The position numbers were made by a program, and so were the translations under genes. A DNA stretch of 64,000 nucleotides from contig NC_134028.1 of the NCBI RefSeq assembly GCF_964204645.1, forward strand, positions 26,284,345-26,348,344, read 5' to 3'. Of this stretch, positions 1 to 64,000 are shown one piece after another. The notes under the pieces are model-generated. The model ran no database searches and was not told the origin of the DNA. It was given only the letters and a program-made list of their open reading frames with translations. Every line of letters starts with the position of its first letter. Within the stretch, counting starts at the first letter, position 1. The DNA is from Tubulanus polymorphus. Its lineage: Eukaryota > Animalia > Nemertea.

Positions 1-628
1 AGTAAAAATGTTTCTAATTTTTCGATTTTTCGAAATCAGTTTTCACCTTTTCATCCATTCTTAAACCGCGCATTTCATGGGCAAATGTTTCAATGATTAT
101 TTCTCGTGTTCTGCTGATAATTCTCTGTTGAATTGGAGCCAAGATTTAGTCTGAATATGTCAAAAACCAAAACGTGATTCGCGCACCGACCGGTACTACT
201 CGCTTGCCAGGGCGAATGGATCATTTAGGAGCATAAAAATTCATTTGGTTTATGAAAATCCTCACTAAACATCCTCATATTTTATATTAGTTTATGAAGA
301 ATAGATGGAGGAGTGACTGTTGTTTATAGGTATCCGTCCGTAATGCCGGTTTATACACCTAACCTCACTCACCTCTATTTCTCCACAGAAACATGACCCC
401 CGAGCGTAGTCATCTTGTCGCCCCCCTTGTTAACATCTTAATGTACTTAACTATACTCGATTTATTCCTGTTTCTAGTCATTTCATAGAAGCATCTATCT
501 CTGACTGGTATAAACACACATAGATAAATCCAGGGCAGTTAAAAAAGTTGTTTGTTTTTTAACATTTCCAGTTGTAAATTCGACTTAAAATTCGTGTGCG
601 AATTTCTAAAAACGGGCGAAGAAACAAG

Positions 629-2782
629 ATGGCGTCGAAAAAGGGCGTACCGGACGATGTGGCGTCGTTCGTTCCGGATAAAGTGAAAAAAGCGGAAAAA
701 CGAATCGAGGAATTCCCGTACGACACAGAGGCGTGGAGCGTGCTGATACGCGACGCTCAAACCAAACTGATTGAAGAGGCGCGAAAAACGTACGAACGCC
801 TCGTAAATCAGTTCCCGAACGCCGGCAAATACTGGAAAATATACATCGAGCAAGAAATGAAAGTGAAAAACTACGAACGCGTCGAAAAACTGTTTCAACG
901 ATGTCTGATGAAAGTTCTCAATATCGACTTGTGGAAGACTTACATCACGTATATCAAAGAAACGAAGAGTAAATTACCGTCGTATCGTGAAAAGATGGCG
1001 CAAGCGTACGATTTCGCGTTGGATAAAATGGGTATGGATATCATGTCATACGGCATCTGGTCGGATTATATCACGTTTTTGAAATCGGTGGAAGCTGTCG
1101 GTTCCTACGCCGAGAATCAGCGTATAACGGCCGTACGTAAGGTTTACCAGCGCGGAGTAATCAACCCGATGATCAGCATCGAGGCGTTGTGGAAGGATTA
1201 CTGTGCCTACGAAAACAGCATCAATCCGTTAATCGCGAAAAAAATGACCGAAGATCGTTCGCGCGATTACATGAACGCGCGTCGAGTGGCGCGCGAATAC
1301 GAGCTCGTGACGCGCGGGCTGAACCGGTCGACGCCGTCGACTCCTCCGCAGAACACGCCCGACGAGGCGAAACAGGTCGATCTGTGGAAGAAGTACATCG
1401 CGTGGGAACGGGGTAATCCGCTGCGTACGGAGGACCACGCGTGCGTCACTAAACGCGTTATGTTCGCGTATGAACAGTGTTTGTTGTGTTTGGGGCATCA
1501 TCCCGACGTCTGGTACGAGGCTGCGTCGTATCTCGAACAGTCGAGTAAATTACTCGCCGAGAAAGGCGATCAGAACGCCGGTAAGCTGTTCGCCGATGAA
1601 GCTGCCGCGATGTTCGAACGCGCGACGTCGACGCTGCTTAAAGAGAACGTATTGTTGTATTTCGCGTTCGCCGATTTCGAGGAAAGTCGCATGAAATACG
1701 AAAAAGTTCACGGCATTTATAAGAAATTGATCGGTATCGAAACGGTCGATCCGACGCTGCCGTACGTGCAGTATATGAAGTTCGCGCGACGCGCCGAAGG
1801 CATCAAATCGGCGCGTAACGTGTTCAAGTTGGCGCGTGAGGACGTGCGGTCGAATTTCCACGTATACGTGGCGGCCGCGCTGATGGAGTACTACTGCAGC
1901 AAGGACAAAACGGTCGCGTTCAAGATATTCGAACTCGGTTTGAAGAAATACGGTCACATCCCGGACTATATCACGGCGTACATCGATTACATGTCGCATC
2001 TGAACGAGGACAACAATACGCGTGTGCTGTTCGAACGCGTCCTATCGTCGGGGCAACTGACGCCCGAGTGCTCGCGAGAAATCTGGGGAAAATTCCTCGA
2101 TTTCGAGTCGAACGTCGGAGATCTGGCGAGCATTTTGAAAGTCGAGAAACGTCGCGCGCAAATCATCGAACAATTGCAGGAGTTCGTCGGCAAGGAAACG
2201 GCACTTCTGATCGACCGGTATAAATACATCGACCTGTATCCGTGTTCGACCAGCGAGTTGAAGGCTCTCGGTTACCGCGAGTTTACCAGACACGCGGCTA
2301 ACTCGCAACTAATCGACGCGCCCGCGAAGGACGAGAAAGAGTCGACCGACGGCGCCGATTACCGCACGGCGTTCCCGAGACCCGACACGCTTCAGATGAT
2401 TCCGTTCAAACCGAAACAGATCGTACCGACGAACGCGCACGTTGTATCCGGCGGGATATTCCCGGTGCCGCCGGCCGCGTCCGAGTTACTCACTCAGTTA
2501 CCTCCGCCGTTTAGTTTTCACGGTCCGTTCGTCGAAATCGATCGATTCCTCGCGTTCATGAAGGATATGAAATTACCGGAGTCGTACGCGGCAACCGTCG
2601 AGAACGGAACGGACACCGGTGGACGCATCGATCCGGGAACGGCCATCTCGATCGACGTCGCGATGAGTCGTAAACGTAAACAGGACACGGTCGCCGATGA
2701 AAGCGATGAAGAAGGGGACAGCCAGGCGGCGCCACCGGTCAATGATATATATCGCAGTCGACAACAAAAACGAGTGAAATAA
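629..2782 (+). CDS. CSTF3: Cleavage stimulation factor 77 kDa subunit (suppressor of forked orthologue), single-exon CDS, ~717 aa
   Basis: HAT-repeat protein with CstF-77 signature segments ([52 protein letters not shown]-terminal [10 protein letters not shown]). First ATG is at 629; the track ORF starts at an upstream GTG. A pyrimidine tract ending in CCAG at ~571 suggests a 5'UTR intron. Confidence 0.96.
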
Positions 2783-4887
2783 TAAAACGAGACTTTCACG
2801 AGCGCGAATGAAATCTGAATTTTAATCGATGACTTTTATTTGTACGAAGCGGATGTAAAAAAAGAACTGTTTCTGAATTTTTAAATTGACCTAAATTACT
2901 GTAAAACATAGTTCATCCTCTTCCGCAGTTGTGGTTCCAGTTCCGGATTCAGTTCCACAATTCTGGATTCAGTTCCACAGTTCTAGATCATTGACTGTTC
3001 TGTTTCATGGCTCTCTGATCAGTTGGAATCTAAACGAGTTGATTTCCTCTAAAGTTAAAATGAGTTGAACCGAATCCAGAGCTACAGTGAACCCTTGATT
3101 ATCCACCTAAACAAGCAGTTATACCCAACTGTGGCAGATATTCAATGGTTCAATTCTTCAATCATCGATCAAACTGATTTTTATAAATCACTTGTAAATT
3201 GTTTGCACGTATTGTACAGAGTAGACTCGGCGCTTGCCTCGGATCTAGTGAGGTCAATAAATCATCACAGGTGAATTATAGGCATCAATTTGTTACAATT
3301 TGCATGAATTGTGAGGAAATGTTAAAATTTTGAGGCAAGCGGAGTCTAATATAGTACGGTAGATGACTGCTGGTGTTGTTTACAGTCAACTGATTCTTCG
3401 TAAAAACTATAAACTCGTTTCTTAATTGTCTTCTTAAAACACATTGCATTTGAATCTTCTTTTAAAGATTGCCCTTCTTCTAACACAAGGGGGTCTGCAG
3501 ACGATGGGTGATTATTCGTACCTGGTTATAAATATCTTATCTCATTATAATCTGTAAATTAGTAGTGGCAGCTGCCACGGCGGGTTACACAATGTTTAGT
3601 TGTGACTTCTTGAGTGGATTACACAATGTTTGGTTGTGTTGTGACTCCCTGTATTTTGTAAACGTACCATATATACATGTATATACCGTAAATATTCATT
3701 TGTTGAGGAGCAAACATGAATAAACAAGAATTCATATTTTATAAATGTGTTTGAGTTGTTGTTAAAGATTTCTGCTTCGAAGGATTAATGCTGCAATACA
3801 CTAAAGACGCTCTCCGATGACTAGCTGATATGTAGGACACAATAGTAATGAATGATTCTGATAACTCGGGAGGAATGCTGGCCCGACCATATGGATGACC
3901 AAGGGGCTGACCCTGTAGGCAACACCCAAAGTTGACTCGCTATCATTCAGTCCCACGCAAAAAATGTTTGCCAGTTAAAGGGTTAATAATCCCTGGGGAT
4001 TGTTCCATCCTCTAAAGGCCATTGATATAAGGCCTGTTATGTTCAATCCTCCAATCACTGACCTAATTACAAAACATTGTGAGGATAAGCTATACTGTTT
4101 ACCTGTTATATTATGAGGTAACTTTTCATCCTTGGATATACCATCAATCAGCCAATACCTAACTATGACTAAAGAATCTCACGAGGATAGTTTCAATATT
4201 TAATTAACAATAAATGTTGAGGCTTTGAAAAAATCTACACTGATTTTTGACGAAACCATGAGAGACATGTATTGGGGCTCTTTGATGGTGGCACCCTCAT
4301 AAAGAAAAATCTAAAAGAGGTACTCCCAGTACCTACTTCACCAAGGACCATAAGAGCGCCCTCTTCTGTACCGTGATGCGAGGGAGAATGCACATGGAAT
4401 AAAAATTGGTCTATGAAAGTATTTCGTTCAATGTATTCTCCGAGATCTTCGTCTCAACTCGCCCAGAGTACCATCACAAGGAACAAAACAAACATAACAA
4501 TAGGTCTATGACATTCTTTGATGGTAAATGATTATACAATGATACAAAAAAAGGTATGATGATAAATCTAATGATCTTCTATGTACACTATTATCAAAGT
4601 TTAAATTTTCTTGAATTTTATCACATGAAATTCTGTTGCAAAGCAAGCTTTATTTACTTCCTCTACAAACTGCGCGCACAAACCGTGCGTACAGCCCTCT
4701 GTACAACTTTCGGAATTCCAAAATTCCGAGGATTCTGGTCATTTGAGACCCTATGTACAACGTGTTGTACAATCTTCGGGAAAATGGTGAAAATAAGTGA
4801 AATTCTTAAATACGAAGTCAATTGGACCAAACTTTGGCTCTGGATTCGCAGAGGATGTCCAATGTTCAGAAACCATAAAGTATTTGT

Positions 4888-7800
4888 TTAGTTTCTGTTG
4901 AATTTCTCTTGGACTTCTTTCTTGATTTGTAAAGCGACGTCAATTCTTCCCATCTGTTCTAGTTTATCAGTCAGTAAACCGATCGTTCCATTTTGTTTCT
5001 GTAGTACGAGAGATAGAGAAAAATGGTTAATGAATCATAATATCAACCCTAGAGGGAGCCATTAGTATCATTTGGCAGACATTTGAATATCAGTCTGTGA
5101 ACATCCCCCTCAGACAGGTGAAGTCATTCAGCGAGCAGATTGTCCAATGCTCTACTCACCCTGTACAGGTTCAATATGGCTTTAGTCGGACTTTCATCTT
5201 TACGAAGTTGTTCTTCCATATTTCGGAAATTTAGAAGTACCGCTAGATTTTTCCAGTTCTTTTTCTCAGAGTCTTCGACGTCGAGTAGTTTCGCGATGTC
5301 GTTCCATAGCCGCGCTGTTAGACTATCTACACGCACTGTTCAATAAAAACACATTCAAATAAAGTCAATCTGTAACACTTGGAGCCATCCCTTTCAGACA
5401 TTCACCATTTGTAGTGCTCAGGGCGGTTCTAGCCTTTTCTGTTTCCACAAAATATGACATTTAGACATGTTCAAGAAAAATCATTCGTTAAAAATAAGAA
5501 GTGGATGATAATCAGTTTTTAGGTGTGCCGAGGATGGTTCCAGGCTGTAAGGGGTGTAGGGCTGAGAGGGTTGCAGCATTCGGGCAGTTTGAAGAATCTA
5601 GTACCTAGCCATCGTTCCCCAAACAACGTAAGGAAACCCGTAACAAAGACTGGTATTCAGTCCAGGTAGAGAGGGGAATAGGTTCCAGGTTGACTGGAGT
5701 CTACGAGCGATTACTCACCTGCTCTGTGATGTTCATACTGAAGTACGGATGAACTGAGAGCTGTTTGAGTCACGTGACTGTCACATGGTATTTTACCGCT
5801 TTCCTCGTCACGTTGAACCATTCTATAAATCTTCTCCGGCCGTAACGATTTAATAACAGTTAAATCATCGTAATGAGTGATTATATCAACTATCTGTAAT
5901 CAATCAAGTTCTTTATTATAGGAAATTATCAAATTTGTATCTGTTTAACTGTAACTGTTTTTATACTATATATTACATCTCAATGCATTATCAGTCTTTA
6001 CTTTGTTCTGTTCTATTGGATATAATACTGTACGATTCAGGGTCAGAAAAATATTTTCACCACTGGTGGATCCAAGGGGGCTTATGAGACTCATACAAGT
6101 GTATTTCAGTGCGATATTGCTTTTTTGGACCCTTTTGGACTGTGAAAAGTGCTTCAAAATTGGCTTCTGAATCCACCACTTCTACAGAGACATGAACTGA
6201 TAAGATCCAACTTGAGCATACTCTAACGCGTGTTAAAAGTTATATTCAATTCACACCTTTTCATGACCCATAAACTGAGCGAATTCTAACGGCGTCCATC
6301 TGTCCAAATCCTGCTCTTCGTCAGTAGCCTCGTGCGGTACAGCGCACGTAATCTGCGGATTTGCATCGGCGGTCATTAATAAAGCCACAATCGCGTTCAA
6401 TCCATTCATAGCCGCTATATGTAAACACGTTCGACCGTCTAAATCAACGGCATCGATATCAACATCGGTCTGCAAAAAAAATGATGGTTAACAAAATTTA
6501 AAGAAAAAAATCAGAAATATGAGATCAGTTGGTTTGGTTTCATTGGATATGATGAATAATCTGAGCTAATCAACTCTAGACTCACACTAGACTCTTATAT
6601 TCATTACATAGTTTTCATACATTCTACCTCAATGAGGCTGAAGTGACTCGGCGAAATTGATCGCGCTGTAATATCTCTACCAAAAGTCTACCGAAGACAC
6701 TGTATTAATACTTACTTCACTCAATAAGTAAGAAACGATTCGACAGTTATTCTGATTGACGGCGTAATGAAGAGCAGTTCTCCGCGACGTTTGATCCGCT
6801 ATATTCACATCGATTCCGGCTTCCACGCAAGCTTTAACACATTTAAAACTTGCGGCTTTCACCGCTTCGTGTAATATCGACAAACCTTTCAACGAGAAAA
6901 TTATACACAACTTCAGGTAAATCTATATGAAACAGTTTAAACCCTGGCATCCCTTCTGACAATCTATAACCTAAACCCTGGCATCCCTTCTGACAATCTT
7001 TAACCTTAACCCTGCATCCCCTCTGACAATCTGCAGCCTGGAACCTGCATCCCCTCAGACAATCTACAGCCTAAACCCTGGCATCCCTTCTGACAATCTA
7101 TAATCTAAACCCTGCATCCCCTCTGACAATCTATAACCTAAACCCTGGCATCCCTTCTGACAATCTATAATCTAAACCCTGCATCCCCTCTGACAATCTG
7201 CAGCCTGGAACCTGCACTCCTTCAGACAATCTACAGCCTAAATCCTGCACCCTCTCAGACAATCCGCACCCTACCTCTCGTCAAAAAAATCTATAACCTG
7301 GACCTTGTAACCCCTTAGATATAAGACAGCTTATCGCCACATTTCAAAAAGTGTTCGTCCACACTTTATTGTGTTCAGGACTTTACGAAAGACAGTTCTA
7401 AATGAAAATGAGCTACAAATACCAGATATTAGACATCCTTTCTGTGAGTGAATGGCGTTACAGGCTGAATTAAAAAATATCTCAATCCTAAATCTAACAT
7501 TTTCATTTTCTCACCTTCATGATTTTGTGAATTGAGCCATGATTTTTCATTCAATGTTCGTGGACACGTGTAATCTTTATATTGCAGCAGCTCAATGAGA
7601 CATTCTGGTTTGTTATAACGAGCTGCGAGGTGAGCCGGTAAATTGCCGTGACAATCCAGTAACGTTGGGTTCGCTTTACTAATCAATAATTCTTGAAGAA
7701 TCTGCTGACAACCGATCATTACGCACAGGTGTAAATATGTCTGCAACAGAATTGTCATTTGAAATTACATTAGATTGTTAGATCGATGTACAACTGGATC

Positions 7801-10800
7801 TGTGGAACTGGGTCCAGAATTGTGGAACTGATCCTGAACTGGTTCCTGAACTGTGGAACTGTTTCTAGCACTGTGGACCTGGATCCAGAACTGAACAAAT
7901 GGCTCTATAACTGGGTCCAGAACTGGGGAACTGGGTCTAGAACTGCATAACTTGGTCTAGAACTGTGGAACTGGGTCCAGAATCATGGAACTAAGTCCTG
8001 AAGTTTTGACTTACCTGACCACTCTCATTTCGAATATCCAGTACATCCCAATCCGATATCGTCAATGCAACTTCAATCAGAATCTTACAGATGTTCACTT
8101 GATTGTTTAAAATCGCTAATCCAAGAGCCCTATAGAATTACATTACAGATTGAATTAATATAATTACATCTAGGAGGATCTCTATTAGCAATGACTGGAA
8201 CTAGAATCATTGAAATACGTACGTATCACCCTCACTGTCCTGAGTAGCGATCAGATATCTCGCAGTATAAACTAGATGTCTAGTATCACCAGTAACAGCC
8301 CATTTCTGTAGAGCATTACTCATTCTTTTAGCGAGCATCATTGACGCTTCATCTGTGAAATACATACAAAACAATTAGAAACATTAAAGGATTAAGAGAG
8401 GTCTGGATTTCTGGAGTGTGTTTAGTTATATATCGTGGAAATTATGGATATCAGGGGCAGATCGAGGGGAAAGGATTTGAGGATCTTAGAAAAGTTTTTA
8501 GGGTGTATTCATTAGATAAGTGACAAGAAAGATATTCTTTCCAGAATCGTGCTTGAAGACATTGCCCTTTCAGATTTGTTTTGCCCTTTTAGACCAGAAG
8601 GACATGTAAAGAAACTTAGTCAATAGTATTATTCCATGAATTTTCCAGGTTTTTTTTGCAAAATTTGTCTGATTTTTCTGATACCCTGGTTTTCCAGGTT
8701 TACCCAGGTCCCACCCTGATTATCATGATAAGATATACCTGTAACTTCTCTTAAATCATCGACGTTGCGAGACTCAGTTTGTGAATATCCATCTTTACGA
8801 CTGTGTACGATATCTATTGCTTGTTGTTTAGATCCAGCGAACCAATGCGCTATCCCGCTTGTCTCGATGTTTTTCCCGCGCTGCTCTGTTTTCGAATCGT
8901 AACTAGTCGTATCGGTTTCACCGCCTAACGACAAATGTTTCATACCGCGCGCAAAACTGGCTGAATCCGACTCAGCGTTCGATTGAAGCGCGCCTTTCGA
9001 AATTCTCGACCCTCGAACATCTGCGAAATAATCAAATAATCAAACATTAAACACAAAATTTCTGAAAAATCTTCAAATCAGCAGGTTTTAATGATCTTAA
9101 AGCGGTGCGGTGTATAAACTGGTGATGGACTTTGCTAGTATAGCGCATCACCATGTATTGATGTAATCAGTTTGTATCCCTATTGAAAGATAAGAATTTC
9201 CGGGGAAAACCCAGAACCCTTTGAAAAGACAGAGTGAATTTTTCGCACGGATGACACCTCGCGCCGTTAGATATGAGTCGGGCCTATGTCAACTGGTCCT
9301 GCATTACTATAATACAAAATACTATGATACACAGTATTTCCGGTTGATTTTTATATATAACAAGTTTATGTTATTTCTTTTAGTAAAGTCAAGGTTTACA
9401 TATAATATAAGATTTGACGAGGTGCCTTCCAAAATCATGACCTTTTGTCATTTAGCAATTATGTTACTTACGCGATGATTTATCTTTAATAGAGTCTATA
9501 CCGCTGTCCAAACCACTATTCATCATTTCTATATGATCTGAAATATTGAGTTTATCTCGATTAAACAAACGCCGATCATCGAATGAGATTTCAATCGATG
9601 AGATTTTGATTCAGACAATTTACCGGGGTCAGGAGTTTTAATCGTGCGACTCGCGTGTCCATTGGCAGACCGTATACGCAAACATCGATCCATTAAATTT
9701 TCATTCACTTAAATAAAAACAAGATGTACAGTCAGCAACTACGACAAGGGGTCGCCATGCATACACTTGGAGAAATGTGTGACAATCTGACCATTTCAGC
9801 ATTCAACACCCCTCGGTGAATTCGATACAGTTATCAATTATCTTGAAACTCACCACAATCATAAAACTTGTCATGAGTTAGAGTTTTCTTTTGATTGTGG
9901 TTACAAAATATGCATCAGGAACAATATGTATGGAAATACCATGTTGTTTTGGGCTGCAGATTGTGTCTATGCAAACGTAAAGACAATCAATTGAAGCGTC
10001 TTCAGAACTTCCCGAAATCACTGGATTTCATCAATAGCCCGCAGGGACTGAAGTTCTGAGCGTGGAACTGTGCGTTAGATGTAGAGAATGATAGTTTTAC
10101 CTGCTGATTTATAAATAGGCGTAAACACGCTCGTATTGCTGTAAAAATCGATTTTCTTTTTGCGTTTTCTCATTATTTCTTCGTGGTCTGAAAATAAACG
10201 GGGTCCAAAACTAAGATAAACTCGGACATCAAGCAGTTTGAATGTTTTTATATCATATTATCTTAATGACCAAAACTGTCATATTTTCTCATTATTCAAT
10301 GGCTTTTTATCTGCACTTCAAGCTCGCGATGACGTAAATGATAAGATATTACGAAGTCACTTTGACGTGTTTTTTTCGTAGATTACATTGTTCAAAACAT
10401 ATTTACGTTTTTGATGTTTGCTAGAACGGAAATAGCTTCGTTCAGAACGGAAATAGTGACACAAAAATCAAGTATGTACATACTTGATTTGCCCTACAAT
10501 CACGTACCTATCTTATAGAAATGTGTAGATATCATGAACGATAAAGCGTGGTAACTCAATACCAATGAACGATGCCACAATTTATGACATCTAAACTTTA
10601 TTTTCTATAACCGTTTCTAAATCTAAACCTCATCTTCAAGAGAGTTGACAAAAAGTGACAATAACAAACTGTTTCTTCAGATGATGTTCCTAACCTATTT
10701 ATTCCCAGTATCATCCTACATTTTTGAAAATACTAGTATATCATTATAATTTTTCAAATATTTCACAACGGGGACTCGTATCTGCAAAAACAATGATTGT

Positions 10801-13800
10801 TAAATCCAGGGTCTGTAATACGTTTTATTTCATATACTTTATAGTATAGACCCTATACACAGGGCCTCGTATCAGCATTGTTGGTACCGCAAAAACAATA
10901 ATGCGTTTAATCCGGTGTCAATTGATATTTCAGCTATAGACACTGGATTAGACAGATAATCGTTTTTACAGGATCAACAACTCTGATCCGAGCCCCTGTG
11001 CTGATATGGAATGAAAGCCTACTCACCAGCTTGTGGATAGTAAGTAAAACTGACAGAATCGCTGACATCATTCGGATCCGATTTACGTATCAATCGTACA
11101 TTAACGTTTATCGCTTGTTGTATGTCTGTATTCCAATACGGAGGAGTTCGAAATACAATACAACACTGAAAATACATCACACTATTAATACATCAATTCA
11201 GTTTGACTGTAACGTCACACGAATAAGGTCTTTCATACTTTGAGAGGTGTAGCGGTCAAATGGTTTACCCATTGGACACTAGTCTCTTTATCAATCTAAC
11301 GAGGGTGGCAGAGTTTCTTGATCTAGGGCTCTTCTCTAACCTTTCCCATTAATTGGGAAAAGGAAGCTTCAACCTGCTAATAATACCCTGAGTGCAACTC
11401 AACTACCCTGAGTGTAACTCAGGGGTTGAGGGCAAAATTAAACCTCAACTTCACTAATACCCTGAGTGCTCTTTGGGTCTAGGAGAAAAAGAAATTTTGA
11501 ACCTGCCCATAATAGAGAGTTGAGAGATATGAATAACTTGATGAGTATCATTTTAGTTCATCTCACCTGCCGATGAACATCTGATGGACCAAATTTTCCC
11601 AATTGCTGCCAACTTATTCTGTTCATCGGATCAATTTCATAAAATAGCACATTAACGTCATCTAAAAAACACAATACAAATACAAAATACTGAAATACTG
11701 GGGTGTATTTACTCCTTAAAACTAATAAAACATAATATTAGAACTAACCTCTTGGCACCTTTTCACACAGTAAAAATACTTCATCCCCACCGGTGCATGA
11801 CCCAGCGCCTCGGGACATACGACATATCTTCAGTTGATTAGAACTCGGAGATTCTGCATGAAGAGACGAGATTCAAATAACTAAATCCATATTAACACAT
11901 TTAATAATGGTGATAATAATAGCACAGTAAAACTAGCGAAAGTCGGATTGGTCTAAATTGGAAAAGTTGGCCAAAGTAATGAGGACTGCAAATTTAGGTA
12001 ATGACATTGCAAGGGCATTGCTGCGCGAGGTCAATGGTCCCTACAGATCAGTCATTCCTGGATATGAGGAGTTTTCAAGCAGTTTCAAAGGAGAAAATTG
12101 TAAATTTCAAGGAAGCATCTGCATCACTTTCATATCCCAATTACTATTGACTTCAACTTCATCTAAATCAGTACGGTACTTACTGCTGTCATAAATAGGA
12201 TTCGAATAAACAGGATTTAACATGACCGTGAAGTTTCCATTCACATCTGGTAAATAAGCCTTCCAACAAATATGTACGACATTTAATTGTATCAAATCCA
12301 AATGTTGTTTAACGTCGTTATGAATAGCAGTTCTTTCAGCAGCTGAAATAGAGATATAACATTCACAAACAGGTTGAGAATAATTGGAAGGCGGGATCCA
12401 AAAGTAAAGAATGATACCAGGGTGGCCACTTTTATTTGACTTGCTTTTTCCCCCGACTATTCCCTGACATGCGCGTTGTGTTTTCCCTGACTTGATCTGC
12501 TAAGAATCCAATCAATTAACACAGTTAAACACATAAAACATAGACTGAAACTGTTTGATTTTATGGGGTGGTCACTTTCCACCAATTTACCAATTCCTCG
12601 AGGTTTTTGATGGAGCGAAAACCCACGATATAAATCGAAAACCACTGCTATTGTTTTACTCCTGGGAAAAGAAACAATGGAAGTTGTTTTAGGTTTTTAT
12701 TGTGGGTTTCGCTCAATGATATTCAAGACTGGAAACAGTCTGAACTATTCACATCTCTCAGTTTTCCCCAAGTTTTCCATGTTATAACACAAGATTCCCG
12801 AAACCTCAACGGGAAGACAGAGGGATGCGGACACCCTGAAAATGTCCCCATCAATCATCCCCAGCTTATTTGTGCGTTTCTTATATTATTTTGCGACCAT
12901 TCATTTATTATTCACCCATTAAATTCTGATTTTAACCACCTATACTTAAGCATATGGCCATTTAGAGACGCCTGCATGCGTGCTTAAAAAACATATATTG
13001 TTACCATTAAACATTCAATTCTAAGTATTTTCATAGAGTTCTATGGTATTTTTAAACGGATGAGTATTACTATTGTGTAAGCGATGGTCAGAAACATCCG
13101 CTTTTCAGACAGATTCACGCTATATTTCATATTGATATTAGATCAGTAGTGCCGAGTATTGTAACGCATATAGTTTTTGGCGTATTGGCTTTCGAACCTT
13201 TCGTCGCATATCAGTAGTTTGTGGTCTAAGAAATTCCTTGTACAAGATATATCATTTGACCCCCCTCCCTCGTACAGACATAACTCCCCTCCTCCCCAAC
13301 GTCCCTCTATTTACCGGTAAGATGGAAATCTTTCTGTCCAGTTTTTAGCCCATATTGCGATCGTTTTGAAGCTACAACTTGCTCTTCTAAAACCGTCAAT
13401 ATATTCTTTTTCGTCGCGTGTTCGACGCTCATGTTTGGAAATCTGTAAATCATAAAAATCATTGTTGATCATCGTTTTAAAAAGATTAATGTACAGGGTA
13501 CATAGGCGGCTGGTTTGGTTAACTTTTAAGCTCAGCAGAAATGAGAATCAAGGTAACGGTATCAATATTTTTGGCCTAATATTTGATTTGTTTGAAAGAT
13601 CAAAATGAGAATACTAATAACACCGGTAAAACTGGGGTCAAAATTCATCCATAGCGAAATCAAATTTCTGGATCCAGTTTCACAGTTGTATCTATGACTC
13701 CATACCCAGTTGCAAAGACATGTGGGTTTAATTTGACTGTGGATCCGGTTCCACAGTGGAATGGGTTTAATTTGACCGTGCATCCAGTTCCACAGTGGAA

Positions 13801-14645
13801 TGGGTTTAATTTGACTGTGGATCCAGTTCCACAGTGGAATGGGTTTAATTTGACCGTGCATCCAGTTCCAGTGGAATGGGTTTAATTTGACTGTGGATCC
13901 GGTTCCACAGTGGAATGGGTTTCATTTGACCGTGCATCCAGTTCCACAGTGGAATGGGTTTAATTTGACTGTGGATCTGGTTCCACAGTGGAATTGGTTT
14001 AATTTGACCTTGCATCCAGTTCCACAGTGGAATGGGTTTAATTTGACCGTGCATCCAGTTCCACAGTTGCGTTTATGACTTCAACTGACTCCAGTTTTCC
14101 AGTTGTATGTTATTCAACAATATGTTCTTAATCAATCTTTGACTCAGAACTTGACATTTATCACTGATAAACAGTATTTAGAAATCCGTACCTGGCGACC
14201 ATGGAACCGGTGACCTGTTCAGGTAACAACGCTGTACATATTCCATTTTCACAGTTTTTACCGACTAATTTATGCGGATGCGGAAACACGTCTAGATTTT
14301 CGATGTAGTTTACCAATTCAGCGGTGACTCGAGCCGGACCGGAATAACCAATAATCTAACAAAAAATAAACTGTTTTTCATGAAACTGAACCCTGAGGGT
14401 ACGATGAATCTTCATTAAATGTTTCTTAATTTCTAAAATAATCTGAATCTTGTAAACAATATATTAAAGTAGAGAATTTTTTCAGAGTTTTTTTTATACC
14501 TCTACAGCGGGGTAAGTTTTATTTTCGCGAGTGCTGTATACTCCTTGAATTCCGCCGTGTGAAAGTCCCTCCGATTTGTAGCGAAATCGTATATTTCTAG
14601 ATTGCGGTTGCTCGGTTATTAAAACATGAGGCGCCGATTTATCAC
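4888..14645 (-). CDS. NFKB1: NF-kB p105/p100/Relish-type transcription factor (RHD-IPT-NLS-ankyrin repeats-death domain), multi-exon; 5' start exon not resolved
   Basis: Exons read on the minus strand with GT-AG borders: 14645-14500 ([23 protein letters not shown]), 14355-14192 ([14 protein letters not shown]), ~13442-13315, ~12342-12184 ([10 protein letters not shown]), ~11853-11749 ([26 protein letters not shown]), ~11661-11567 (FGPSDVHRQ), ~11167-11027 (IVFRTPPY), ~10187-10101 (NLS RKRKK), ~9020-8740, ankyrin exons ~8352-6257, ~5893-5720, death-domain exons ~5335-5160 and 4998-4888 (stop TAA). The symbol denotes the p105/p100 class; exact orthology is not established. Confidence 0.9.
6940..7270. 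repeat. Intronic minisatellite, ~39-40-bp unit (aaaccctggcatcccttctgacaatctataacct), ~8 copies
   Basis: Directly visible imperfect tandem repeat inside an NF-kB intron. Confidence 0.85.
7792..8000. repeat. Degenerate ~20-bp tandem repeat (actgggtccagaactgtgga)
   Basis: Visible tandem motif. The reverse-complement motif (tccagttccaca) also occurs at ~2920-2990 and within the 39-bp array at 13720-14068. Confidence 0.65.
13720..14068. repeat. Intronic minisatellite, 39-bp unit (gggtttaatttgactgtggatccagttccacagtggaat), ~9 copies
   Basis: Directly visible tandem repeat; it accounts for the repetitive ORFs in the track at 13562-14078. Confidence 0.9.
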
Positions 14646-17483
14646 CTTTAGAAAAAAGTGAGAACATACTTTTAAAATATCAGTTATTACAAAAATTCAT
14701 ATTTATGAATTTTTGGTTATTAGCAATGTGGAATTATTCACATTATGATTATCATTATAAGGCATTTAATTATTCATTATTTGGCATTATTTTTTAGTTA
14801 TTATGCCGCCCTCTATAGGCCTAAACCTTAGAATATCATAATTATGATGTAGCGCAAATAGAAATAACAATATTATCATAGTAAGAAAGTTTTAGGGTTC
14901 GGGTTATTAGAGGATTAGGGTTCGTTTTAGGGTTAGGATTATAATCGGATGGGCTTGCAAAAATGTCCGACTATGAAACTAAACCACAGCCAGGAAACTG
15001 ACTAATAGTTGGGCTAGGTAACTGACTAATGGTTTGTTTGATATCAATACTAGTATAGTGGTATATTAGTATAAAGTATATATTACGACATAGTAAAGTA
15101 TATTGTTATAGTATATTCATTTTTCATAAGCCTTACATAGAATATGTCAGTACATTTTAAGTATCCCGGTACAACATATTGTGGTAGCGGAAATAACTTT
15201 GAAAATTGTGAAATTAACTACAGACACCTAGTCCAGTTATCACACCAATTCTAACACTATTTTTCATTATTTCAAACAACAAATTTGTTGCGCGTTGATC
15301 AAAACAAAACCGGATGGATATCTCAAAAGACAATGAAATACAAGGCAAGTCGCTCGTCAATCAAATAGGGTGAGGAAAATTCCATTGAAAAATGACCTCG
15401 ATTCCTGCCGGTGGTTTGTGTCATCATCCTCCTGGTAACCAGCCACAATTAATCAGTGTCTGATCATGAAACTAAACCGCAGACAGATTAGTCTAGTACC
15501 TAGCCATTGTTCCACAAACAACGTTGTTAAATTTAGGGGGAACCATAACAACGACTGGTATTCCGAGACTAACTGACAGATTGGCTGACTAGGTTACCCG
15601 AATACTAGACCATGCAGCTTACGGGTTCCCGTTGTTTCAGGAACAAAGTTTGTCATTAAGTTAAACTTGCAGAAAATTCTTATCGAAAAATTCCCACCTC
15701 TTAAGCCTATCTTTGTTTCATACCCCCCCCCCCCCCATTGTGGCATTTCGCGCCATTTACTTTTTGCAACACAAAACAATCCTGTTGATATCAACCTTAA
15801 AAACTCACATTTTTCTTTTTTTCCAATTATCAAAATTATCAAGAAAATCGAATTCTTTTTCGATTCAAGTCGAAAAAAATAATGTGGGCCTACCTTTAAA
15901 TTCATGTTTTCCCTCTTCTATCCATTTACCTTCACTCATTTTTGTCTATAAAAATCCAAAACCAATTTTGAATTTTCGAATATCATCAAAATATGATCCT
16001 ATTTCAAAATACAAAAAAAATGAAAAGTAACATTAAAAAGGCGTAAAAAAACGTCACTCCGTTTCGAAAGGGAAGGGTCAATCACTCGACTCACCAATCA
16101 CGTCAGTCTCAGAGTCAGCGATGAATGGAGATACAGATTTTCTTACAATTAAAACAGCACCACTGGACTTCCCATTTTTAGCGACTCACGTATCGAACTA
16201 GAGAGCCAGGCGATATGCAGAATGGGTTTTTACTGAAATTCACTATTTACAAATTTAGCAACGGGTTTTCCCCTACTACTTTAGACTGGCGAGAAATGGG
16301 TAGCTCCGAGAATATTCACAATTCAATTCAATTACTTTATTGACACTAATAAATCATACAAAAAACATTTTAGTAACACGTTAACAAAGTTAAACAAGAC
16401 AAAGAAACTGATAAAATGATGACAAGTTATAAAACATATCAATCGTGTGAAAAGATATACAGGATAAAATATGAAAAAGTTGACTGGGGCAGCACGGGTG
16501 ACTCAGTAGATTGATTTAAATACCTGACGTCCTGATATCGGCAATGGAATTGATAAAATTACTGACTATACAAATTTCATGGTCATTGTTGAAGCTCATT
16601 AAAAATATAAAAAGTTCATCGTCAGACATTAAGTCCACGAATTCAGGGGCGGATCTAGGATTTTTCAAAGGCCGTGGCTGACAAAACGTAATGATGTCCC
16701 TGATGACGACGAGGTTCCCCCTCGACATTTAGAAAATTTTGAAAAATCCTCGGGAAAATGGTGCGATTTGACAGCATTTGTGCCGATGGTTTTAGTGAAA
16801 ATTATGCCTGGTGAGCCGTGGCCAGGATGAGGTGTTAATAATTTTAATGAGATGATTAGGGGAAGCTTTAGCTGGTCATTTTTCAAACATTTGTCATCAT
16901 AATTTACAATTTGTCATGGTTCTGGTTTTGGAAATTTCTTGTCACAGATTGGGAAAGAGTCAAATAGTTTTGATTGGGAAAATGACCGTTTACCGGATAC
17001 ATATACGGCCTAGCGGAATGGCTGAGATACACTTACTTACGAGCAATCATCTCGATGATTGCTCGTAGCATACGGCGTCAGGTAGTGATACAAAGTCACA
17101 ACGATTAAAGCCCATGAACGCACACGGTAAAACATTTGTTTCTCCGAAACAGAACACACGTTTTTCGGAAAATGTCGGGACTGTGGTTCAATTTAGATTG
17201 AGAATTGAGAAAGCCAAAACGATATTTGTAAAGGTCAATGATTCCCTGATACGGCGATATTTCGCGGCGGCTCTGCCCCCGACAGATATTCGCCGGTTTG
17301 GACATGAGAGCACTGCCCTGATTTATATATTCTCGGAGCTACCCATTATTGTTGAGATCAGTAGCCCGTGTCCGAACCGGAATTCCGCAGGCAACCCCTC
17401 TGTCAAGGAAATATTTTTCCTCCGAACAACCAAACAAATACATTTTTGAACGTGAACCTGGTTGTTATCTGTTTGTGACAATA

Positions 17484-20400
17484 ATGGCAGGAATTCAGAT
17501 GAAAGAAGGGGAATATACCTCTACTGTATACGCGATGGTAAATTACAGCGTCGGTTCTTATGACTATGTTTAGCCTTATATGCCATGATATAAAGATTAA
17601 ATTACTTGATTCTCGTCATCAGCAGTTGTAAAAAAAAATCATCGAGGAGGGAGGTTTATATTTCATATTTTATATAAAATATTCCGCAAGCTCTAATGAT
17701 GTATGAAGACTACTTGTTTGTTATTTCAGATTAAAGATCAGCGTTACAACGAAGCAGTTCAAATACTCAACCAACAATTACAAACGCATCAAAAAGTAGG
17801 ACTGTAAAAATCGTCATCATCATTTCAGAATTAGAATAAGTTATGAGGAACAGTCTTTTAACAATTTTTCTTTTTTTTTTTTCGCAGTCACGTGCAGCTA
17901 TCTCGTTGTTAGGTTACTGTTACTATCAGATGCAGGATTTTGTAAATGCAGCTGACAGCTACGAGCAACTGACGTCGATGCATCCAGAAGTCGAAGATTA
18001 TAAACTCTATTACGCTCAGTCATTGTATAAAGCTTGTCTTTATCAAGAATCGATGAAAGTCGCTTGTCAAATTGATAATCCTACTTATCAAACCAAGGTA
18101 TCCACCTTTTTTTAAGTTTTTAAAAAATTGTTCTAGTTTAGATTTTAAAGACCATGCGATCTGTAGCACCGGTCTAAGATCAATTTGGTTCTTCAACCAA
18201 TCTTACAACTTAGAACTAGCCTGAGTTGATTTTAGTTTCATAGCCAATCCAACAACTTAAGACCAATCATAGCTCATTTTGGTTCTATATAACTGATCTC
18301 CATAATTTAAGACCAGTCTTGAAATTTCAGTCTGCCGTGTAACTGGGTCGTATTATTTCATCGAATGTAGGGTTGATATTTTAATGATTACGATTGTAGA
18401 TTACGAAACTTCAAGCTGCTATTAAATACCAGGAAGACGACATCCCTGGAGCCCAAAGTCTCGTTGAACAATGTCCATCGGATGATCCCGATACGGAAAT
18501 AAACCTCGGCTGTTTATTATTCAAGGTACTGGATTCATTTTCACAAAAATATCAAGTTTAAAACCAATAATATCTACATATAACTTTAGTGGACAGATGA
18601 TGAGTTATTTGATGAATACAGACCTCAACTGAATAATGCAGACTTTTTTATTTTCTTCGATGAAAGCAAAATTATATTCTGATCATCTAATTTTTTTTAT
18701 CGTTAATTCGTCGAACTGATTATGCCGGCGTTTAGTTTATGGGAGTTCAGTTGTCGTCACGTTTTTCTATATTTTTTAAGGAATCGAGATATCAAGAAGC
18801 GTGTCAGAAGTTTACGACGGCCATGCAAGTCGTCGGATATAAACCTGATTTGTCGTACAATATCGCTTTGTGTCACTACATGTTGAAACAATATGCTCCA
18901 GCGTTGAAGCACATCGCTGATATCATCGAACGCGGAATCAGAGAACATCCTGGTCTGTTTTATTATCGATACTCATTCATTCCTGTGTCAGATTCATGTG
19001 AAAAATGGACATCTACTTACCTTTCAGTTCCTCTACATCGCTGTGTGGTGTAAACATCGGTGATTCACTTTGTACACCACACCACAGTGTATTGATGATA
19101 CTAGTAATTAAGTCTTTATCTCTATTGAAAGATGGCATTCAATTCGAACAAAATGCCTCAAGCTCCTTTACCTTCAATTTTAAGAAATATGCAGTTAGAT
19201 ATGTTTATACTTGTGCAGTAAACTACGCCTTGTTACAGTTAGGACCAGTATTTATTTTACCCAATAAGGCGGTTATTGAATTGGACTGAGTTTAGATCTG
19301 CGTAAATCTGAATGATTTCTCTATTTCAATTGATAGAATTAAGCGTTGGAATGACGACTGAAGGTATAGATGTTCGAAGTGTTGGCAACACGTTTACCCT
19401 GCATGAAACTGCTCTGATCGAAGCGTTCAATCTGAAAGCGGCCATCGAATATCAGCTGAAAAACTGTAAGTTCCCCAAAGTCATTCAGTCTACATGTCGG
19501 GGAATAGTCAGCGAAAAGCGAGTGAAATAAAAGTGGCGCCACCCTGAAAAGTGTCTGTTGATTTTGTAGATGAAGCGGCATGTGAAGCATTAACCGATAT
19601 GCCTCCCCGCGCCGAGGAAGAATTAGATCATGTAACTCTTCATAATCAGGCGTTGATGAACATGGAAACAAGAGCTTCGGATGGATTCGAAAAACTACAA
19701 TTCCTCATTCAACAAAGTCCGTTCCCTCCAGAGACTTTCGGTAATCTTCTGCTATTGTACGTGAAATTTGAGGTAAGTTCGAATGGGAAAATGAATGATA
19801 AGAGAGCCTCTAAAATATTAAGTCAAAACTTACCACCTCTCCCTAAGTTCGTAATGCTTAAAATTGCTCTAAGTATGTACTTAATGTACAGCTGCCTAAA
19901 TGGATTAAGAATTACAATATTTATCTTTCAAAATGGGATTATGAATTGTTTTTGTTTTAGTATTATGATTTGGCTGCTGATGTAATGGCTGAAAACGCTC
20001 ATTTAACCTACAAATACTTGAATCCTGTAAGTTTTATTTTGAAATCAAATTTTCCCAGAGAAATATTGATCAATTCTACTTCGACGTTATTTGTTTTTCG
20101 TTGACAGTATTTGTACGACTTTTTGGAAGCGATTATCACGAGGCAGACGTCACCTGAAGAGGCGTACAGACGACTGGATGAAATGGCTGCTAAACAGACT
20201 GAACAACTTAGAAAATTGACAAAATCGGTCAGTTATTCTACAATATTTTTCAAGAGTGGGGACATAGTTAACCATCAGATGAATATGATTTGATTGTAAC
20301 AATCCAGTTTTGATTGTCACTTATCCGCTGGTTTACTTCAACCAGTTTTGATTGTCACTATGTCAGTTATTCACTAGTTAAACCAGACATGTCGCTATGT

Positions 20401-23400
20401 CAGTTATCAGCTGGTAACCGGTAACTTTGACCGGTTTTATCTGTTAACTTTGGTTATGTGTAATAAACTTTTTGAATGAATGACCCCCGTAATTATTGAG
20501 GTTAAATGTTTCTGTTTAAGAGAATGATCTCTTTGTTATAGGTTCAAGAAGCTCGACAGAATCACGATGATGAAGCTGTTAAAAAATCCGTCAATGAATA
20601 CGACGACGCTTTAGAGAGGTATTTCAATCACGGCTTTAGAGAATTATTATTCAATTTGAAAAATGTCATCTTCTGCTGTACCAGTAATTACGATTCTGGA
20701 AAACAAGGAAAACACAGGGAACCAATTTCTCTCCGTGAAACCGCAGGGAAATGATGTTTGTTTTGCTTGCGTGTTTTTCCCGCAAATCGTGTTTTATGGT
20801 CTCCATGCCAGAACTGTCTTTCCTTCTGTCATTCATGAGAAAAAAGGGAAAGTTTGGCATCTACCGGGCCGGGAAAATATAAGGAGTTTGGACGTGAACG
20901 GATTGTGGGCACCCTGCCTGAAAGTGTTACTGATTTTCACCACTGCACTGATTACGATATACATTGTATTTGTATTGTAGGTATATTCCGATATTGATGC
21001 AACAAGCGAAGATTTACTGGGACCTCGATAACTATCAACAAGTCGAGAAAATATTCCGCAAATCGGTTGAGTTTTGTAACGAACACGACGTTTGGAAGCT
21101 GAACGTCGCTCACGTGTTATTCATGCAGGAAAACAAGTATAAAGAGGCGACTGGGTTTTACGAGCCGATCGTCAAGAAACATTACGACAACGTACGTACT
21201 TGATGATTAAACTCCAGGGCTCGGTTTCACGAAAAAGTTTAACTCAAATTTTTGGTGTAATTGCCATTGGATACTTCCTGTTTTCAATGAGGACAACAAT
21301 TCAAACTTAACCGTTTTAGGCTTAAACTTTCTCGTGAAACTGGGCCCGGATCAGTATAAGAGAAATTCAAATTAATCATCATATTCCATAATAATAATTA
21401 TTATTATTGTTTAATTTCTATAAAGCGCCCTTTTTCCTTGGGCAAGAAGGGAAGTATGTTTGAAAATCAGCTACATCGCGTGCATACGTATTTTGTTTTC
21501 ACATAGATATTGAACGTCAGCGCGATAGTTCTCGCTAATCTGTGCGTGTCGTACATTATGACCAGTCAGAACGAGGAGGCCGAAGAATTGATGAAGAAAA
21601 TCGAGAAAGAAGAAGAGGCGTTGGCTTACGACGATCCGGATAAAAAGATCTATCATCTCTGCATCGTTAATCTAGTTATCGGGTACGTGATATCAGAGAG
21701 GGATGGATTCAGGGGCGTGATATCAGAGGGGGATGGATTCAGGAGCGTGATATCAGAGGGGGATGGATTCAGGAGTGTGATATCAGAGGGGGATGGATTC
21801 AGGAGCGTGATATCAGAGGGGGATGGATTCAGGAGCGTGATATCAGAGGGGATGGATTCAGGAGTGTGATATCAGAGGGGGATGGATTCAGGAGCGTGAT
21901 ATCAGAGGGGGATGGATTCAGGAGTGTGATATCAGAGGGGATGGATTCAGGAGTGTGATATCAGAGGGGGATGGATTCAGGGGCGTGATATCAGAGAGGG
22001 ATGGATTCAGGGGCGTGATATCAGAGGGGGATGGATTCAGGAGCGTGATATCAGAGGGGGATGGATTCAGGAGCGTGATATCAGAGGGGGATGGATTCAG
22101 GAGCGTGATATCAGAGGGGGATGGATTCAGGAGTGTGATATCAGAGGGGATGGATTCAGGAGTGTGATATCAGAGGGGGATGGATTCAGGAGCGTGATAT
22201 CAGAGGGGGATGGATTCAGGAGCGTGATATCAGAGGGGGATGGATTCAGGAGTGTGATATCAGAGGGGGATGGATTGAGGAGTGTGATATCAGAGGGGGA
22301 TGGATTCAGGAGCGTGATATCAGAGAGGGATGGATTGAGGAGTGTGATATCAGAGGGGGATGGATTCAGGAGCGTGATATCAGAGAGGGATGGATTCAGG
22401 AGCGTGATATCAGAGGGGGATGGATTCAGGAGCGTGATATCAGAGGGGGATGGATTCAGGAGTGTGATATCAGAGGGGGATGGATTCAGGAGCGTGATAT
22501 CAGAGGGGATGGATTCAGGAGTGTGATATCAGAGGGGGATGGATTCAGGAGTGTGTCGTCATTGGGCACTAATTCATTGAACCCTCAATAGACAGCAAAA
22601 ATAGGGGGTTAGCCCGGGTGACCATGATTCGGGAAAACTGGGAAAACACGAGGAACTATTTTCTCTCAGGGAAAACGCAGGGAATTCGATAAAACTCTGG
22701 AAAACATCGGGGAAATGGTGTTTGTTTTACTTACGTGTTTTCCCTTGTGTTTTATGGTCTTCAGGCCTGTCATCACAACTTCACGACTGTGGTCGCCCTG
22801 TCAGATGATAGTGCACACTTCCCTTTTGAAGTTGCCTGGATCCAGCAACACCTGATCGTCTTATCGTCGTTCTATGTTCTCAGTCTAAACTATTATTTTC
22901 TTTTTTTAATAGAACCCTGTATTGCGCGAAGGGTAATTACGAATTCGGAATCTCACGTGTGATAAAGAGTCTAGAGCCGTACAATAAGAAACTCGGAACA
23001 GACACGTGGTTCTACGCGAAGCGTTGTTTCCTCTCTCTCATTGAAAACATGGCCAAACACATGATTATGTTACGAGATTCTGTTCTACAGGAATGTATTC
23101 AATTCTTAGAGCATTGTGAAAGTAAGTATTGAAATTGAATGCTCAGCACCTGGTTTATGGAGCATTGTGGCCGAGCGGTTAGAGCGTTTGACTCTGGGAA
23201 GCCAGGTCGTGGGTTCGAACCCCGTACATTGCCGTAGTGTCCTCGGGCAAGACACTTATCCTCATTGCCTCTCTCCACCCAGGAGTAAATGGGTACCTGG
23301 CCTGATAGATGACTCCTGAGCGTTTGTTAGCAGCTCGTTACTTCTCCCCAGGGAGAGATGACTGATACATGTTAGAGTATAAAATTGGGTAATAATATCG

Positions 23401-23945
23401 AAAAAAAATGTAAAGCGCTCTGAGCAGCCTGGCTGGATTTAGTGCTATATAAGACACATATTATTATTATTATTTATACTCAGTTCAGGGACGGATTGAT
23501 GTGGAAAATATGCTTAAAAATTTGTGAAAATGTGTGTGTAATGTTGTTAAAATGAGGTCTACTGTAAAGCCTAACTCAGGTCGACTTATAATCGGTCTGC
23601 CATCAATTAATTCATTGCGTTCGTTATTTAACTCATGTCGAAAAGGTTCCCTTTTAAAAATCGCAGACTTTACTGCTTGCGATCTAATCGGATCTTTGTT
23701 GACCCGAATTAGGCTTTAGAGATAATTATAACTCACTGTTAAACTGTGTTTTTGAGTGTTTCTTGCTTTTGGAAGTGTTATATTTATATGTGATTATTTT
23801 GGTTTTTCTAGTTTATGGTCGAGATGTTAAAGCTATCATCGAAACTCCGTTGGAAGAAGATCCGATGCATCCCGGTAAAAACACTGTCACATACGAAGCA
23901 AGATTATTGAAATCATTGTTTTTAGACCTGGTTGAAAGCTATTAG
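17484..23945 (+). CDS. TTC30: Tetratricopeptide repeat protein 30 (IFT70/fleer/DYF-1), ~14 exons
   Basis: Exons with GT-AG borders give MAGIQMKEGEYTSTVYAM, SRAAISLLGYCYYQMQDF, LSYNIALCHY...IIERGIREHP, ELSVGMTTEGIDVRSVGNT, EALTDMPPRAEEELDHVTLHNQALM, IFRKSVEFCNEHDVWKLNVAHVLFMQ, YHLCIVNLVIG and GKNTVTYEARLLK, all characteristic of TTC30/IFT70. Confidence 0.95.
21214..21347. mobile_element. Short inverted-repeat (MITE-like) element in a TTC30 intron
   Basis: gggctcggtttcacgaaaaagtttaa near 21216 is an imperfect inverted match to ttaaactttctcgtgaaactgggccc ending near 21347. Confidence 0.45.
21686..22555. repeat. Intronic minisatellite, 30-bp unit (gtgatatcagagggggatggattcaggagc), ~29 copies
   Basis: Highly homogeneous tandem array starting a few nt after the TTC30 exon donor at ~21683. 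Confidence 0.95.
23159..23475 (+). mobile_element. tRNA-derived SINE with CORE-like middle and L2-like tail
   Basis: Pol III A box TGGCCGAGCGG and B box GGTTCGAACC; CORE-like gtgtcctcgggcaagacactt; 3' tail tgtaaagcgct...gctatataa followed by (tta)n. Confidence 0.8.
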
Positions 23946-24723
23946 AAGTTTATCATGAGATTGAACTGTTTTAATCGCGCTGAGGAGCCAATCAACAACT
24001 AACTTCATCGGCCTGAAATGAGTTCTTAATCTTTGGATCAAAGATCAAATACTTGAACCGAAGGTATCAATCAATGTCCTGCACCCACCTGGCCTCACAT
24101 GTAATAAGAATTTCAGCAAGCATTTTGATTGAAAATGAACTAAAAGCACCGGACATTGAAAAAAATTTATCAGCACACTTTCAAAAACTGATTGTCCACA
24201 GTTCATGCCATACTGGTGATTTTGTGAGTAAAGGAGGGTTCAAGCTGCAGATTGATACCTGTTCTGTATTTAATTTGATCGTTAGGTTTCATATTGTAAT
24301 ATTCCGTCCTTTCTTCAATATAGAGTTCGTTGTAGTTTATTATCAAATACGTTGAGATTAGTTTCAATAAAAACTTTCAGTTCTGAACTTCATTAGTTGT
24401 CGATGAAAAACATGAGTGTGATAGGACACATACCCCTGGAAAAATGCCAACCATTTTTACTTAGAATTAAAGTAACGGTCAGCAACGATTTAAACATAAC
24501 CAGTTTAAGCTTACACATTTCAATGACCTGCTAAAGTAACAGATCATTTACTATTGCCAATTATTAGTAATTCTAAAGTGTTTCCTTTGATTTGGAAAAT
24601 GAACCACAAGGCATTGAAATGGGGGGCAGTTATCCAGGGGTAAATTGTCCTAGAATCGAAAAAGAGTTTCAACCCAAAGAAAAAGACTGAATTCAGATAT
24701 TTCCGAATATAGAATATTATTTA

Positions 24724-25590
24724 TTATTGACTGATCGGTGGTAAACGTTTTTTATCTTTCGTCGCCAGTTTTTTCCGTTTTTTCGACAGGTATTGTTCCA
24801 GTTTGCCGGACTCTTTCAGCTCTTTGAATTTATCCGCGAGTTCCAGTTTCTTTTTCTCCGACTTCTTCAGATAAAACGGACTCTTACCGCTCTCAACGAG
24901 CTCTTTCTCTTTATTTTTGAGCATTTTTTCCGTTTCGCGTGTTTTCTCTTTCTGTTTTCTCGTGTTTTCCTGCTGTTTAAAACGATCGAGTAGACGACGG
25001 ATTTTCGCACGTTCCGTCGGATTCTCGCATTTTTTCAGTTTTTTCGAAAGCATCGTTTTCTCGCGCGCTTTCAAACCGTCGATAAAACCGTACGATTGTT
25101 GGAACAGTTTTTCGTCGTAGTCTCCTGACAAGTCGTCGAAACGCGGGTCTCGAATTGTTTTCCGTTTGACGGCGACGCCGCCGTCTTTCAAACGACGAGT
25201 CGGTCTCTTCGAACTTATTTCCATCGGCCGATTTTTATTCGCGCGTTTGAACGTCCGTTGATTTACACAGGCAGCGATATTTCGAGAAGTTTTTCCACCC
25301 CCGCCGGCGGTCGCCTGATTGAAAACTTTCGAACCGATTCGCTCTTGAAGTTTTTGTAACTCCTCGAATGACATCGTTGATAACGTCTCCTTTAAATCGG
25401 CGTGCGGATCGGTAGTCACTGTTCCGGACTCCTCGGAGACACCCTCCTCATGATCCGAGGAGTCACCCTCTTCGTGATCCGATGAGTCACCCTCCTCAAT
25501 CTTCTCACTTTCCTCCTCTGAGCTGACATCTTCCTCCTCTGAACTACTAGCTGCTGGTGGCGAGTCGTCTAATTTTCGGTGTCGATTCAT
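24724..25590 (-). CDS. RRP36: Ribosomal RNA processing protein 36 homolog, single-exon CDS, 288 aa
   Basis: Motifs MSFEELQKLQERIG, FKRANKNRPMEISSKRP, RDPRFDDLSG, GKSPFYLKKSEKKK and YLSKKRKK. A ttttcag acceptor lies just upstream of the ATG (5'UTR intron). Confidence 0.93.
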   Translation of the reverse strand: MNRHRKLDDSPPAASSSEEEDVSSEEESEKIEEGDSSDHEEGDSSDHEEGVSEESGTVTTDPHADLKETLSTMSFEELQKLQERIGSKVFNQATAGGGGKTSRNIAACVNQRTFKRANKNRPMEISSKRPTRRLKDGGVAVKRKTIRDPRFDDLSGDYDEKLFQQSYGFIDGLKAREKTMLSKKLKKCENPTERAKIRRLLDRFKQQENTRKQKEKTRETEKMLKNKEKELVESGKSPFYLKKSEKKKLELADKFKELKESGKLEQYLSKKRKKLATKDKKRLPPISQ

Positions 25591-26325
25591 TTTATGGACT
25601 GAAAATACAAATTTTAAGTAGTTATAAATCTACGTTGAAAGATGATACTACGCCAGTTAGCAAACACCTACTATGGCACCAAGCAATGGGCAATTACTTC
25701 AGCTAATCAGTTATGACTGGACAATAAGTGATCTCTTGTTATAAGGTGAAATCAAAATGTTGTGTCTTTGAGTATATTTTTTCTTTCAACAATTTTTTCT
25801 TTCAATAATATATCAGTATTTGATACTTTTAATCAGAAAAATAATGGGTTTTTATTATATAGTTCTCGCTCCATGTTTGATTGTGGCTATTCAATCATTT
25901 ATGGGTTCGTTTCGGTAATTAGTGCGTCTACGATCATCAATTTTGTTGAAAATTCATTAAAGAGAGAGATAATACCTTTACAAGATGAAACTGAGATAAA
26001 GTTGTTCAAGAAATGATTTCTCCATTTCTAATTCTAATTTGATTGATACTTACTGCGTGAAACATACAGGCAGGAACGTTTTGAGTTGAGTTAAAAATTT
26101 CAATTATGCCTGGACTGGTTGCCTGTACATATGGGAGAGATCAGGTAACCAGTCTGGAATTGACCGACAACCAGTCTAGCCAACGAAATACCGGGAACCA
26201 GTCCTAAATTGCACGGTCCGAATCCCAGTCCGAATTAGGAACAGGCTCCACAGTGATGCGAAACATAAACAATATGGCGGCTTAATGAAGTAGAGATTAT
26301 TGATATTGCTGCAGCAGCTGTAGAG

Positions 26326-29300
26326 ATGTGTTTACTGGTAGGAGCGTCTGGTGTCGGTAAAACATTACTGTCTAAACGATTACAAGGTAACACCCAATAA
26401 CTAATAAGTAGTCGGTGTTCTTTTTCAAGTTAAAATCTAATCTAAAAAATTCACTTTTTTGTATACACAGGATAGGCCTAAATTAATATTCTAGATTACT
26501 GACCTACGTGAAGTGAGCCTGTTATTCCAGCCTCGTATTCAGATATAGTGTGTACACACTGTATAGCTGCCTGTAGATACTGGTTGACATGAAATGTATA
26601 ACTTAACATGACGGAGCGATGATAACTAACGTAAACGTTAGTATATAGCATCGGATACTGATACTCAAATTTCTCTGAAACAAAAACTCCAGGTTTCGTA
26701 AAAACTGAGTATATTACTGAGTAGGCTCGATTGTTCAAGTAGATATATAAAGTAAATGTCTGTGCATCGATTTGTTCAGGTATCATTTCAACTCACGATT
26801 GCATCATTCCACGATATCTAAAATTTAAAAATTCAAACTCAAATTTCTCTCAAACTAAAACCTGGGGCTTTCTGAAAATCGAGTATAATATTAAGGAAAC
26901 TCTTTTCTTTAAGTTGATGTAAAGCGGATGTCTGTGCATTGATTTGATCATAATAAAAAACGCGTCATTTCAATACACGATTGCATCATGGCGCGATATT
27001 CAGAAATTTAAATTTCAAAATTAAATATCTCTAAAACTAAAACCTGAGGGTTCCTGAAAATTAAGTATATTAATAAGGAAACTCTATTCTTTAAGTTGAT
27101 TCAAGGCAGATGTCTGTGCATTGATTTGATCATAGTAAAAAAATGCGTCATTTCAATACACGATTGCATCATGGCGCGATATTCAGAAATTTAAATTTCA
27201 AAATTAAATTTCTCTCAAACTAAAACCTGAGGGTTCCTGAAAATTAAGTATATTAATAAGCAAACTCTATTCTTAAAGTTGATTTAAGGCAGATGTCTGT
27301 GCATTGATTTGATCATAGTAAAAAAAACGCGTCATTTCAATACACGATTGCATCATGGTGCGATATTCAGAAATTTAAATTTCAAAATCAAATTTCTCTT
27401 AAACTAAAACCTGAGGCTTTCTGAAAAGTAAGTATATTAATAAGCAAACTGTAGTCTTTGAGTTGATGTAAAGCGCATGTCTGTGCATTGATTTGTTCAT
27501 AGTTAGATTGCCTGTTATTGCGACACACGATTGCATCATTGCGCGATATTCAAAATTTAAAAATTCAAACTCAAATTTCTCTAAAACTAAAACCTGGGGT
27601 TTCCTGAAAAAACGATTATATCAATAAGATGACTCTATTCTTCAAGTTGATGTAAATAAGATGTCTTTGCATTGATTGGTTTATAGTAAGAATTGGTGTT
27701 ATTTCAATACTCGAAGCATCATTGCGCGAATATTCAAATGATTCATGAGGATCAAATGAGAGTGTACTGACTGTCTGAGAGTGTAACGCCTGTCTGAGCA
27801 TGTACCGCCTGTCTGAGAATGCACTGACTGTCTGAGAGTGTACTGGAATTGACCGTGTCTTCTTGGCTTTTGGAAAACTTTGATAGTATTTTATAGCTAC
27901 CATCAATTTGTAAGATTTATTGTTAACAGCCAATAGAAAAAAAAAACAAGACTAGCAGTACTCTATAGATAATTTATTCATTTGACGCACGAGCTTTTGC
28001 AACTAATGAATAGTAGCTTCATCAGGCGAATGAGTCTAAAAGTCTATCCAATAGAAAATAAATTCTGAGAAATCTAACACAATTTACTCAGATTTAATGA
28101 AAGTTCATTATTGTGTAAAATATGAATGTGCCGGCAACTAAATTAAATATCAATATTCTTTGTACAAGAATTCATTGTGAGTGGTGAAATGAATATCTGA
28201 AAATGTACAAACTGTTTATATCGAGATAAGAGACTTTTCGTTATAGAATCATATTTGTAGCCTGCATGCGTACCACAATCTATTGTAAATATCATATCGT
28301 GTGTTGCGTACCCTCAACTGCCAGGCTGTTTCTTGTCCACCATCTCTTGAATAAGTATCTGAGTTTGTACATCGAGATTTTCATGTATTCTAGTGAGATT
28401 TAATTGTATCTAGAGAATTTACACATGACATTTAGTCCGTAACTGAACTGAACTGAAGCCAGACTTAACATTACATAAAGTACTGGTTGGGCTGCATCAG
28501 ATACTTACATGGATCCGACTACGACCGCACGTTTTAGTCGTCTTTTTCCTCCATTGATGAGCGATTGTTTTTAATACATGTCGCAAATCACCAGCACCAA
28601 TCACTAATAAATTGATCACATCTAAAAGGGAAACAATAGAGACCTAGCTACGGACACCTTAAACTGCAGTTGCTTCTGGCTTATCTTTGACAGCTCCGAG
28701 AAGGGGGTACCCGTTCGTAAGTACGCATCGTGCAAGATACAATCTTTAAAGTTTGTTGACTCACTTTTTATCAGTTGGTGGAGTTGGAAGTGCAGCAGTG
28801 AAGGCGTGCCCGTGGCAATAATTTACTAGAGATGTTTTTTATTTCTATGAATATGGTACCATGTTTAAGACAGAATTGAAATAAATTCGCTGCGGCAACA
28901 TATAACAACGTGACAAAAATCGGCATTTTTGTACTTCCTCCTCTTCCACAAGTCACAACGGCGAACGCTGATCGTCGTACCTCTGCATCATCGACTTTAC
29001 AGCAAACGCCAATAGGATTTGGTCTAACTGCAGTTTGGGTCACCTATCCACTGGGTGGCGCTAATGTCTATTTATTAATGGATGAGACCTGTTTTTCTGG
29101 GATATTTTGCTTACTTTTTGGGATACATACCTCATTTATGTCTTAACAGAATGCCAAAAGTCGCGGACAACAACTGAATATCCGATATATTTCCAGTTCT
29201 GTCCCAATTAGATGGATTGGCAAAAAGACTCCTTAAGTCCAGTTGAATGAGAGAGAAAATCCTCCATTTTGTGAAATTTCTTGAATTTTTACATTGTTAC

Positions 29301-32300
29301 ATGCCTACAAAATGAAGTTATTTTTCTTGTGGGGTCTCAACAACTAAATCAGGGTGGCGTAGGCATGGTAACGAATTGATTGATTGTATTGAATTCATAC
29401 GTCGAGTAACATGGTACATTTTCTTTGTGAATTTCGGTGTCTCCTCGGTACATAGTCCGTGCGCAATATTAGCCCTCTCCACTCGTTCCGCGATCTTACT
29501 TCTGGGGTCAGCTGACAGATTTTCCTTGATGTATTGCATAATATAACGATGCAGGCGTTCTATTCCACGATCATTTAAATGCAACCCATCCAAACGATAA
29601 AATTCTTGTTTGACAGAGAATTGATCTCCTTTGTTTTTGCGTTTCTGACTCGTTTCGAAAATACGCTGAAATGAGACAACACAATCAAAATGCAGGCTAT
29701 GAAAATATACCATTTTACAGATGTTAGCCGCCTTTTTGTTAGCGTACGGTACTAAACTTTGTCCTCTATTGTTAGATAACTTTTTTCTCTTTTTAAAGGA
29801 TTATTTGTGATGTGTTCTATCATATTTAATTGGTTTGTAGGTGAATTTTGCCATGTAAGGAGCATTCAAACCATGGGAATACGTATCTTGTTTGTTTTCA
29901 GTTATCTAAAATCTACGAGCAATTATAGATGATAAATGATTGCAAAAGTCAAAAATACTCTAGAAACCAGCAAATAAGGAGTAATTTTGAATTCTTCATT
30001 TTCGTAGCAAATTCAAACTTTGATTGACTTTGGAGGAGGAGCTTCTTAGTTATCAACTCACTGACCACAAGCCTGCTGAATTATGTAAACATAACAGCTG
30101 TGTGTTTTTTATCTTGTAAGCTGTTGTTAATTAATTGCCTTCACCGGCAATGGTTTTTACTCGGAGCAAAACTTGTTTACTGGGTAAAAAGGAAATATGA
30201 TAAATTTTTAATTCGTTTCTTATAACTAGATTGATTTACCCTCAAATTTTTAGGAAAATCGGACCTAAAATAAAAACAAGGAAGTTTTTTACCCATGTTC
30301 TTGCCTTTAATCAGAAATAATCCCCAGAATCATGGAAGGTGTCATTCAATTCCATCAGTTACAGATTTTTACTCGTTTTACTCGAATTATTGGTCGAGTA
30401 GTATACAGGGAGTAAAAAACAAGTTTTTTTTGTCTGGCCAGTCCAGGGGCCGTGCTGAGATACAAAAAATAACGACCTTCGAATCCCTACGCATGTGGCA
30501 AAAACTGGCCACGGGTTTTTTTATCATTCTCATGTCGCATTGTTGCGAATTTGAGAAACACTAGAAATGTTTGAATGCTGCCAAAATGTCAAAATCCACC
30601 TACAGGCCAATGAAATATGATAAAACACATCACAAATAATATTTAAAATAGAAATAATTACCAAACAATAGAGGACAAATGAAAGTACCCTAACAAAATG
30701 GTGGCTGGCAACTGTAACATGGTATTAGTTTACGGTATACATTTCATGAATATATATATTTACCTCAGTTTTCATGAAGGAAACCCTTTTGAACCTGGGT
30801 TCGCGCAGAAGCTTCTTCGTTAACCTATTAACTTTCTTCCGCTTCTGATCCTTCACCTTTGAATCATTTCGTGGAAATATCGGCAACAGAAGGATTTTGG
30901 TTGATGGCATCATCAGCGCGAGATAACCTAAAAAAAACTAGTATCAAGAGGAATTTAGTCATTCGTCATTTAGTCATTTGAATTTTCTGTAATTTTCTGC
31001 ATAAACTGTTGAGTAACTAACCTGGTATGCCTTTACTATATCCTTTGGTTGAACATTTTCGTTTAAATCGTTAGTTCCGACCCATACTATGAGAACGTCC
31101 GCGTATTTTATGTCGTCAATTATTTTCTCACCGACGATTCTACGCATTACGTCAATGCCTATTCCTGGCCAAAAATGTGTCTTATGATTTTCCGATTCCG
31201 GGAAAAAACGACCCATGCTATCACTTAAAAGTATCGTTTTCATTTTGAATGTGTGCGCGCTCATGTAAACCGGGTAATAATCTGGTAAGAACTGGTTTGA
31301 AATTGTTGTGCGCCTTAAACTAGGTAGAGCAGTCACTTTTGCTTACGCAACTGATAGTTAAGCAACATAAGATTATATAATATCAATGATTTATAAAAAT
31401 GTTTATACGTCCATGAAGTAGTTTTGTTTAAAGATTCAATGTTACATGTACGTCTGATTGAATAATGAGGATGTAGTGGAAAAATCCCAACGTTTTAGTT
31501 AGCCACTTAATAATTTCAAGATCAGGATAATAATTGTTAGGTTCAAAGAAGTATATTGTTCATTTATTTTGCCGCATAACCAAAGCGTTGAAAATGATGG
31601 AATATAACATTCTATTTCACCTACACATGCTGTTTAATGGGAATGTCTATTTGAGATTAGCTGACACCCTCAGATGAGAAGTGCGGACCGATAAAACACA
31701 GCGAAATGTGAGGAATAGATACAATCTATGCCTAGTATAAAAGCATTTATACTGTATAGTCCTTATGAATATTGATAGTGTACTACTAATTACAAAGAAT
31801 GTCGTGCAGGCGTGAAATTCGTGTTAGTTGATACTTGGTTTTTCGGATTTTATGCCTGTTTGATGGTGATTTCAAAGTCACTTCTGCCAGAAGTTCGATG
31901 TACGATTTCCACATGATGTTAAATGTTCTTTTATCGCTGAAGGTTAAGTTCCATGCTCCTTTACCCTTGTGGCGAAATTTCGTCACGGGTTGGGGGCGGT
32001 CTGTACGCTACGCATGAACAAGTTTTTGGTGCCAAATGAATGGTCGTTTATATGTTTTAGTATCGATTTCATGGTTTCGTAGACTTTTGGACCATTTAAG
32101 TTTGGACGCTCCGCGTGACGTCACCCACTGCGCGCAATGATCAAAACAAACACAAAGACAAACACGATGTGAAGTCTATTCATAATGAGTTGACGTGCGG
32201 CTTTTTCTCCACATCAAAGAGCAGCTACTGCTGTGAGCTGTCAGATAGCTGCTACACAAATGATCCATCACAGATGTGCTGACCCACTGCAGCCCAGCGT

Positions 32301-35300
32301 CCACCAAGAGTGAATAACTACACACACATAACTTGCATCTCCAACCACTCAGTTCTTTAATATTACCAGGGAGGTGGGAGTTCACTCCCACCTCCCTGAT
32401 ATTACACAAGTCAGTTTATAATGCAAATGATTTGGTTGACAAATTCATTATAAATATCAGCGATGATAAATGAAGAAATCTCACACTTCGAATTTAAAAT
32501 TATACGATCAAATTTATTATTACGAAACCACAACGTTTCGGCTGTTAACTAACAGCCATCATCAGGTGGAATGACCAGAAAAACAAGTTACAAAGCATAT
32601 AAACTCACAGGATCTAAAATAGAAGCAGTGTGTCAAAACTAAAGATAAACAGACCAAGCAATAAAACACCAAGGGGTACCGTGGAAACCACAGCAATTCT
32701 AAACAGTTCAGAGTAAAAACAAATTATGTAACTAAGTGAAGTGGACTGAAGAGGGTGGCGATAACAGAGTGACACATAGTGACATTAACCCAAATCTAAT
32801 AAAGAGTTGATGTGTCTGGATAATAATTGGTTATGTGGAGAAAAACCAGTATTTAAATTAGTAGATAAATTGGATTTCGAAAGTTCACATATTAGGGCTG
32901 ATTCCACTATGTGTCTCTTATTAATATCTTTACAAGGATAAATAAGTTTCGAATTCTGAAAGTCAAATTGGTGATTAGTTGTAAAGACATGATTTGCTAT
33001 TCCACTCTCAGGCTTTTGGTTGCGGATATCTATGTTGTGTTCTTTAATACGCTGACTAAGATTACGTCCCGTTTCGCCGATGTACATCATATTACAGTCT
33101 TTACATGATGATTCTTCGTCTGAATTAGATTCAAACTATGTAATATGGATGCATCCGCAAAAGAGAGTGACTGGGTAGAAGATTATCGTAACTTTTTACA
33201 CACTTATAGCTATCTGTTTTCAGAGCCTATTTTGATTTGTTAGTTGATACAAATTACCTGGCTCGCGATAAAGTTTTTCCTATCATTTACTTCGACTAAA
33301 GCATAATATATGTAACCGACCACCCAAATCAAGTCAAGTTGAATATGGGTACAATGTCGAGATGAAAACATATCCATGGTTTCCACACGAGAAAAAAAAA
33401 TAATCAACTCAAATTCAATCATGATAAACCCGTCCTTGTTCCTCGAGTAAACAAAAATGATGCCTTGTTTCTCCGCAGCGGCCGGGTCAATTTTTGTAAA
33501 ATTTGATAAAATTAGTAAACAGTTCATTTCTAGAGCTGCTGGGTTTGTTATGGTAAAATTGATCACGATTTTTAAAAAAAAAGTAATGTATAGGGTAGAT
33601 AGGCGGCCGGCCGGGTCAACTTCTAAGCTCAGCAGAGCGGGGAAACAAGGTATCAATTTTTTTAGGCTTAAGCTAGTAGTAAATATATAAATACCATTTA
33701 GCGAGACAAATGTATGATGACAGAATAACTGCAGTCTAGATTATTTCATTAATTGTTTTGGACACTGATTATGTACCGTGCTGCTTTTCAAATAGGGAAG
33801 TTTCCAGTTACAGGCGCCAGAAAATAGAAATTGTCGCCTTTCAAACGATAATTTTGGTGTCAGAGGGGGGATGGACGACAATAAATCGTGCCAAAGGTTT
33901 TACTTAAAAAAATAAATAAATCTATCCAACAACGGTACCTGTGGGACCACCTCAAAATGACGCCTAACTGGAAACTATTACATCACATGGCAACGGGGTT
34001 ATCTAATATTCAAAATGAATGATGATTCTGTTTCGCGTATTTTTAGAATCACTCATTTTAGAATCACTCTAATCCGTGTAATGTTGATAAATAAAAAAGT
34101 TTCGCAATCGAATATAATGTGATAAAATATGGAAGCAAAACCGGCTACTGACTACACACTGACCGGCTACACAGCCACGGTCAGGTGCAATTTCCAGTAA
34201 AGAAAAAAGCATACACTCACAGTACATTAGCAGGGTTAGCGGTAAAGGCCCCTTATTCTAAGTTAGGTAAAAATCCTCTACCTTTTGAACGGAGTATGAA
34301 ACAATAACTATAAGGCGGATTTAGTCATATTTATTTATTCAATGTATCTATATTTTATTGTACGGTGTACATAAGGATACCATCAACATACCAATTACTT
34401 TATACTACATTCTCAAAGTTATCGCACAGCTCGAACATATCGCAAGTTTGAAACAGGTCACCGCACAGTTAAAATGACACTTGCTTGAATTTAAAATGTT
34501 TAAAATATTAAGTGCATTATTTCAAATTTCTTTTTTTTCGCATCGCTCAGTGAAATGTAACACAAAGTAAAAATAGTCCACCGTTCGACGATGTTCCAGT
34601 TCTAATTGAAAAATGTTACAAATTAAGAGTTCACTTATTCTATGAATTCCAACAACCCCTTATTCGAAGAAATTATCATATGATTTAGGGGATTTTTACC
34701 GAGGGAATGTTTTCTCACTACTCATTAGCAGAAGCTGTTCAGAAAGTATAAAAATGTGATCTTTAGTCAGCGCATCAAAGAACATAAGCCTGAAAGTGAG
34801 GTTGCTAATCCCATTTTATCACCAATTTGACATAAGAACTCGTTATTTATACTTTAAAAAAATGCAGACACATAGTGGAATCGGCCCTATAAGCCTAAAT
34901 ATAAACGGGAGAAATTTAACTTATACAGCATTCACTTTCGGACGTAATCTTAGTCAGCGTATTAAAGAACACAACATAGATATCCGCAACCATACTGGGT
35001 GAAATTTTCCACATAGTAATTATCGGTATCTATCTATACGTATATATCAACTCTTTATTGAATATCCGTTTATTCTACAATGGACGTCATAAACTAGATT
35101 ATACTCCTTGATTCTACTAATATGTGTTTTATCCTGTAATGGACCAATGGACGCTAATACGAAGGGACGTAAAAAAGCGGCGTTAGATCATGACCAGAGC
35201 TGTAGACGGATCATATGGCAACGTTGAGATGGCTTTCCGATGAGATGACAGTATTTTGCCAATTATAGCCCCGCCGAATAGCTCTGAGCTAAGAGCAATC

Positions 35301-38300
35301 AAGCTCATTGCGTTGAGTTCATAATCTTACTTTACTATTTCGATTGAAACTAAAATTAAATTTTCAGTTGCGTCAGATAGCTTCGCCGGGGACAGTAAAA
35401 GAACTGGGTACATGTTACATCACCCATGATTAGTGACGGAGCAAATAAGCAAAACTAGGAAGAAAACAGCGAGAGGTACCTCAGTAACCACAGTCTTAAC
35501 AATCTTTGACTCCATCCAATACGAGTATTAAAGCCCATGATTGGACATTATGTAACCATGGACAAGCCTACAGCAACACCAAGCTGCCAACATCAACCGA
35601 TAATCTTGTTGGTAACGCTATTTTTGTTAAAATTGATATACTAAAAGTGGATTGATTTTTCTTCATCGTGGATATACACTTTAGTATTGCATAACATAAT
35701 TACATAGCGTTGCGTTGTTCCAATTTCCTTTACTTAGAACGTCAAGCGCATGTTGTTCTATAAGTAAAACCTGAGGTTTCTTGAAAATTAATGATGTCGG
35801 TGCAATAATCTGTTGTATTATTTCAATACACAAATGCATCTTTCGGCAATATTCAAAATTTAGAGATTCAACTAAAATTTTCTCTCAAACTAAAACCTGA
35901 AGCTTTTTGAAAAATGGACTTTGTTGAGCCTATCCTCTCTAAAGTGATAAAGAATTGATTTGTTCATAGTTAGAATACATGTTATTTCATAGAGGATAGT
36001 TAGATACACCATCGATACACAATACACACTGTAAGGGCTGACTGTAGGTTTACAGTAGCCTACCAACCACTGGAAGAGTTTCATTTCAGGCGAATGAAAT
36101 TACTCGGAGACTCCCACATACATTTTGGGGCGGCACCTCCTTTAAGTGTATAGTCTATATATATATATATATATATATATACTGGTATTCCATAAACGGT
36201 ACAGATCTTTACTGAAACGCACTCAGTTCAGTAAAATATCAAAGAATTTCGCTGCAAGTTAGTTTGCGTAAAACCTTGTACCCTCGAAGATCGCGATTAT
36301 ATATAAGTATATTATTTTGGAGCTGCAATCATGGTCAGAAAAGCCTACAAGAGGTTACACAATGCAAATCATTGCACTCTAGACGAGGAGACGGTAAAAG
36401 CGGCTATACAAAAATATGGTGTTCCGAATATTTCTCTTGGTGATTTAACTTGGGGTTTGATGTCCATTTTTATATACAAAAAAGACACCCCGAAATTACG
36501 ACGTAAATTGTACGATTACATACGTCGCCATCCAAATCTCATGGTCGATGATACACAACAAAATCAAGAACCGGAACCAATTGATCTACAAAGAAAGGCT
36601 TGGCTACCGGTAAGTTTCATATCTTTATAGTAACCTGTTATTAAGCATAAGTCATGTGTAATTGAGAAAAACTCCAGCTGATTTGCGAAGAAAATATAGA
36701 AGATAAAACCTCCACCCCCACCACCTCCCTTGAAATACATCTATTTGTCGCGCGGTAATAACCGCCTATCTATACTAAACGATTGACACATTACGAGATC
36801 CTGGCGTGCTCTGGAAGGCCGATGGTTGCTTCATACGATTGAATATTGAATTTAAAATTGATTTCATAAAATGTTTCTAACGCAATATGTAGACTAGGCT
36901 GTTAAATCCATGTTTCGCGTTTTATCAAACATTTTTTTAATACAAATATAAATGATATTTCAAAAAATTGTTTGTAAGAAACTAAAAAGCTTCAGGCCCT
37001 GTACAGCAAGAAAAGTATCAGTTGCAACTAAAAATGTCTAGGGGGTTCTTGATGTGACTAAAATGTGTACTTGACGTTCTCATAACAAGATAATTGTTAT
37101 GAGAATGTTTATAGTGTATTTTGTATGTGCATTATTTATTAATGATATAATGGAATTTTGTTCAACTTCGTGGAAATCTCACTAAATTTTTCTTAAATTT
37201 TCAAACAATTCCTATCGTCCGCATGGTCGTTGTAGCGGCTCTGCATCATCGGTCGCAACGTAACATTGCACACAGTCCCTTATTACTTCCCTGGAACCCA
37301 CCCCTACAGAAATTGATGAGAAATGATTAAAAGTTAAACTAAAAAGTAAAAAAAATATACGTATTATCATGCAGCACAGAAATCTATAGTCTAGGAATGA
37401 AGTCTCCCGCAACAATTTGTAGTGATCATGAAAATAACACTGACATCCTGTCGCCAGAACTAGAATAGCTAAAAAAGTATATAAAATTGCGTCAGTCGTG
37501 TAAAGAATTTCAAAGGACACAGTCCAACGTTATAGAAAGTAAAATAAAATAGCGAAATATCGGTAAAGAAAGTTTTAAGTACTTTAAAATTCTAGATCCG
37601 CTCCGATAATCGATTATCCCTCCGTCTGTGTTTATGTTGTGGCTATACAAACTAATACTTGCAAGGAGAGGCATCATGTTTATTACTCAAGATGAAACTT
37701 AAATTTTAAGTGTTATCTTTAATGTTCAGGACATTTTTGATTGTTGTCCACTGATATTTTAGGGCTAACCGGAATAGCCGTTGCACCAGCAGTTCACATA
37801 GATACCTGGTGCAAAAATAAACGATATCTCCATATATCTTTAGAACCACCTACTGGTAACCGCAAGTACTGGTAGGCCTGTAGGTGATCATAGCAAGGTG
37901 TGGGCAATAAATTAGCAGAAGCCGATGACAAGTAGTTAATTAAGCCTTTGCGCAGCATTCGTAGTCAATGCACATGCGTTATTACTCCAAAAGTGATGAC
38001 AGCACAATGCGCTCTTGTGCTGCGCTGAAAATAAATAATCCCCTCTCCAAATCACCACTGATTTTAAATCCCCTCTCTGATGCTTGAAGAAAGCTAGTTA
38101 TTACCACTGTCCATGGTTATTCACCCGTAAATTATATGATGTTTGGTATAAAACTCAACTTCGCGTATTTTGCTGTTGTTTTCGCCTTTGATCAACCTGC
38201 ACCAGTAATTTATTGATTATTTCATTTTCTCAGTTTAAGGCAAAAAAATGATACCCTGTTTCCCATTCTCCGACCGAGTCCCATAAAGTACGACAAAAAT

Positions 38301-41300
38301 CATAAAAATAAATGCTGCCGACCGGGCCTATTACCTTCTTATTTTTATGATGCAGATAAAAACCGACCGGGTGGGTCAATATAAGTAGTATATGGTAATG
38401 AAGTTACTTGTTTAAAATCAGATGCCAAATAGCGTGAGGTCGGGACTTGAACCTACGCCAACACTCCTGGGTAGAATCGCCGTTGTTCCAGAACCCGTAA
38501 CGTCGACTGGTGTCCAGACTTCTAGATTAGTCTGGACACCTTTGCTTTTAACAGAAATACACTCGATCATTTCGACTTAATCACTCAATCATTTCGACTT
38601 TCGAAACTCTTGTTTCATAAAGAAATTAAAAAAAATGTTTTTGAAGTTGAAATTTAAAAATTAGATTCAAATTGGAAATATAAGGTAATTTATATTTGGT
38701 TCATGCTAATGATGATGATTCTTGTCTGGGATTTGGAGATTTTTATAATTTCATTTACTTTTAGATATTTAATTCGTGGCACTAAATAAGTATTTTCATG
38801 CGTTTGAATCACGCCAACTCCCCATACTAATGGCGTTTCTTCGATATTTACTAAAGCTTATTCTATAGAACGCTTTGTAGCCATGAGCGAAAAATCCTCG
38901 GTAGTTGGGAATGATCCAAGGTTTGGCAGCTAAACTAGGCAGAGTCTCTTGCTTATTGTTTCCATTCTGGCTATTTAGAAAAATAGTTGAATAGTTAACG
39001 TACCCTCGAAAATTGGGGAAAACAGGAAGATATGAATGAACCAACATCTGGAAATCAAACTAGACCTACAAGTATACTATAATGGTATTTGACAAACAGT
39101 AAGAACTTCTAAAAACCATATCCTGTACATCTTTTTTATCTCAAAAATTTCAGTGGAAACAGTTTTGAAATGAAAATAAAGAAAGGCCGGCCTGGTGGAA
39201 ATATGTCAAATTTCATACTTTTTATGGAAAAAATAAAAATAAAATGCTGCCTGCCTGGTCACTTTTGGGCATACAGTTTTCCTCTATAGATGAGAAACAA
39301 GGTATCATTTTTGGCCATTTATATAGGTTTCGAATTGTTCTACCAGTGTCCCCGTACACAATCAAAGTTCGGTAAAGTGCAGCAATACACCATCTATCAA
39401 AAAAATAAGTATTTTTCGAACAGATCTGCACTTCTTGCACCGTGACTGATAGTAATATTTATTTGTAGGAATCCTGCAATAACATTCAAAATGAAGTTGA
39501 TTTGACCAGCTCATCGAATTCGAGTTGCATAGAATCGACCATATCCTCACCGATAACATATGCTGATATTGTTAAAGCCATGCAAACCTCTTTGTTAGCC
39601 GCTTCTGAAGAAAGCGATGATGACGGAAACAACGGCAGCAGTAGCAGCATTGACAAGGAAATTGATAAAGGTGCATTAAAAAATAAGGCCGAGTATATTC
39701 GGCTGACATCGAATGCAGCAACATCGTTATGGTCAAAAGCCTCCTTGATATCCCCAACGTATGCTGACATATTGAAGGCTACTCCACAATCGAAAAGTGG
39801 GTCTAAAAGTCAACCGGAAATGGAATCTAGAGCTGTGCCTGAAAAAACACCACCTGTATGTGTTGAGCAAAGGAATAGTGAAATAGTGCACTCAACCTAC
39901 GCCGATAAGTTGAAGGCCAACCAGCGAGTGAAATCACCCGCTAATGATTTTTCTACACATAGCTCGCTGGATGAATCGGAAATTGAGCCTATGGAATGCT
40001 CAAATGAATCAGTAGTGCGAAACGATATAGAGTCGTCGAATGATATTTCATCACTTTCGCCAACGTATGCCGACATATTGAGAACGAATCCACAATCAAG
40101 CGGCGAGACTAAAAAAGAACCCGAACGGGAATCTACACCTAAAATAACAGTACCACCGGAAGTAAGGACACCACCTCAATATGCGGAGCTACAAAGAACT
40201 GCAAAACCTCCATCGTATGACGAAGTCATGCGAAACCGACAGGCCTATGTCCTCGATGACGAAAAAATAAATGGACCAAATCGGATGACATCAATTAACG
40301 AACAAGACGTTGAACCAATCGATACAAAAAACATAGAATTTAAACGGAATCCACCGCGGCATAAACGTAAACGTTATACCGACTTTTATCGTCCAACGGT
40401 CTTCCATCGCTTAGACAGTGGGAATATTAAATACTGCTACTGCCAGGAACCAAACGATGGGGATCCTATGGTGGAATGCGATTATTGTGGCAACTGGTTT
40501 CACTATCGATGTATGAAAACAGACATCAACACGCAAAATTTTACAGATGAAACAGCCGTATTCTGCTGTTCCAGTTGCACCTCTACTTTCATTCGTGGTT
40601 CTAGCAAACGGGGCATCGTGAACATAAAAAACACATGTTGGCTAATATCGGCAATACAAGCATTTTTGTCAACAAGTTATGCCGGATTTCTGCGGACGAT
40701 GGATGTCGAGCGACCTGTGCAACGGGTAACTGATGTGGTTCAAAGGAAAATCCTTCGGATTAAAGATCAACTGTCGTGCATTATACAAATGGTTTGTACT
40801 GATACGTTTGATGAACCGTATGTGGGAAGAGAATTTATGGACACCTTGATTGAAAGTGTTAATGAACTCCTTCCTGGAGTATCTAACGGTATTATGTTTG
40901 ATTGTGACGATTTTGTACGCCAAATATTGACAAAACTGCTTGTGATGTTCGATCGCCAGGATAAACTTCGCTTTATCACAAAAACCTACTGTAAGCGTTT
41001 GAACCATCATCACGAATACATAAACAATGACCAACAATTTAATGAATTATTGATAGGTCGCTACGCTATTCCGAATGATGATATAATGATGGCAATTCGG
41101 CGCTACTTCGAGGAAGAACGCAGAGACTGTCGATGCCCATGTCCACATTGTGAAACACAGCGTCAGCGTGAAACAGAAGAAGTCAGATATATACAAAAGA
41201 TAATTAATCTGCCAAAAACGCTGATCGTAAATATGGCCCGTTGCAGGATTAACTATGAGGACGGATCACTTTTTAAGAATATGGACCCGGTGAAGCCGTC

Positions 41301-44300
41301 GTCGATATTAGATATGACATCATTCATGGGTGCTGACGCACCGCAGTATGCATCTCGGTGTTACTGGTTGTCCGCAGTTATTGTGCATCGAGGTTTCGCA
41401 GCAGATAGTGGTCATTATGTAACCTATCGATTCAACCGCGATGGGACCGTTACTTTATTCGATGACAGCGTGGTCAAAATTGTTCACCCACAATTAGCGG
41501 ATGCGGATATCACTATCAATGGACAGATGTTCATATATACGATAGATAACATCCACTGTGACGGGATACCAAAAACACAGGCCGAAAATTTGAAAGAAGT
41601 TAAACAAATGGAAAACCGATCTATTTCACCAAGGAAGTGCCGGTCACCAAATTCTCATGAATCGATTCATGAATACAAAAGTCCATCGTTCGAAGATAAA
41701 ACGGTAAGTAGCGTGACGATGACAGACGATGACATTCTGAGTCACAGGACATTGGAGGCGCTTTCAAATACAATAGTAGAAATTGATGCATATGAAGCTC
41801 CGACACCGGAACCGGCACTATTTCAGTTAAAGGCTGACGAATGGAATGAACTCATAAAAAAAGCAACCGTTATAACATCAAAGAAAAAGCCAGCTCAAAG
41901 ACAAAGATCTCTACCACCGAATTGGGTAAACATATTTCATGACTATATAAAAGAAAGCAATCCACATTGTACCATACAATTCAAGGGTCACCGAGTACGA
42001 GCAGCAAAATCAAGAAAAAGAAATGCTCCTTTATTTACAGCAACGGGTTATTGCAGCATTGGAAAGAACGAAGAAGATGTAAGGGAGTGCCCTTGTTCTA
42101 TAAAGCTGGTGATGAATGATCAATTAAATTGCATAGTTACATACACAGGTACAATACTACACGAGAAAGGTTGCAATAGCCGTAGATATTTCAGAGCAAA
42201 TGAAAGAGATGAGATGAAAGCCCAATTACTGGATGAAAAGCATCCCCGTAAATTACAAGATAGACATATAAGTCAACTTACAAAAACACAGCTAGCTTCC
42301 GGCAATTGGTCAGGTGCAACCGTATCCAGTGATGTTTATAGAAGTATGCAACATGAAGCCAGAAGAGGACTTCAAATGAATGATGATGTGTGGAAGAGTC
42401 TTATTGAAATGAAACAAAAATTCAAAATTGAAGACGGACTCGATGATGAGGACTTACCAGGATATGTACATCATATTGGAATAGATCCGGCCACCATACA
42501 TCTCTATTCCCACGCAGGAATTAAAGCATATCACGACCTTGCAACAAACTTTCCCATATATTATGATGCAACGGGGTCAATTATAAGGAAGCAAAAAGAT
42601 GGACCAGATTACTACTATCATGCATTAGTTATTCACAATCCAAACGTCAAACCAAGCACTCCTTTAGCAATAGCTGAGATGATAACCCGAAGCCAAAATG
42701 CACCCACAATTATATCATGGTTGGCAAACATCCAGCACGCTGAAAAACGAATTTACGGGTACAAAAATACGATATCACCATGCATTATTTCAGCTGATAG
42801 AAGCGCAACATTTTTGTTAGCCTGGTCGAAAATGATTAATTCTGAAGACGTTGCAGATCACTTGCAGAGAGCGTACCGAATAGTAACCGGTGAAGCTTCA
42901 AAAGATGATTTAGGAAAAACCATATACCATATGGGATGTTGCCACCTTATGAAGGATGCTAAAGTAATGGTGAAAAAGTACTATGCAGCAAATTATCGAC
43001 TCGGCATGTACATTTTCAGCGTACTGGCAAACGTCTCTAACCTGAAACGTTTTGAAGATCTATACTACAGCATTTGTTACGTATTGATTTCACAAAAAAA
43101 CTCACCAAAAACTGCTGAGCACATGCATAGACTGCAAGCTGCACTGGAAACATTGGGCACAGAGGAAGAAGATGTTATAAAAAGCACCTATGTCGAACCC
43201 GAGGTAAAAAATAACGATGATGAGGGCGGGGATGAAGAGATGTCTAATCGTTTGACAGAAGAAGAATTCATTCATTCGAATAAAACTTCGTCATTTGCTA
43301 AAATGGGTAAGAAAATACTGGAGAGGGTGCGAGCGGATATCTTGACAGAACGTGCAAACGAGTACATTGAGGAAAACCCTGCAGTATCAGAAACATTACT
43401 GAAGAAGATACAAAGTCATTACATTCCGACTATACCATTATGGTCTAACATGCTGCGTGGGGACCTCAGACGACACTTCCCAAACGGAAGTTCGCAGCGT
43501 GAATTCGTTCGCCTCACCGGTACCGTACCCAAAACACAAGGATTAATTGAAGAATTTTGGAAAGATGTCAAAGGTTCGATGACCAATTACATTCGCTGGC
43601 GCCCAGATGTATTTGTATCTAAAGCCAAAGATTTCCACGTATCCAGGTGCAAAAAGTTTTTCATGCAGTCTACTTTAAAGAAAAAGACAAAGCGTGCTGG
43701 GAAACGATTAAAAAGTCTGACGAAAGAGAAGTGGCATCATACGCCAACAGTTCTAGGCAGAAAAATGACTGGTAACAGTAACACAAAGAAAAAAGGCCAC
43801 TTCCAAAAACCTCCCAAAACTCCAGTGACAGCTCGAAAAAAAACTGATTCCACAAAATTGCAGAAAAAGATCACTCAGGCAGGAGAAAAGAACAAAGCAA
43901 TTGGCATTTCAACAAAACGGAAATTGACCTTCGAACCAATGATCAAAAAAGTTAAGTTTGATAACTCCACACTCAACAGAAGTGACCACGAAAAGACGGT
44001 AAACGAAATAAACTTCCATCCAGGAAATACATCAACCCCTAAAATGAAGAAGGTGATCACATTTAACAAACCTAAAAATTCTGTTGAAGTCATCACAATA
44101 TCACCTGAGCAACAAGAGAAAAACAACAAAAAGATCGTCTTCAGACACGCCTATCACTTGTCATTAAAGGTAATAGGAAGTATCTTGAATTCAAAGGAAT
44201 GGCTAACCGATGAAGTGATTCATGCATATGCAGAAGCTGTTTTCTGTAATACTAATGCCAATTTCCTAACAAGTTTTTTCTACAGCGCCTGCTTGAATAA

Positions 44301-47300
44301 AAATCAAACCACAGATCCAGTGGTATATCTCAAAGATGACATTACTGATAAAAAGTATATCTTTATACCAATCAATAGATCTAATCATCATTGGGTATGC
44401 GTTATCATCAATACCGAAGCAAGGCATTTGATATATCTAGATCCTACCAATAGAAGTGGCCCTACACTGCATGGACAACAGGCAATAAAGGTGATAAAGG
44501 ATGTTTTTCAACGGAAAATGGGAGAAACCTTCATGGAAAACTGGACAGAGCTATACGACCCACCAAGTAAAACTCTGCAAATTGACTTAAGCAACTGTGG
44601 TGTATACATTTGTGCATATTTCGAATCAATGTTGATATCATCAAAATTGTCATTCAATCTCAGGGAAAACTGGACAGCATTAAAGTATCGGAAGAAGATG
44701 CATGCTATTCTGATGAAAGCCAAGTCTAATGCAGTTACCTATTAAAAAGTCTAATGCAAAGTATCCACAAGGGTCAACAGTTTGTATGTTGGTTTGTTGA
44801 GGTTCTGAAATATCACTTTCCTATCAGGGTCGAGTCATCGGTCCACGCGATGCCAGTACCCACTAGGATCAATAGTTTGTATATGTCGGGTTTTTTTAAA
44901 GTTCTGAAATATCAATTTTCCCTATGAGGGTCGAGTCATCGGTCCACGCGATGCCAGCACCCACTAGGATCAATAGTTTGTATATGTCGGGTTTTTTTAA
45001 AGTTCTGAAATATCAATTTTCCCTATGAGGGTCGAGTCATCGGTCCACGCGATGCCAGTACCCACTAGGATCAATAGTTTGTATATGTCGGGTTTTTTTA
45101 AAGTTCTGAAATATCAATTTTCCCTATGAGGGTCGAGTCATCGGTCCACGCGATGCCAGTACCCACTAGGGTCAATAGTTTGTATATGTCGGTTTGTTGA
45201 GGTTCTGAAATATCAATTTTCCCTATGAGGGTCGAGTCATCGGTCCACGCGATGCCAGTACCCACTAGGATCAATAGTTTGTATATGTCGGGTTTTTTTA
45301 AAGTTCTGAAATATCAATTTTCCCTATCAGGGTCGAGTCATCGGTCCACGCGATGCCAGTACCCACTAGGATCAATAGTTTGTATATGTCGGGTTTTTTA
45401 AAGTTCTGAAATATCAATTTTCCCTATGAGGGTCGAGTCATCGGTCCACGCGATGCCAGTATCCACTAGGGTCAATAGTTTGTATATGTCGGGTTTTTTT
45501 AAAGTTCTGAAATATCAATTTTCCCTATGAGGGTCGAGTGATCGGTCCACGCGATGCCAGTACCCACTAGGGTCAATAGTTTGTATATGTCGGTTTGTTG
45601 AGGTTCTGAAATATCAATTTTCCCTATGAGGGTCGAGTCATCGGTCCACGCGATGCCAGTATCCACTAGGGTCAATAGTTTGTATATGTCGGTTTGTTGA
45701 GGTTCTGAAATATCAATTTTCCCTATGAGGGTCGAGTCATCGGTCCACGCGATGCCAGTATCCACTAGGGTCAATAGTTTGTATATGTCGGGTTTTTTAA
45801 AGTTCTGAAATATCAATTTTCCCTATCAGGGTCGAGTCATCGGTCCACGCGATGCCAGTACCCACTAGGGTCATTGTATATGTCGGTTTATTGAGGTTCT
45901 CAAATATCAATTTTCCCTATGAGGGTCGAGTCATCGGTCCACGCGATGCCAGTACCTACTAGGGTCAATAGTTTGTATATGTCGGGTTTTTTAAAGTTCT
46001 GAAATATCAATTTTCCCTATCAGGGTCGAGTCATCGGTCCACGCGATGCCAGTACCCACTAGGGTCATTGTATATGTCGGTTTATTGAGGTTCTCAAATA
46101 TCAATTTTCCCTATGAGGGTCGAGTCATCGGTCCACGCGATGCCAGTACCTACTAGGGTCAATAGTTTGTATATGTCGGTTTATTGAGGTTCTGAAATAT
46201 CACTTTTCCCTGTCAGGGTCGAGTCATCGGTCCACGCGATGCCAGTACCCACTAGGATCAATAGTTTGTATATGTCGGGTTTTTTAAAGTTCTGAAATAT
46301 CACTTTTCCCTGTCAGGGTCGAGTCATCGGTCCACGCGATGCCAGTACCCACTAGGATCAATAGTTTGTATATGTCGGGTTTTTTTAAAGTTCTGAAATA
46401 TCAATTTTCCCTATGAGGGTCGAGTCATCGGTCCACGCGATGCCAGTACCCACTAGGATCAATAGTTTGTATATGTCGGGTTTTTTTAAAGTTCTGAAAT
46501 ATCAATTTTCCCTATGAGGGTCGAGTCATCGGTCTACGCGATGCCAGTACCCACTAGGATCAATAGTTTGTATATGTCGGGTTTTTTTAAAGTTCTGAAA
46601 TATCAATTTTCCCTATGAGGGTCGAGTCATCGGTCCACGCGATGCCAGTACCCACTAGGATCAATAGTTTGTATATGTCGGGTTTTTTTAAAGTTCTGAA
46701 ATATCAATTTTCCCTATGAGGGTCGAGTCATCGGTCCACGCGATGCCAGTACCTACTAGGGTCAATAGTTTGTATATGTCGGTTTATTGAGGTTCTGAAA
46801 TATCACTTTTCCCTATCAGGGTCGAGTCATCGGTCCACGCGATGCCAGTACCCACTAGGGTCAATAGTTTGTATATGTCGGGTTTTTTTAAAGTTCTGAA
46901 ATATCAATTTTCCCTATGAGGGTCGAGTCATCGGTCCACGCGATGCCAGCACCCACTAGGATCAATAGTTTGTATATGTCGGGTTTTTTTAAAGTTCTGA
47001 AATATCAATTTTCCCTATGAGGGTCGAGTCATCGGTCCACGCGATGCCAGTATCCACTAGGGTCAATAGTTTGTATATGTCGGTTTGTTGAGGTTCTGAA
47101 ATATCACTTTTCCCTATGAGGGTCGAGTCATCGGTCCACGCGATGCCAGTACCCACTAGGATCAATAGTTTGTATATGTCGGGTTTTTTTAAAGTTCTGA
47201 AATATCAATTTTCCCTATGAGGGTCGAGTCATCGGTCCACGCGATGCCAGTACCCACTAGGATCAATAGTTTGTATATGTCGGGTTTTTTTAAAGTTCTG

Positions 47301-50300
47301 AAATATCAATTTTCCCTATGAGGGTCGAGTCATCGGTCCACGCGATGCCAGTACCCACTAGGATCAATAGTTTGTATATGTCGGGTTTTTTAAAGTTCTG
47401 AAATATCACTTTTCCCTATGAGGGTCGAGTCATCGGTCCACGCGATGCCAGTATCCACTAGGGTCAATAGTTTGTATTTGTCGGTTTATTGAGGTTCTGA
47501 AATATCAATTTTCCCTATGAGGGTCGAGTCATCGGTCCACGCGATGCCAGTACCCACTAGGGTCAATAGTTTGTATATGTCGGTTTGTTGAGGTTCTGAA
47601 ATATCAATTTTCCCTATGAGGGTCGAGTCATCGGTCCACGCGATGCCAGTACCCACTAGGATCAATAGTTTGTATATGTCGGGTTTTTTAAAGTTCTGAA
47701 ATATCACTTTTCCCTATGAGGGTCGAGTCATCGGTCCACGCGATGCCAGTATCCACTAGGGTCAATAGTTTGTATATGTCGGGTTTTTTTAAAGTTCTGA
47801 AATATCAATTTTCCCTATCAGGGTCGAGTCATCGGTCCACGCGATGCCAGTATTTACTAGGGTCAATAGTTTGTATTTGTCGGTTTATTGAGGTTCTGAA
47901 ATATCAATTTTCCCTATGAGGGTCGAGTGATCGGTCCACGCGATGCCAGTACCCACTAGGGTCAATAGTTTGTATATGTCGGTTTGTTGAGGTTCTGAAA
48001 TATCAATTTTCCCTATGAGGGTCGAGTCATCGGTCCACGCGATGCCAGTATCCACTAGGGTCAATAGTTTGTATATGTCGGGTTTTTTAAAGTTCTGAAA
48101 TATCAATTTTCCCTATGAGGGTCGAGTCATCGGTCCACGCGATGCCAGTATCCACTAGGGTCAATAGTTTGTATTTGTCGGTTTATTGAGGTTCTGAAAT
48201 ATCAATTTTCCCTATGAGGGTCGAGTCATCGGTCCACGCGATGCCAGTACCCAATAGGGTCATTGTATATGTCGGTTTGTTGAGGTTCTGAAATTTCAAT
48301 TTTCCCTATCAGGGTCGAGTCATCGGTCCACGCGATGCCAGTACCCAATAGGGTCAATAGTTTGTATATGTCGGGTTTTTTAAAGTTCTGAAATATCAAT
48401 TTTCCCTATCAGGGTCGAGTCATCGGTCCACGCGATGCCAGTACCCACTGGGGCCAATACTTTGTATGTAATACGTACATTTGTTTTTTAAAGGTATAGA
48501 TTTTCAGCTCAGAAGATTATTCCATGAGATGGTTTATGGCAAGAAAAGATGGTTTCAAGAAGATAATTCCATGGCAAAGTCTATCCCCGTATCATAGGCC
48601 CTTATAAGGGCCACTCATATGTCCAGAAAGAGCAGTTTGTGCAGCGCCTCCTCGCTTTGCTTCAAATTTTTACATTTAACTTCATATAAGTAGCCAACGA
48701 AAGGAGGTATAAACCGTGAGAAATTTTAATGAAACGTCATTTTCATTAATTATGTTTTACGTGTTCGTGTTCGTTTTGAATATCGCTCCATGGTGCAAAT
48801 GTTTATTGCAATACCACGTAAAAACCAATGCACAGACTTCTGCCTAACATCAACTTATAGATATTAAAAAAATTCAGATAAAAGAAATTCTTTTTGTCTT
48901 AAGTCAACTTAAAGAATAGAGTTTCCTGAATATTATACTTGATTTTCAGAAAGCCTCAGGTTTTAGTTTAAGAGTAATTTGATTTTGAATTTTAACTTTT
49001 TAAATATCGCGCAATGATGTAATCGTGTATTGAAATGACGCTTTTTTTACTATGATCGAATCAATGCACAGACATCTGCCTTAAATCAACTTAAAGAATA
49101 GAGTTTCCTGAATATTATACTGGATTTTCAGAAAGCCTCAGGTTTTAGTTTTAGAGAAACATGATTTTGAATTTCAACTTTTTAAATATCGCGCGATGAT
49201 GCAATCGTGTATTGAAATGACGCGTTTTTTTACTATGATCAAATCAATGCACAGACATCTGCCTTAAATCATCTTAAAGAATAGAGTTTGCTTATTAATA
49301 TACTTAATTTTCAGGAACCCTCAGGTTTTAGTTTGAGAGAAATTTAATTTTGAATTTTTACTTTTTAAATATCGTGCCATGATGTTATCGTGTATTGAAA
49401 TGACGCGTTTTTTACTATGATCGAATCAATGCACAGACATCTGCCTTAAATCAACTTAAAGAATAGAGTTTCCTTATTAATATACTTGATTTTCGGAAAG
49501 CCTCAGGTTTTAGTTTTAGAGAAATTTAATTTTGAATTTTTACTTTTTAAATATCGTGCCATGATGTAATCGTGTATTGAAATGACGCGTTTTTTACTAT
49601 GATCGAATCAATGCACAGACATCTGCCTTAAATCAACTTAAAGAATAGAGTTTCCTTATTAATATACTTGATTTTCGGAAAGCCTCAGGTTTTAGTTTTA
49701 GAGAAATTTGATTTTGAATTTTAAATTTCTGAATATCGCGCCATGATGCAATCGTGTATTGAAATGACGCGTTTTTTTACTATGATCAAATCAATGCACA
49801 GACATCTGCCTTAAATCAACTTAAAGAATAGAGTTTCCTTATTAATATACTTGATTTTCGGAAAGCCTCAGGTTTTAGTTTTAGAGAAATTTGATTTTGA
49901 AATTTAAATTTCTGAATATCGCGCCATGATGCAATCGTGTATTGAAATGACGCGTTTTTTTACTATCATCGAATCAATGCACAGACATCTGCCTTGAATC
50001 AACTTAAAGAATAGAGTTTCCTGAATATTATACTGGATTTTCAGAAAGCCTCAGGTTTTAGTTTTAGAGAAACATGATTTTGAATTTTAACTTTTTAAAT
50101 ATCGCGCCATGATGCAATCGTGTATTGAAATGACGCGTTTTTTTACTATGATCAAATCAATGCACAGACATCTGCCTTAAATCATCTTAAAGAATAGAGT
50201 TTCCTGAATATTATACTGGATTTTCAGAAAGCCTCAGGTTTTAGTTTTAGAGAAACATGATTTTGAATTTTAACTTTTTAAATATCGCGCAATGATGCAA

Positions 50301-53300
50301 TCGTGTATTGAAATGACGCGTTTTTTTACTATGATCAAATCAATGCACAGACATCTGCCTTAAATCATCTTAAAGAATAGAGTTTGCTTATTAATATACT
50401 TACTTTTCAGGAACCCTCAGGTTTTAGTTTGAGAGAAATTTAATTTTAAAATTTAAATTTCTGAATATCGCGCCATGATGCAATCGTGTATTGAAATGAC
50501 GCGTTTTTTTACTATGATCGAATCAATGCACAGACATCTGCCTTAAATCAACTTAAAGAATAGAGTTTCCTGAATATTATACTCGATTTTCAGAAAGCCT
50601 CAGGTTTTAGTTTGAGAGAAATTTGATTTTGAAATTTAAATTTCTGAATATCGCGCCATGATGCAATCGTGTATTGAAATGACGCGTTTTTTTACTATAA
50701 TCAAATCAATGCACAGACTTCTGCCTTGAATCAACTTAAAGAATAGAGTTTGCTTATTAATATACTTAATTTTCAGGAACCCTCAGGTTTTAGTTTTAGA
50801 GAAATTTAATTTTGAAATTTAAATTTCTGAATATCGCGCCATGATGCAATCGTGTATTGAAATGACGCGTTTTTTTACTATGATCAAATCAATGCACAGA
50901 CATCTGCCTTGAATCAACTTAAAGAATAGAGTTTCCTGAATATTATACTCGATTTTCAGAAAGCCTCAGGTTTTAGTTTTAGAGAAATTTGATTTTGAAA
51001 TTTAAATTTCTGAATATCGCGCCATGATGCAATCGTGTATTGAAATGACGCGTTTTTTTACTATAATCAAATCAATGCACAGACTTCTGCCTTGAATCAA
51101 CTTAAAGAATAGAGTTTGCTTATTAATATACTCGATTTTCAGAAAGCCTCAGGTTTTAGTTTTAGAGAAATTTAATTTTGAAATTTAAATTTCTGAATAT
51201 CGCGCCATGATGCAATCGTGTATTGAAATGACGCGTTTTTTTACTATGATCAAATCAATGCACAGACATCTGCCTTGAATCAACTTAAAGAATAGAGTTT
51301 CCTGAATATTATACTGGATTTTCAGAAAGCCTCAGGTTTTAGTTTTAGAGAAACATGATTTTCAATTTTAACTTTTTAAATATCGCGCAATGATGCAATC
51401 GTGTATTGAAATGACGCGTTTTTTTACTATGATCAAATCAATGCACAGACATCTGCCTTAAATCATCTTAAAGAATAGAGTTTCCTGAATATTATACTGG
51501 ATTTTCAGAAAGCCTCGGGTTTTAGTTTAAGAGGAATTTGATTTTGAATTTTTACTTTTTAAATATCGTGCCATGATGTAATCGTGTATTGAAATGACGC
51601 GTTTTTTACTATGATCGAATCAATGCACAGACATCTGCCTTAAATCAACTTAAAGAATAGTTTCCTGAATATTATACTGGATTTTCAGAAAGCCTCAGGT
51701 TTTAGTTTAAGAGGAATTTGATTTTTAATTTTAACTTTTTAAATATCGCGCAATGATGCAATCGCGTATTGAAATGACGCGTTTTTTTTTACTATGATCA
51801 AATCAATGCACAGACATCTGCCTTGAATCAACTTAAAGAATAGAGTTTGCTTATTAATATACTTGATTTTCAGACAGCCTCAGGTTTTAGTTTTAGAGAA
51901 ATTTGATTTTGAAATTTAAATTTCTGAATATCGCGCCATGATGCAATCGTGTATTGAAATGACGCATTTTTTTACTATGATCAAATCAATGCACAGACAT
52001 CTGCCTTAAATCAACTTAAAGAATAGAGTTTTCTTATTAATATACTTGATTTTCAGACAGCCTCAGGTTTTAGTTTTAGAGAAATTTGATTTTGAAATTT
52101 AAATTTCTGAATATCGCGCCATGATGCAATCGTGTATTGAAATGACGCGTTTTTTTACTATGATCAAATCAATGCACAGACATCTGCCTTAAATCAACTT
52201 AAAGAATAGAGTTTCCTGAATATTATACTGGATTTTCAGAAAGCCTCATGTTTTAGTTTAAGAGGAATTTGATTTTGAATTTTAACTTTTTAAATATCGC
52301 GCAATGATGCAATCGTGTATTGAAATGACGCGTTTTTTTACTATGATCAAATCAATGCACAGACATCTGCCTTAAATCAACTTAAAGGATAGAGTTTCCT
52401 GAATATTATACTGGATTTTCAGAAAGCCTCAGGTTTTAGTTTAAGAGGAATTTGATTTTGAATTTTAACTTTTTAAATATCGCGCAATGATGCAATCGTG
52501 TATTGAAATGACGCGTTTTTTTTACTATGATCAAATCAATGCACAGACATCTGCCTTAAATAAACTTAAAGAATAGTTTCCTGAATATTATACTGGATTT
52601 TCAGAAAGCCTCAGGTTTTAGTTTTAGAGAAATTTGATTTTGAATTTTAATTTTTAAATACTGCGCCTTGATGCAGTCGTGTATTGAAATATTGCATTTT
52701 TTACTATGATCAAATCATTGCACAGACATCTGCCTTAAAGAATAGAGTTTCCTTTATAATATTCTCGATTTTCAGAAAGTCTCAGGTTTTAGATTAATGG
52801 AATTTTATTTTTTGAAATTTAAATTTCTGAATATCGCGCAATGATGCAATCGTGTATTGAAATGACGCGTTTTTTTTACTATGAAAAAATCAATGCACAG
52901 ACATCTGCCTTGAATCAACTTAAAGACTAGAGTTAATATACTTAATTATCCTCAGGTTTGAGTTTAAGAGAAATTTGATTTTTAATTTTAATTTTTGAAT
53001 ATCGTGCCACGATGCTATCGTCTATTGAAATGACGCATTTTTTACTATAATCAAACCAATGCACAGACACCTGCTTTACATCAACTTTACATCAGAGTGT
53101 GCTTATTAATATACTTAATTTTAAGGAAGTCTCAGGTTTCAGAGTTTCAGAGAAATCTCATTATGAATTTTAACTTTTTAAATATCACCCAATGATGCAA
53201 TCGTGTATTGAAATGACGCGTTTTTTACTATGATCAAATCAATGCACAGACATCTGCCTTAAATCAACTTAAAGAATAGAGTTTCCTTAATAATATACTT

Positions 53301-55158
53301 AATTTTCAGGAACCCTGAGGTTTTAGTTTTAGAGAAATTTGATTTTGAATTTTAATGTTAACATGTTGAGCCATGATGCAATCGTGCGTTGAAATATTGC
53401 GTATTTTTTACTATGAACAAATGAAGACATCTGCTTTAAATCAACTCGAAGAATAGAGAAATTAATTTTCAGGTAGCATTGTTTTACTTTTATAGACATA
53501 GTTGAATTTTAACAGGCATAATTGATGTAAAATACATTTCGATGAAAATCTATGAAATTTACGAAAATCACTACACATTTTAATTATATAAAACAATTAT
53601 TGATCACTCTTCTGCCCCGGTGACTTTATTGAATGATCGTCGTTTCGTCCGGTCAAAGTGTTAAGTTATACATTTCATGTCAACCAGTATCTACAGGCAG
53701 CTATACAGTGTGTACACACTATATCTGAATACGAGGCTGGAATAACAGGCTCACTTCACGATAGTAGATTACTGATGATGTCAAATTCATTCTTCAATTT
53801 CATTTCAGCATTTGCGGCAAAAGGTTCTGCCAATCTCGGTGATGCTCCATCTACTATTCCTACTGTAAGTTACTATTCACTACTCCAATATCGGAGCGTC
53901 TGCGCTTTAGGTCTCCCTCTAATCTGACCATGGCATAACACTATTCTTTGATAACACTAGACTAGTGCCACACAGTGGAAAGATGACCTCAACTGCAGTT
54001 AGTCCGAAAATTTTTATCGGAGATTTACTTCTAAAACTGACTTTAAACCGCACGACCTCCTCTCATGCAAAGTTGAAATATACGTAAGTCTTAAACTCTT
54101 ATCGCAATATTTCAGGTCGGCACAAATTTGGTGACGTTATCGACAGGCAGAAAACAGGATGTGACAGTTCGTGAACTGGGCGGATGTATGGCTCCGATCT
54201 GGCACAAATACTTCGAGAATACGAATAGACTTATCGTAAGTTGTCGAGTGGTGACACGTAGCCTTAATGGAATAGAATGAAGCTCTATATTCAGCGGTAT
54301 AACTTGATAATAGGCCTAACTGATTTTTATTCTAACACATCATCAACTATTATTAATTACCTACCAGACTATATTTCCACTTAGGTGACAGTCGCCTTAG
54401 TGGAAATATATAAAGTGACTGCAGCTGAGTACCATAATTATATTTCAACTATTAATTACCTACCAGACCCGACCTGAAGTTGTGGAAAAGGTTTGGAACT
54501 GAATATCACCGCGGTTTAATTTCAGTTTGTAATTGACGTTTCTAATCGAATGCAAGTGTCCACTTCATGTATTATGTTACTGACAATTTTGAAAAATGGA
54601 AATCTGCAGAATACAGTGTTTTTACTTGTACTCAATAAAGTGTAAGTATCTGATTTCATCCGCTGAGTCTACAGTTGATCCTCTTTCCTGCGTTTACCCA
54701 GCGGTGCGGCGTATTCACTTGTCACAACCAGTCTAGAAAATCTGTTATTCATTGCTTGGACACGTCGGGGCACTGATCAAAACACAAGATTGCTGATGGT
54801 GCCTTGTGGGCTTTAGAGTGCGTTCACATTCGTTTGTACCATTATTTCCATGAGTTAGTGTAGTACAGTTACAGTTCTACTGATTTGAGATTATGAATGA
54901 TAAAGTATTGTCGTTGTTGAATAGTGAAAGCCACAATGGCTGTAAACGCAAACAGCCACAACACCCGATTGTGATGTTGATTTGATATTGCTATTTTTCA
55001 GTGATTCTCCGGGCTGTATGAACAGAATTGAATTGAACACATTAATGAAACTCGACGAGATGATGAAATATGCAAAACAACACATCACAGTATTAGAAGT
55101 GAGCGCCAAAGAAGCATCTGGACTCGGAGAGGTTTTAAAATGGTTACAGGATACTTGA
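26326..55158 (+). CDS. ARL16: ADP-ribosylation factor-like GTPase 16, 5 coding exons, intron 1 expanded to 27.4 kb
   Basis: Exons 26326-26386 (MCLLVGASGVGKTLLSKRLQ), 53809-53864 (AFAAKGSANLGDAPSTIPT), 54116-54235 (VGTNL...VRELGGCMAPIW), 54526-54641 (FVIDVS...LVLNKV), 55002-55158 (...LEVSAKEASGLGEVLKWLQDT*). All introns are GT-AG with consistent phases, and the RELGGCM motif is typical of ARL16. Confidence 0.93.
26507..26608 (+). repeat. Left terminal inverted repeat (102 bp)
   Basis: Exact reverse complement of 53659-53760. The ORF track shows the same peptide LSYTFHVNQYLQAAIQCVHTISEYEAGITGSLH on opposite strands at both ends. Confidence 0.95.
26650..27740 (+). repeat. Left subterminal tandem array, ~183-bp unit, ~6 copies
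   Basis: The motif tctgtgcattgatttg recurs at ~26931, 27113, 27296 and 27480, with more diverged copies at ~26759 and 27664. It is the reverse complement of the right-arm unit. Confidence 0.9.
29318..31264 (-). CDS. SGNH/GDSL-type hydrolase (esterase/lipase), 3 coding exons, transposon passenger gene
   Basis: Exons 31264 (or 31243)-31022, 30937-30764 and 29665-29318 splice in phase 0 with GT-AG borders. The product has block I LLSDSMGR, block II WPGIG, block III VWVGTND, ILLLPIFPR and block V DGLH. Confidence 0.8.
32500..33110 (-). mobile_element. 5'-truncated Penelope-like retroelement fragment (GIY-YIG endonuclease end plus 3' region), nested in the large transposon; boundaries approximate
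   Basis: ORF 32785-33090 YIGETGRNLSQRIKEH...SGIANHV...NHQFDF...RHIVES matches the PLE GIY-YIG pattern, and the hammerhead motif lies downstream on the same strand. Confidence 0.8.
32528..32569 (-). ncRNA. Minimal type I hammerhead ribozyme motif (Penelope-associated)
   Basis: Minus strand reads CCAC-CUGAUGA-U-GGCUGUU-AGUU-AACAGCC-GAAACGUU-GUGG: core boxes CUGAUGA and GAAA, a 7-bp stem II, a 4-bp stem I (CCAC/GUGG) and a palindromic ACGU stem III. Confidence 0.75.
36331..44745 (+). CDS. Multidomain transposon protein: PHD finger + USP (C19) deubiquitinase + Mutator/NOF-like DDE transposase + Ulp1 (C48) protease; predicted 2 exons, ~1851 aa
   Basis: Exon 36331-36609 (donor GTAAGT) joins in phase 0 to the acceptor atttgtag before 39469, in frame with the 1747-aa ORF. 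PHD YCYC..MVECDYC..WFH..C..CSSC (~40432-40579); USP Cys box GIVNIKNTCW and His box VIVHRG..SGHYV..FDDS (~40610-41545); DDE-like YYDATGS, ISADRS, GCCH, TQGLIEEFW (~42560-43570); Ulp1 WLTDEVI, HHWV, YLDP, Q..SNCGVYIC (~44197-44640). The first exon is less certain than the long ORF. Confidence 0.82.
44760..48470. repeat. Tandem array of a 99-101-bp unit, ~37 copies, immediately downstream of the transposase stop codon
   Basis: The motif gggtcgagtcatcggtccacgcgatgccag recurs at 44827, 44928, 45029 and onward. Copies are near-identical, with two interspersed variants. Confidence 0.96.
48780..53470 (-). repeat. Right subterminal tandem array, ~183-bp unit, ~25 copies, inverted relative to the left array
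   Basis: gcacagacatctgcc recurs at 49066, 49249, 49431, 49613, 49796 and onward; the edge copies are more diverged. Confidence 0.95.
53659..53760 (-). repeat. Right terminal inverted repeat (102 bp)
   Basis: Exact reverse complement of 26507-26608. Confidence 0.95.
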
Positions 55159-57072
55159 TTGTTTCATCGTAAAAACTCAGAACTCGAGTGACAATTGAGT
55201 TTTTATCTTGTGCGATATGAACAATGGACTAGCACTCCTCTTAACTCTAATGCTTTCAATTAGAGTTATCCTATGCTCGAGGACAAATCTTAGAACCATT
55301 GCAACAACAGACTGAGAAGCATTCTACTGTAATATTAACTCTCGAATCAAACTTGACAAACAACACTGTGCAGCTGGGTCCAGATGTTTGTGACAAATGG
55401 TTTTGTAGCTTGATTGAGCTGGTTTTGTAAACACGTGTTTAGAATTAGAAGCCTATATCTCACATTTCATTCCTCTCTAGTCTTGAAGAATAAACGCATT
55501 TGTGTAAAACTATTGAAATGGAGAGATTCGCTTGTACTTTGTCTAATAATCTACGCGTATATTCACTGTATTGAAAGTTATTTTTTAGAAATGTGTCGTA
55601 TATATTTTTCAACATTTGTAGTTTATTCAGTTCTTCATATATAAGATTAAAAGAAAGATTTTTAGCAATAATAATGTATTAGTTAACGGTAGTTGTTCAT
55701 TTTTGGACCACCTCCTAATCATTATCAGGACCCACTGGGAATCAGTGCAGTATTTCCTGGGTTTGAACCTTTTAAATGGATGAATATATGTCCTGAGATG
55801 GTATGAATCCTGCTCGCTATTTCTGGGTACAAACCTCTAATCGGAATCAGTATCAATTATTACTGCGTTCGAACTATGGAAACCCTAGTACATCCTCTTA
55901 CTGGACAATAAATATATTAACCCTATATTCCAATAGGTGGCGCTCGTAAAAGATAATCATTTTTTTAAATCCAACAATCAAGCCAGCTTAGACAATTTAA
56001 GATTATCGAAATAGACTTAGATGTATATAGTTCCCTCTAATAATTCATATATTGTAAATAGTTTATCCATTCATTGTTAACAACTTTGTCATGGTTTATT
56101 TAGAAAACTTGGAGTAAATTCTGTTCCAAACCCTTGCAGGACTTGGACCCTGTAATTAGGCTTTTTCAATCTCAATACAGCATCCTGACTAAAAATCAGC
56201 AACAGATAATGGGCTCGAACCCATACACACCTATTCAGCATTCAGAGATTCTTCAATGTAACCCGGGTCCAGAAAACCATGAAAACCAACTGACTTAATT
56301 ATTTTTTTATATATGCTGCAATTATTTCATTTATTTTATTTTAACAAAGGGACACAAAATATACAAAGATACCAAATACATTGGTTTTTATCCCTGCACA
56401 CAGGGATTGTGTTGAATTGGACACGTCGTCACCTTCGCACACAGGGACAGTGTTGAATCCGACACATTGTCACCTCCGCACACAGGGACCGTGTTGAATA
56501 TGACACATCACCTTATGAAAGTGTGAAAACATTGATTCCTACTGTACAATGTCTCCCGTTAATAGTGATCCATACTGCGCAAAGTCAGTCGTTTAAAATA
56601 AAACCCAGAGAGAACCACGTATCACAACTTAAAAGAAAAATTTTGCTCTAAATTCTTTAAGAATTTCGTATTAAAATATCATTGAATGTATCGCCATTTT
56701 CTGGTTGGTTAAAAGATTTTTGGAGACAACTGGTTGGTGTAGTCTACCTACTAACAGCGGACAGAGGAAACAAGTGATCTTTCATCATCATTTCATATGA
56801 GACAGTGATTTGTATCAGAAATGTATTCAATCTGACACACACAGCTTACAAACAGATACTATAGTGCAAATTCAATAGAACTTGCGCTAACAAATTGACA
56901 GAGGAAAGATCCAGGACTTGTTCACTTTCCGGTCAATATTTCAATATATTGAATTGTGGTTCAATGCAACGCATATGACTTTGTGAGTTTAAGATGAAAT
57001 TGAATCCAAAATATCAATAAACATGGACGTATAATCTTGAGTCGATTGTCCACGTTTGTACATTCAGCCTGG

Positions 57073-57339
57073 GTAGTTCCTGAACCAGCCGAACGGTAGT
57101 TCCTGAACCAGCCGAGCGGTAGTTCCTGAACCAGCCGAGCGGTAGTTCCTGAACCAGCCGAGCGGTAGTTCCTGAACCCGCCGAGCGGTAGTTCCTGAAC
57201 CAGCCGAGCGGTAGCTCCTGAACCAGCCGAGCGGTAGTTCCTGAACCAGCCGAGCGGTAGTTCCTGAACCAGCCGAGCGGTAGCTCCTGAACCAGCCGAG
57301 CGGTAGTTCCTGAACCAGCCGAGCGGTAGTTCCTGAACC
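57073..57339. repeat. Minisatellite, 21-bp unit (ggtagttcctgaaccagccgagc-like), ~12 copies
   Basis: Directly visible tandem repeat between the ARL16 and CNOT6 3' ends. Confidence 0.9.
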
Positions 57340-59529
57340 TAGATGACTAATAACTAGTTACAAATCTATACGCAGTCATCGTTCTTATAAATATACAAAC
57401 TTTAAACCATCTTCCAAACACTACATAAAGTGCGTTCGAAACCAAATACGCACCGGTTATCAACAATCAATCAACTATACTTTCGTTAAACCTTCCATAA
57501 CTCGCAGGGGGGCTGTTTAAATATGAATTCCAGTCTGAATGATGTCTAAAATTTTAGTAATTTCATCCACATTGGCCGCCCGTTAAAAACTAGGGGTCGT
57601 GTTTATAGACTCAGTATAAACTTTAATCCAAGAGCCAACTCAATTGAGTTAGCCCCCTAGTAGTCGATACTGGTCTCTCAAATTGTTTCTAGGTCTTCAG
57701 CTTTTACAGTGACATGACAGTTATATTCTTTAAGACATGAATGTATTTATAACAGAGGGGGCCAGGTTCACAGAGATCAATCATACCGGGTTTCGTACAT
57801 TACTATTAGACTAGGGGTATAGTTGGTTGTTTCGATACCGCGTAAACTGTCCTTTTATTGGAATGATAAAATATTTCAGTAAGAAACTAAAGTCTCTCTC
57901 TCTCTCACTCTCTACAACTGAGGTTATCAAACGTAATCAGTATGAGGTATCTTCTATCAAACAACACTCATGATTTATATATGTTAAAGATTTAGCTGAA
58001 TTTGGGCATAATTTTCTTCAACGCTCAATGAAAGCTTCGCAGTACCCTCGTCAGAGTATCTCGTCCGAGTACCTCATCTGAGTACCTCGTTGCTCGACTA
58101 AAAGGAGAATTTATTCGCAAACGAAAAATCGTAAGAATCAATCGTAATATTAATAATTGTAATAATAACGATACAAATAATTTAATAGTTTTTTTTAGTG
58201 CTAAGATTCTGATAAAAATCCGAACGACACTTAAAACACGCAAAAAAGATACATGTGACCGATAAAAAAAAAAAATTCCAGTTGCGTTTAAAAAAAAAAA
58301 TGGCACCTGACTCAAGCTTACATTTTTTTTACAACTATAAATTAAGACAAAAAACGTCGTCATCTTTTTAAAATTGTTATCTTTACATCATCAAGAGATC
58401 TACCTATAAAACACGATCTTTTTTCTACAAATTCATTTTCTTTTTACACTAGAAAAAATTAAGACGATTCTTGTTTTTTTCCGCCCGTGATACAATAAAT
58501 ACAGGCATGCGCTCACAAATCGGAAATAATTAAAACTTATACATGCAAACGAGAGAAAAATTTGCCGTCCAAAAAAAAAACCTAATCTTCTTAATTATGA
58601 ATCGTATGAAACTGTACACACTATAGCTACATATACTCTATGGTCGGGATACCAGTCTACCGCCAACTTAACAACTTCAGCCTGTCGTACTTCGGAATGG
58701 GATAAAAATTCAAACTACACGTTACTCTAAAATCTATTTGTTACAGTAATCAGAAAGTCTCGTGACCAGTTCACGGCATTTTCATGGTAATAATCAATTT
58801 GATTGATTTTTTGACCGAATTAGCACATTGAAACAATGACCTAGACGCTGGCGACTCGAGATAAATGACCTTGAACCTTGGTGACGCAGAATTCATTGAC
58901 CTTGCACCTTAGTGACACAGAATACGACGACCTTTAACCTCTGGTGCACGCCGCTTAAACCTCTAGCTCAAACAAAAACCCAGTCCATATTTCTTTTCTC
59001 CCAGATATAACTGAGTGAAAACAATACCTCGCGATATTCATTACAAACACCATTGAAACAGAATTCATTATGCAAATTAGGAATTATCAGTGGTTCGTCC
59101 GAATGTAAGATTACAGAAATTCTTTCAAATATTTCAGGCCGAAATGATCCGGCCAGCAGTGCCTCACCCGGAGAGAATCAGTATCACATAAATAGATGAA
59201 GCAAAACAATAAAAACCTAAAGATGGCAGCCATATCGTTTAAAATATAACAGCACCGGTGTGTATTGCTACTATTAGTTCTGTATTGTACCACTCGATGG
59301 TGCTTCTCGCAGAGTCCGAGGATGTGACAGTGATAGATACATAGGGGGGGAGGTGCGAGACATCACCTGATATGTAAACCACGTCGATCAGTCGTGAAAC
59401 CCTTCATCTCGCTTACTCGCTCTCCGCTTACGAATGTCCCTCGAGAAAAATGCATTTTTGTACTTTGGTCAAAATAACGACGGCCGCCGATGGATCTTCT
59501 TCGTACGCGGCACGCGCCGGCGCCATCTA

Positions 59530-62500
59530 TTATCTACGCGCAAAACTATGAACCGACGTGCGTTGCTGCTGATTCGGTTGCGGATACGGAACGGGCATTT
59601 CGAATTCGACCATCAACGCGAAGTGATCCGACGGTATGTGTGGATGGGGACAGCCGACGACTTTGTTCTCGCTGAACCACTCGGGTTCGATCGGTCCTAG
59701 AACGCCGAGCGGACTCATGAACTCACGTGAATACACGATGTAGTCAATAATACCCTTGAAATCGTACCTGAAAAAATAAAACGAAACATCAATCAAACAT
59801 GGCGCCTCTTCGGAGTGAATCGATTTATTCATATTTCACGTATTGATAAAGAAAGACGCGGTCAATAGAAACATCCAAATTCCTTGAGTTTTTCAGGTTT
59901 TTGGAAAAATTGATCAAATTCCCAGATTTTTTTCTATATTGCTGAGTTTTCCAGGTCGGTGGGTTCCCTGTTAATTATAGCCTATTGTTATTGAGTTACC
60001 ATTGAGATAAACCTGTTCAAACAACGACACTATAATATTTCATTTCACGAGTCTCTGAACAAATTCAGGTGGCATCATTATTAAATATTACAGCAGGGTG
60101 ATTGATAGTGCACCCGATTGACATCAGAGAATACCTGTAACCCTGTATCCCATCCCTGAATCCCATCCCTGTATCCCCCCTTGTGCCTCCCTGTATCACA
60201 CCCCTGTATCCCCCCCTGTGCCTCCCTGTATCACACCCCTGTATCCCACCCCTGTACCTCCCTGTATCCCCCCACCCCTGTATCCCATCCCTGAATCCCA
60301 TCCCTGTATCCCACCCCTGTACCTCCCTGTATCCCCCCACCCCTGTATCCCATCCCTGTATCCCCCCTGTATCCCACCCCTGTACCTCCCTGTATCCCCC
60401 CACCCCTGTATCCCATCCCTGAATCCCATCCCTGTATCCCACCCCTGTACCTCCCTGTATCCCCCCACCCCTGTATCCCATCCCTGAATCCCATCCCTGT
60501 ATCCCCCCCTGTGCCTCCCTGTATCACAACCCTGTATCCCATCCCTACTGAAAAAAGATTAGAAATTTTATCAAAATTCAATTAATTCATTACTGGATAT
60601 AACAGACTGTCCGTTGTATAATGAACACATTTACCACCATCAAACTCCACCCACATCGCACCACATCGCACCACATCCCCCCACCCCCCGCTGAAGTTAA
60701 ACTTAAATTCTAATCATTTCACACCGGATATAACTAACTACTATTGATAGTAATGACCAGATTTTCTGATGCCCTGAAGTTTGTCGTAACAAAATTCCCC
60801 GATATGCTGGAGTTCATCGTTACACATCGTTGTATGACATCGTGGAACTGAAGTAATGTTTTCAATCTCTCAAAAAATACTGAATTTATTTCGGTGTAAT
60901 CTTCTATTTCTGTTACGGGCAGTAGATATCTCATTGATTTTCGGAGGGGTGGCTGCACCTCTAAAACTTGTTAAGGAGGACTGACTGTTAAGGATACTTG
61001 TACGTTACGTATGATAGAACGATCTTAAATCAATACTCATCACCCCTAAATGTCACATCTTCTAAATTCATTACGGCGTGTTTACCGGTAGAGCGGGGGC
61101 TGTTTTCATCTGAGAAACTCCACATAATGCCGATACTAAAAATATTCCACTTTAAAGGCTTAGTTATAGTCGGAGCACGCCTGAAGTGCGCTCACACCTC
61201 TCAGGTATATTTACGTGCCGTGTGTTTCGTTTCGCCTGTGGTGGTCGTGGTTACGACTTAGAAAGGCTTATGACAAAAACAAAATAGACGGTCGCAGCGT
61301 GTTGATTCAACTGACATTTTCTCCATATCGCTTTCCGCTGCACCGCTGGCTATAATTATAATCAAAATCCAGGTAAAAATGAAACTGATTCAATTAACAG
61401 TTTTGTATAAGTCACAGCGCATTTCATATTAGCTCACAGACCAGTCCAGTCTAATGGAATTCATCTTGATTTAAATCCTCCTGTGGACAAAACATGCAAA
61501 AGTCGATTCTTGGTAAAATTATATGGACTACTTTCTGACCTTGCCCCCTTGGGTGCATACGAACTGTGTAATAAGACCCCTCATTTCGAAATCCACTCGA
61601 AATCTTCTCTTTACGCCAAATATCAAAAGTCATCGCAAAATCTTTTTTTTAAATGTATCAAAGAGGTATTTTTCCGCAAATCTTATTTTCTCTGACGAAA
61701 CTAAAAACCGACATTTTCCATCCTCATTTTCTAAATGTCTCCGATCGCTAAATACCAGGAATAAGTTCACGTAAAAACTCCTTGCGTCCTTGGCTATATA
61801 TATATATATATATACATCAATTACCTGGTATAACAAAAAACTTCTTATTCAACACGAGGAACTCTTTTTCCTGCTGCGGAGACAGAAAGCTCAGAAATAC
61901 CGGACAGGAGGGAGCTCTCTACTCGCGGATAAACTATTAACCCTTTCAGTGCTGACTAATTGATAACCCTAAAGTGCTGGAGATAATTTGAAAATTTGAA
62001 AAAGATTCTACCCCAGTGTGTTGAATAACGGGTATACCGCTATAGTGCTTCTACACCACGGTGCAGTGTATCATTAATTACTAATATTTCACTACGCTTG
62101 ACAGGTGCTGCCATCTTCCAATAGAGATAATTACTTATTATAAGACATCGATACACCAGGATACAAGGTGGTGTACTATCAAAGTTGTTCGCCAATTCAT
62201 AGTGCGGCGTAGACACACTAAAAGGGTTAAATGATTCTCGCTTAAACATGCCGCTGACACATGACATTTCACTAATTACATTGATACATCATGATGCGGT
62301 GTATTAGTAAAGTGCTCCACCGATTTATACACCGTACTGCGGTGTAGATACACTGTTAAGGGTTAAATGAGTCTTGTAACAAATTGAGCATCGTAATCAC
62401 ACACAAACACGCTGCTGACATATGACATTTAACCGGGCAACCAGCTGTATACAATAATACAATTCATGTCGACTCTTCCCCGGAAAACACACTCACTGGT

Positions 62501-63658
62501 TCACGTGTTTGTGGTTTCCAATGGCAACTAATGACACACTAAAACGCGGTTACGCGTCGAACGCCGAGAGTAAGACACAGAGATTTGTTTTATAACATCA
62601 GAGAGGTGTAAAGGGCGAGTCGCTAGATTTAAAATGCCGCCTTATTATTAACTAATTAGATCTGCTACGGAAGCTCTACCAGTGACAGTTCACAAACATA
62701 ATAATTACTGATAGATAGTGATAATATGATACATCCCTCTAGGGGGGAGGGGGAGGGGGAGTAGGGGAGCTCAACCAGAGGTTAACCAGTCCATTTGAAT
62801 AGAGGAAGTGCCAGCTAATTTTAGACGCCCAAACAGGCAGGTCCGCTGGAACTTGAAATAAGGGAAAGGGTTAGGGAGAGCTTGAGGTAGGGAAAGATAT
62901 GGAAGCCCGTTGATGACATACGAGATCATTGTTTATATCCAAGGCATAAATACAAATAATTTGAACTCAGAGTTCAGTACTACTCAAAGTACTCCTTCCT
63001 GTGTTATCAATATCTGAGAAGTGTTGATGTTTAACCTCTAACTAAATTTTGAGTAACTGACTCCTGACCAGGGGTGAATCCAGCCATGAACAGCCACAAG
63101 CGGGGTCCCACAGATAAATTTGAAGGAATACACCCTAAAAGATGTCAATGCTGAGAGGATGAGAGTGTCAAATTCACAGGTTTTAACAATCTATGTCTTG
63201 ACGAAAAGGGCTATGGGGAGACAGGGGTCGGGACCCATGAGACCACTCCCTAAATGTATCTCTGCTGACCTCACATCATACGAGGCAATTATATAACTAG
63301 AAATAATGTGAACTTTAAGAGAGTTCAATACTGAAAGAGACCCACCCTGTATACTATAAATAACTAAAAGGTGTTGACATCTTGATCTCAATTAAACCTA
63401 TGAGACTAACAAATATTAGATAGTAATGTAACAACACACAGCAGTCGAACTCCAACCGGAGCTCGGAGGTGGATACTTACGTATAATTGGTGTTCTCCAT
63501 GATGTCGTCGGAGTAGGCTTTACTGAGTCGGAAATCGTGACCGAATAACTCGCGACTATCTAGCGAGTTTAATTTCTGTAAACAGTCGTCGTAGCCCATG
63601 TCTTTGAAGTCGCCGTGACTAGATGAGATTTTACCGTTCATTAAATACTCCAATACAC
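59530..63658 (-). CDS. CNOT6: CCR4-NOT deadenylase subunit 6 (CCR4), last two coding exons; gene continues beyond the window
   Basis: Exons 63658-63481 (GVLEYL...NTNYT) and 59767-59530 (YDFKGIIDYI...LGVLGP...GCPHPHIPSDHF) match the C-terminus of the CCR4 EEP nuclease domain. Confidence 0.93.
60140..60548. repeat. C-rich compound minisatellite (ccctgtatccc variants) in a CNOT6 intron
   Basis: Directly visible; it accounts for the overlapping Gly-rich and Pro-rich ORFs in the track. Confidence 0.9.
61941..62226. mobile_element. piggyBac-like non-autonomous element (MITE)
   Basis: TTAA|CCCTTTCAGTG...CACTAAAAGGG|TTAA: CCC/GGG termini, short imperfect TIRs and flanking TTAA. Confidence 0.55.
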
Positions 63659-64000
63659 CTATATATAACAAACAGTAACAGAAATTAAACATCGGTGAAA
63701 TGCTCCGAATCCGTGTTGTAAACCCAATACAAAGCACAAGAGCAGTTTGAAATGTTTCTTCGAGCTAATATCTATTTCGTCAACTTCAAGAATACAGAAT
63801 ATTGCCTTAACGTTGAAACATTGACTCTTTTCATTCAGTTTGATAAAATGAAAATATATTCATACACGGACAGGGTTAACTAGAGGCCCATGGGCAGTGT
63901 ATACGATCTCAGCAATAGCTATGGGCAGAGCATAAGTTCGCAATGTGGTCCATGGGCAGTGTTCGATCTCAACGAGGCCCATGGGCCACGTAAGATATCT

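Follow-up and report, generated by a model that had tools for sequence, protein, structure and literature searches.

An apparently intact 27-kb foldback DNA transposon, probably of Rehavkus type, in an intron of an ARL16-like gene of Tubulanus polymorphus

Introduction

The first intron of a small GTPase gene in the nemertean Tubulanus polymorphus encloses a long stretch of DNA with inverted ends and genes of its own, which raises the questions of what this DNA is, how it came to lie there, and whether the genes inside it travel with it. A sequence-only reading of the locus had taken it for an apparently young, cargo-carrying foldback transposon. We analysed the 64,000-nt stretch of DNA surrounding the gene (hereafter the window; contig NC_134028.1, positions 26,284,345 to 26,348,344; Table 1). 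Very probably, the insertion is an apparently intact foldback DNA transposon, likely a Rehavkus-group MULE, which is present in intron 1 of the ARL16-like gene on one chromosome and absent from it on another and which is predicted to move by cut-and-paste with its own transposase.

Results

Termini, target site, and empty allele

The inverted repeats noticed in the sequence-only reading proved exact, positions 26507-26608 being the reverse complement of 53659-53760 at 102/102 bases, and the outermost bases are indeed imperfect (Table 1); a 14-bp palindrome lies at 26547 within the left terminal inverted repeat (TIR), and the element ends in ACCTACGTG and ACTATCGTG. That reading had left the length of the flanking target-site duplication (TSD) at either 11 or 9 bp. 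The duplication itself stands: TAGATTACTGA occurs only twice on the plus strand of the window, at 26492-26502 and 53765-53775, and random 9-mer pairs drawn from the window were identical in 39 of 2,000,000 draws. Its length is 9 bp (AGATTACTG), and 11 bp is ruled out, because other copies of the element include bases 26502 and 53765. Left-type ends in three runs read on through TAGGT before the flank begins, so that the left terminus falls at 26502; right-type ends break off at 53765 into mixed flanks. Other TIR-bounded copies do exist, as had been anticipated, and stop at these same two bases with differing flanks. Nothing from runs X5 and X6 aligned at either end. The inverted tandem-repeat arms were likewise recovered, with 5.2 copies of a 183-bp unit at the left (26783-27736) and 25.1 at the right (48898-53458) in the opposite orientation, and tandem repeat makes up ~9.3 kb of the 27.3-kb element.

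Removing the element and one TSD copy leaves a 149-nt intron 1, as had been claimed, and a five-exon gene with a 169-aa open product, an Arf-family GTPase whose P-loop lies in exon 1 and whose exons 3-5 give weak Pfam Arf matches, in order and below the curated cut-off; the name ARL16 is putative and reflects a likeness to the human protein. The empty site that the earlier reading had proposed to look for was found in one 3,991-nt contig of run X1 (depth 33.4), which runs through the ARL16-like site with a single TSD copy and no element, its letters 1-660 aligning to 25845-26503 and its letters 649-1219 to 53765-54340. Despite this empty contig, run X1 has 0.75 of the sampled words from 36200-44760; no RNA data set was among the runs listed as containing such words. 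This empty allele is also the better basis for calling the insertion apparently young; the identity of the TIRs, on which that age had been based, is poorer evidence, because the left end has, at two TIR positions, bases that are missing from most left ends in the reads.

Table 1. Annotated features of the window; positions are counted from its first letter.
Feature	Positions	Strand	Evidence
Host ARL16-like small GTPase gene, exons 26326-26386, 53809-53864, 54116-54235, 54526-54641, 55002-55158	26326..55158	+	element in intron 1
Left 9-bp TSD copy, AGATTACTG	26493..26501	+	sequence; single copy in empty-site contig
Whole foldback DNA transposon, likely Rehavkus-type (MULE-related), 27,264 bp	26502..53765		TIR and TSD; other copies' ends at 26502 and 53765; empty-site contig
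Left TIR: imperfect outer ACCTA, then 102 bp identical to right end	26502..26608	+	
Left foldback arm, 183-bp repeat in ~5-6 units	26661..27738	+	
Three-exon SGNH/GDSL hydrolase gene, exons 31264-31022, 30937-30764, 29665-29318	29318..31264	-	S(D)S, GTND, DGLH blocks
Inverted pair, 165 nt, 81% alike, around most of SGNH intron 2	29707..30725		
GIY-YIG endonuclease relic	32785..33135	-	Pfam GIY-YIG E 2.3e-4
Degenerate 183-bp arm-unit run, left-arm orientation	35757..35997	+	score 137 vs <=44 in 29 control windows
Predicted first transposase exon, 93 aa, ATG to GTAAGT donor, in-frame splice to 39469	36331..36609	+	
Main transposase exon, 1,758 codons (1,851 aa with predicted exon 1)	39469..44745	+	
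PHD finger, residues 323-370	40435..40578	+	Pfam E 7.8e-6, above curated cut-off; PDB PHD matches
USP (peptidase C19) deubiquitinase-like domain, C390, H649, D665/D666	40609..41538	+	Pfam UCH E 1.7e-20; motifs
Transposase core: D1033, D1110, H1159, W1325, E1361	41836..43728	+	103-row alignment; model pLDDT 89.6; fold matches
Ulp1 (peptidase C48) SUMO-protease-like domain, H1641, D1658, Q1704, C1710	44197..44688	+	Pfam E 5.1e-13; motifs
101-bp minisatellite, 37 copies, between transposase stop codon and right arm	44760..48467	+	
Right foldback arm, 25 units of 183-bp repeat	48898..53458	-	
Right TIR; outer bases ACTAT on own strand	53659..53765	-	
Right 9-bp TSD copy, AGATTACTG	53766..53774	+	sequence

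Transposase gene

The uninterrupted 5.3-kb reading frame of the earlier reading is open throughout its length; for the predicted first exon upstream of it, a search for sequence look-alikes found none. An exhaustive protein search with the 631-aa core gave 778 relatives at E up to 0.001, those with names coming from a sea cucumber, a sea anemone, a hydrozoan, and a rotifer, and the group is therefore far wider than the six Rehavkus elements that have been tabulated. Word-seeded searches with the long frame gave no match, and hence no annotated protein of this gene, among 4,153 and 4,023 candidates; because the exhaustive search yielded so many relatives, we read these blanks as low sensitivity, carrying no evidence on expression.

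The motifs of the core are DATGS, ADRS, CCHLMK, IPLWS, and IEEFWKDVK, and conservation among aligned rows with a residue is high for D1033 (100/102), D1110 (102/103), H1159 (98/99), W1325 (72/80), and E1361 (74/77). D[AS]TG is found in 129 of 150 relatives, versus one of 150 for the DGT[FYH] of canonical MULEs, and no Pfam family, MULE included, matches the core. A profile of the core run against PDB sequences retrieved no transposase, only USPs and a weak WRKY match (E 0.09). The best Foldseek matches of the structural model are the P element, Hermes, and ISCth4 transposases, at E 7e-4 to 7e-3 and a TM of about 0.2, which are weak; the model suggests a fold of the DDE-transposase type that includes a helical insertion. 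C/DxxH is a signature of the MULE superfamily. Here the first position of CxxH is G and the H is kept, and the 99 aligned rows have C in 92 and G in five; P0002, which is the nearest relative, has the glycine as well, as does P0016. A loss of the cysteine specific to this copy is ruled out, the codon being GGA and the glycine common to near relatives.

The PHD, USP, and Ulp1 domains, like the minisatellite and the internal arm remnant, are additional to what the earlier reading had noticed. The USP and Ulp1 domains are predicted proteases with their catalytic residues present. Of 32 long relatives, 9 carry the two domains together, and their order along the protein takes two different forms. 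Such recurrence suggests that selection has favoured the removal of ubiquitin as well as SUMO in the course of transposition or silencing; in a quick tree that kept 78 of 103 rows, domain labels were not clustered beyond shuffles (173/500).

SGNH gene and internal remnants

The second spliced gene of the earlier reading is confirmed as a minus-strand gene, which we predict to encode an SGNH esterase that likely travels with the element. Its splice joins agree with seven RefSeq proteins of T. polymorphus from five named loci, which have four different sequence lengths and are nearly identical across their shared part. The Ser, Gly, Asn, and His blocks are present (LSDSMG, PGIG, GTND, and DGLH; P0155 and the window exons), and the protein has GDSL fold look-alikes and a PAF acetylhydrolase IB match (E 1.3e-6).

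The degenerate run of arm units inside the element probably marks where the left arm once had its inner edge, and it suggests an 18-kb core to which an 8-kb, esterase-bearing segment was added later. The outer left arm stops at unit position 38 and the inner remnant begins at unit position 66, and the arm sequence at the two edges of the segment has decayed, with 80% and 58% likeness to an outer unit. Near the remnant, no inner degenerate TIR was found, the best score (37) equalling the control maximum; nor did the segment yield a bounding TSD, a Helitron-like 3' end, or, at its edges, a direct or inverted repeat of at least 7 bases. The inverted 165-nt pair is possibly an old nested element, and the GIY-YIG relic presumably derives from a Penelope-like retroelement. 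A 53-nt piece of this relic is present again, inverted, at 34940-34992.

Other copies

At other copies, 54 X4 reads and five X1 contigs depart behind 53765 into mixed flanks (agreement 0.47 and 0.53), and the right subterminal depth in X4 is ~6 times that of the single-copy flank in 5 and 22 hand-picked bins, which suggests about six right ends. The five SGNH loci agree with this number, and the matching counts suggest that the other SGNH loci also lie inside copies of this element.

Left ends reach about 43 times single copy in X4 versus 6 times for right ends, and most X4 left-end junction reads have one flank in common (236 reads, agreement 0.92). This excess and its dominant flank lie outside what our best explanation accounts for.

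Discussion

Alternative explanations

Beyond the transposon itself, we put at about even the chance that it represents a currently mobile family of ~27-kb nemertean Rehavkus elements moving as a unit with two complete genes. In this reading, one gene encodes a transposase joined to a histone reader and to two intact isopeptidases, which would protect it against host control through ubiquitin and SUMO, and the other an intron-containing, expressed esterase. An unlikely but still credible alternative is that what moves is an ordinary Rehavkus element of 18 kb, the SGNH segment being a separate passenger in the left arm of this one copy, for example Helitron- or retroelement-borne, with the other four loci unrelated. 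The segment does break the arm roughly in register, further relics lie inside it, four of the five SGNH loci have C-terminal peptides absent from the coding sequence in the window, and fish Helitrons carrying SGNH genes are described in PMC4021074; yet its edges have neither the repeats nor the Helitron-like end sought, the SGNH loci tally with the right ends, and the decay of the arm beside both edges suggests an old insertion although the SGNH copies are nearly identical.

It seems to us improbable that the 27 kb is a one-off composite, formed when a foldback end of an abundant non-autonomous left-end family and a second end, belonging to an autonomous element, moved together a single time, like the Drosophila FB-bounded Ising TE. 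Composite units bounded by foldbacks are described (PMC6431247), and both the roughly 7 to 1 surplus of left over right ends in X4 and the inner arm remnant, as the mark of an older left end, would suit such an origin, but the surplus appears to be mostly one amplified junction rather than many free ends, the inner TIR was not found, and the SGNH gene is multicopy, on several sequences. An assembly mis-join of a repeat-rich element with the ARL16-like locus is very improbable. No read or contig among those listed bridges the flank-to-TIR junctions of this copy, so the filled allele is known from the window sequence, and the sole contig that bridges the site is empty; the depth of X4, however, is only about 6-fold. 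Other copies give independent evidence of the two termini, which are exactly where the 9-bp duplication sits, and in the empty allele the flanks meet in a single TSD copy, an arrangement hardly to be expected from a mis-join.

Proposed mechanism and significance

By analogy with what PMC5499845 and PMC5225508 describe for Muta1, the transposase of the element would bind the TIRs and the 183-bp arm units, cut at both ends so that hairpins form on the flanking DNA, and insert with a 9-bp stagger. The many arm units may help to pair ends 27 kb apart, the PHD finger would read histone tails, and USP and Ulp1 could strip ubiquitin and SUMO from transposase, chromatin, or repair factors, against silencing or degradation. 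The 18-kb core (35757-53765) would have acquired the 8-kb segment with its intron-containing SGNH gene inside the left arm, and, as the element was copied, the gene may since have been carried to some five to seven sites.

We regard the element as belonging to a known kind (Rehavkus/MULE), within which its size, host phylum, and cargo are unusual; it is a variant of a known system and offers no new mechanism. Through the present copy, Rehavkus gains a further phylum, a transposase gene whose frame is open, and a site that is occupied on some chromosomes and empty on others. As reviewed in PMC6431247, transposition efficiency drops above about 6 kb of cargo and whole-gene capture is rare, and an element that reaches 27 kb in nature and includes a complete spliced passenger gene would be an instructive exception to such limits. 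Were the mobile-family reading true, the element would be longer than any tabulated Rehavkus, would count among animal cut-and-paste elements as a genuine carrier of whole-gene cargo, and would be the source of a candidate large-cargo transposase.

Comparison with known systems

Rehavkus is a Repbase group now placed within MuDR/MULE. The summary in PMC6446971 gives it a 9-bp TSD, a TIR of 26-400 bp, a PHD finger, a minisatellite before the 3' TIR, and one ORF, and counts very few members, known from Repbase only, from insects and one annelid. We compared the element with Rehavkus-1_HR, -1_TC, -3_TC, -2_Nvi, -1_DY, and 1_AP, judging membership by eye and by motif counts, with no named Rehavkus row in the tree; on this comparison, the element likely belongs to the group. 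It shares the 9-bp TSD on both sides, a TIR within the stated range (102 identical and five imperfect outer bases), the PHD finger, and the minisatellite, here a 101-bp unit repeated 37 times. The 183-bp units correspond to the tandem repeats reported near the tips of the long inverted termini of the group (bioRxiv 10.1101/2024.12.02.626372), and D[AS]TGS is seen by eye in all six published cores, with xxHF/L and LW[ST] in most (PMC13359780). It differs in having a second spliced gene between its arms, where the one ORF of PMC6446971 is a descriptive table entry, and in USP and Ulp1, which are absent from that table. Its length of 27.3 kb contrasts with 4.9-18.5 kb for the six tabulated elements, its nemertean host with insects and an annelid, and its GxxH with C/DxxH. 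Of the earlier claim of a large cargo-carrying family unlike any described, the novelty of the group therefore falls, whereas the family, its size, and its cargo were not found in the published literature.

Drosophila FB-NOF, beside which the element is set by description only, also has arms of inverted tandem repeats around a middle. The coding middle of FB-NOF, too, is present in a minority of ends. Tetris has inverted tandem-repeat arms round a middle region and a TSD of 8-10 bp but is without an ORF, and neither Tetris nor FB-NOF has proteases or an esterase gene in the descriptions compared (for Tetris, PMC4079207). With the MULE superfamily the element shares an RNase H-like DDE domain, a helical insertion, and the conserved H and W, and with canonical members (MuDR, Muta1) also the DDE triad, a TSD of 8-9 bp, and subterminal repeats; its first catalytic motif, however, is DATG rather than DGT[FYH], and its core has no Pfam MULE match. 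Arthropod MULEs span 1.4-10 kb (PMC13359780), and Ulp1 domains are reported in MULEs of hydra, lancelet, and plants (PMC2836005). Helitrons have captured accessory genes of the same kinds, namely UCH and Ulp1 (PMC11417382) or SGNH/texim (PMC4021074), but are rolling-circle elements without TIRs or TSDs, whereas the present element has TIRs, a 9-bp TSD, and a predicted DDE enzyme.

Boundaries of the element and its host gene

The sequence-only reading had proposed a foldback transposon of about 27 kb in intron 1 of an ARL16-like gene, and the element is real and was read correctly in outline, as its terminal inverted repeats (TIRs), its target-site duplication (TSD) and the ends of other copies attest. 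The two TIRs called identical are exact reverse complements over 102 bases. Past 53765, five contigs of X1 and 54 reads of X4, two of the public sequencing runs compared with the window, depart with low agreement (0.53 in X1, 0.47 in X4), so right ends sit in different flanks; the proposed search for further copies thus found right ends with other flanks in both runs. Left-type end reads depart at 53760 and then read TAGGT in all three of the runs with any match, and two contigs of a further run, X2, start at 26502. Because these read and contig ends fix both termini, the element extends from 26502 to 53765. Since the termini lie there, the flanking duplication is not the 11 bp initially preferred (TAGATTACTGA, found on the plus strand of the window only at 26492-26502 and 53765-53775) and is instead the 9-bp alternative, AGATTACTG.

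Tandem Repeats Finder reported arrays of a 183-bp unit, with 25.1 copies in the right arm and 5.2 copies in the left arm, in opposite orientation to each other as the earlier description of inverted tandem-repeat arms had it, and a 101-bp unit (37.3 copies) that starts directly 3' of the long open reading frame (ORF). Excising the element with one TSD copy leaves the predicted intron of 149 nt and a complete small GTPase gene of five exons and 169 aa, which we provisionally take to be ARL16 from its likeness to the human protein; Pfam Arf matches are weak and fall in order on exons 3-5. Host intron 2 contains a short repeat, present at about 10-fold in X4, with an inverted match (80% alike) within the element.

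Features of the element and of the surrounding window (positions in the window unless marked as residues of the predicted transposase)
Feature	Position	Strand	Remarks
Element	26502-53765		27,264 bp
Left TIR	26507-26608		102 bases
Right TIR	53659-53760		102 bases
SGNH gene	29318-31264	-	three exons
GIY-YIG relic	32785-33135		in 8-kb segment
Inverted duplicate of GIY-YIG relic	34818-34992		in 8-kb segment
Arm-unit remnant	35757-35997		degenerate
Predicted first transposase exon	36331-36609		93 codons, ATG, GTAAGT donor
Long ORF	39469-44745		1,758 codons
PHD	residues 323-370		Pfam E 7.8e-6
UCH/USP	residues 381-690		Pfam E 1.7e-20
Peptidase_C48/Ulp1	residues 1577-1740		Pfam E 5.1e-13
Short repeat, host intron 2	53948-54009
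Inverted match of short repeat	29018-29078
CstF-77/Suppressor-of-forked frame	578-2782	+	734 codons, uninterrupted; Pfam Suf E 1e-206; GC-rich, high CpG ratio
RRP36 frame	24724-25629	-	uninterrupted; Pfam E 1.5e-48; head to head with ARL16-like gene, ~700 bases apart
Interspersed repeats	23200-23560, 24120-24205		very high copy; X4 depth up to ~2,000 versus 6
Minisatellite outside element	13723-14067		39-bp unit
Minisatellite outside element	21686-22555		30-bp unit
Minisatellite outside element	57072-57339		23-bp unit
Minisatellite outside element	60141-60546		13-bp unit

Empty site and copy number

The suggested check for an empty-site allele returned one X1 contig (3,991 nt, depth 33.4), letters 1-660 of which match 25845-26503 and letters 649-1219 match 53765-54340, so that it crosses the insertion site with a single TSD copy and without the element. 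This allele may never have been occupied, or the element may have been precisely lost from it; excision of Muta1, a studied MULE used here as a mechanistic analogue, is reported to be precise in ~90% of events with the TSD present (PMC5225508). On the left, the alignment of this contig continues one base past its expected end, through the C at 26503, where the right flank has T at 53776; most simply this base is a flank SNP, the alternative reading being an excision footprint. Evidence for the filled allele comes from the window itself, since none of the listed reads and contigs of the public runs bridges a filled flank-to-element junction.

Single-copy depth in X4, taken from 22 of 30 flank bins hand-chosen to omit repeats, averaged 6.2, against ~37 (6-fold) over the five bins of the right subterminal region and 267 (43-fold) in the left subterminal region; X1 is likewise left-heavy (1,407 versus 33-40). 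The 236 X4 reads at the left-end junction agree at 0.92 across 30 letters, and one left junction therefore seems amplified, seemingly as part of either another element or a tandem cluster; the window lacks a 13-base stretch taken from its flank. Dispersed copies of the complete type are better estimated from the right ends, at about six. The left TIR of the window copy has T at 26564 and A at 26606, where X4 reads have C in 311 of 345 and G in 274 of 274; the two window bases are common to both of its TIRs and absent from the majority of left ends in the reads. Both TIRs of this copy may have been homogenised, the right one possibly having converted the left, and TIR identity is therefore a poor clock.

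Transposase

The 5.3-kb ORF is open throughout, as claimed, and a predicted upstream exon joins it in frame to give a protein of 1,851 aa, in which the USP and Ulp1 domains both have their catalytic motifs. Its 631-aa middle has no Pfam match and 778 relatives at E <= 0.001, the best 36% identical. In a core alignment of 103 rows, including 102 of the 150 matches listed of those 778, the residues kept, counted over rows with a residue, are D1033 (100/102), D1110 (102/103), H1159 (98/99), W1325 (72/80) and E1361 (74/77). The predicted structure of the core is confident (pLDDT 89.6, pTM 0.85), and its top solved look-alikes are the P element, Hermes and ISCth4 transposases, with RAG1 lower, all at modest scores (E from 7e-4, TM ~0.2).

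Among 32 relatives of at least 1,089 aa that were scanned for domains, 13 have UCH, 13 have C48, nine have both and nine have PHD, with USP after the core. The PHD-USP-core order found here also occurs in two proteins of Apostichopus japonicus, the species of the nearest row in a quick tree. One relative, P0036, has a C-terminal Macro domain in place of the proteases.

SGNH gene and the 8-kb segment

A search with exon 1 of the SGNH gene, the second spliced gene of the earlier reading, found a RefSeq protein of Tubulanus polymorphus, a palaeonemertean, at 100% identity across 57% of the query. It belongs to a cluster of seven proteins from five named loci, which lie on sequences of four different lengths. 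These proteins confirm the two splice joins, and over the shared part none departs from the window exons by more than one residue. One locus has the same end as the window gene and may be the window locus itself; the four others, LOC141906112, LOC141899095, LOC141900347 and LOC141915115, end in other peptides, which were not found in the window. The SGNH blocks are present in the protein, which resembles GDSL clusters and matches PAF acetylhydrolase IB at E 1.3e-6.

Between the outer left arm and the arm-unit remnant lies an 8-kb segment bearing this gene. The remnant scores 137 versus at most 44 in 29 controls, has left-arm orientation and lies approximately in register with the outer arm's end; the simplest history is that an 18-kb core gained the segment within its left arm. 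Neither a TSD nor a Helitron end was found at the segment's edges. The GIY-YIG relic and its inverted duplicate share 53 identical bases. The SGNH esterase is most likely a passenger; alternatively, by analogy with texim, an SGNH gene on fish Helitrons for which a germline-expressed helper role has been suggested (PMC4021074), it might be such a helper.

Mechanism and comparison with known systems

Movement would be by cut and paste, judging from the ends, the TSD and the enzyme and by analogy to Muta1, in which the DDE triad, a W residue and the subterminal repeats are reported to matter (PMC5499845). The PHD, USP and Ulp1 domains would serve in chromatin targeting and in ubiquitin/SUMO removal, and a comparable role has been put forward for proteases of Ginger and MULE (PMC2836005).

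The element had not been recognised as a described family. Our literature search found no account of its family, no USP and Ulp1 together on a Rehavkus transposase and no SGNH gene within a MULE, any of which Repbase Reports, Dfam or some paper supplements may contain. MULEs with Ulp1, a Trichomonas transposase with C19 and Helitrons with UCH, Ulp1 and SGNH have each been published already (PMC2836005, PMC4021074, PMC11417382).

The group, by comparison, fits Rehavkus. A published summary (PMC6446971) gives Rehavkus a TSD of 9 bp, TIRs of 26-400 bp, a single ORF, a PHD finger and, ahead of the 3' TIR, a minisatellite; the hosts named there are insects and an annelid, and the group is described as known from Repbase only. 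Tabulated elements measure 4,934-18,501 bp (supplement rows), the inverted termini of Tribolium Rehavkus contain tandem repeats (bioRxiv 10.1101/2024.12.02.626372), and Repbase has merged the group into MuDR (PMC4455052). Compared by eye, six published Rehavkus cores (PMC13359780 supplement) have D[AS]TGS and downstream motifs in common with the transposase here; of the 150 relatives listed, 129 have D[AS]TG and one has DGT[FYH]. The element works like a Rehavkus-group MULE and very probably is one, and its novelty lies in combining its size, its phylum, an intact copy that is present or absent, and a whole spliced gene as its probable passenger.

Follow-up and report, generated by a model that had tools for sequence, protein, structure and literature searches.

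The window, the 64,000-nucleotide stretch of DNA analysed here, was initially annotated as carrying a transposase to which a PHD finger and two different ubiquitin-family proteases are joined. The question is whether such a protein exists, to what kind of element it belongs, and what its proteases would do there. Pfam matches, fold prediction, conserved catalytic residues, the ends of the element and its target site duplication (TSD) together bear out the fusion. On balance, a 27-kb Mutator foldback transposon, likely Rehavkus, probably has its intact transposase gene here, and the USP and Ulp1 domains of the enzyme would strip ubiquitin and SUMO near the bound ends. The initial description of the domains holds, while the surrounding 27-kb element was absent from it.

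Ends, arrays and insertion site of the element

The transposon spans 27,264 bp (26502-53765) between the copies of a 9-bp target duplication. It ends in 107-bp termini and contains inverted arrays of a 183-bp repeat and a minisatellite with a 101-bp unit. The sequence 26507-26608 matches 53659-53760, read in reverse complement, in 102 of 102 bases. The outermost 5 bases of the two ends are unlike, and each type of end recurs in other genomic copies. Because loose read ends stack just before 26502 (230 reads in run X4, contigs in X1-X3), the element end and the 9-bp duplication are fixed, and an 11-bp duplication, possible from the window alone, is ruled out. The probability of a 9-mer agreeing by chance at a fixed site is about 6e-6.

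Table 1. Features of the element and its insertion site (window coordinates)
Feature	Coordinates	Strand	Basis or remark
Host small Arf-like GTPase, exon 1	26326..26386	+	P-loop in exon 1
Left TSD copy, 9 bp	26493..26501	+	Identical 9-mer at 53766-53774
Left terminal inverted repeat (TIR), 107 bp	26502..26608	+	Reverse-complement match to right end
Left subterminal 183-bp array, ~5 units	26665..27738	-	Inverted relative to right array
SGNH/GDSL-type hydrolase passenger gene, three exons, 247 aa	29318..31243	-	Gene model
Nested fragment, presumably Penelope-like (GIY-YIG piece)	32461..33135	-	Pfam GIY-YIG E 2.3e-4, slightly under cut-off
Decayed 183-bp units, left-end orientation	35757..35986	-	76-91% identity to arrays; directly upstream of transposase gene
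Possible transposase exon 1, 93 codons	36331..36609	+	In-phase GT/AG junction to 39469; candidate
Main transposase frame	39469..44745	+	1,758 aa stop-to-stop; 1,721 aa (P0001) from ATG 39580
PHD finger, aa 286-333	40435..40578	+	Pfam 26.3 bits, cut-off 24
USP/C19 domain, aa 344-653	40609..41538	+	Pfam UCH/USP E 1.7e-20
Predicted WRKY/GCM1-like zinc DNA-binding domain, aa 745-866	41812..42177	+	Conservation and middling fold matches
RNase H-like DDE domain with long helical insertion	42397..43674	+	Model, fold search, conservation
Ulp1/C48 domain, aa 1540-1703	44197..44688	+	Pfam Peptidase_C48 E 4.9e-13
101-bp minisatellite, 37 copies	44760..48467	+	TRF; begins 15 bp past transposase stop
Right subterminal 183-bp array, 25 units	48898..53458	+	TRF
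Right terminal inverted repeat	53659..53765	-	Pairs with left terminus
Right TSD copy, 9 bp	53766..53774	+	Pairs with left copy

TRF delimits the left 183-bp array at 26783-27736 (5.2 copies); the slightly longer BLAST interval entered in Table 1 has at most 86% identity to the right array. The 101-bp minisatellite is one-sided, having no further copy anywhere in the 64-kb window. When one unit of each was compared, the terminal repeat, the 183-bp repeat and the 101-bp repeat had no motif of 8 or more bases in common. The decayed left-type 183-bp units beside the transposase gene suggest that an 8-kb block with the SGNH gene was inserted into the left array.

The SGNH gene has exons at 31243-31022, 30937-30764 and 29665-29318, with AG acceptors, GT donors and no internal stops, and its product contains the S, GxND and DxxH motifs of the hydrolases. 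Exon 1 gives weak Pfam GDSL matches (E 0.012, under the cut-off). The NCBI protein P0160 (Pfam PF13472; 7-member cluster) is identical over 177 aa spanning both exon junctions. In run X1 the contig depth of this gene is 168, compared with 39 for the flank. Next to it is the nested Penelope-like fragment with the GIY-YIG piece; 32461-33107 is skipped in other copies (contigs in X1-X3, 62 reads in X4).

The element occupies intron 1 of the small-GTPase gene, presumably ARL16. Exon 2 (53809-53864) is in phase, later G-motif exons are situated at about 54170 and 55100, and the intron without the element measures 149 bp. A 38-aa exon of this gene has no Pfam match. The insertion point is 176 bp past the GTPase ATG, and the start codon of a divergent neighbour, identified by Pfam as RRP36, lies 912 bp from it. 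In run X1 one contig spans the flank at the site and continues for 3.3 kb without the element end; the reads show a haplotype lacking this end, from which we infer an empty site.

The read depth of the left end is 36-42 times that of the flank, corresponding to about 40 left ends per genome. The coding part has a depth of 1.0-3.2x in run X1 and 0-2.4x in X4, summarised as 1-3 copies, and the 3' end is missing from X4. The same termini are attached to other flanks in four runs (X1-X4), and near-identical contigs cover the transposase frame in X1. The protein is intact and the element apparently recently mobile.

The transposase gene and its core

The initial annotation had taken 36331-44745 as a single open frame. 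The real frame extends from the ATG at 39580 to 44745, and 36331-36609 is a separate frame of 93 codons. The latter is a candidate first exon, with a GT at 36610 and an AG at 39467-8, and the spliced product would have 1,852 aa. Its GC3 is 0.35, the main frame having 0.38 and the host genes 0.50-0.66. Against a profile of the relatives' N-termini the candidate scored a non-significant E 1.4 (rank 6 among 1,129 frames), it fell outside the top 6 of a second N-terminus profile, and no splice junction for it is listed in the read data. The linkers between the domains of P0001 are disordered, S/T/P-rich or basic.

The central region, described earlier as a DDE-like core, models as an RNase H-type fold (pLDDT 89.8) with residues D996, D1073, H1122, W1288 and E1324. 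The nearest structure is ISCth4 of the IS256/Mutator type (Z 11.9), followed by Hermes (9.9) and the P element (9.6); ISCth4 is also the top Foldseek match (E 6.7e-4). The relationship is found by fold comparison only: a sequence profile of the core retrieved no transposase among PDB sequences, and the Pfam MULE families match neither the P0001 core nor any of 81 relatives. The residues are conserved in the relatives (D996 in 138/140, D1073 in 138/139, H1122 in 134/136, W1288 in 84/96 and E1324 in 86/89). The GCCH motif had been assigned to the CxxH position; its histidine, H1122, fits this assignment, but the canonical Cys position, Cys or Asp in MULEs, is Gly (G1119). Cys occupies this position in 126 of 136 relatives, and the change is common to the nearest relatives, P0003, P0017 and P0065.

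MULE transposases carry an N-terminal zinc domain of WRKY, GCM1 or FLYWCH type for DNA binding. The putative zinc domain here has C797, C825, C837 and H861, each kept in 97-99% of about 100-118 relatives. Residues 1-122 of its model have middling similarity to Aft2 (Z 5.7, rmsd 3.0, 72 aligned) and WRKY1 (Z 4.8).

PHD finger and proteases

The chromatin reader proposed for the transposase is recognised by Pfam as a PHD finger. Its methyl-lysine cage positions are Y285, M297 and W306, with D301 at the acidic H3R2 position, and all four align with Spp1 and PHF13/23. The closest PDB sequences are PHF23, Spp1, PHF13, DIDO1, TAF3 and BPTF, whose PHD fingers read H3K4me3 through these cage positions. 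All 15 aligned PHD fingers of the family have the cage Trp. Judged from these residues, the finger is fairly likely to read H3K4me3.

Both protease domains had been credited with apparently intact catalytic residues, and these were located. The USP domain has N348, C353, H612 and D628, and its Pfam match agrees with the modelled fold (pLDDT 77), which resembles USP30, Ubp8, USP46 and USP1 (E ~1e-18). The Gln usually present in the QxD loop motif is missing from it, Q or E being nearby in 14 of the 14 other family domains, and it has Ile in place of Asn after the Cys box. The Ulp1 domain has the triad H1604, D1621 and C1673, the oxyanion Gln Q1667 and the upstream Trp W1541. Its top PDB matches are SENP2, SENP3, SENP5 and Ulp1 (E 1e-7 to 3e-6), and that to ChlaDub2 is weaker (E 0.002). 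Nevertheless, SUMO specificity is not assured, because C48 folds include deubiquitinases and deneddylases.

In the family, C and H of the USP domain are each present in 15/15 and D/N in 15/15, while H, C and Q of the Ulp1 domain are present in 15/15 and D in 14/15. The USP domains are mostly 17-30% identical and yet invariant in the protease residues. Such invariance at about 20% identity points to selection for activity, and both proteases are probably active. A tree of the 15 USP domains is too weak for counting acquisitions.

Relatives of the transposase

A HMMER search gave 779 relatives at E <= 1e-3, and the comparisons rest on the best 150 of these; word-indexed protein searches gave one relative each. 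Both proteases occur in 9 of the 81 relatives scanned with Pfam (among the best 150 of 779), mostly with USP after the core, and, by profiles built in this analysis, in 10 of the 19 relatives of at least 1,300 aa. They are found across both halves of the core tree, domain order varies freely, and one relative, P0039, carries an additional Macro domain. Many relatives are without a protease, though most of these are fragments. A metagenome scan found four short loci (1-4 kb) with pieces of the core, one with a PHD, all too short for ends or passengers.

The two-protease fusion is a family trait, recurrent across relatives. None of the three outcomes named at the outset as speaking against the fusion came up: a central region that does not model as an RNase H-like DDE fold, inactive protease domains, or an architecture catalogued before. 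The earlier impression that no transposase with PHD, USP and Ulp1 had been catalogued agrees with a literature search, with Repbase Reports outside its scope, in which no transposase was described with both USP and Ulp1 or with all three domains.

Relationship to known systems

The RNase H-like DDE core with a helical insertion, H1122 and W1288, the 9-bp TSD (8-11 bp in the superfamily) and the long termini are features of MULE/Mutator elements, and a mobile MULE-type foldback element is almost certain. Membership in Rehavkus proper is likely, the fit being one of anatomy; neither Rehavkus nor NOF was attached as a name to any of the 30 relatives looked up. The Repbase group Rehavkus includes Rehavkus-1_HR, -1_TC, -3_TC and -1_DY, and its inverted termini hold tandem repeats. 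Repbase reportedly notes an Ulp1 domain in some Rehavkus proteins. Rehavkus is placed in MuDR/MULE, with a 9-bp TSD, TIRs of 26-400 bp, a single transposase frame, a PHD and a minisatellite preceding the 3' TIR (PMC6446971). The present element has the same TSD length, a 107-bp TIR within the range, a PHD finger in its one transposase frame, a minisatellite ahead of the 3' TIR and, within its inverted termini, repeats arranged in tandem. It differs in its length of 27.3 kb, compared with 4.9-18.5 kb for six listed Rehavkus elements, in its SGNH passenger, in the USP domain and second protease, which the available descriptions do not mention, and in its host, which lies outside the arthropods and annelids listed.

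The foldback MULE Muta1 of Aedes aegypti requires the equivalent D, D, H, W and E residues (PMC5225508). The two elements share this residue set, an 8-9-bp TSD, subterminal repeats and many non-autonomous derivatives. However, Muta1 is 3.2 kb long and encodes 504 aa, has no PHD or protease, and has a much shorter insertion domain; its D2-H and D2-E spacings are 24 and 136, compared with 49 and 251 in P0001. Because of this far longer spacing and the missing Pfam MULE match, the group is distant from typical MULEs. The cores of ISCth4 (IS256 family) and Hermes (hAT) are structurally alike at 9-11% identity, with an rmsd of 5-6 Å over 234-261 residues, but have no accessory domains.

Ulp1, OTU or PHD domains are borne by the transposases or elements of Ginger1 and of plant and hydra MULEs, Ginger1 having OTU or Ulp1 but never both, and one protist transposase, from Trichomonas, is fused to Peptidase C19 (PMC2836005). 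Unlike Ginger1, the present chain combines USP, Ulp1 and PHD, and the Trichomonas case is an unrelated transposase. VANC of the VANDAL MULEs is an element-encoded factor causing sequence-targeted loss of silencing (PMC6446971). It works on DNA methylation as a protein of its own, in contrast to the fused proteases here, and serves as an analogy only. The same is true of RAG1/RAG2, a DDE enzyme of related fold. RAG combines an H3K4me3-reading PHD partner with a ubiquitin-pathway domain; however, the RAG2 PHD is situated on another chain, and RAG1 adds ubiquitin, which the present proteases are predicted to remove. Zisupton/KDZ elements, characterised by KDZ, CxC, SWIM or SAP domains and an 8-bp TSD, were rejected as relatives: none of these domains has a Pfam match at E <= 1, and the TSD here is 9 bp.

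Proposed function

By comparison with Muta1, the zinc domain would bind both the termini and the arrays of repeats; the DDE core would excise the element via a hairpin on the flanking DNA and insert it at cuts staggered by 9 bp, and the roughly 40 shorter derivatives would be mobilised by the small number of coding copies. The PHD finger would anchor the complex to nucleosomes carrying H3K4me3, so that insertion beside promoters is favoured; Muta1, which has no PHD, likewise favours gene-rich sites (PMC5225508). As part of the same chain, the proteases would reach the repeats of the element and erase SUMO and ubiquitin there, blunting SUMO-dependent silencing and the SUMO/ubiquitin-triggered removal of the transpososome. 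In flies, piRNA silencing depends on SUMO, as stated in a preprint (bioRxiv 2021.07.27.453956). That such local anti-silencing or self-protection is the main job of the proteases has slightly less than an even chance of being correct. No fixed geometry backs one mechanism, because domain order differs among the relatives.

The proteases might instead tune DNA repair at the breaks made by the transposase, stripping histones or repair factors of ubiquitin or SUMO where the element leaves and where it lands, with little role in silencing. In Ginger transposases, such a repair role has been put forward for Ulp1 and OTU domains (PMC2836005). Fusion to a cutting enzyme places the proteases at the break, and USP1 and SAGA Ubp8 are among the near-equal fold matches of the USP domain. 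These USP-subfamily matches are, however, tied and thus uninformative on substrate, and the promoter-type PHD and the gain of a Macro domain in P0039 suit chromatin conflict at least equally well, leaving repair as a conceivable but rather unlikely main role. It is improbable that one or both proteases cut their own long chain and free the core transposase, with ubiquitin-like substrates secondary. Viral papain-like proteases do process their own chain, and the character of the linkers and the free domain order are compatible with such cleavage, but the USP and SENP-type folds are complete in the two domains and require a folded ubiquitin-like substrate, and many relatives, albeit mostly fragments, have no protease.

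It is very improbable that the extra domains are cargo picked up from the host, in the manner of Pack-MULEs, and have no part in transposition. The element does gather cargo, as the SGNH gene and nested repeats show, but the domains are fused in frame, they retain catalytic residues in 15 of 15 cases at about 20% identity, and they occur in each half of the core tree. The low copy number of the coding part would suit a domesticated host gene or a chimeric assembly. Such a reading is hardly credible in view of the perfect termini and the 9-bp duplication that split a host intron, the joining of the termini to other flanks in four runs, the near-identical frame contigs in X1 and the 3' end absent from X4.

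The removal of ubiquitin and SUMO near the bound ends might belong to a wider pattern. It is a speculative and rather doubtful extension that the element represents a widespread, undescribed lineage of giant foldback elements in marine invertebrates and rotifers, in which the PHD picks promoters and the proteases erase SUMO and ubiquitin at the element's own arrays, so that its copies escape silencing. The mark-erasing modules would then be swappable, comprising USP, Ulp1, Macro in one relative and perhaps the SGNH passenger. Were this true, it would be the first case of an animal transposon with its own enzyme against SUMO-dependent piRNA silencing. Why transposons retain ubiquitin-family proteases has been guesswork since the plant Ulp1-MULE and Ginger papers. 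In the present element a single chain joins two proteases to a promoter-type reader, the ends are defined, and some 40 insertions can be mapped; single Cys or Trp mutants could tell roles in targeting, anti-silencing and repair apart. The element also broadens the group of Rehavkus-like transposons, which has been little studied, with a Mutator-type enzyme moving 27 kb and foldback ends linked to satellite arrays.

The copy described here is inserted at a divergent promoter, a single case that fits targeting by the PHD finger.

Organization of the element and its insertion site

The element carrying the transposase gene is a Rehavkus-like foldback MULE. Rehavkus elements, known from Repbase only, make 9-bp duplications, encode a PHD and carry a minisatellite ahead of the 3' TIR according to the available text of PMC6446971. 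Their ends contain tandem repeats (accessible parts of bioRxiv 2024.12.02.626372 and PMC10218199), and they have been merged into MuDR (PMC4455052, accessible part).

Features of the element and neighboring host genes (window positions)
Feature	Position	Strand	Remarks
Suf/CSTF3-like host gene	578-2782	+	long single frame, 734 aa, no intron in this frame
RRP36 host gene	24724-25590	-	long single frame
Element	26502-53765		27,264 bp; perfect 9-bp duplication on both sides
Terminal repeats	outermost in element		107 bp each, 102 of these identical inverted copies
Imperfect palindromes, 22 bp	26543-26564; 53703-53724		one within each terminal repeat
Inverted subterminal arrays	inside termini		183-bp repeat; ~5 units left, 25 right
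SGNH hydrolase gene	29318-31243	-	left arm; three exons, intact
High-copy short repeats	29061-29372; 30558-30723; 32524; 33448-33663		nested in left arm
GIY-YIG fragment	left arm		nested
Decayed 183-bp units	near 35.8 kb		left arm
93-codon frame	from 36331		possible exon 1
Transposase frame	39469-44745	+	1,758 aa stop to stop; 1,721 aa from ATG 39580
Disordered N-terminal region	39469-40250	+	SPTYADIL-like motif present at least three times, with a fourth variant preceding the ATG
Minisatellite, 101 bp	begins 15 bp past transposase stop		one-sided, 37 units

The left boundary of the element is fixed by the switch to foreign flanks, which directly precede position 26502 in 230 reads of sequencing run X4 and in contigs of runs X1-X3. 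The version of the outer bases that belongs to the right end is carried by 63 reads. The element interrupts intron 1 of a small GTPase gene, an intron that measures 149 bp without it, at a point 176 bp after the ATG of this gene and 912 bp from that of the divergent RRP36 gene. The terminal palindromes are candidate binding sites of the transposase.

The four runs represent at most three samples from two studies. In both X1 and X4, depth at the left end is 36-42 times that of the single-copy flank. Over the coding part the ratio is 1.0-3.2 in X1 and drops from 2.4 to 0 toward the 3' end in X4, all contig depths being rough. Among the X1 contigs are some with 0-1 differences across 1.0-1.3 kb of the gene region. 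At the insertion site, however, X1 yields a single contig of 3,991 bases that covers the flank with two small indels relative to the window and continues for 3.3 kb without this terminus; we infer that it represents the empty site. The depth ratios, the near-identical gene contigs and this site contig are read here as a small number of coding copies, numerous shorter derivatives and an insertion that is polymorphic. Elsewhere, copies lack 33168-37871 or the nested GIY-YIG fragment. The element is real and intact, and probably recently mobile.

The transposase frame

The initial annotation described a PHD-USP-DDE-Ulp1 fusion in a single open frame from 36331 to 44745. All of its named motifs are present and its 3' portion is the only long frame of the region, but position 36331 opens the separate 93-codon frame. 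An in-phase splice of this frame onto 39469 would be possible, and its GC3 is similar to that of the main frame. Nevertheless, it did not stand out among 1,129 frames when these were searched with a profile of the relatives' N-termini, so that it is only possibly an exon of the transposase. A small helical N-terminal domain with the pattern W..(A/L)...K.(N/D)(S/T)..NR..L and without a Pfam match is common to about nine relatives, among them P0057, P0087, P0124, P0144 and P0046; the likeness of the possible exon to this domain was seen by eye only.

Pfam detects a PHD (residues 286-333), a UCH/USP domain (344-653) and Peptidase_C48 (1540-1703) above cut-offs, and has no match in the 600-residue center. 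The disordered N-terminal region contains two PPxY-like motifs, and a SIM-like hydrophobic run (1505-1510) immediately precedes the Ulp1 domain; WW-domain ligases and SUMO, respectively, could dock at these motifs.

The PHD is nearest to those of PHF23, Spp1 and PHF13, with the cage positions kept, and the C48 domain to SENP2/3/5 and Ulp1. The USP model fits solved USPs, none of them preferentially, at E about 1e-18. In this USP the QxD loop lacks its Gln, and the Asn following the Cys box is lost as well, which argues against full activity.

The DDE core

The proposed DDE core is borne out by its predicted fold. The model of residues 745-1375 has a pLDDT of 89.8, and a wide fold search matched it to the RNase H-like transposases ISCth4 (Z 11.9, rmsd 5.3, 234 residues aligned), Hermes (Z 9.9) and P element (Z 9.6), while its N-terminal part matched Aft2 (Z 5.7). 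Foldseek ranked ISCth4, Hermes and RAG1 highest, with one match only at E < 1e-3. Together with the 9-bp duplication and the long ends, the modeled fold places the core on the Mutator/IS256 side.

A HMMER search found 779 relatives at E up to 1e-3. Among the best 150 of them, D996, D1073, H1122, W1288, E1324 and an upstream C-C-C-H set are near-invariant. Similar D, D, H, W and E residues are essential in Muta1 (available text of PMC5225508); the spacings are much longer here. The Gly replacing the Cys of CxxH also occurs in the nearest relatives, which makes it a trait of the clade and not damage.

Accessory domains in the family

The domain combination recurs among the relatives. Pfam was run on 81 of the best 150, namely 80 listed relatives of at least 640 aa and P0002, and detected USP in 22, C48 in 14, PHD in 13, both proteases in nine and all three domains in two. 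Profiles built from the same proteins, and hence partly circular, gave 30, 17, 18, 10 and four, respectively, in all 150; among the 19 proteins of at least 1,300 aa, 15 have USP and 10 both proteases. Most entries are fragments, so that absences mean little. In 15 USP and 15 Ulp1 domains the catalytic Cys and His never vary, the third residue being D or N; the USP domains mostly share 17-30% identity. The joining of two proteases and one reader to a transposase is thus a design of the family as a whole.

The commonest order is PHD-DDE-USP-Ulp1. Ulp1 precedes USP in P0113, and the PHD may follow the core. Among the relatives examined, USP lies before the core elsewhere only in sea cucumber proteins, which are overlapping partial records: P0070 and P0158 comprise the PHD, the USP and the beginning of the core, and P0003 reads USP tail-core-Ulp1. 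In a FastTree of 97 cores, P0003 and P0017 form the sister group of the transposase (support 1.0).

Ulp1, OTU, PHD and one C19 fusion are present on other transposases, and in Ginger1 OTU and Ulp1 never occur together (both from the accessible part of PMC2836005). The available portions of PMC13359780, PMC4079207, PMC8834629 and bioRxiv 2021.09.26.461848 contain nothing on proteases. Within the openly accessible literature searched, no transposase with both USP and Ulp1 was found described, nor was such a family-level design.

Individual relatives have further domains: P0039 ends in a Macro domain (1580-1675), P0077 has a BAG domain (254-324), P0061 an HMG-like domain (458-505) and P0016 a second, partial USP. 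P0098, a PHD-bearing member of this animal transposase family, is labeled at NCBI as a protein of a bacterial metagenome-assembled genome and probably represents host contamination.

Possible roles of the domains

The DDE core would cut and paste the element at its repeat-rich ends, a step well supported by the anatomy of the element and by analogy with Muta1, whose excision passes through a flanking hairpin (available text of PMC5225508 and PMC5499845). The PHD is a likely reader of H3K4me3 and could favor insertion near promoters. The single insertion site, 176 bp past the ATG of the GTPase gene, fits such a bias; however, MULEs without a PHD favor genes too.

The proteases may strip SUMO and ubiquitin locally, which would work against silencing and against the disposal of bound transposase, or, as the main rival explanation holds, they may tune break repair. 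Local removal is tentatively taken as the most likely reading because the proteases would ride on the same polypeptide that attaches to the arrays of the element itself. In flies, SUMO is required for piRNA-guided heterochromatin (accessible part of bioRxiv 2021.07.27.453956).

The left arm

Depth over the SGNH contig is about fourfold that of the flank, corresponding to about four copies, and the passenger gene therefore moves along with the element family. An NCBI protein named as from Tubulanus polymorphus (P0160) agrees with the SGNH model at every one of 177 aa spanning both junctions. It begins downstream of the catalytic Ser, so that its start may be wrongly placed. The short repeats of the left arm, with depths of hundreds to over a thousand times that of the flank, are probably MITEs.
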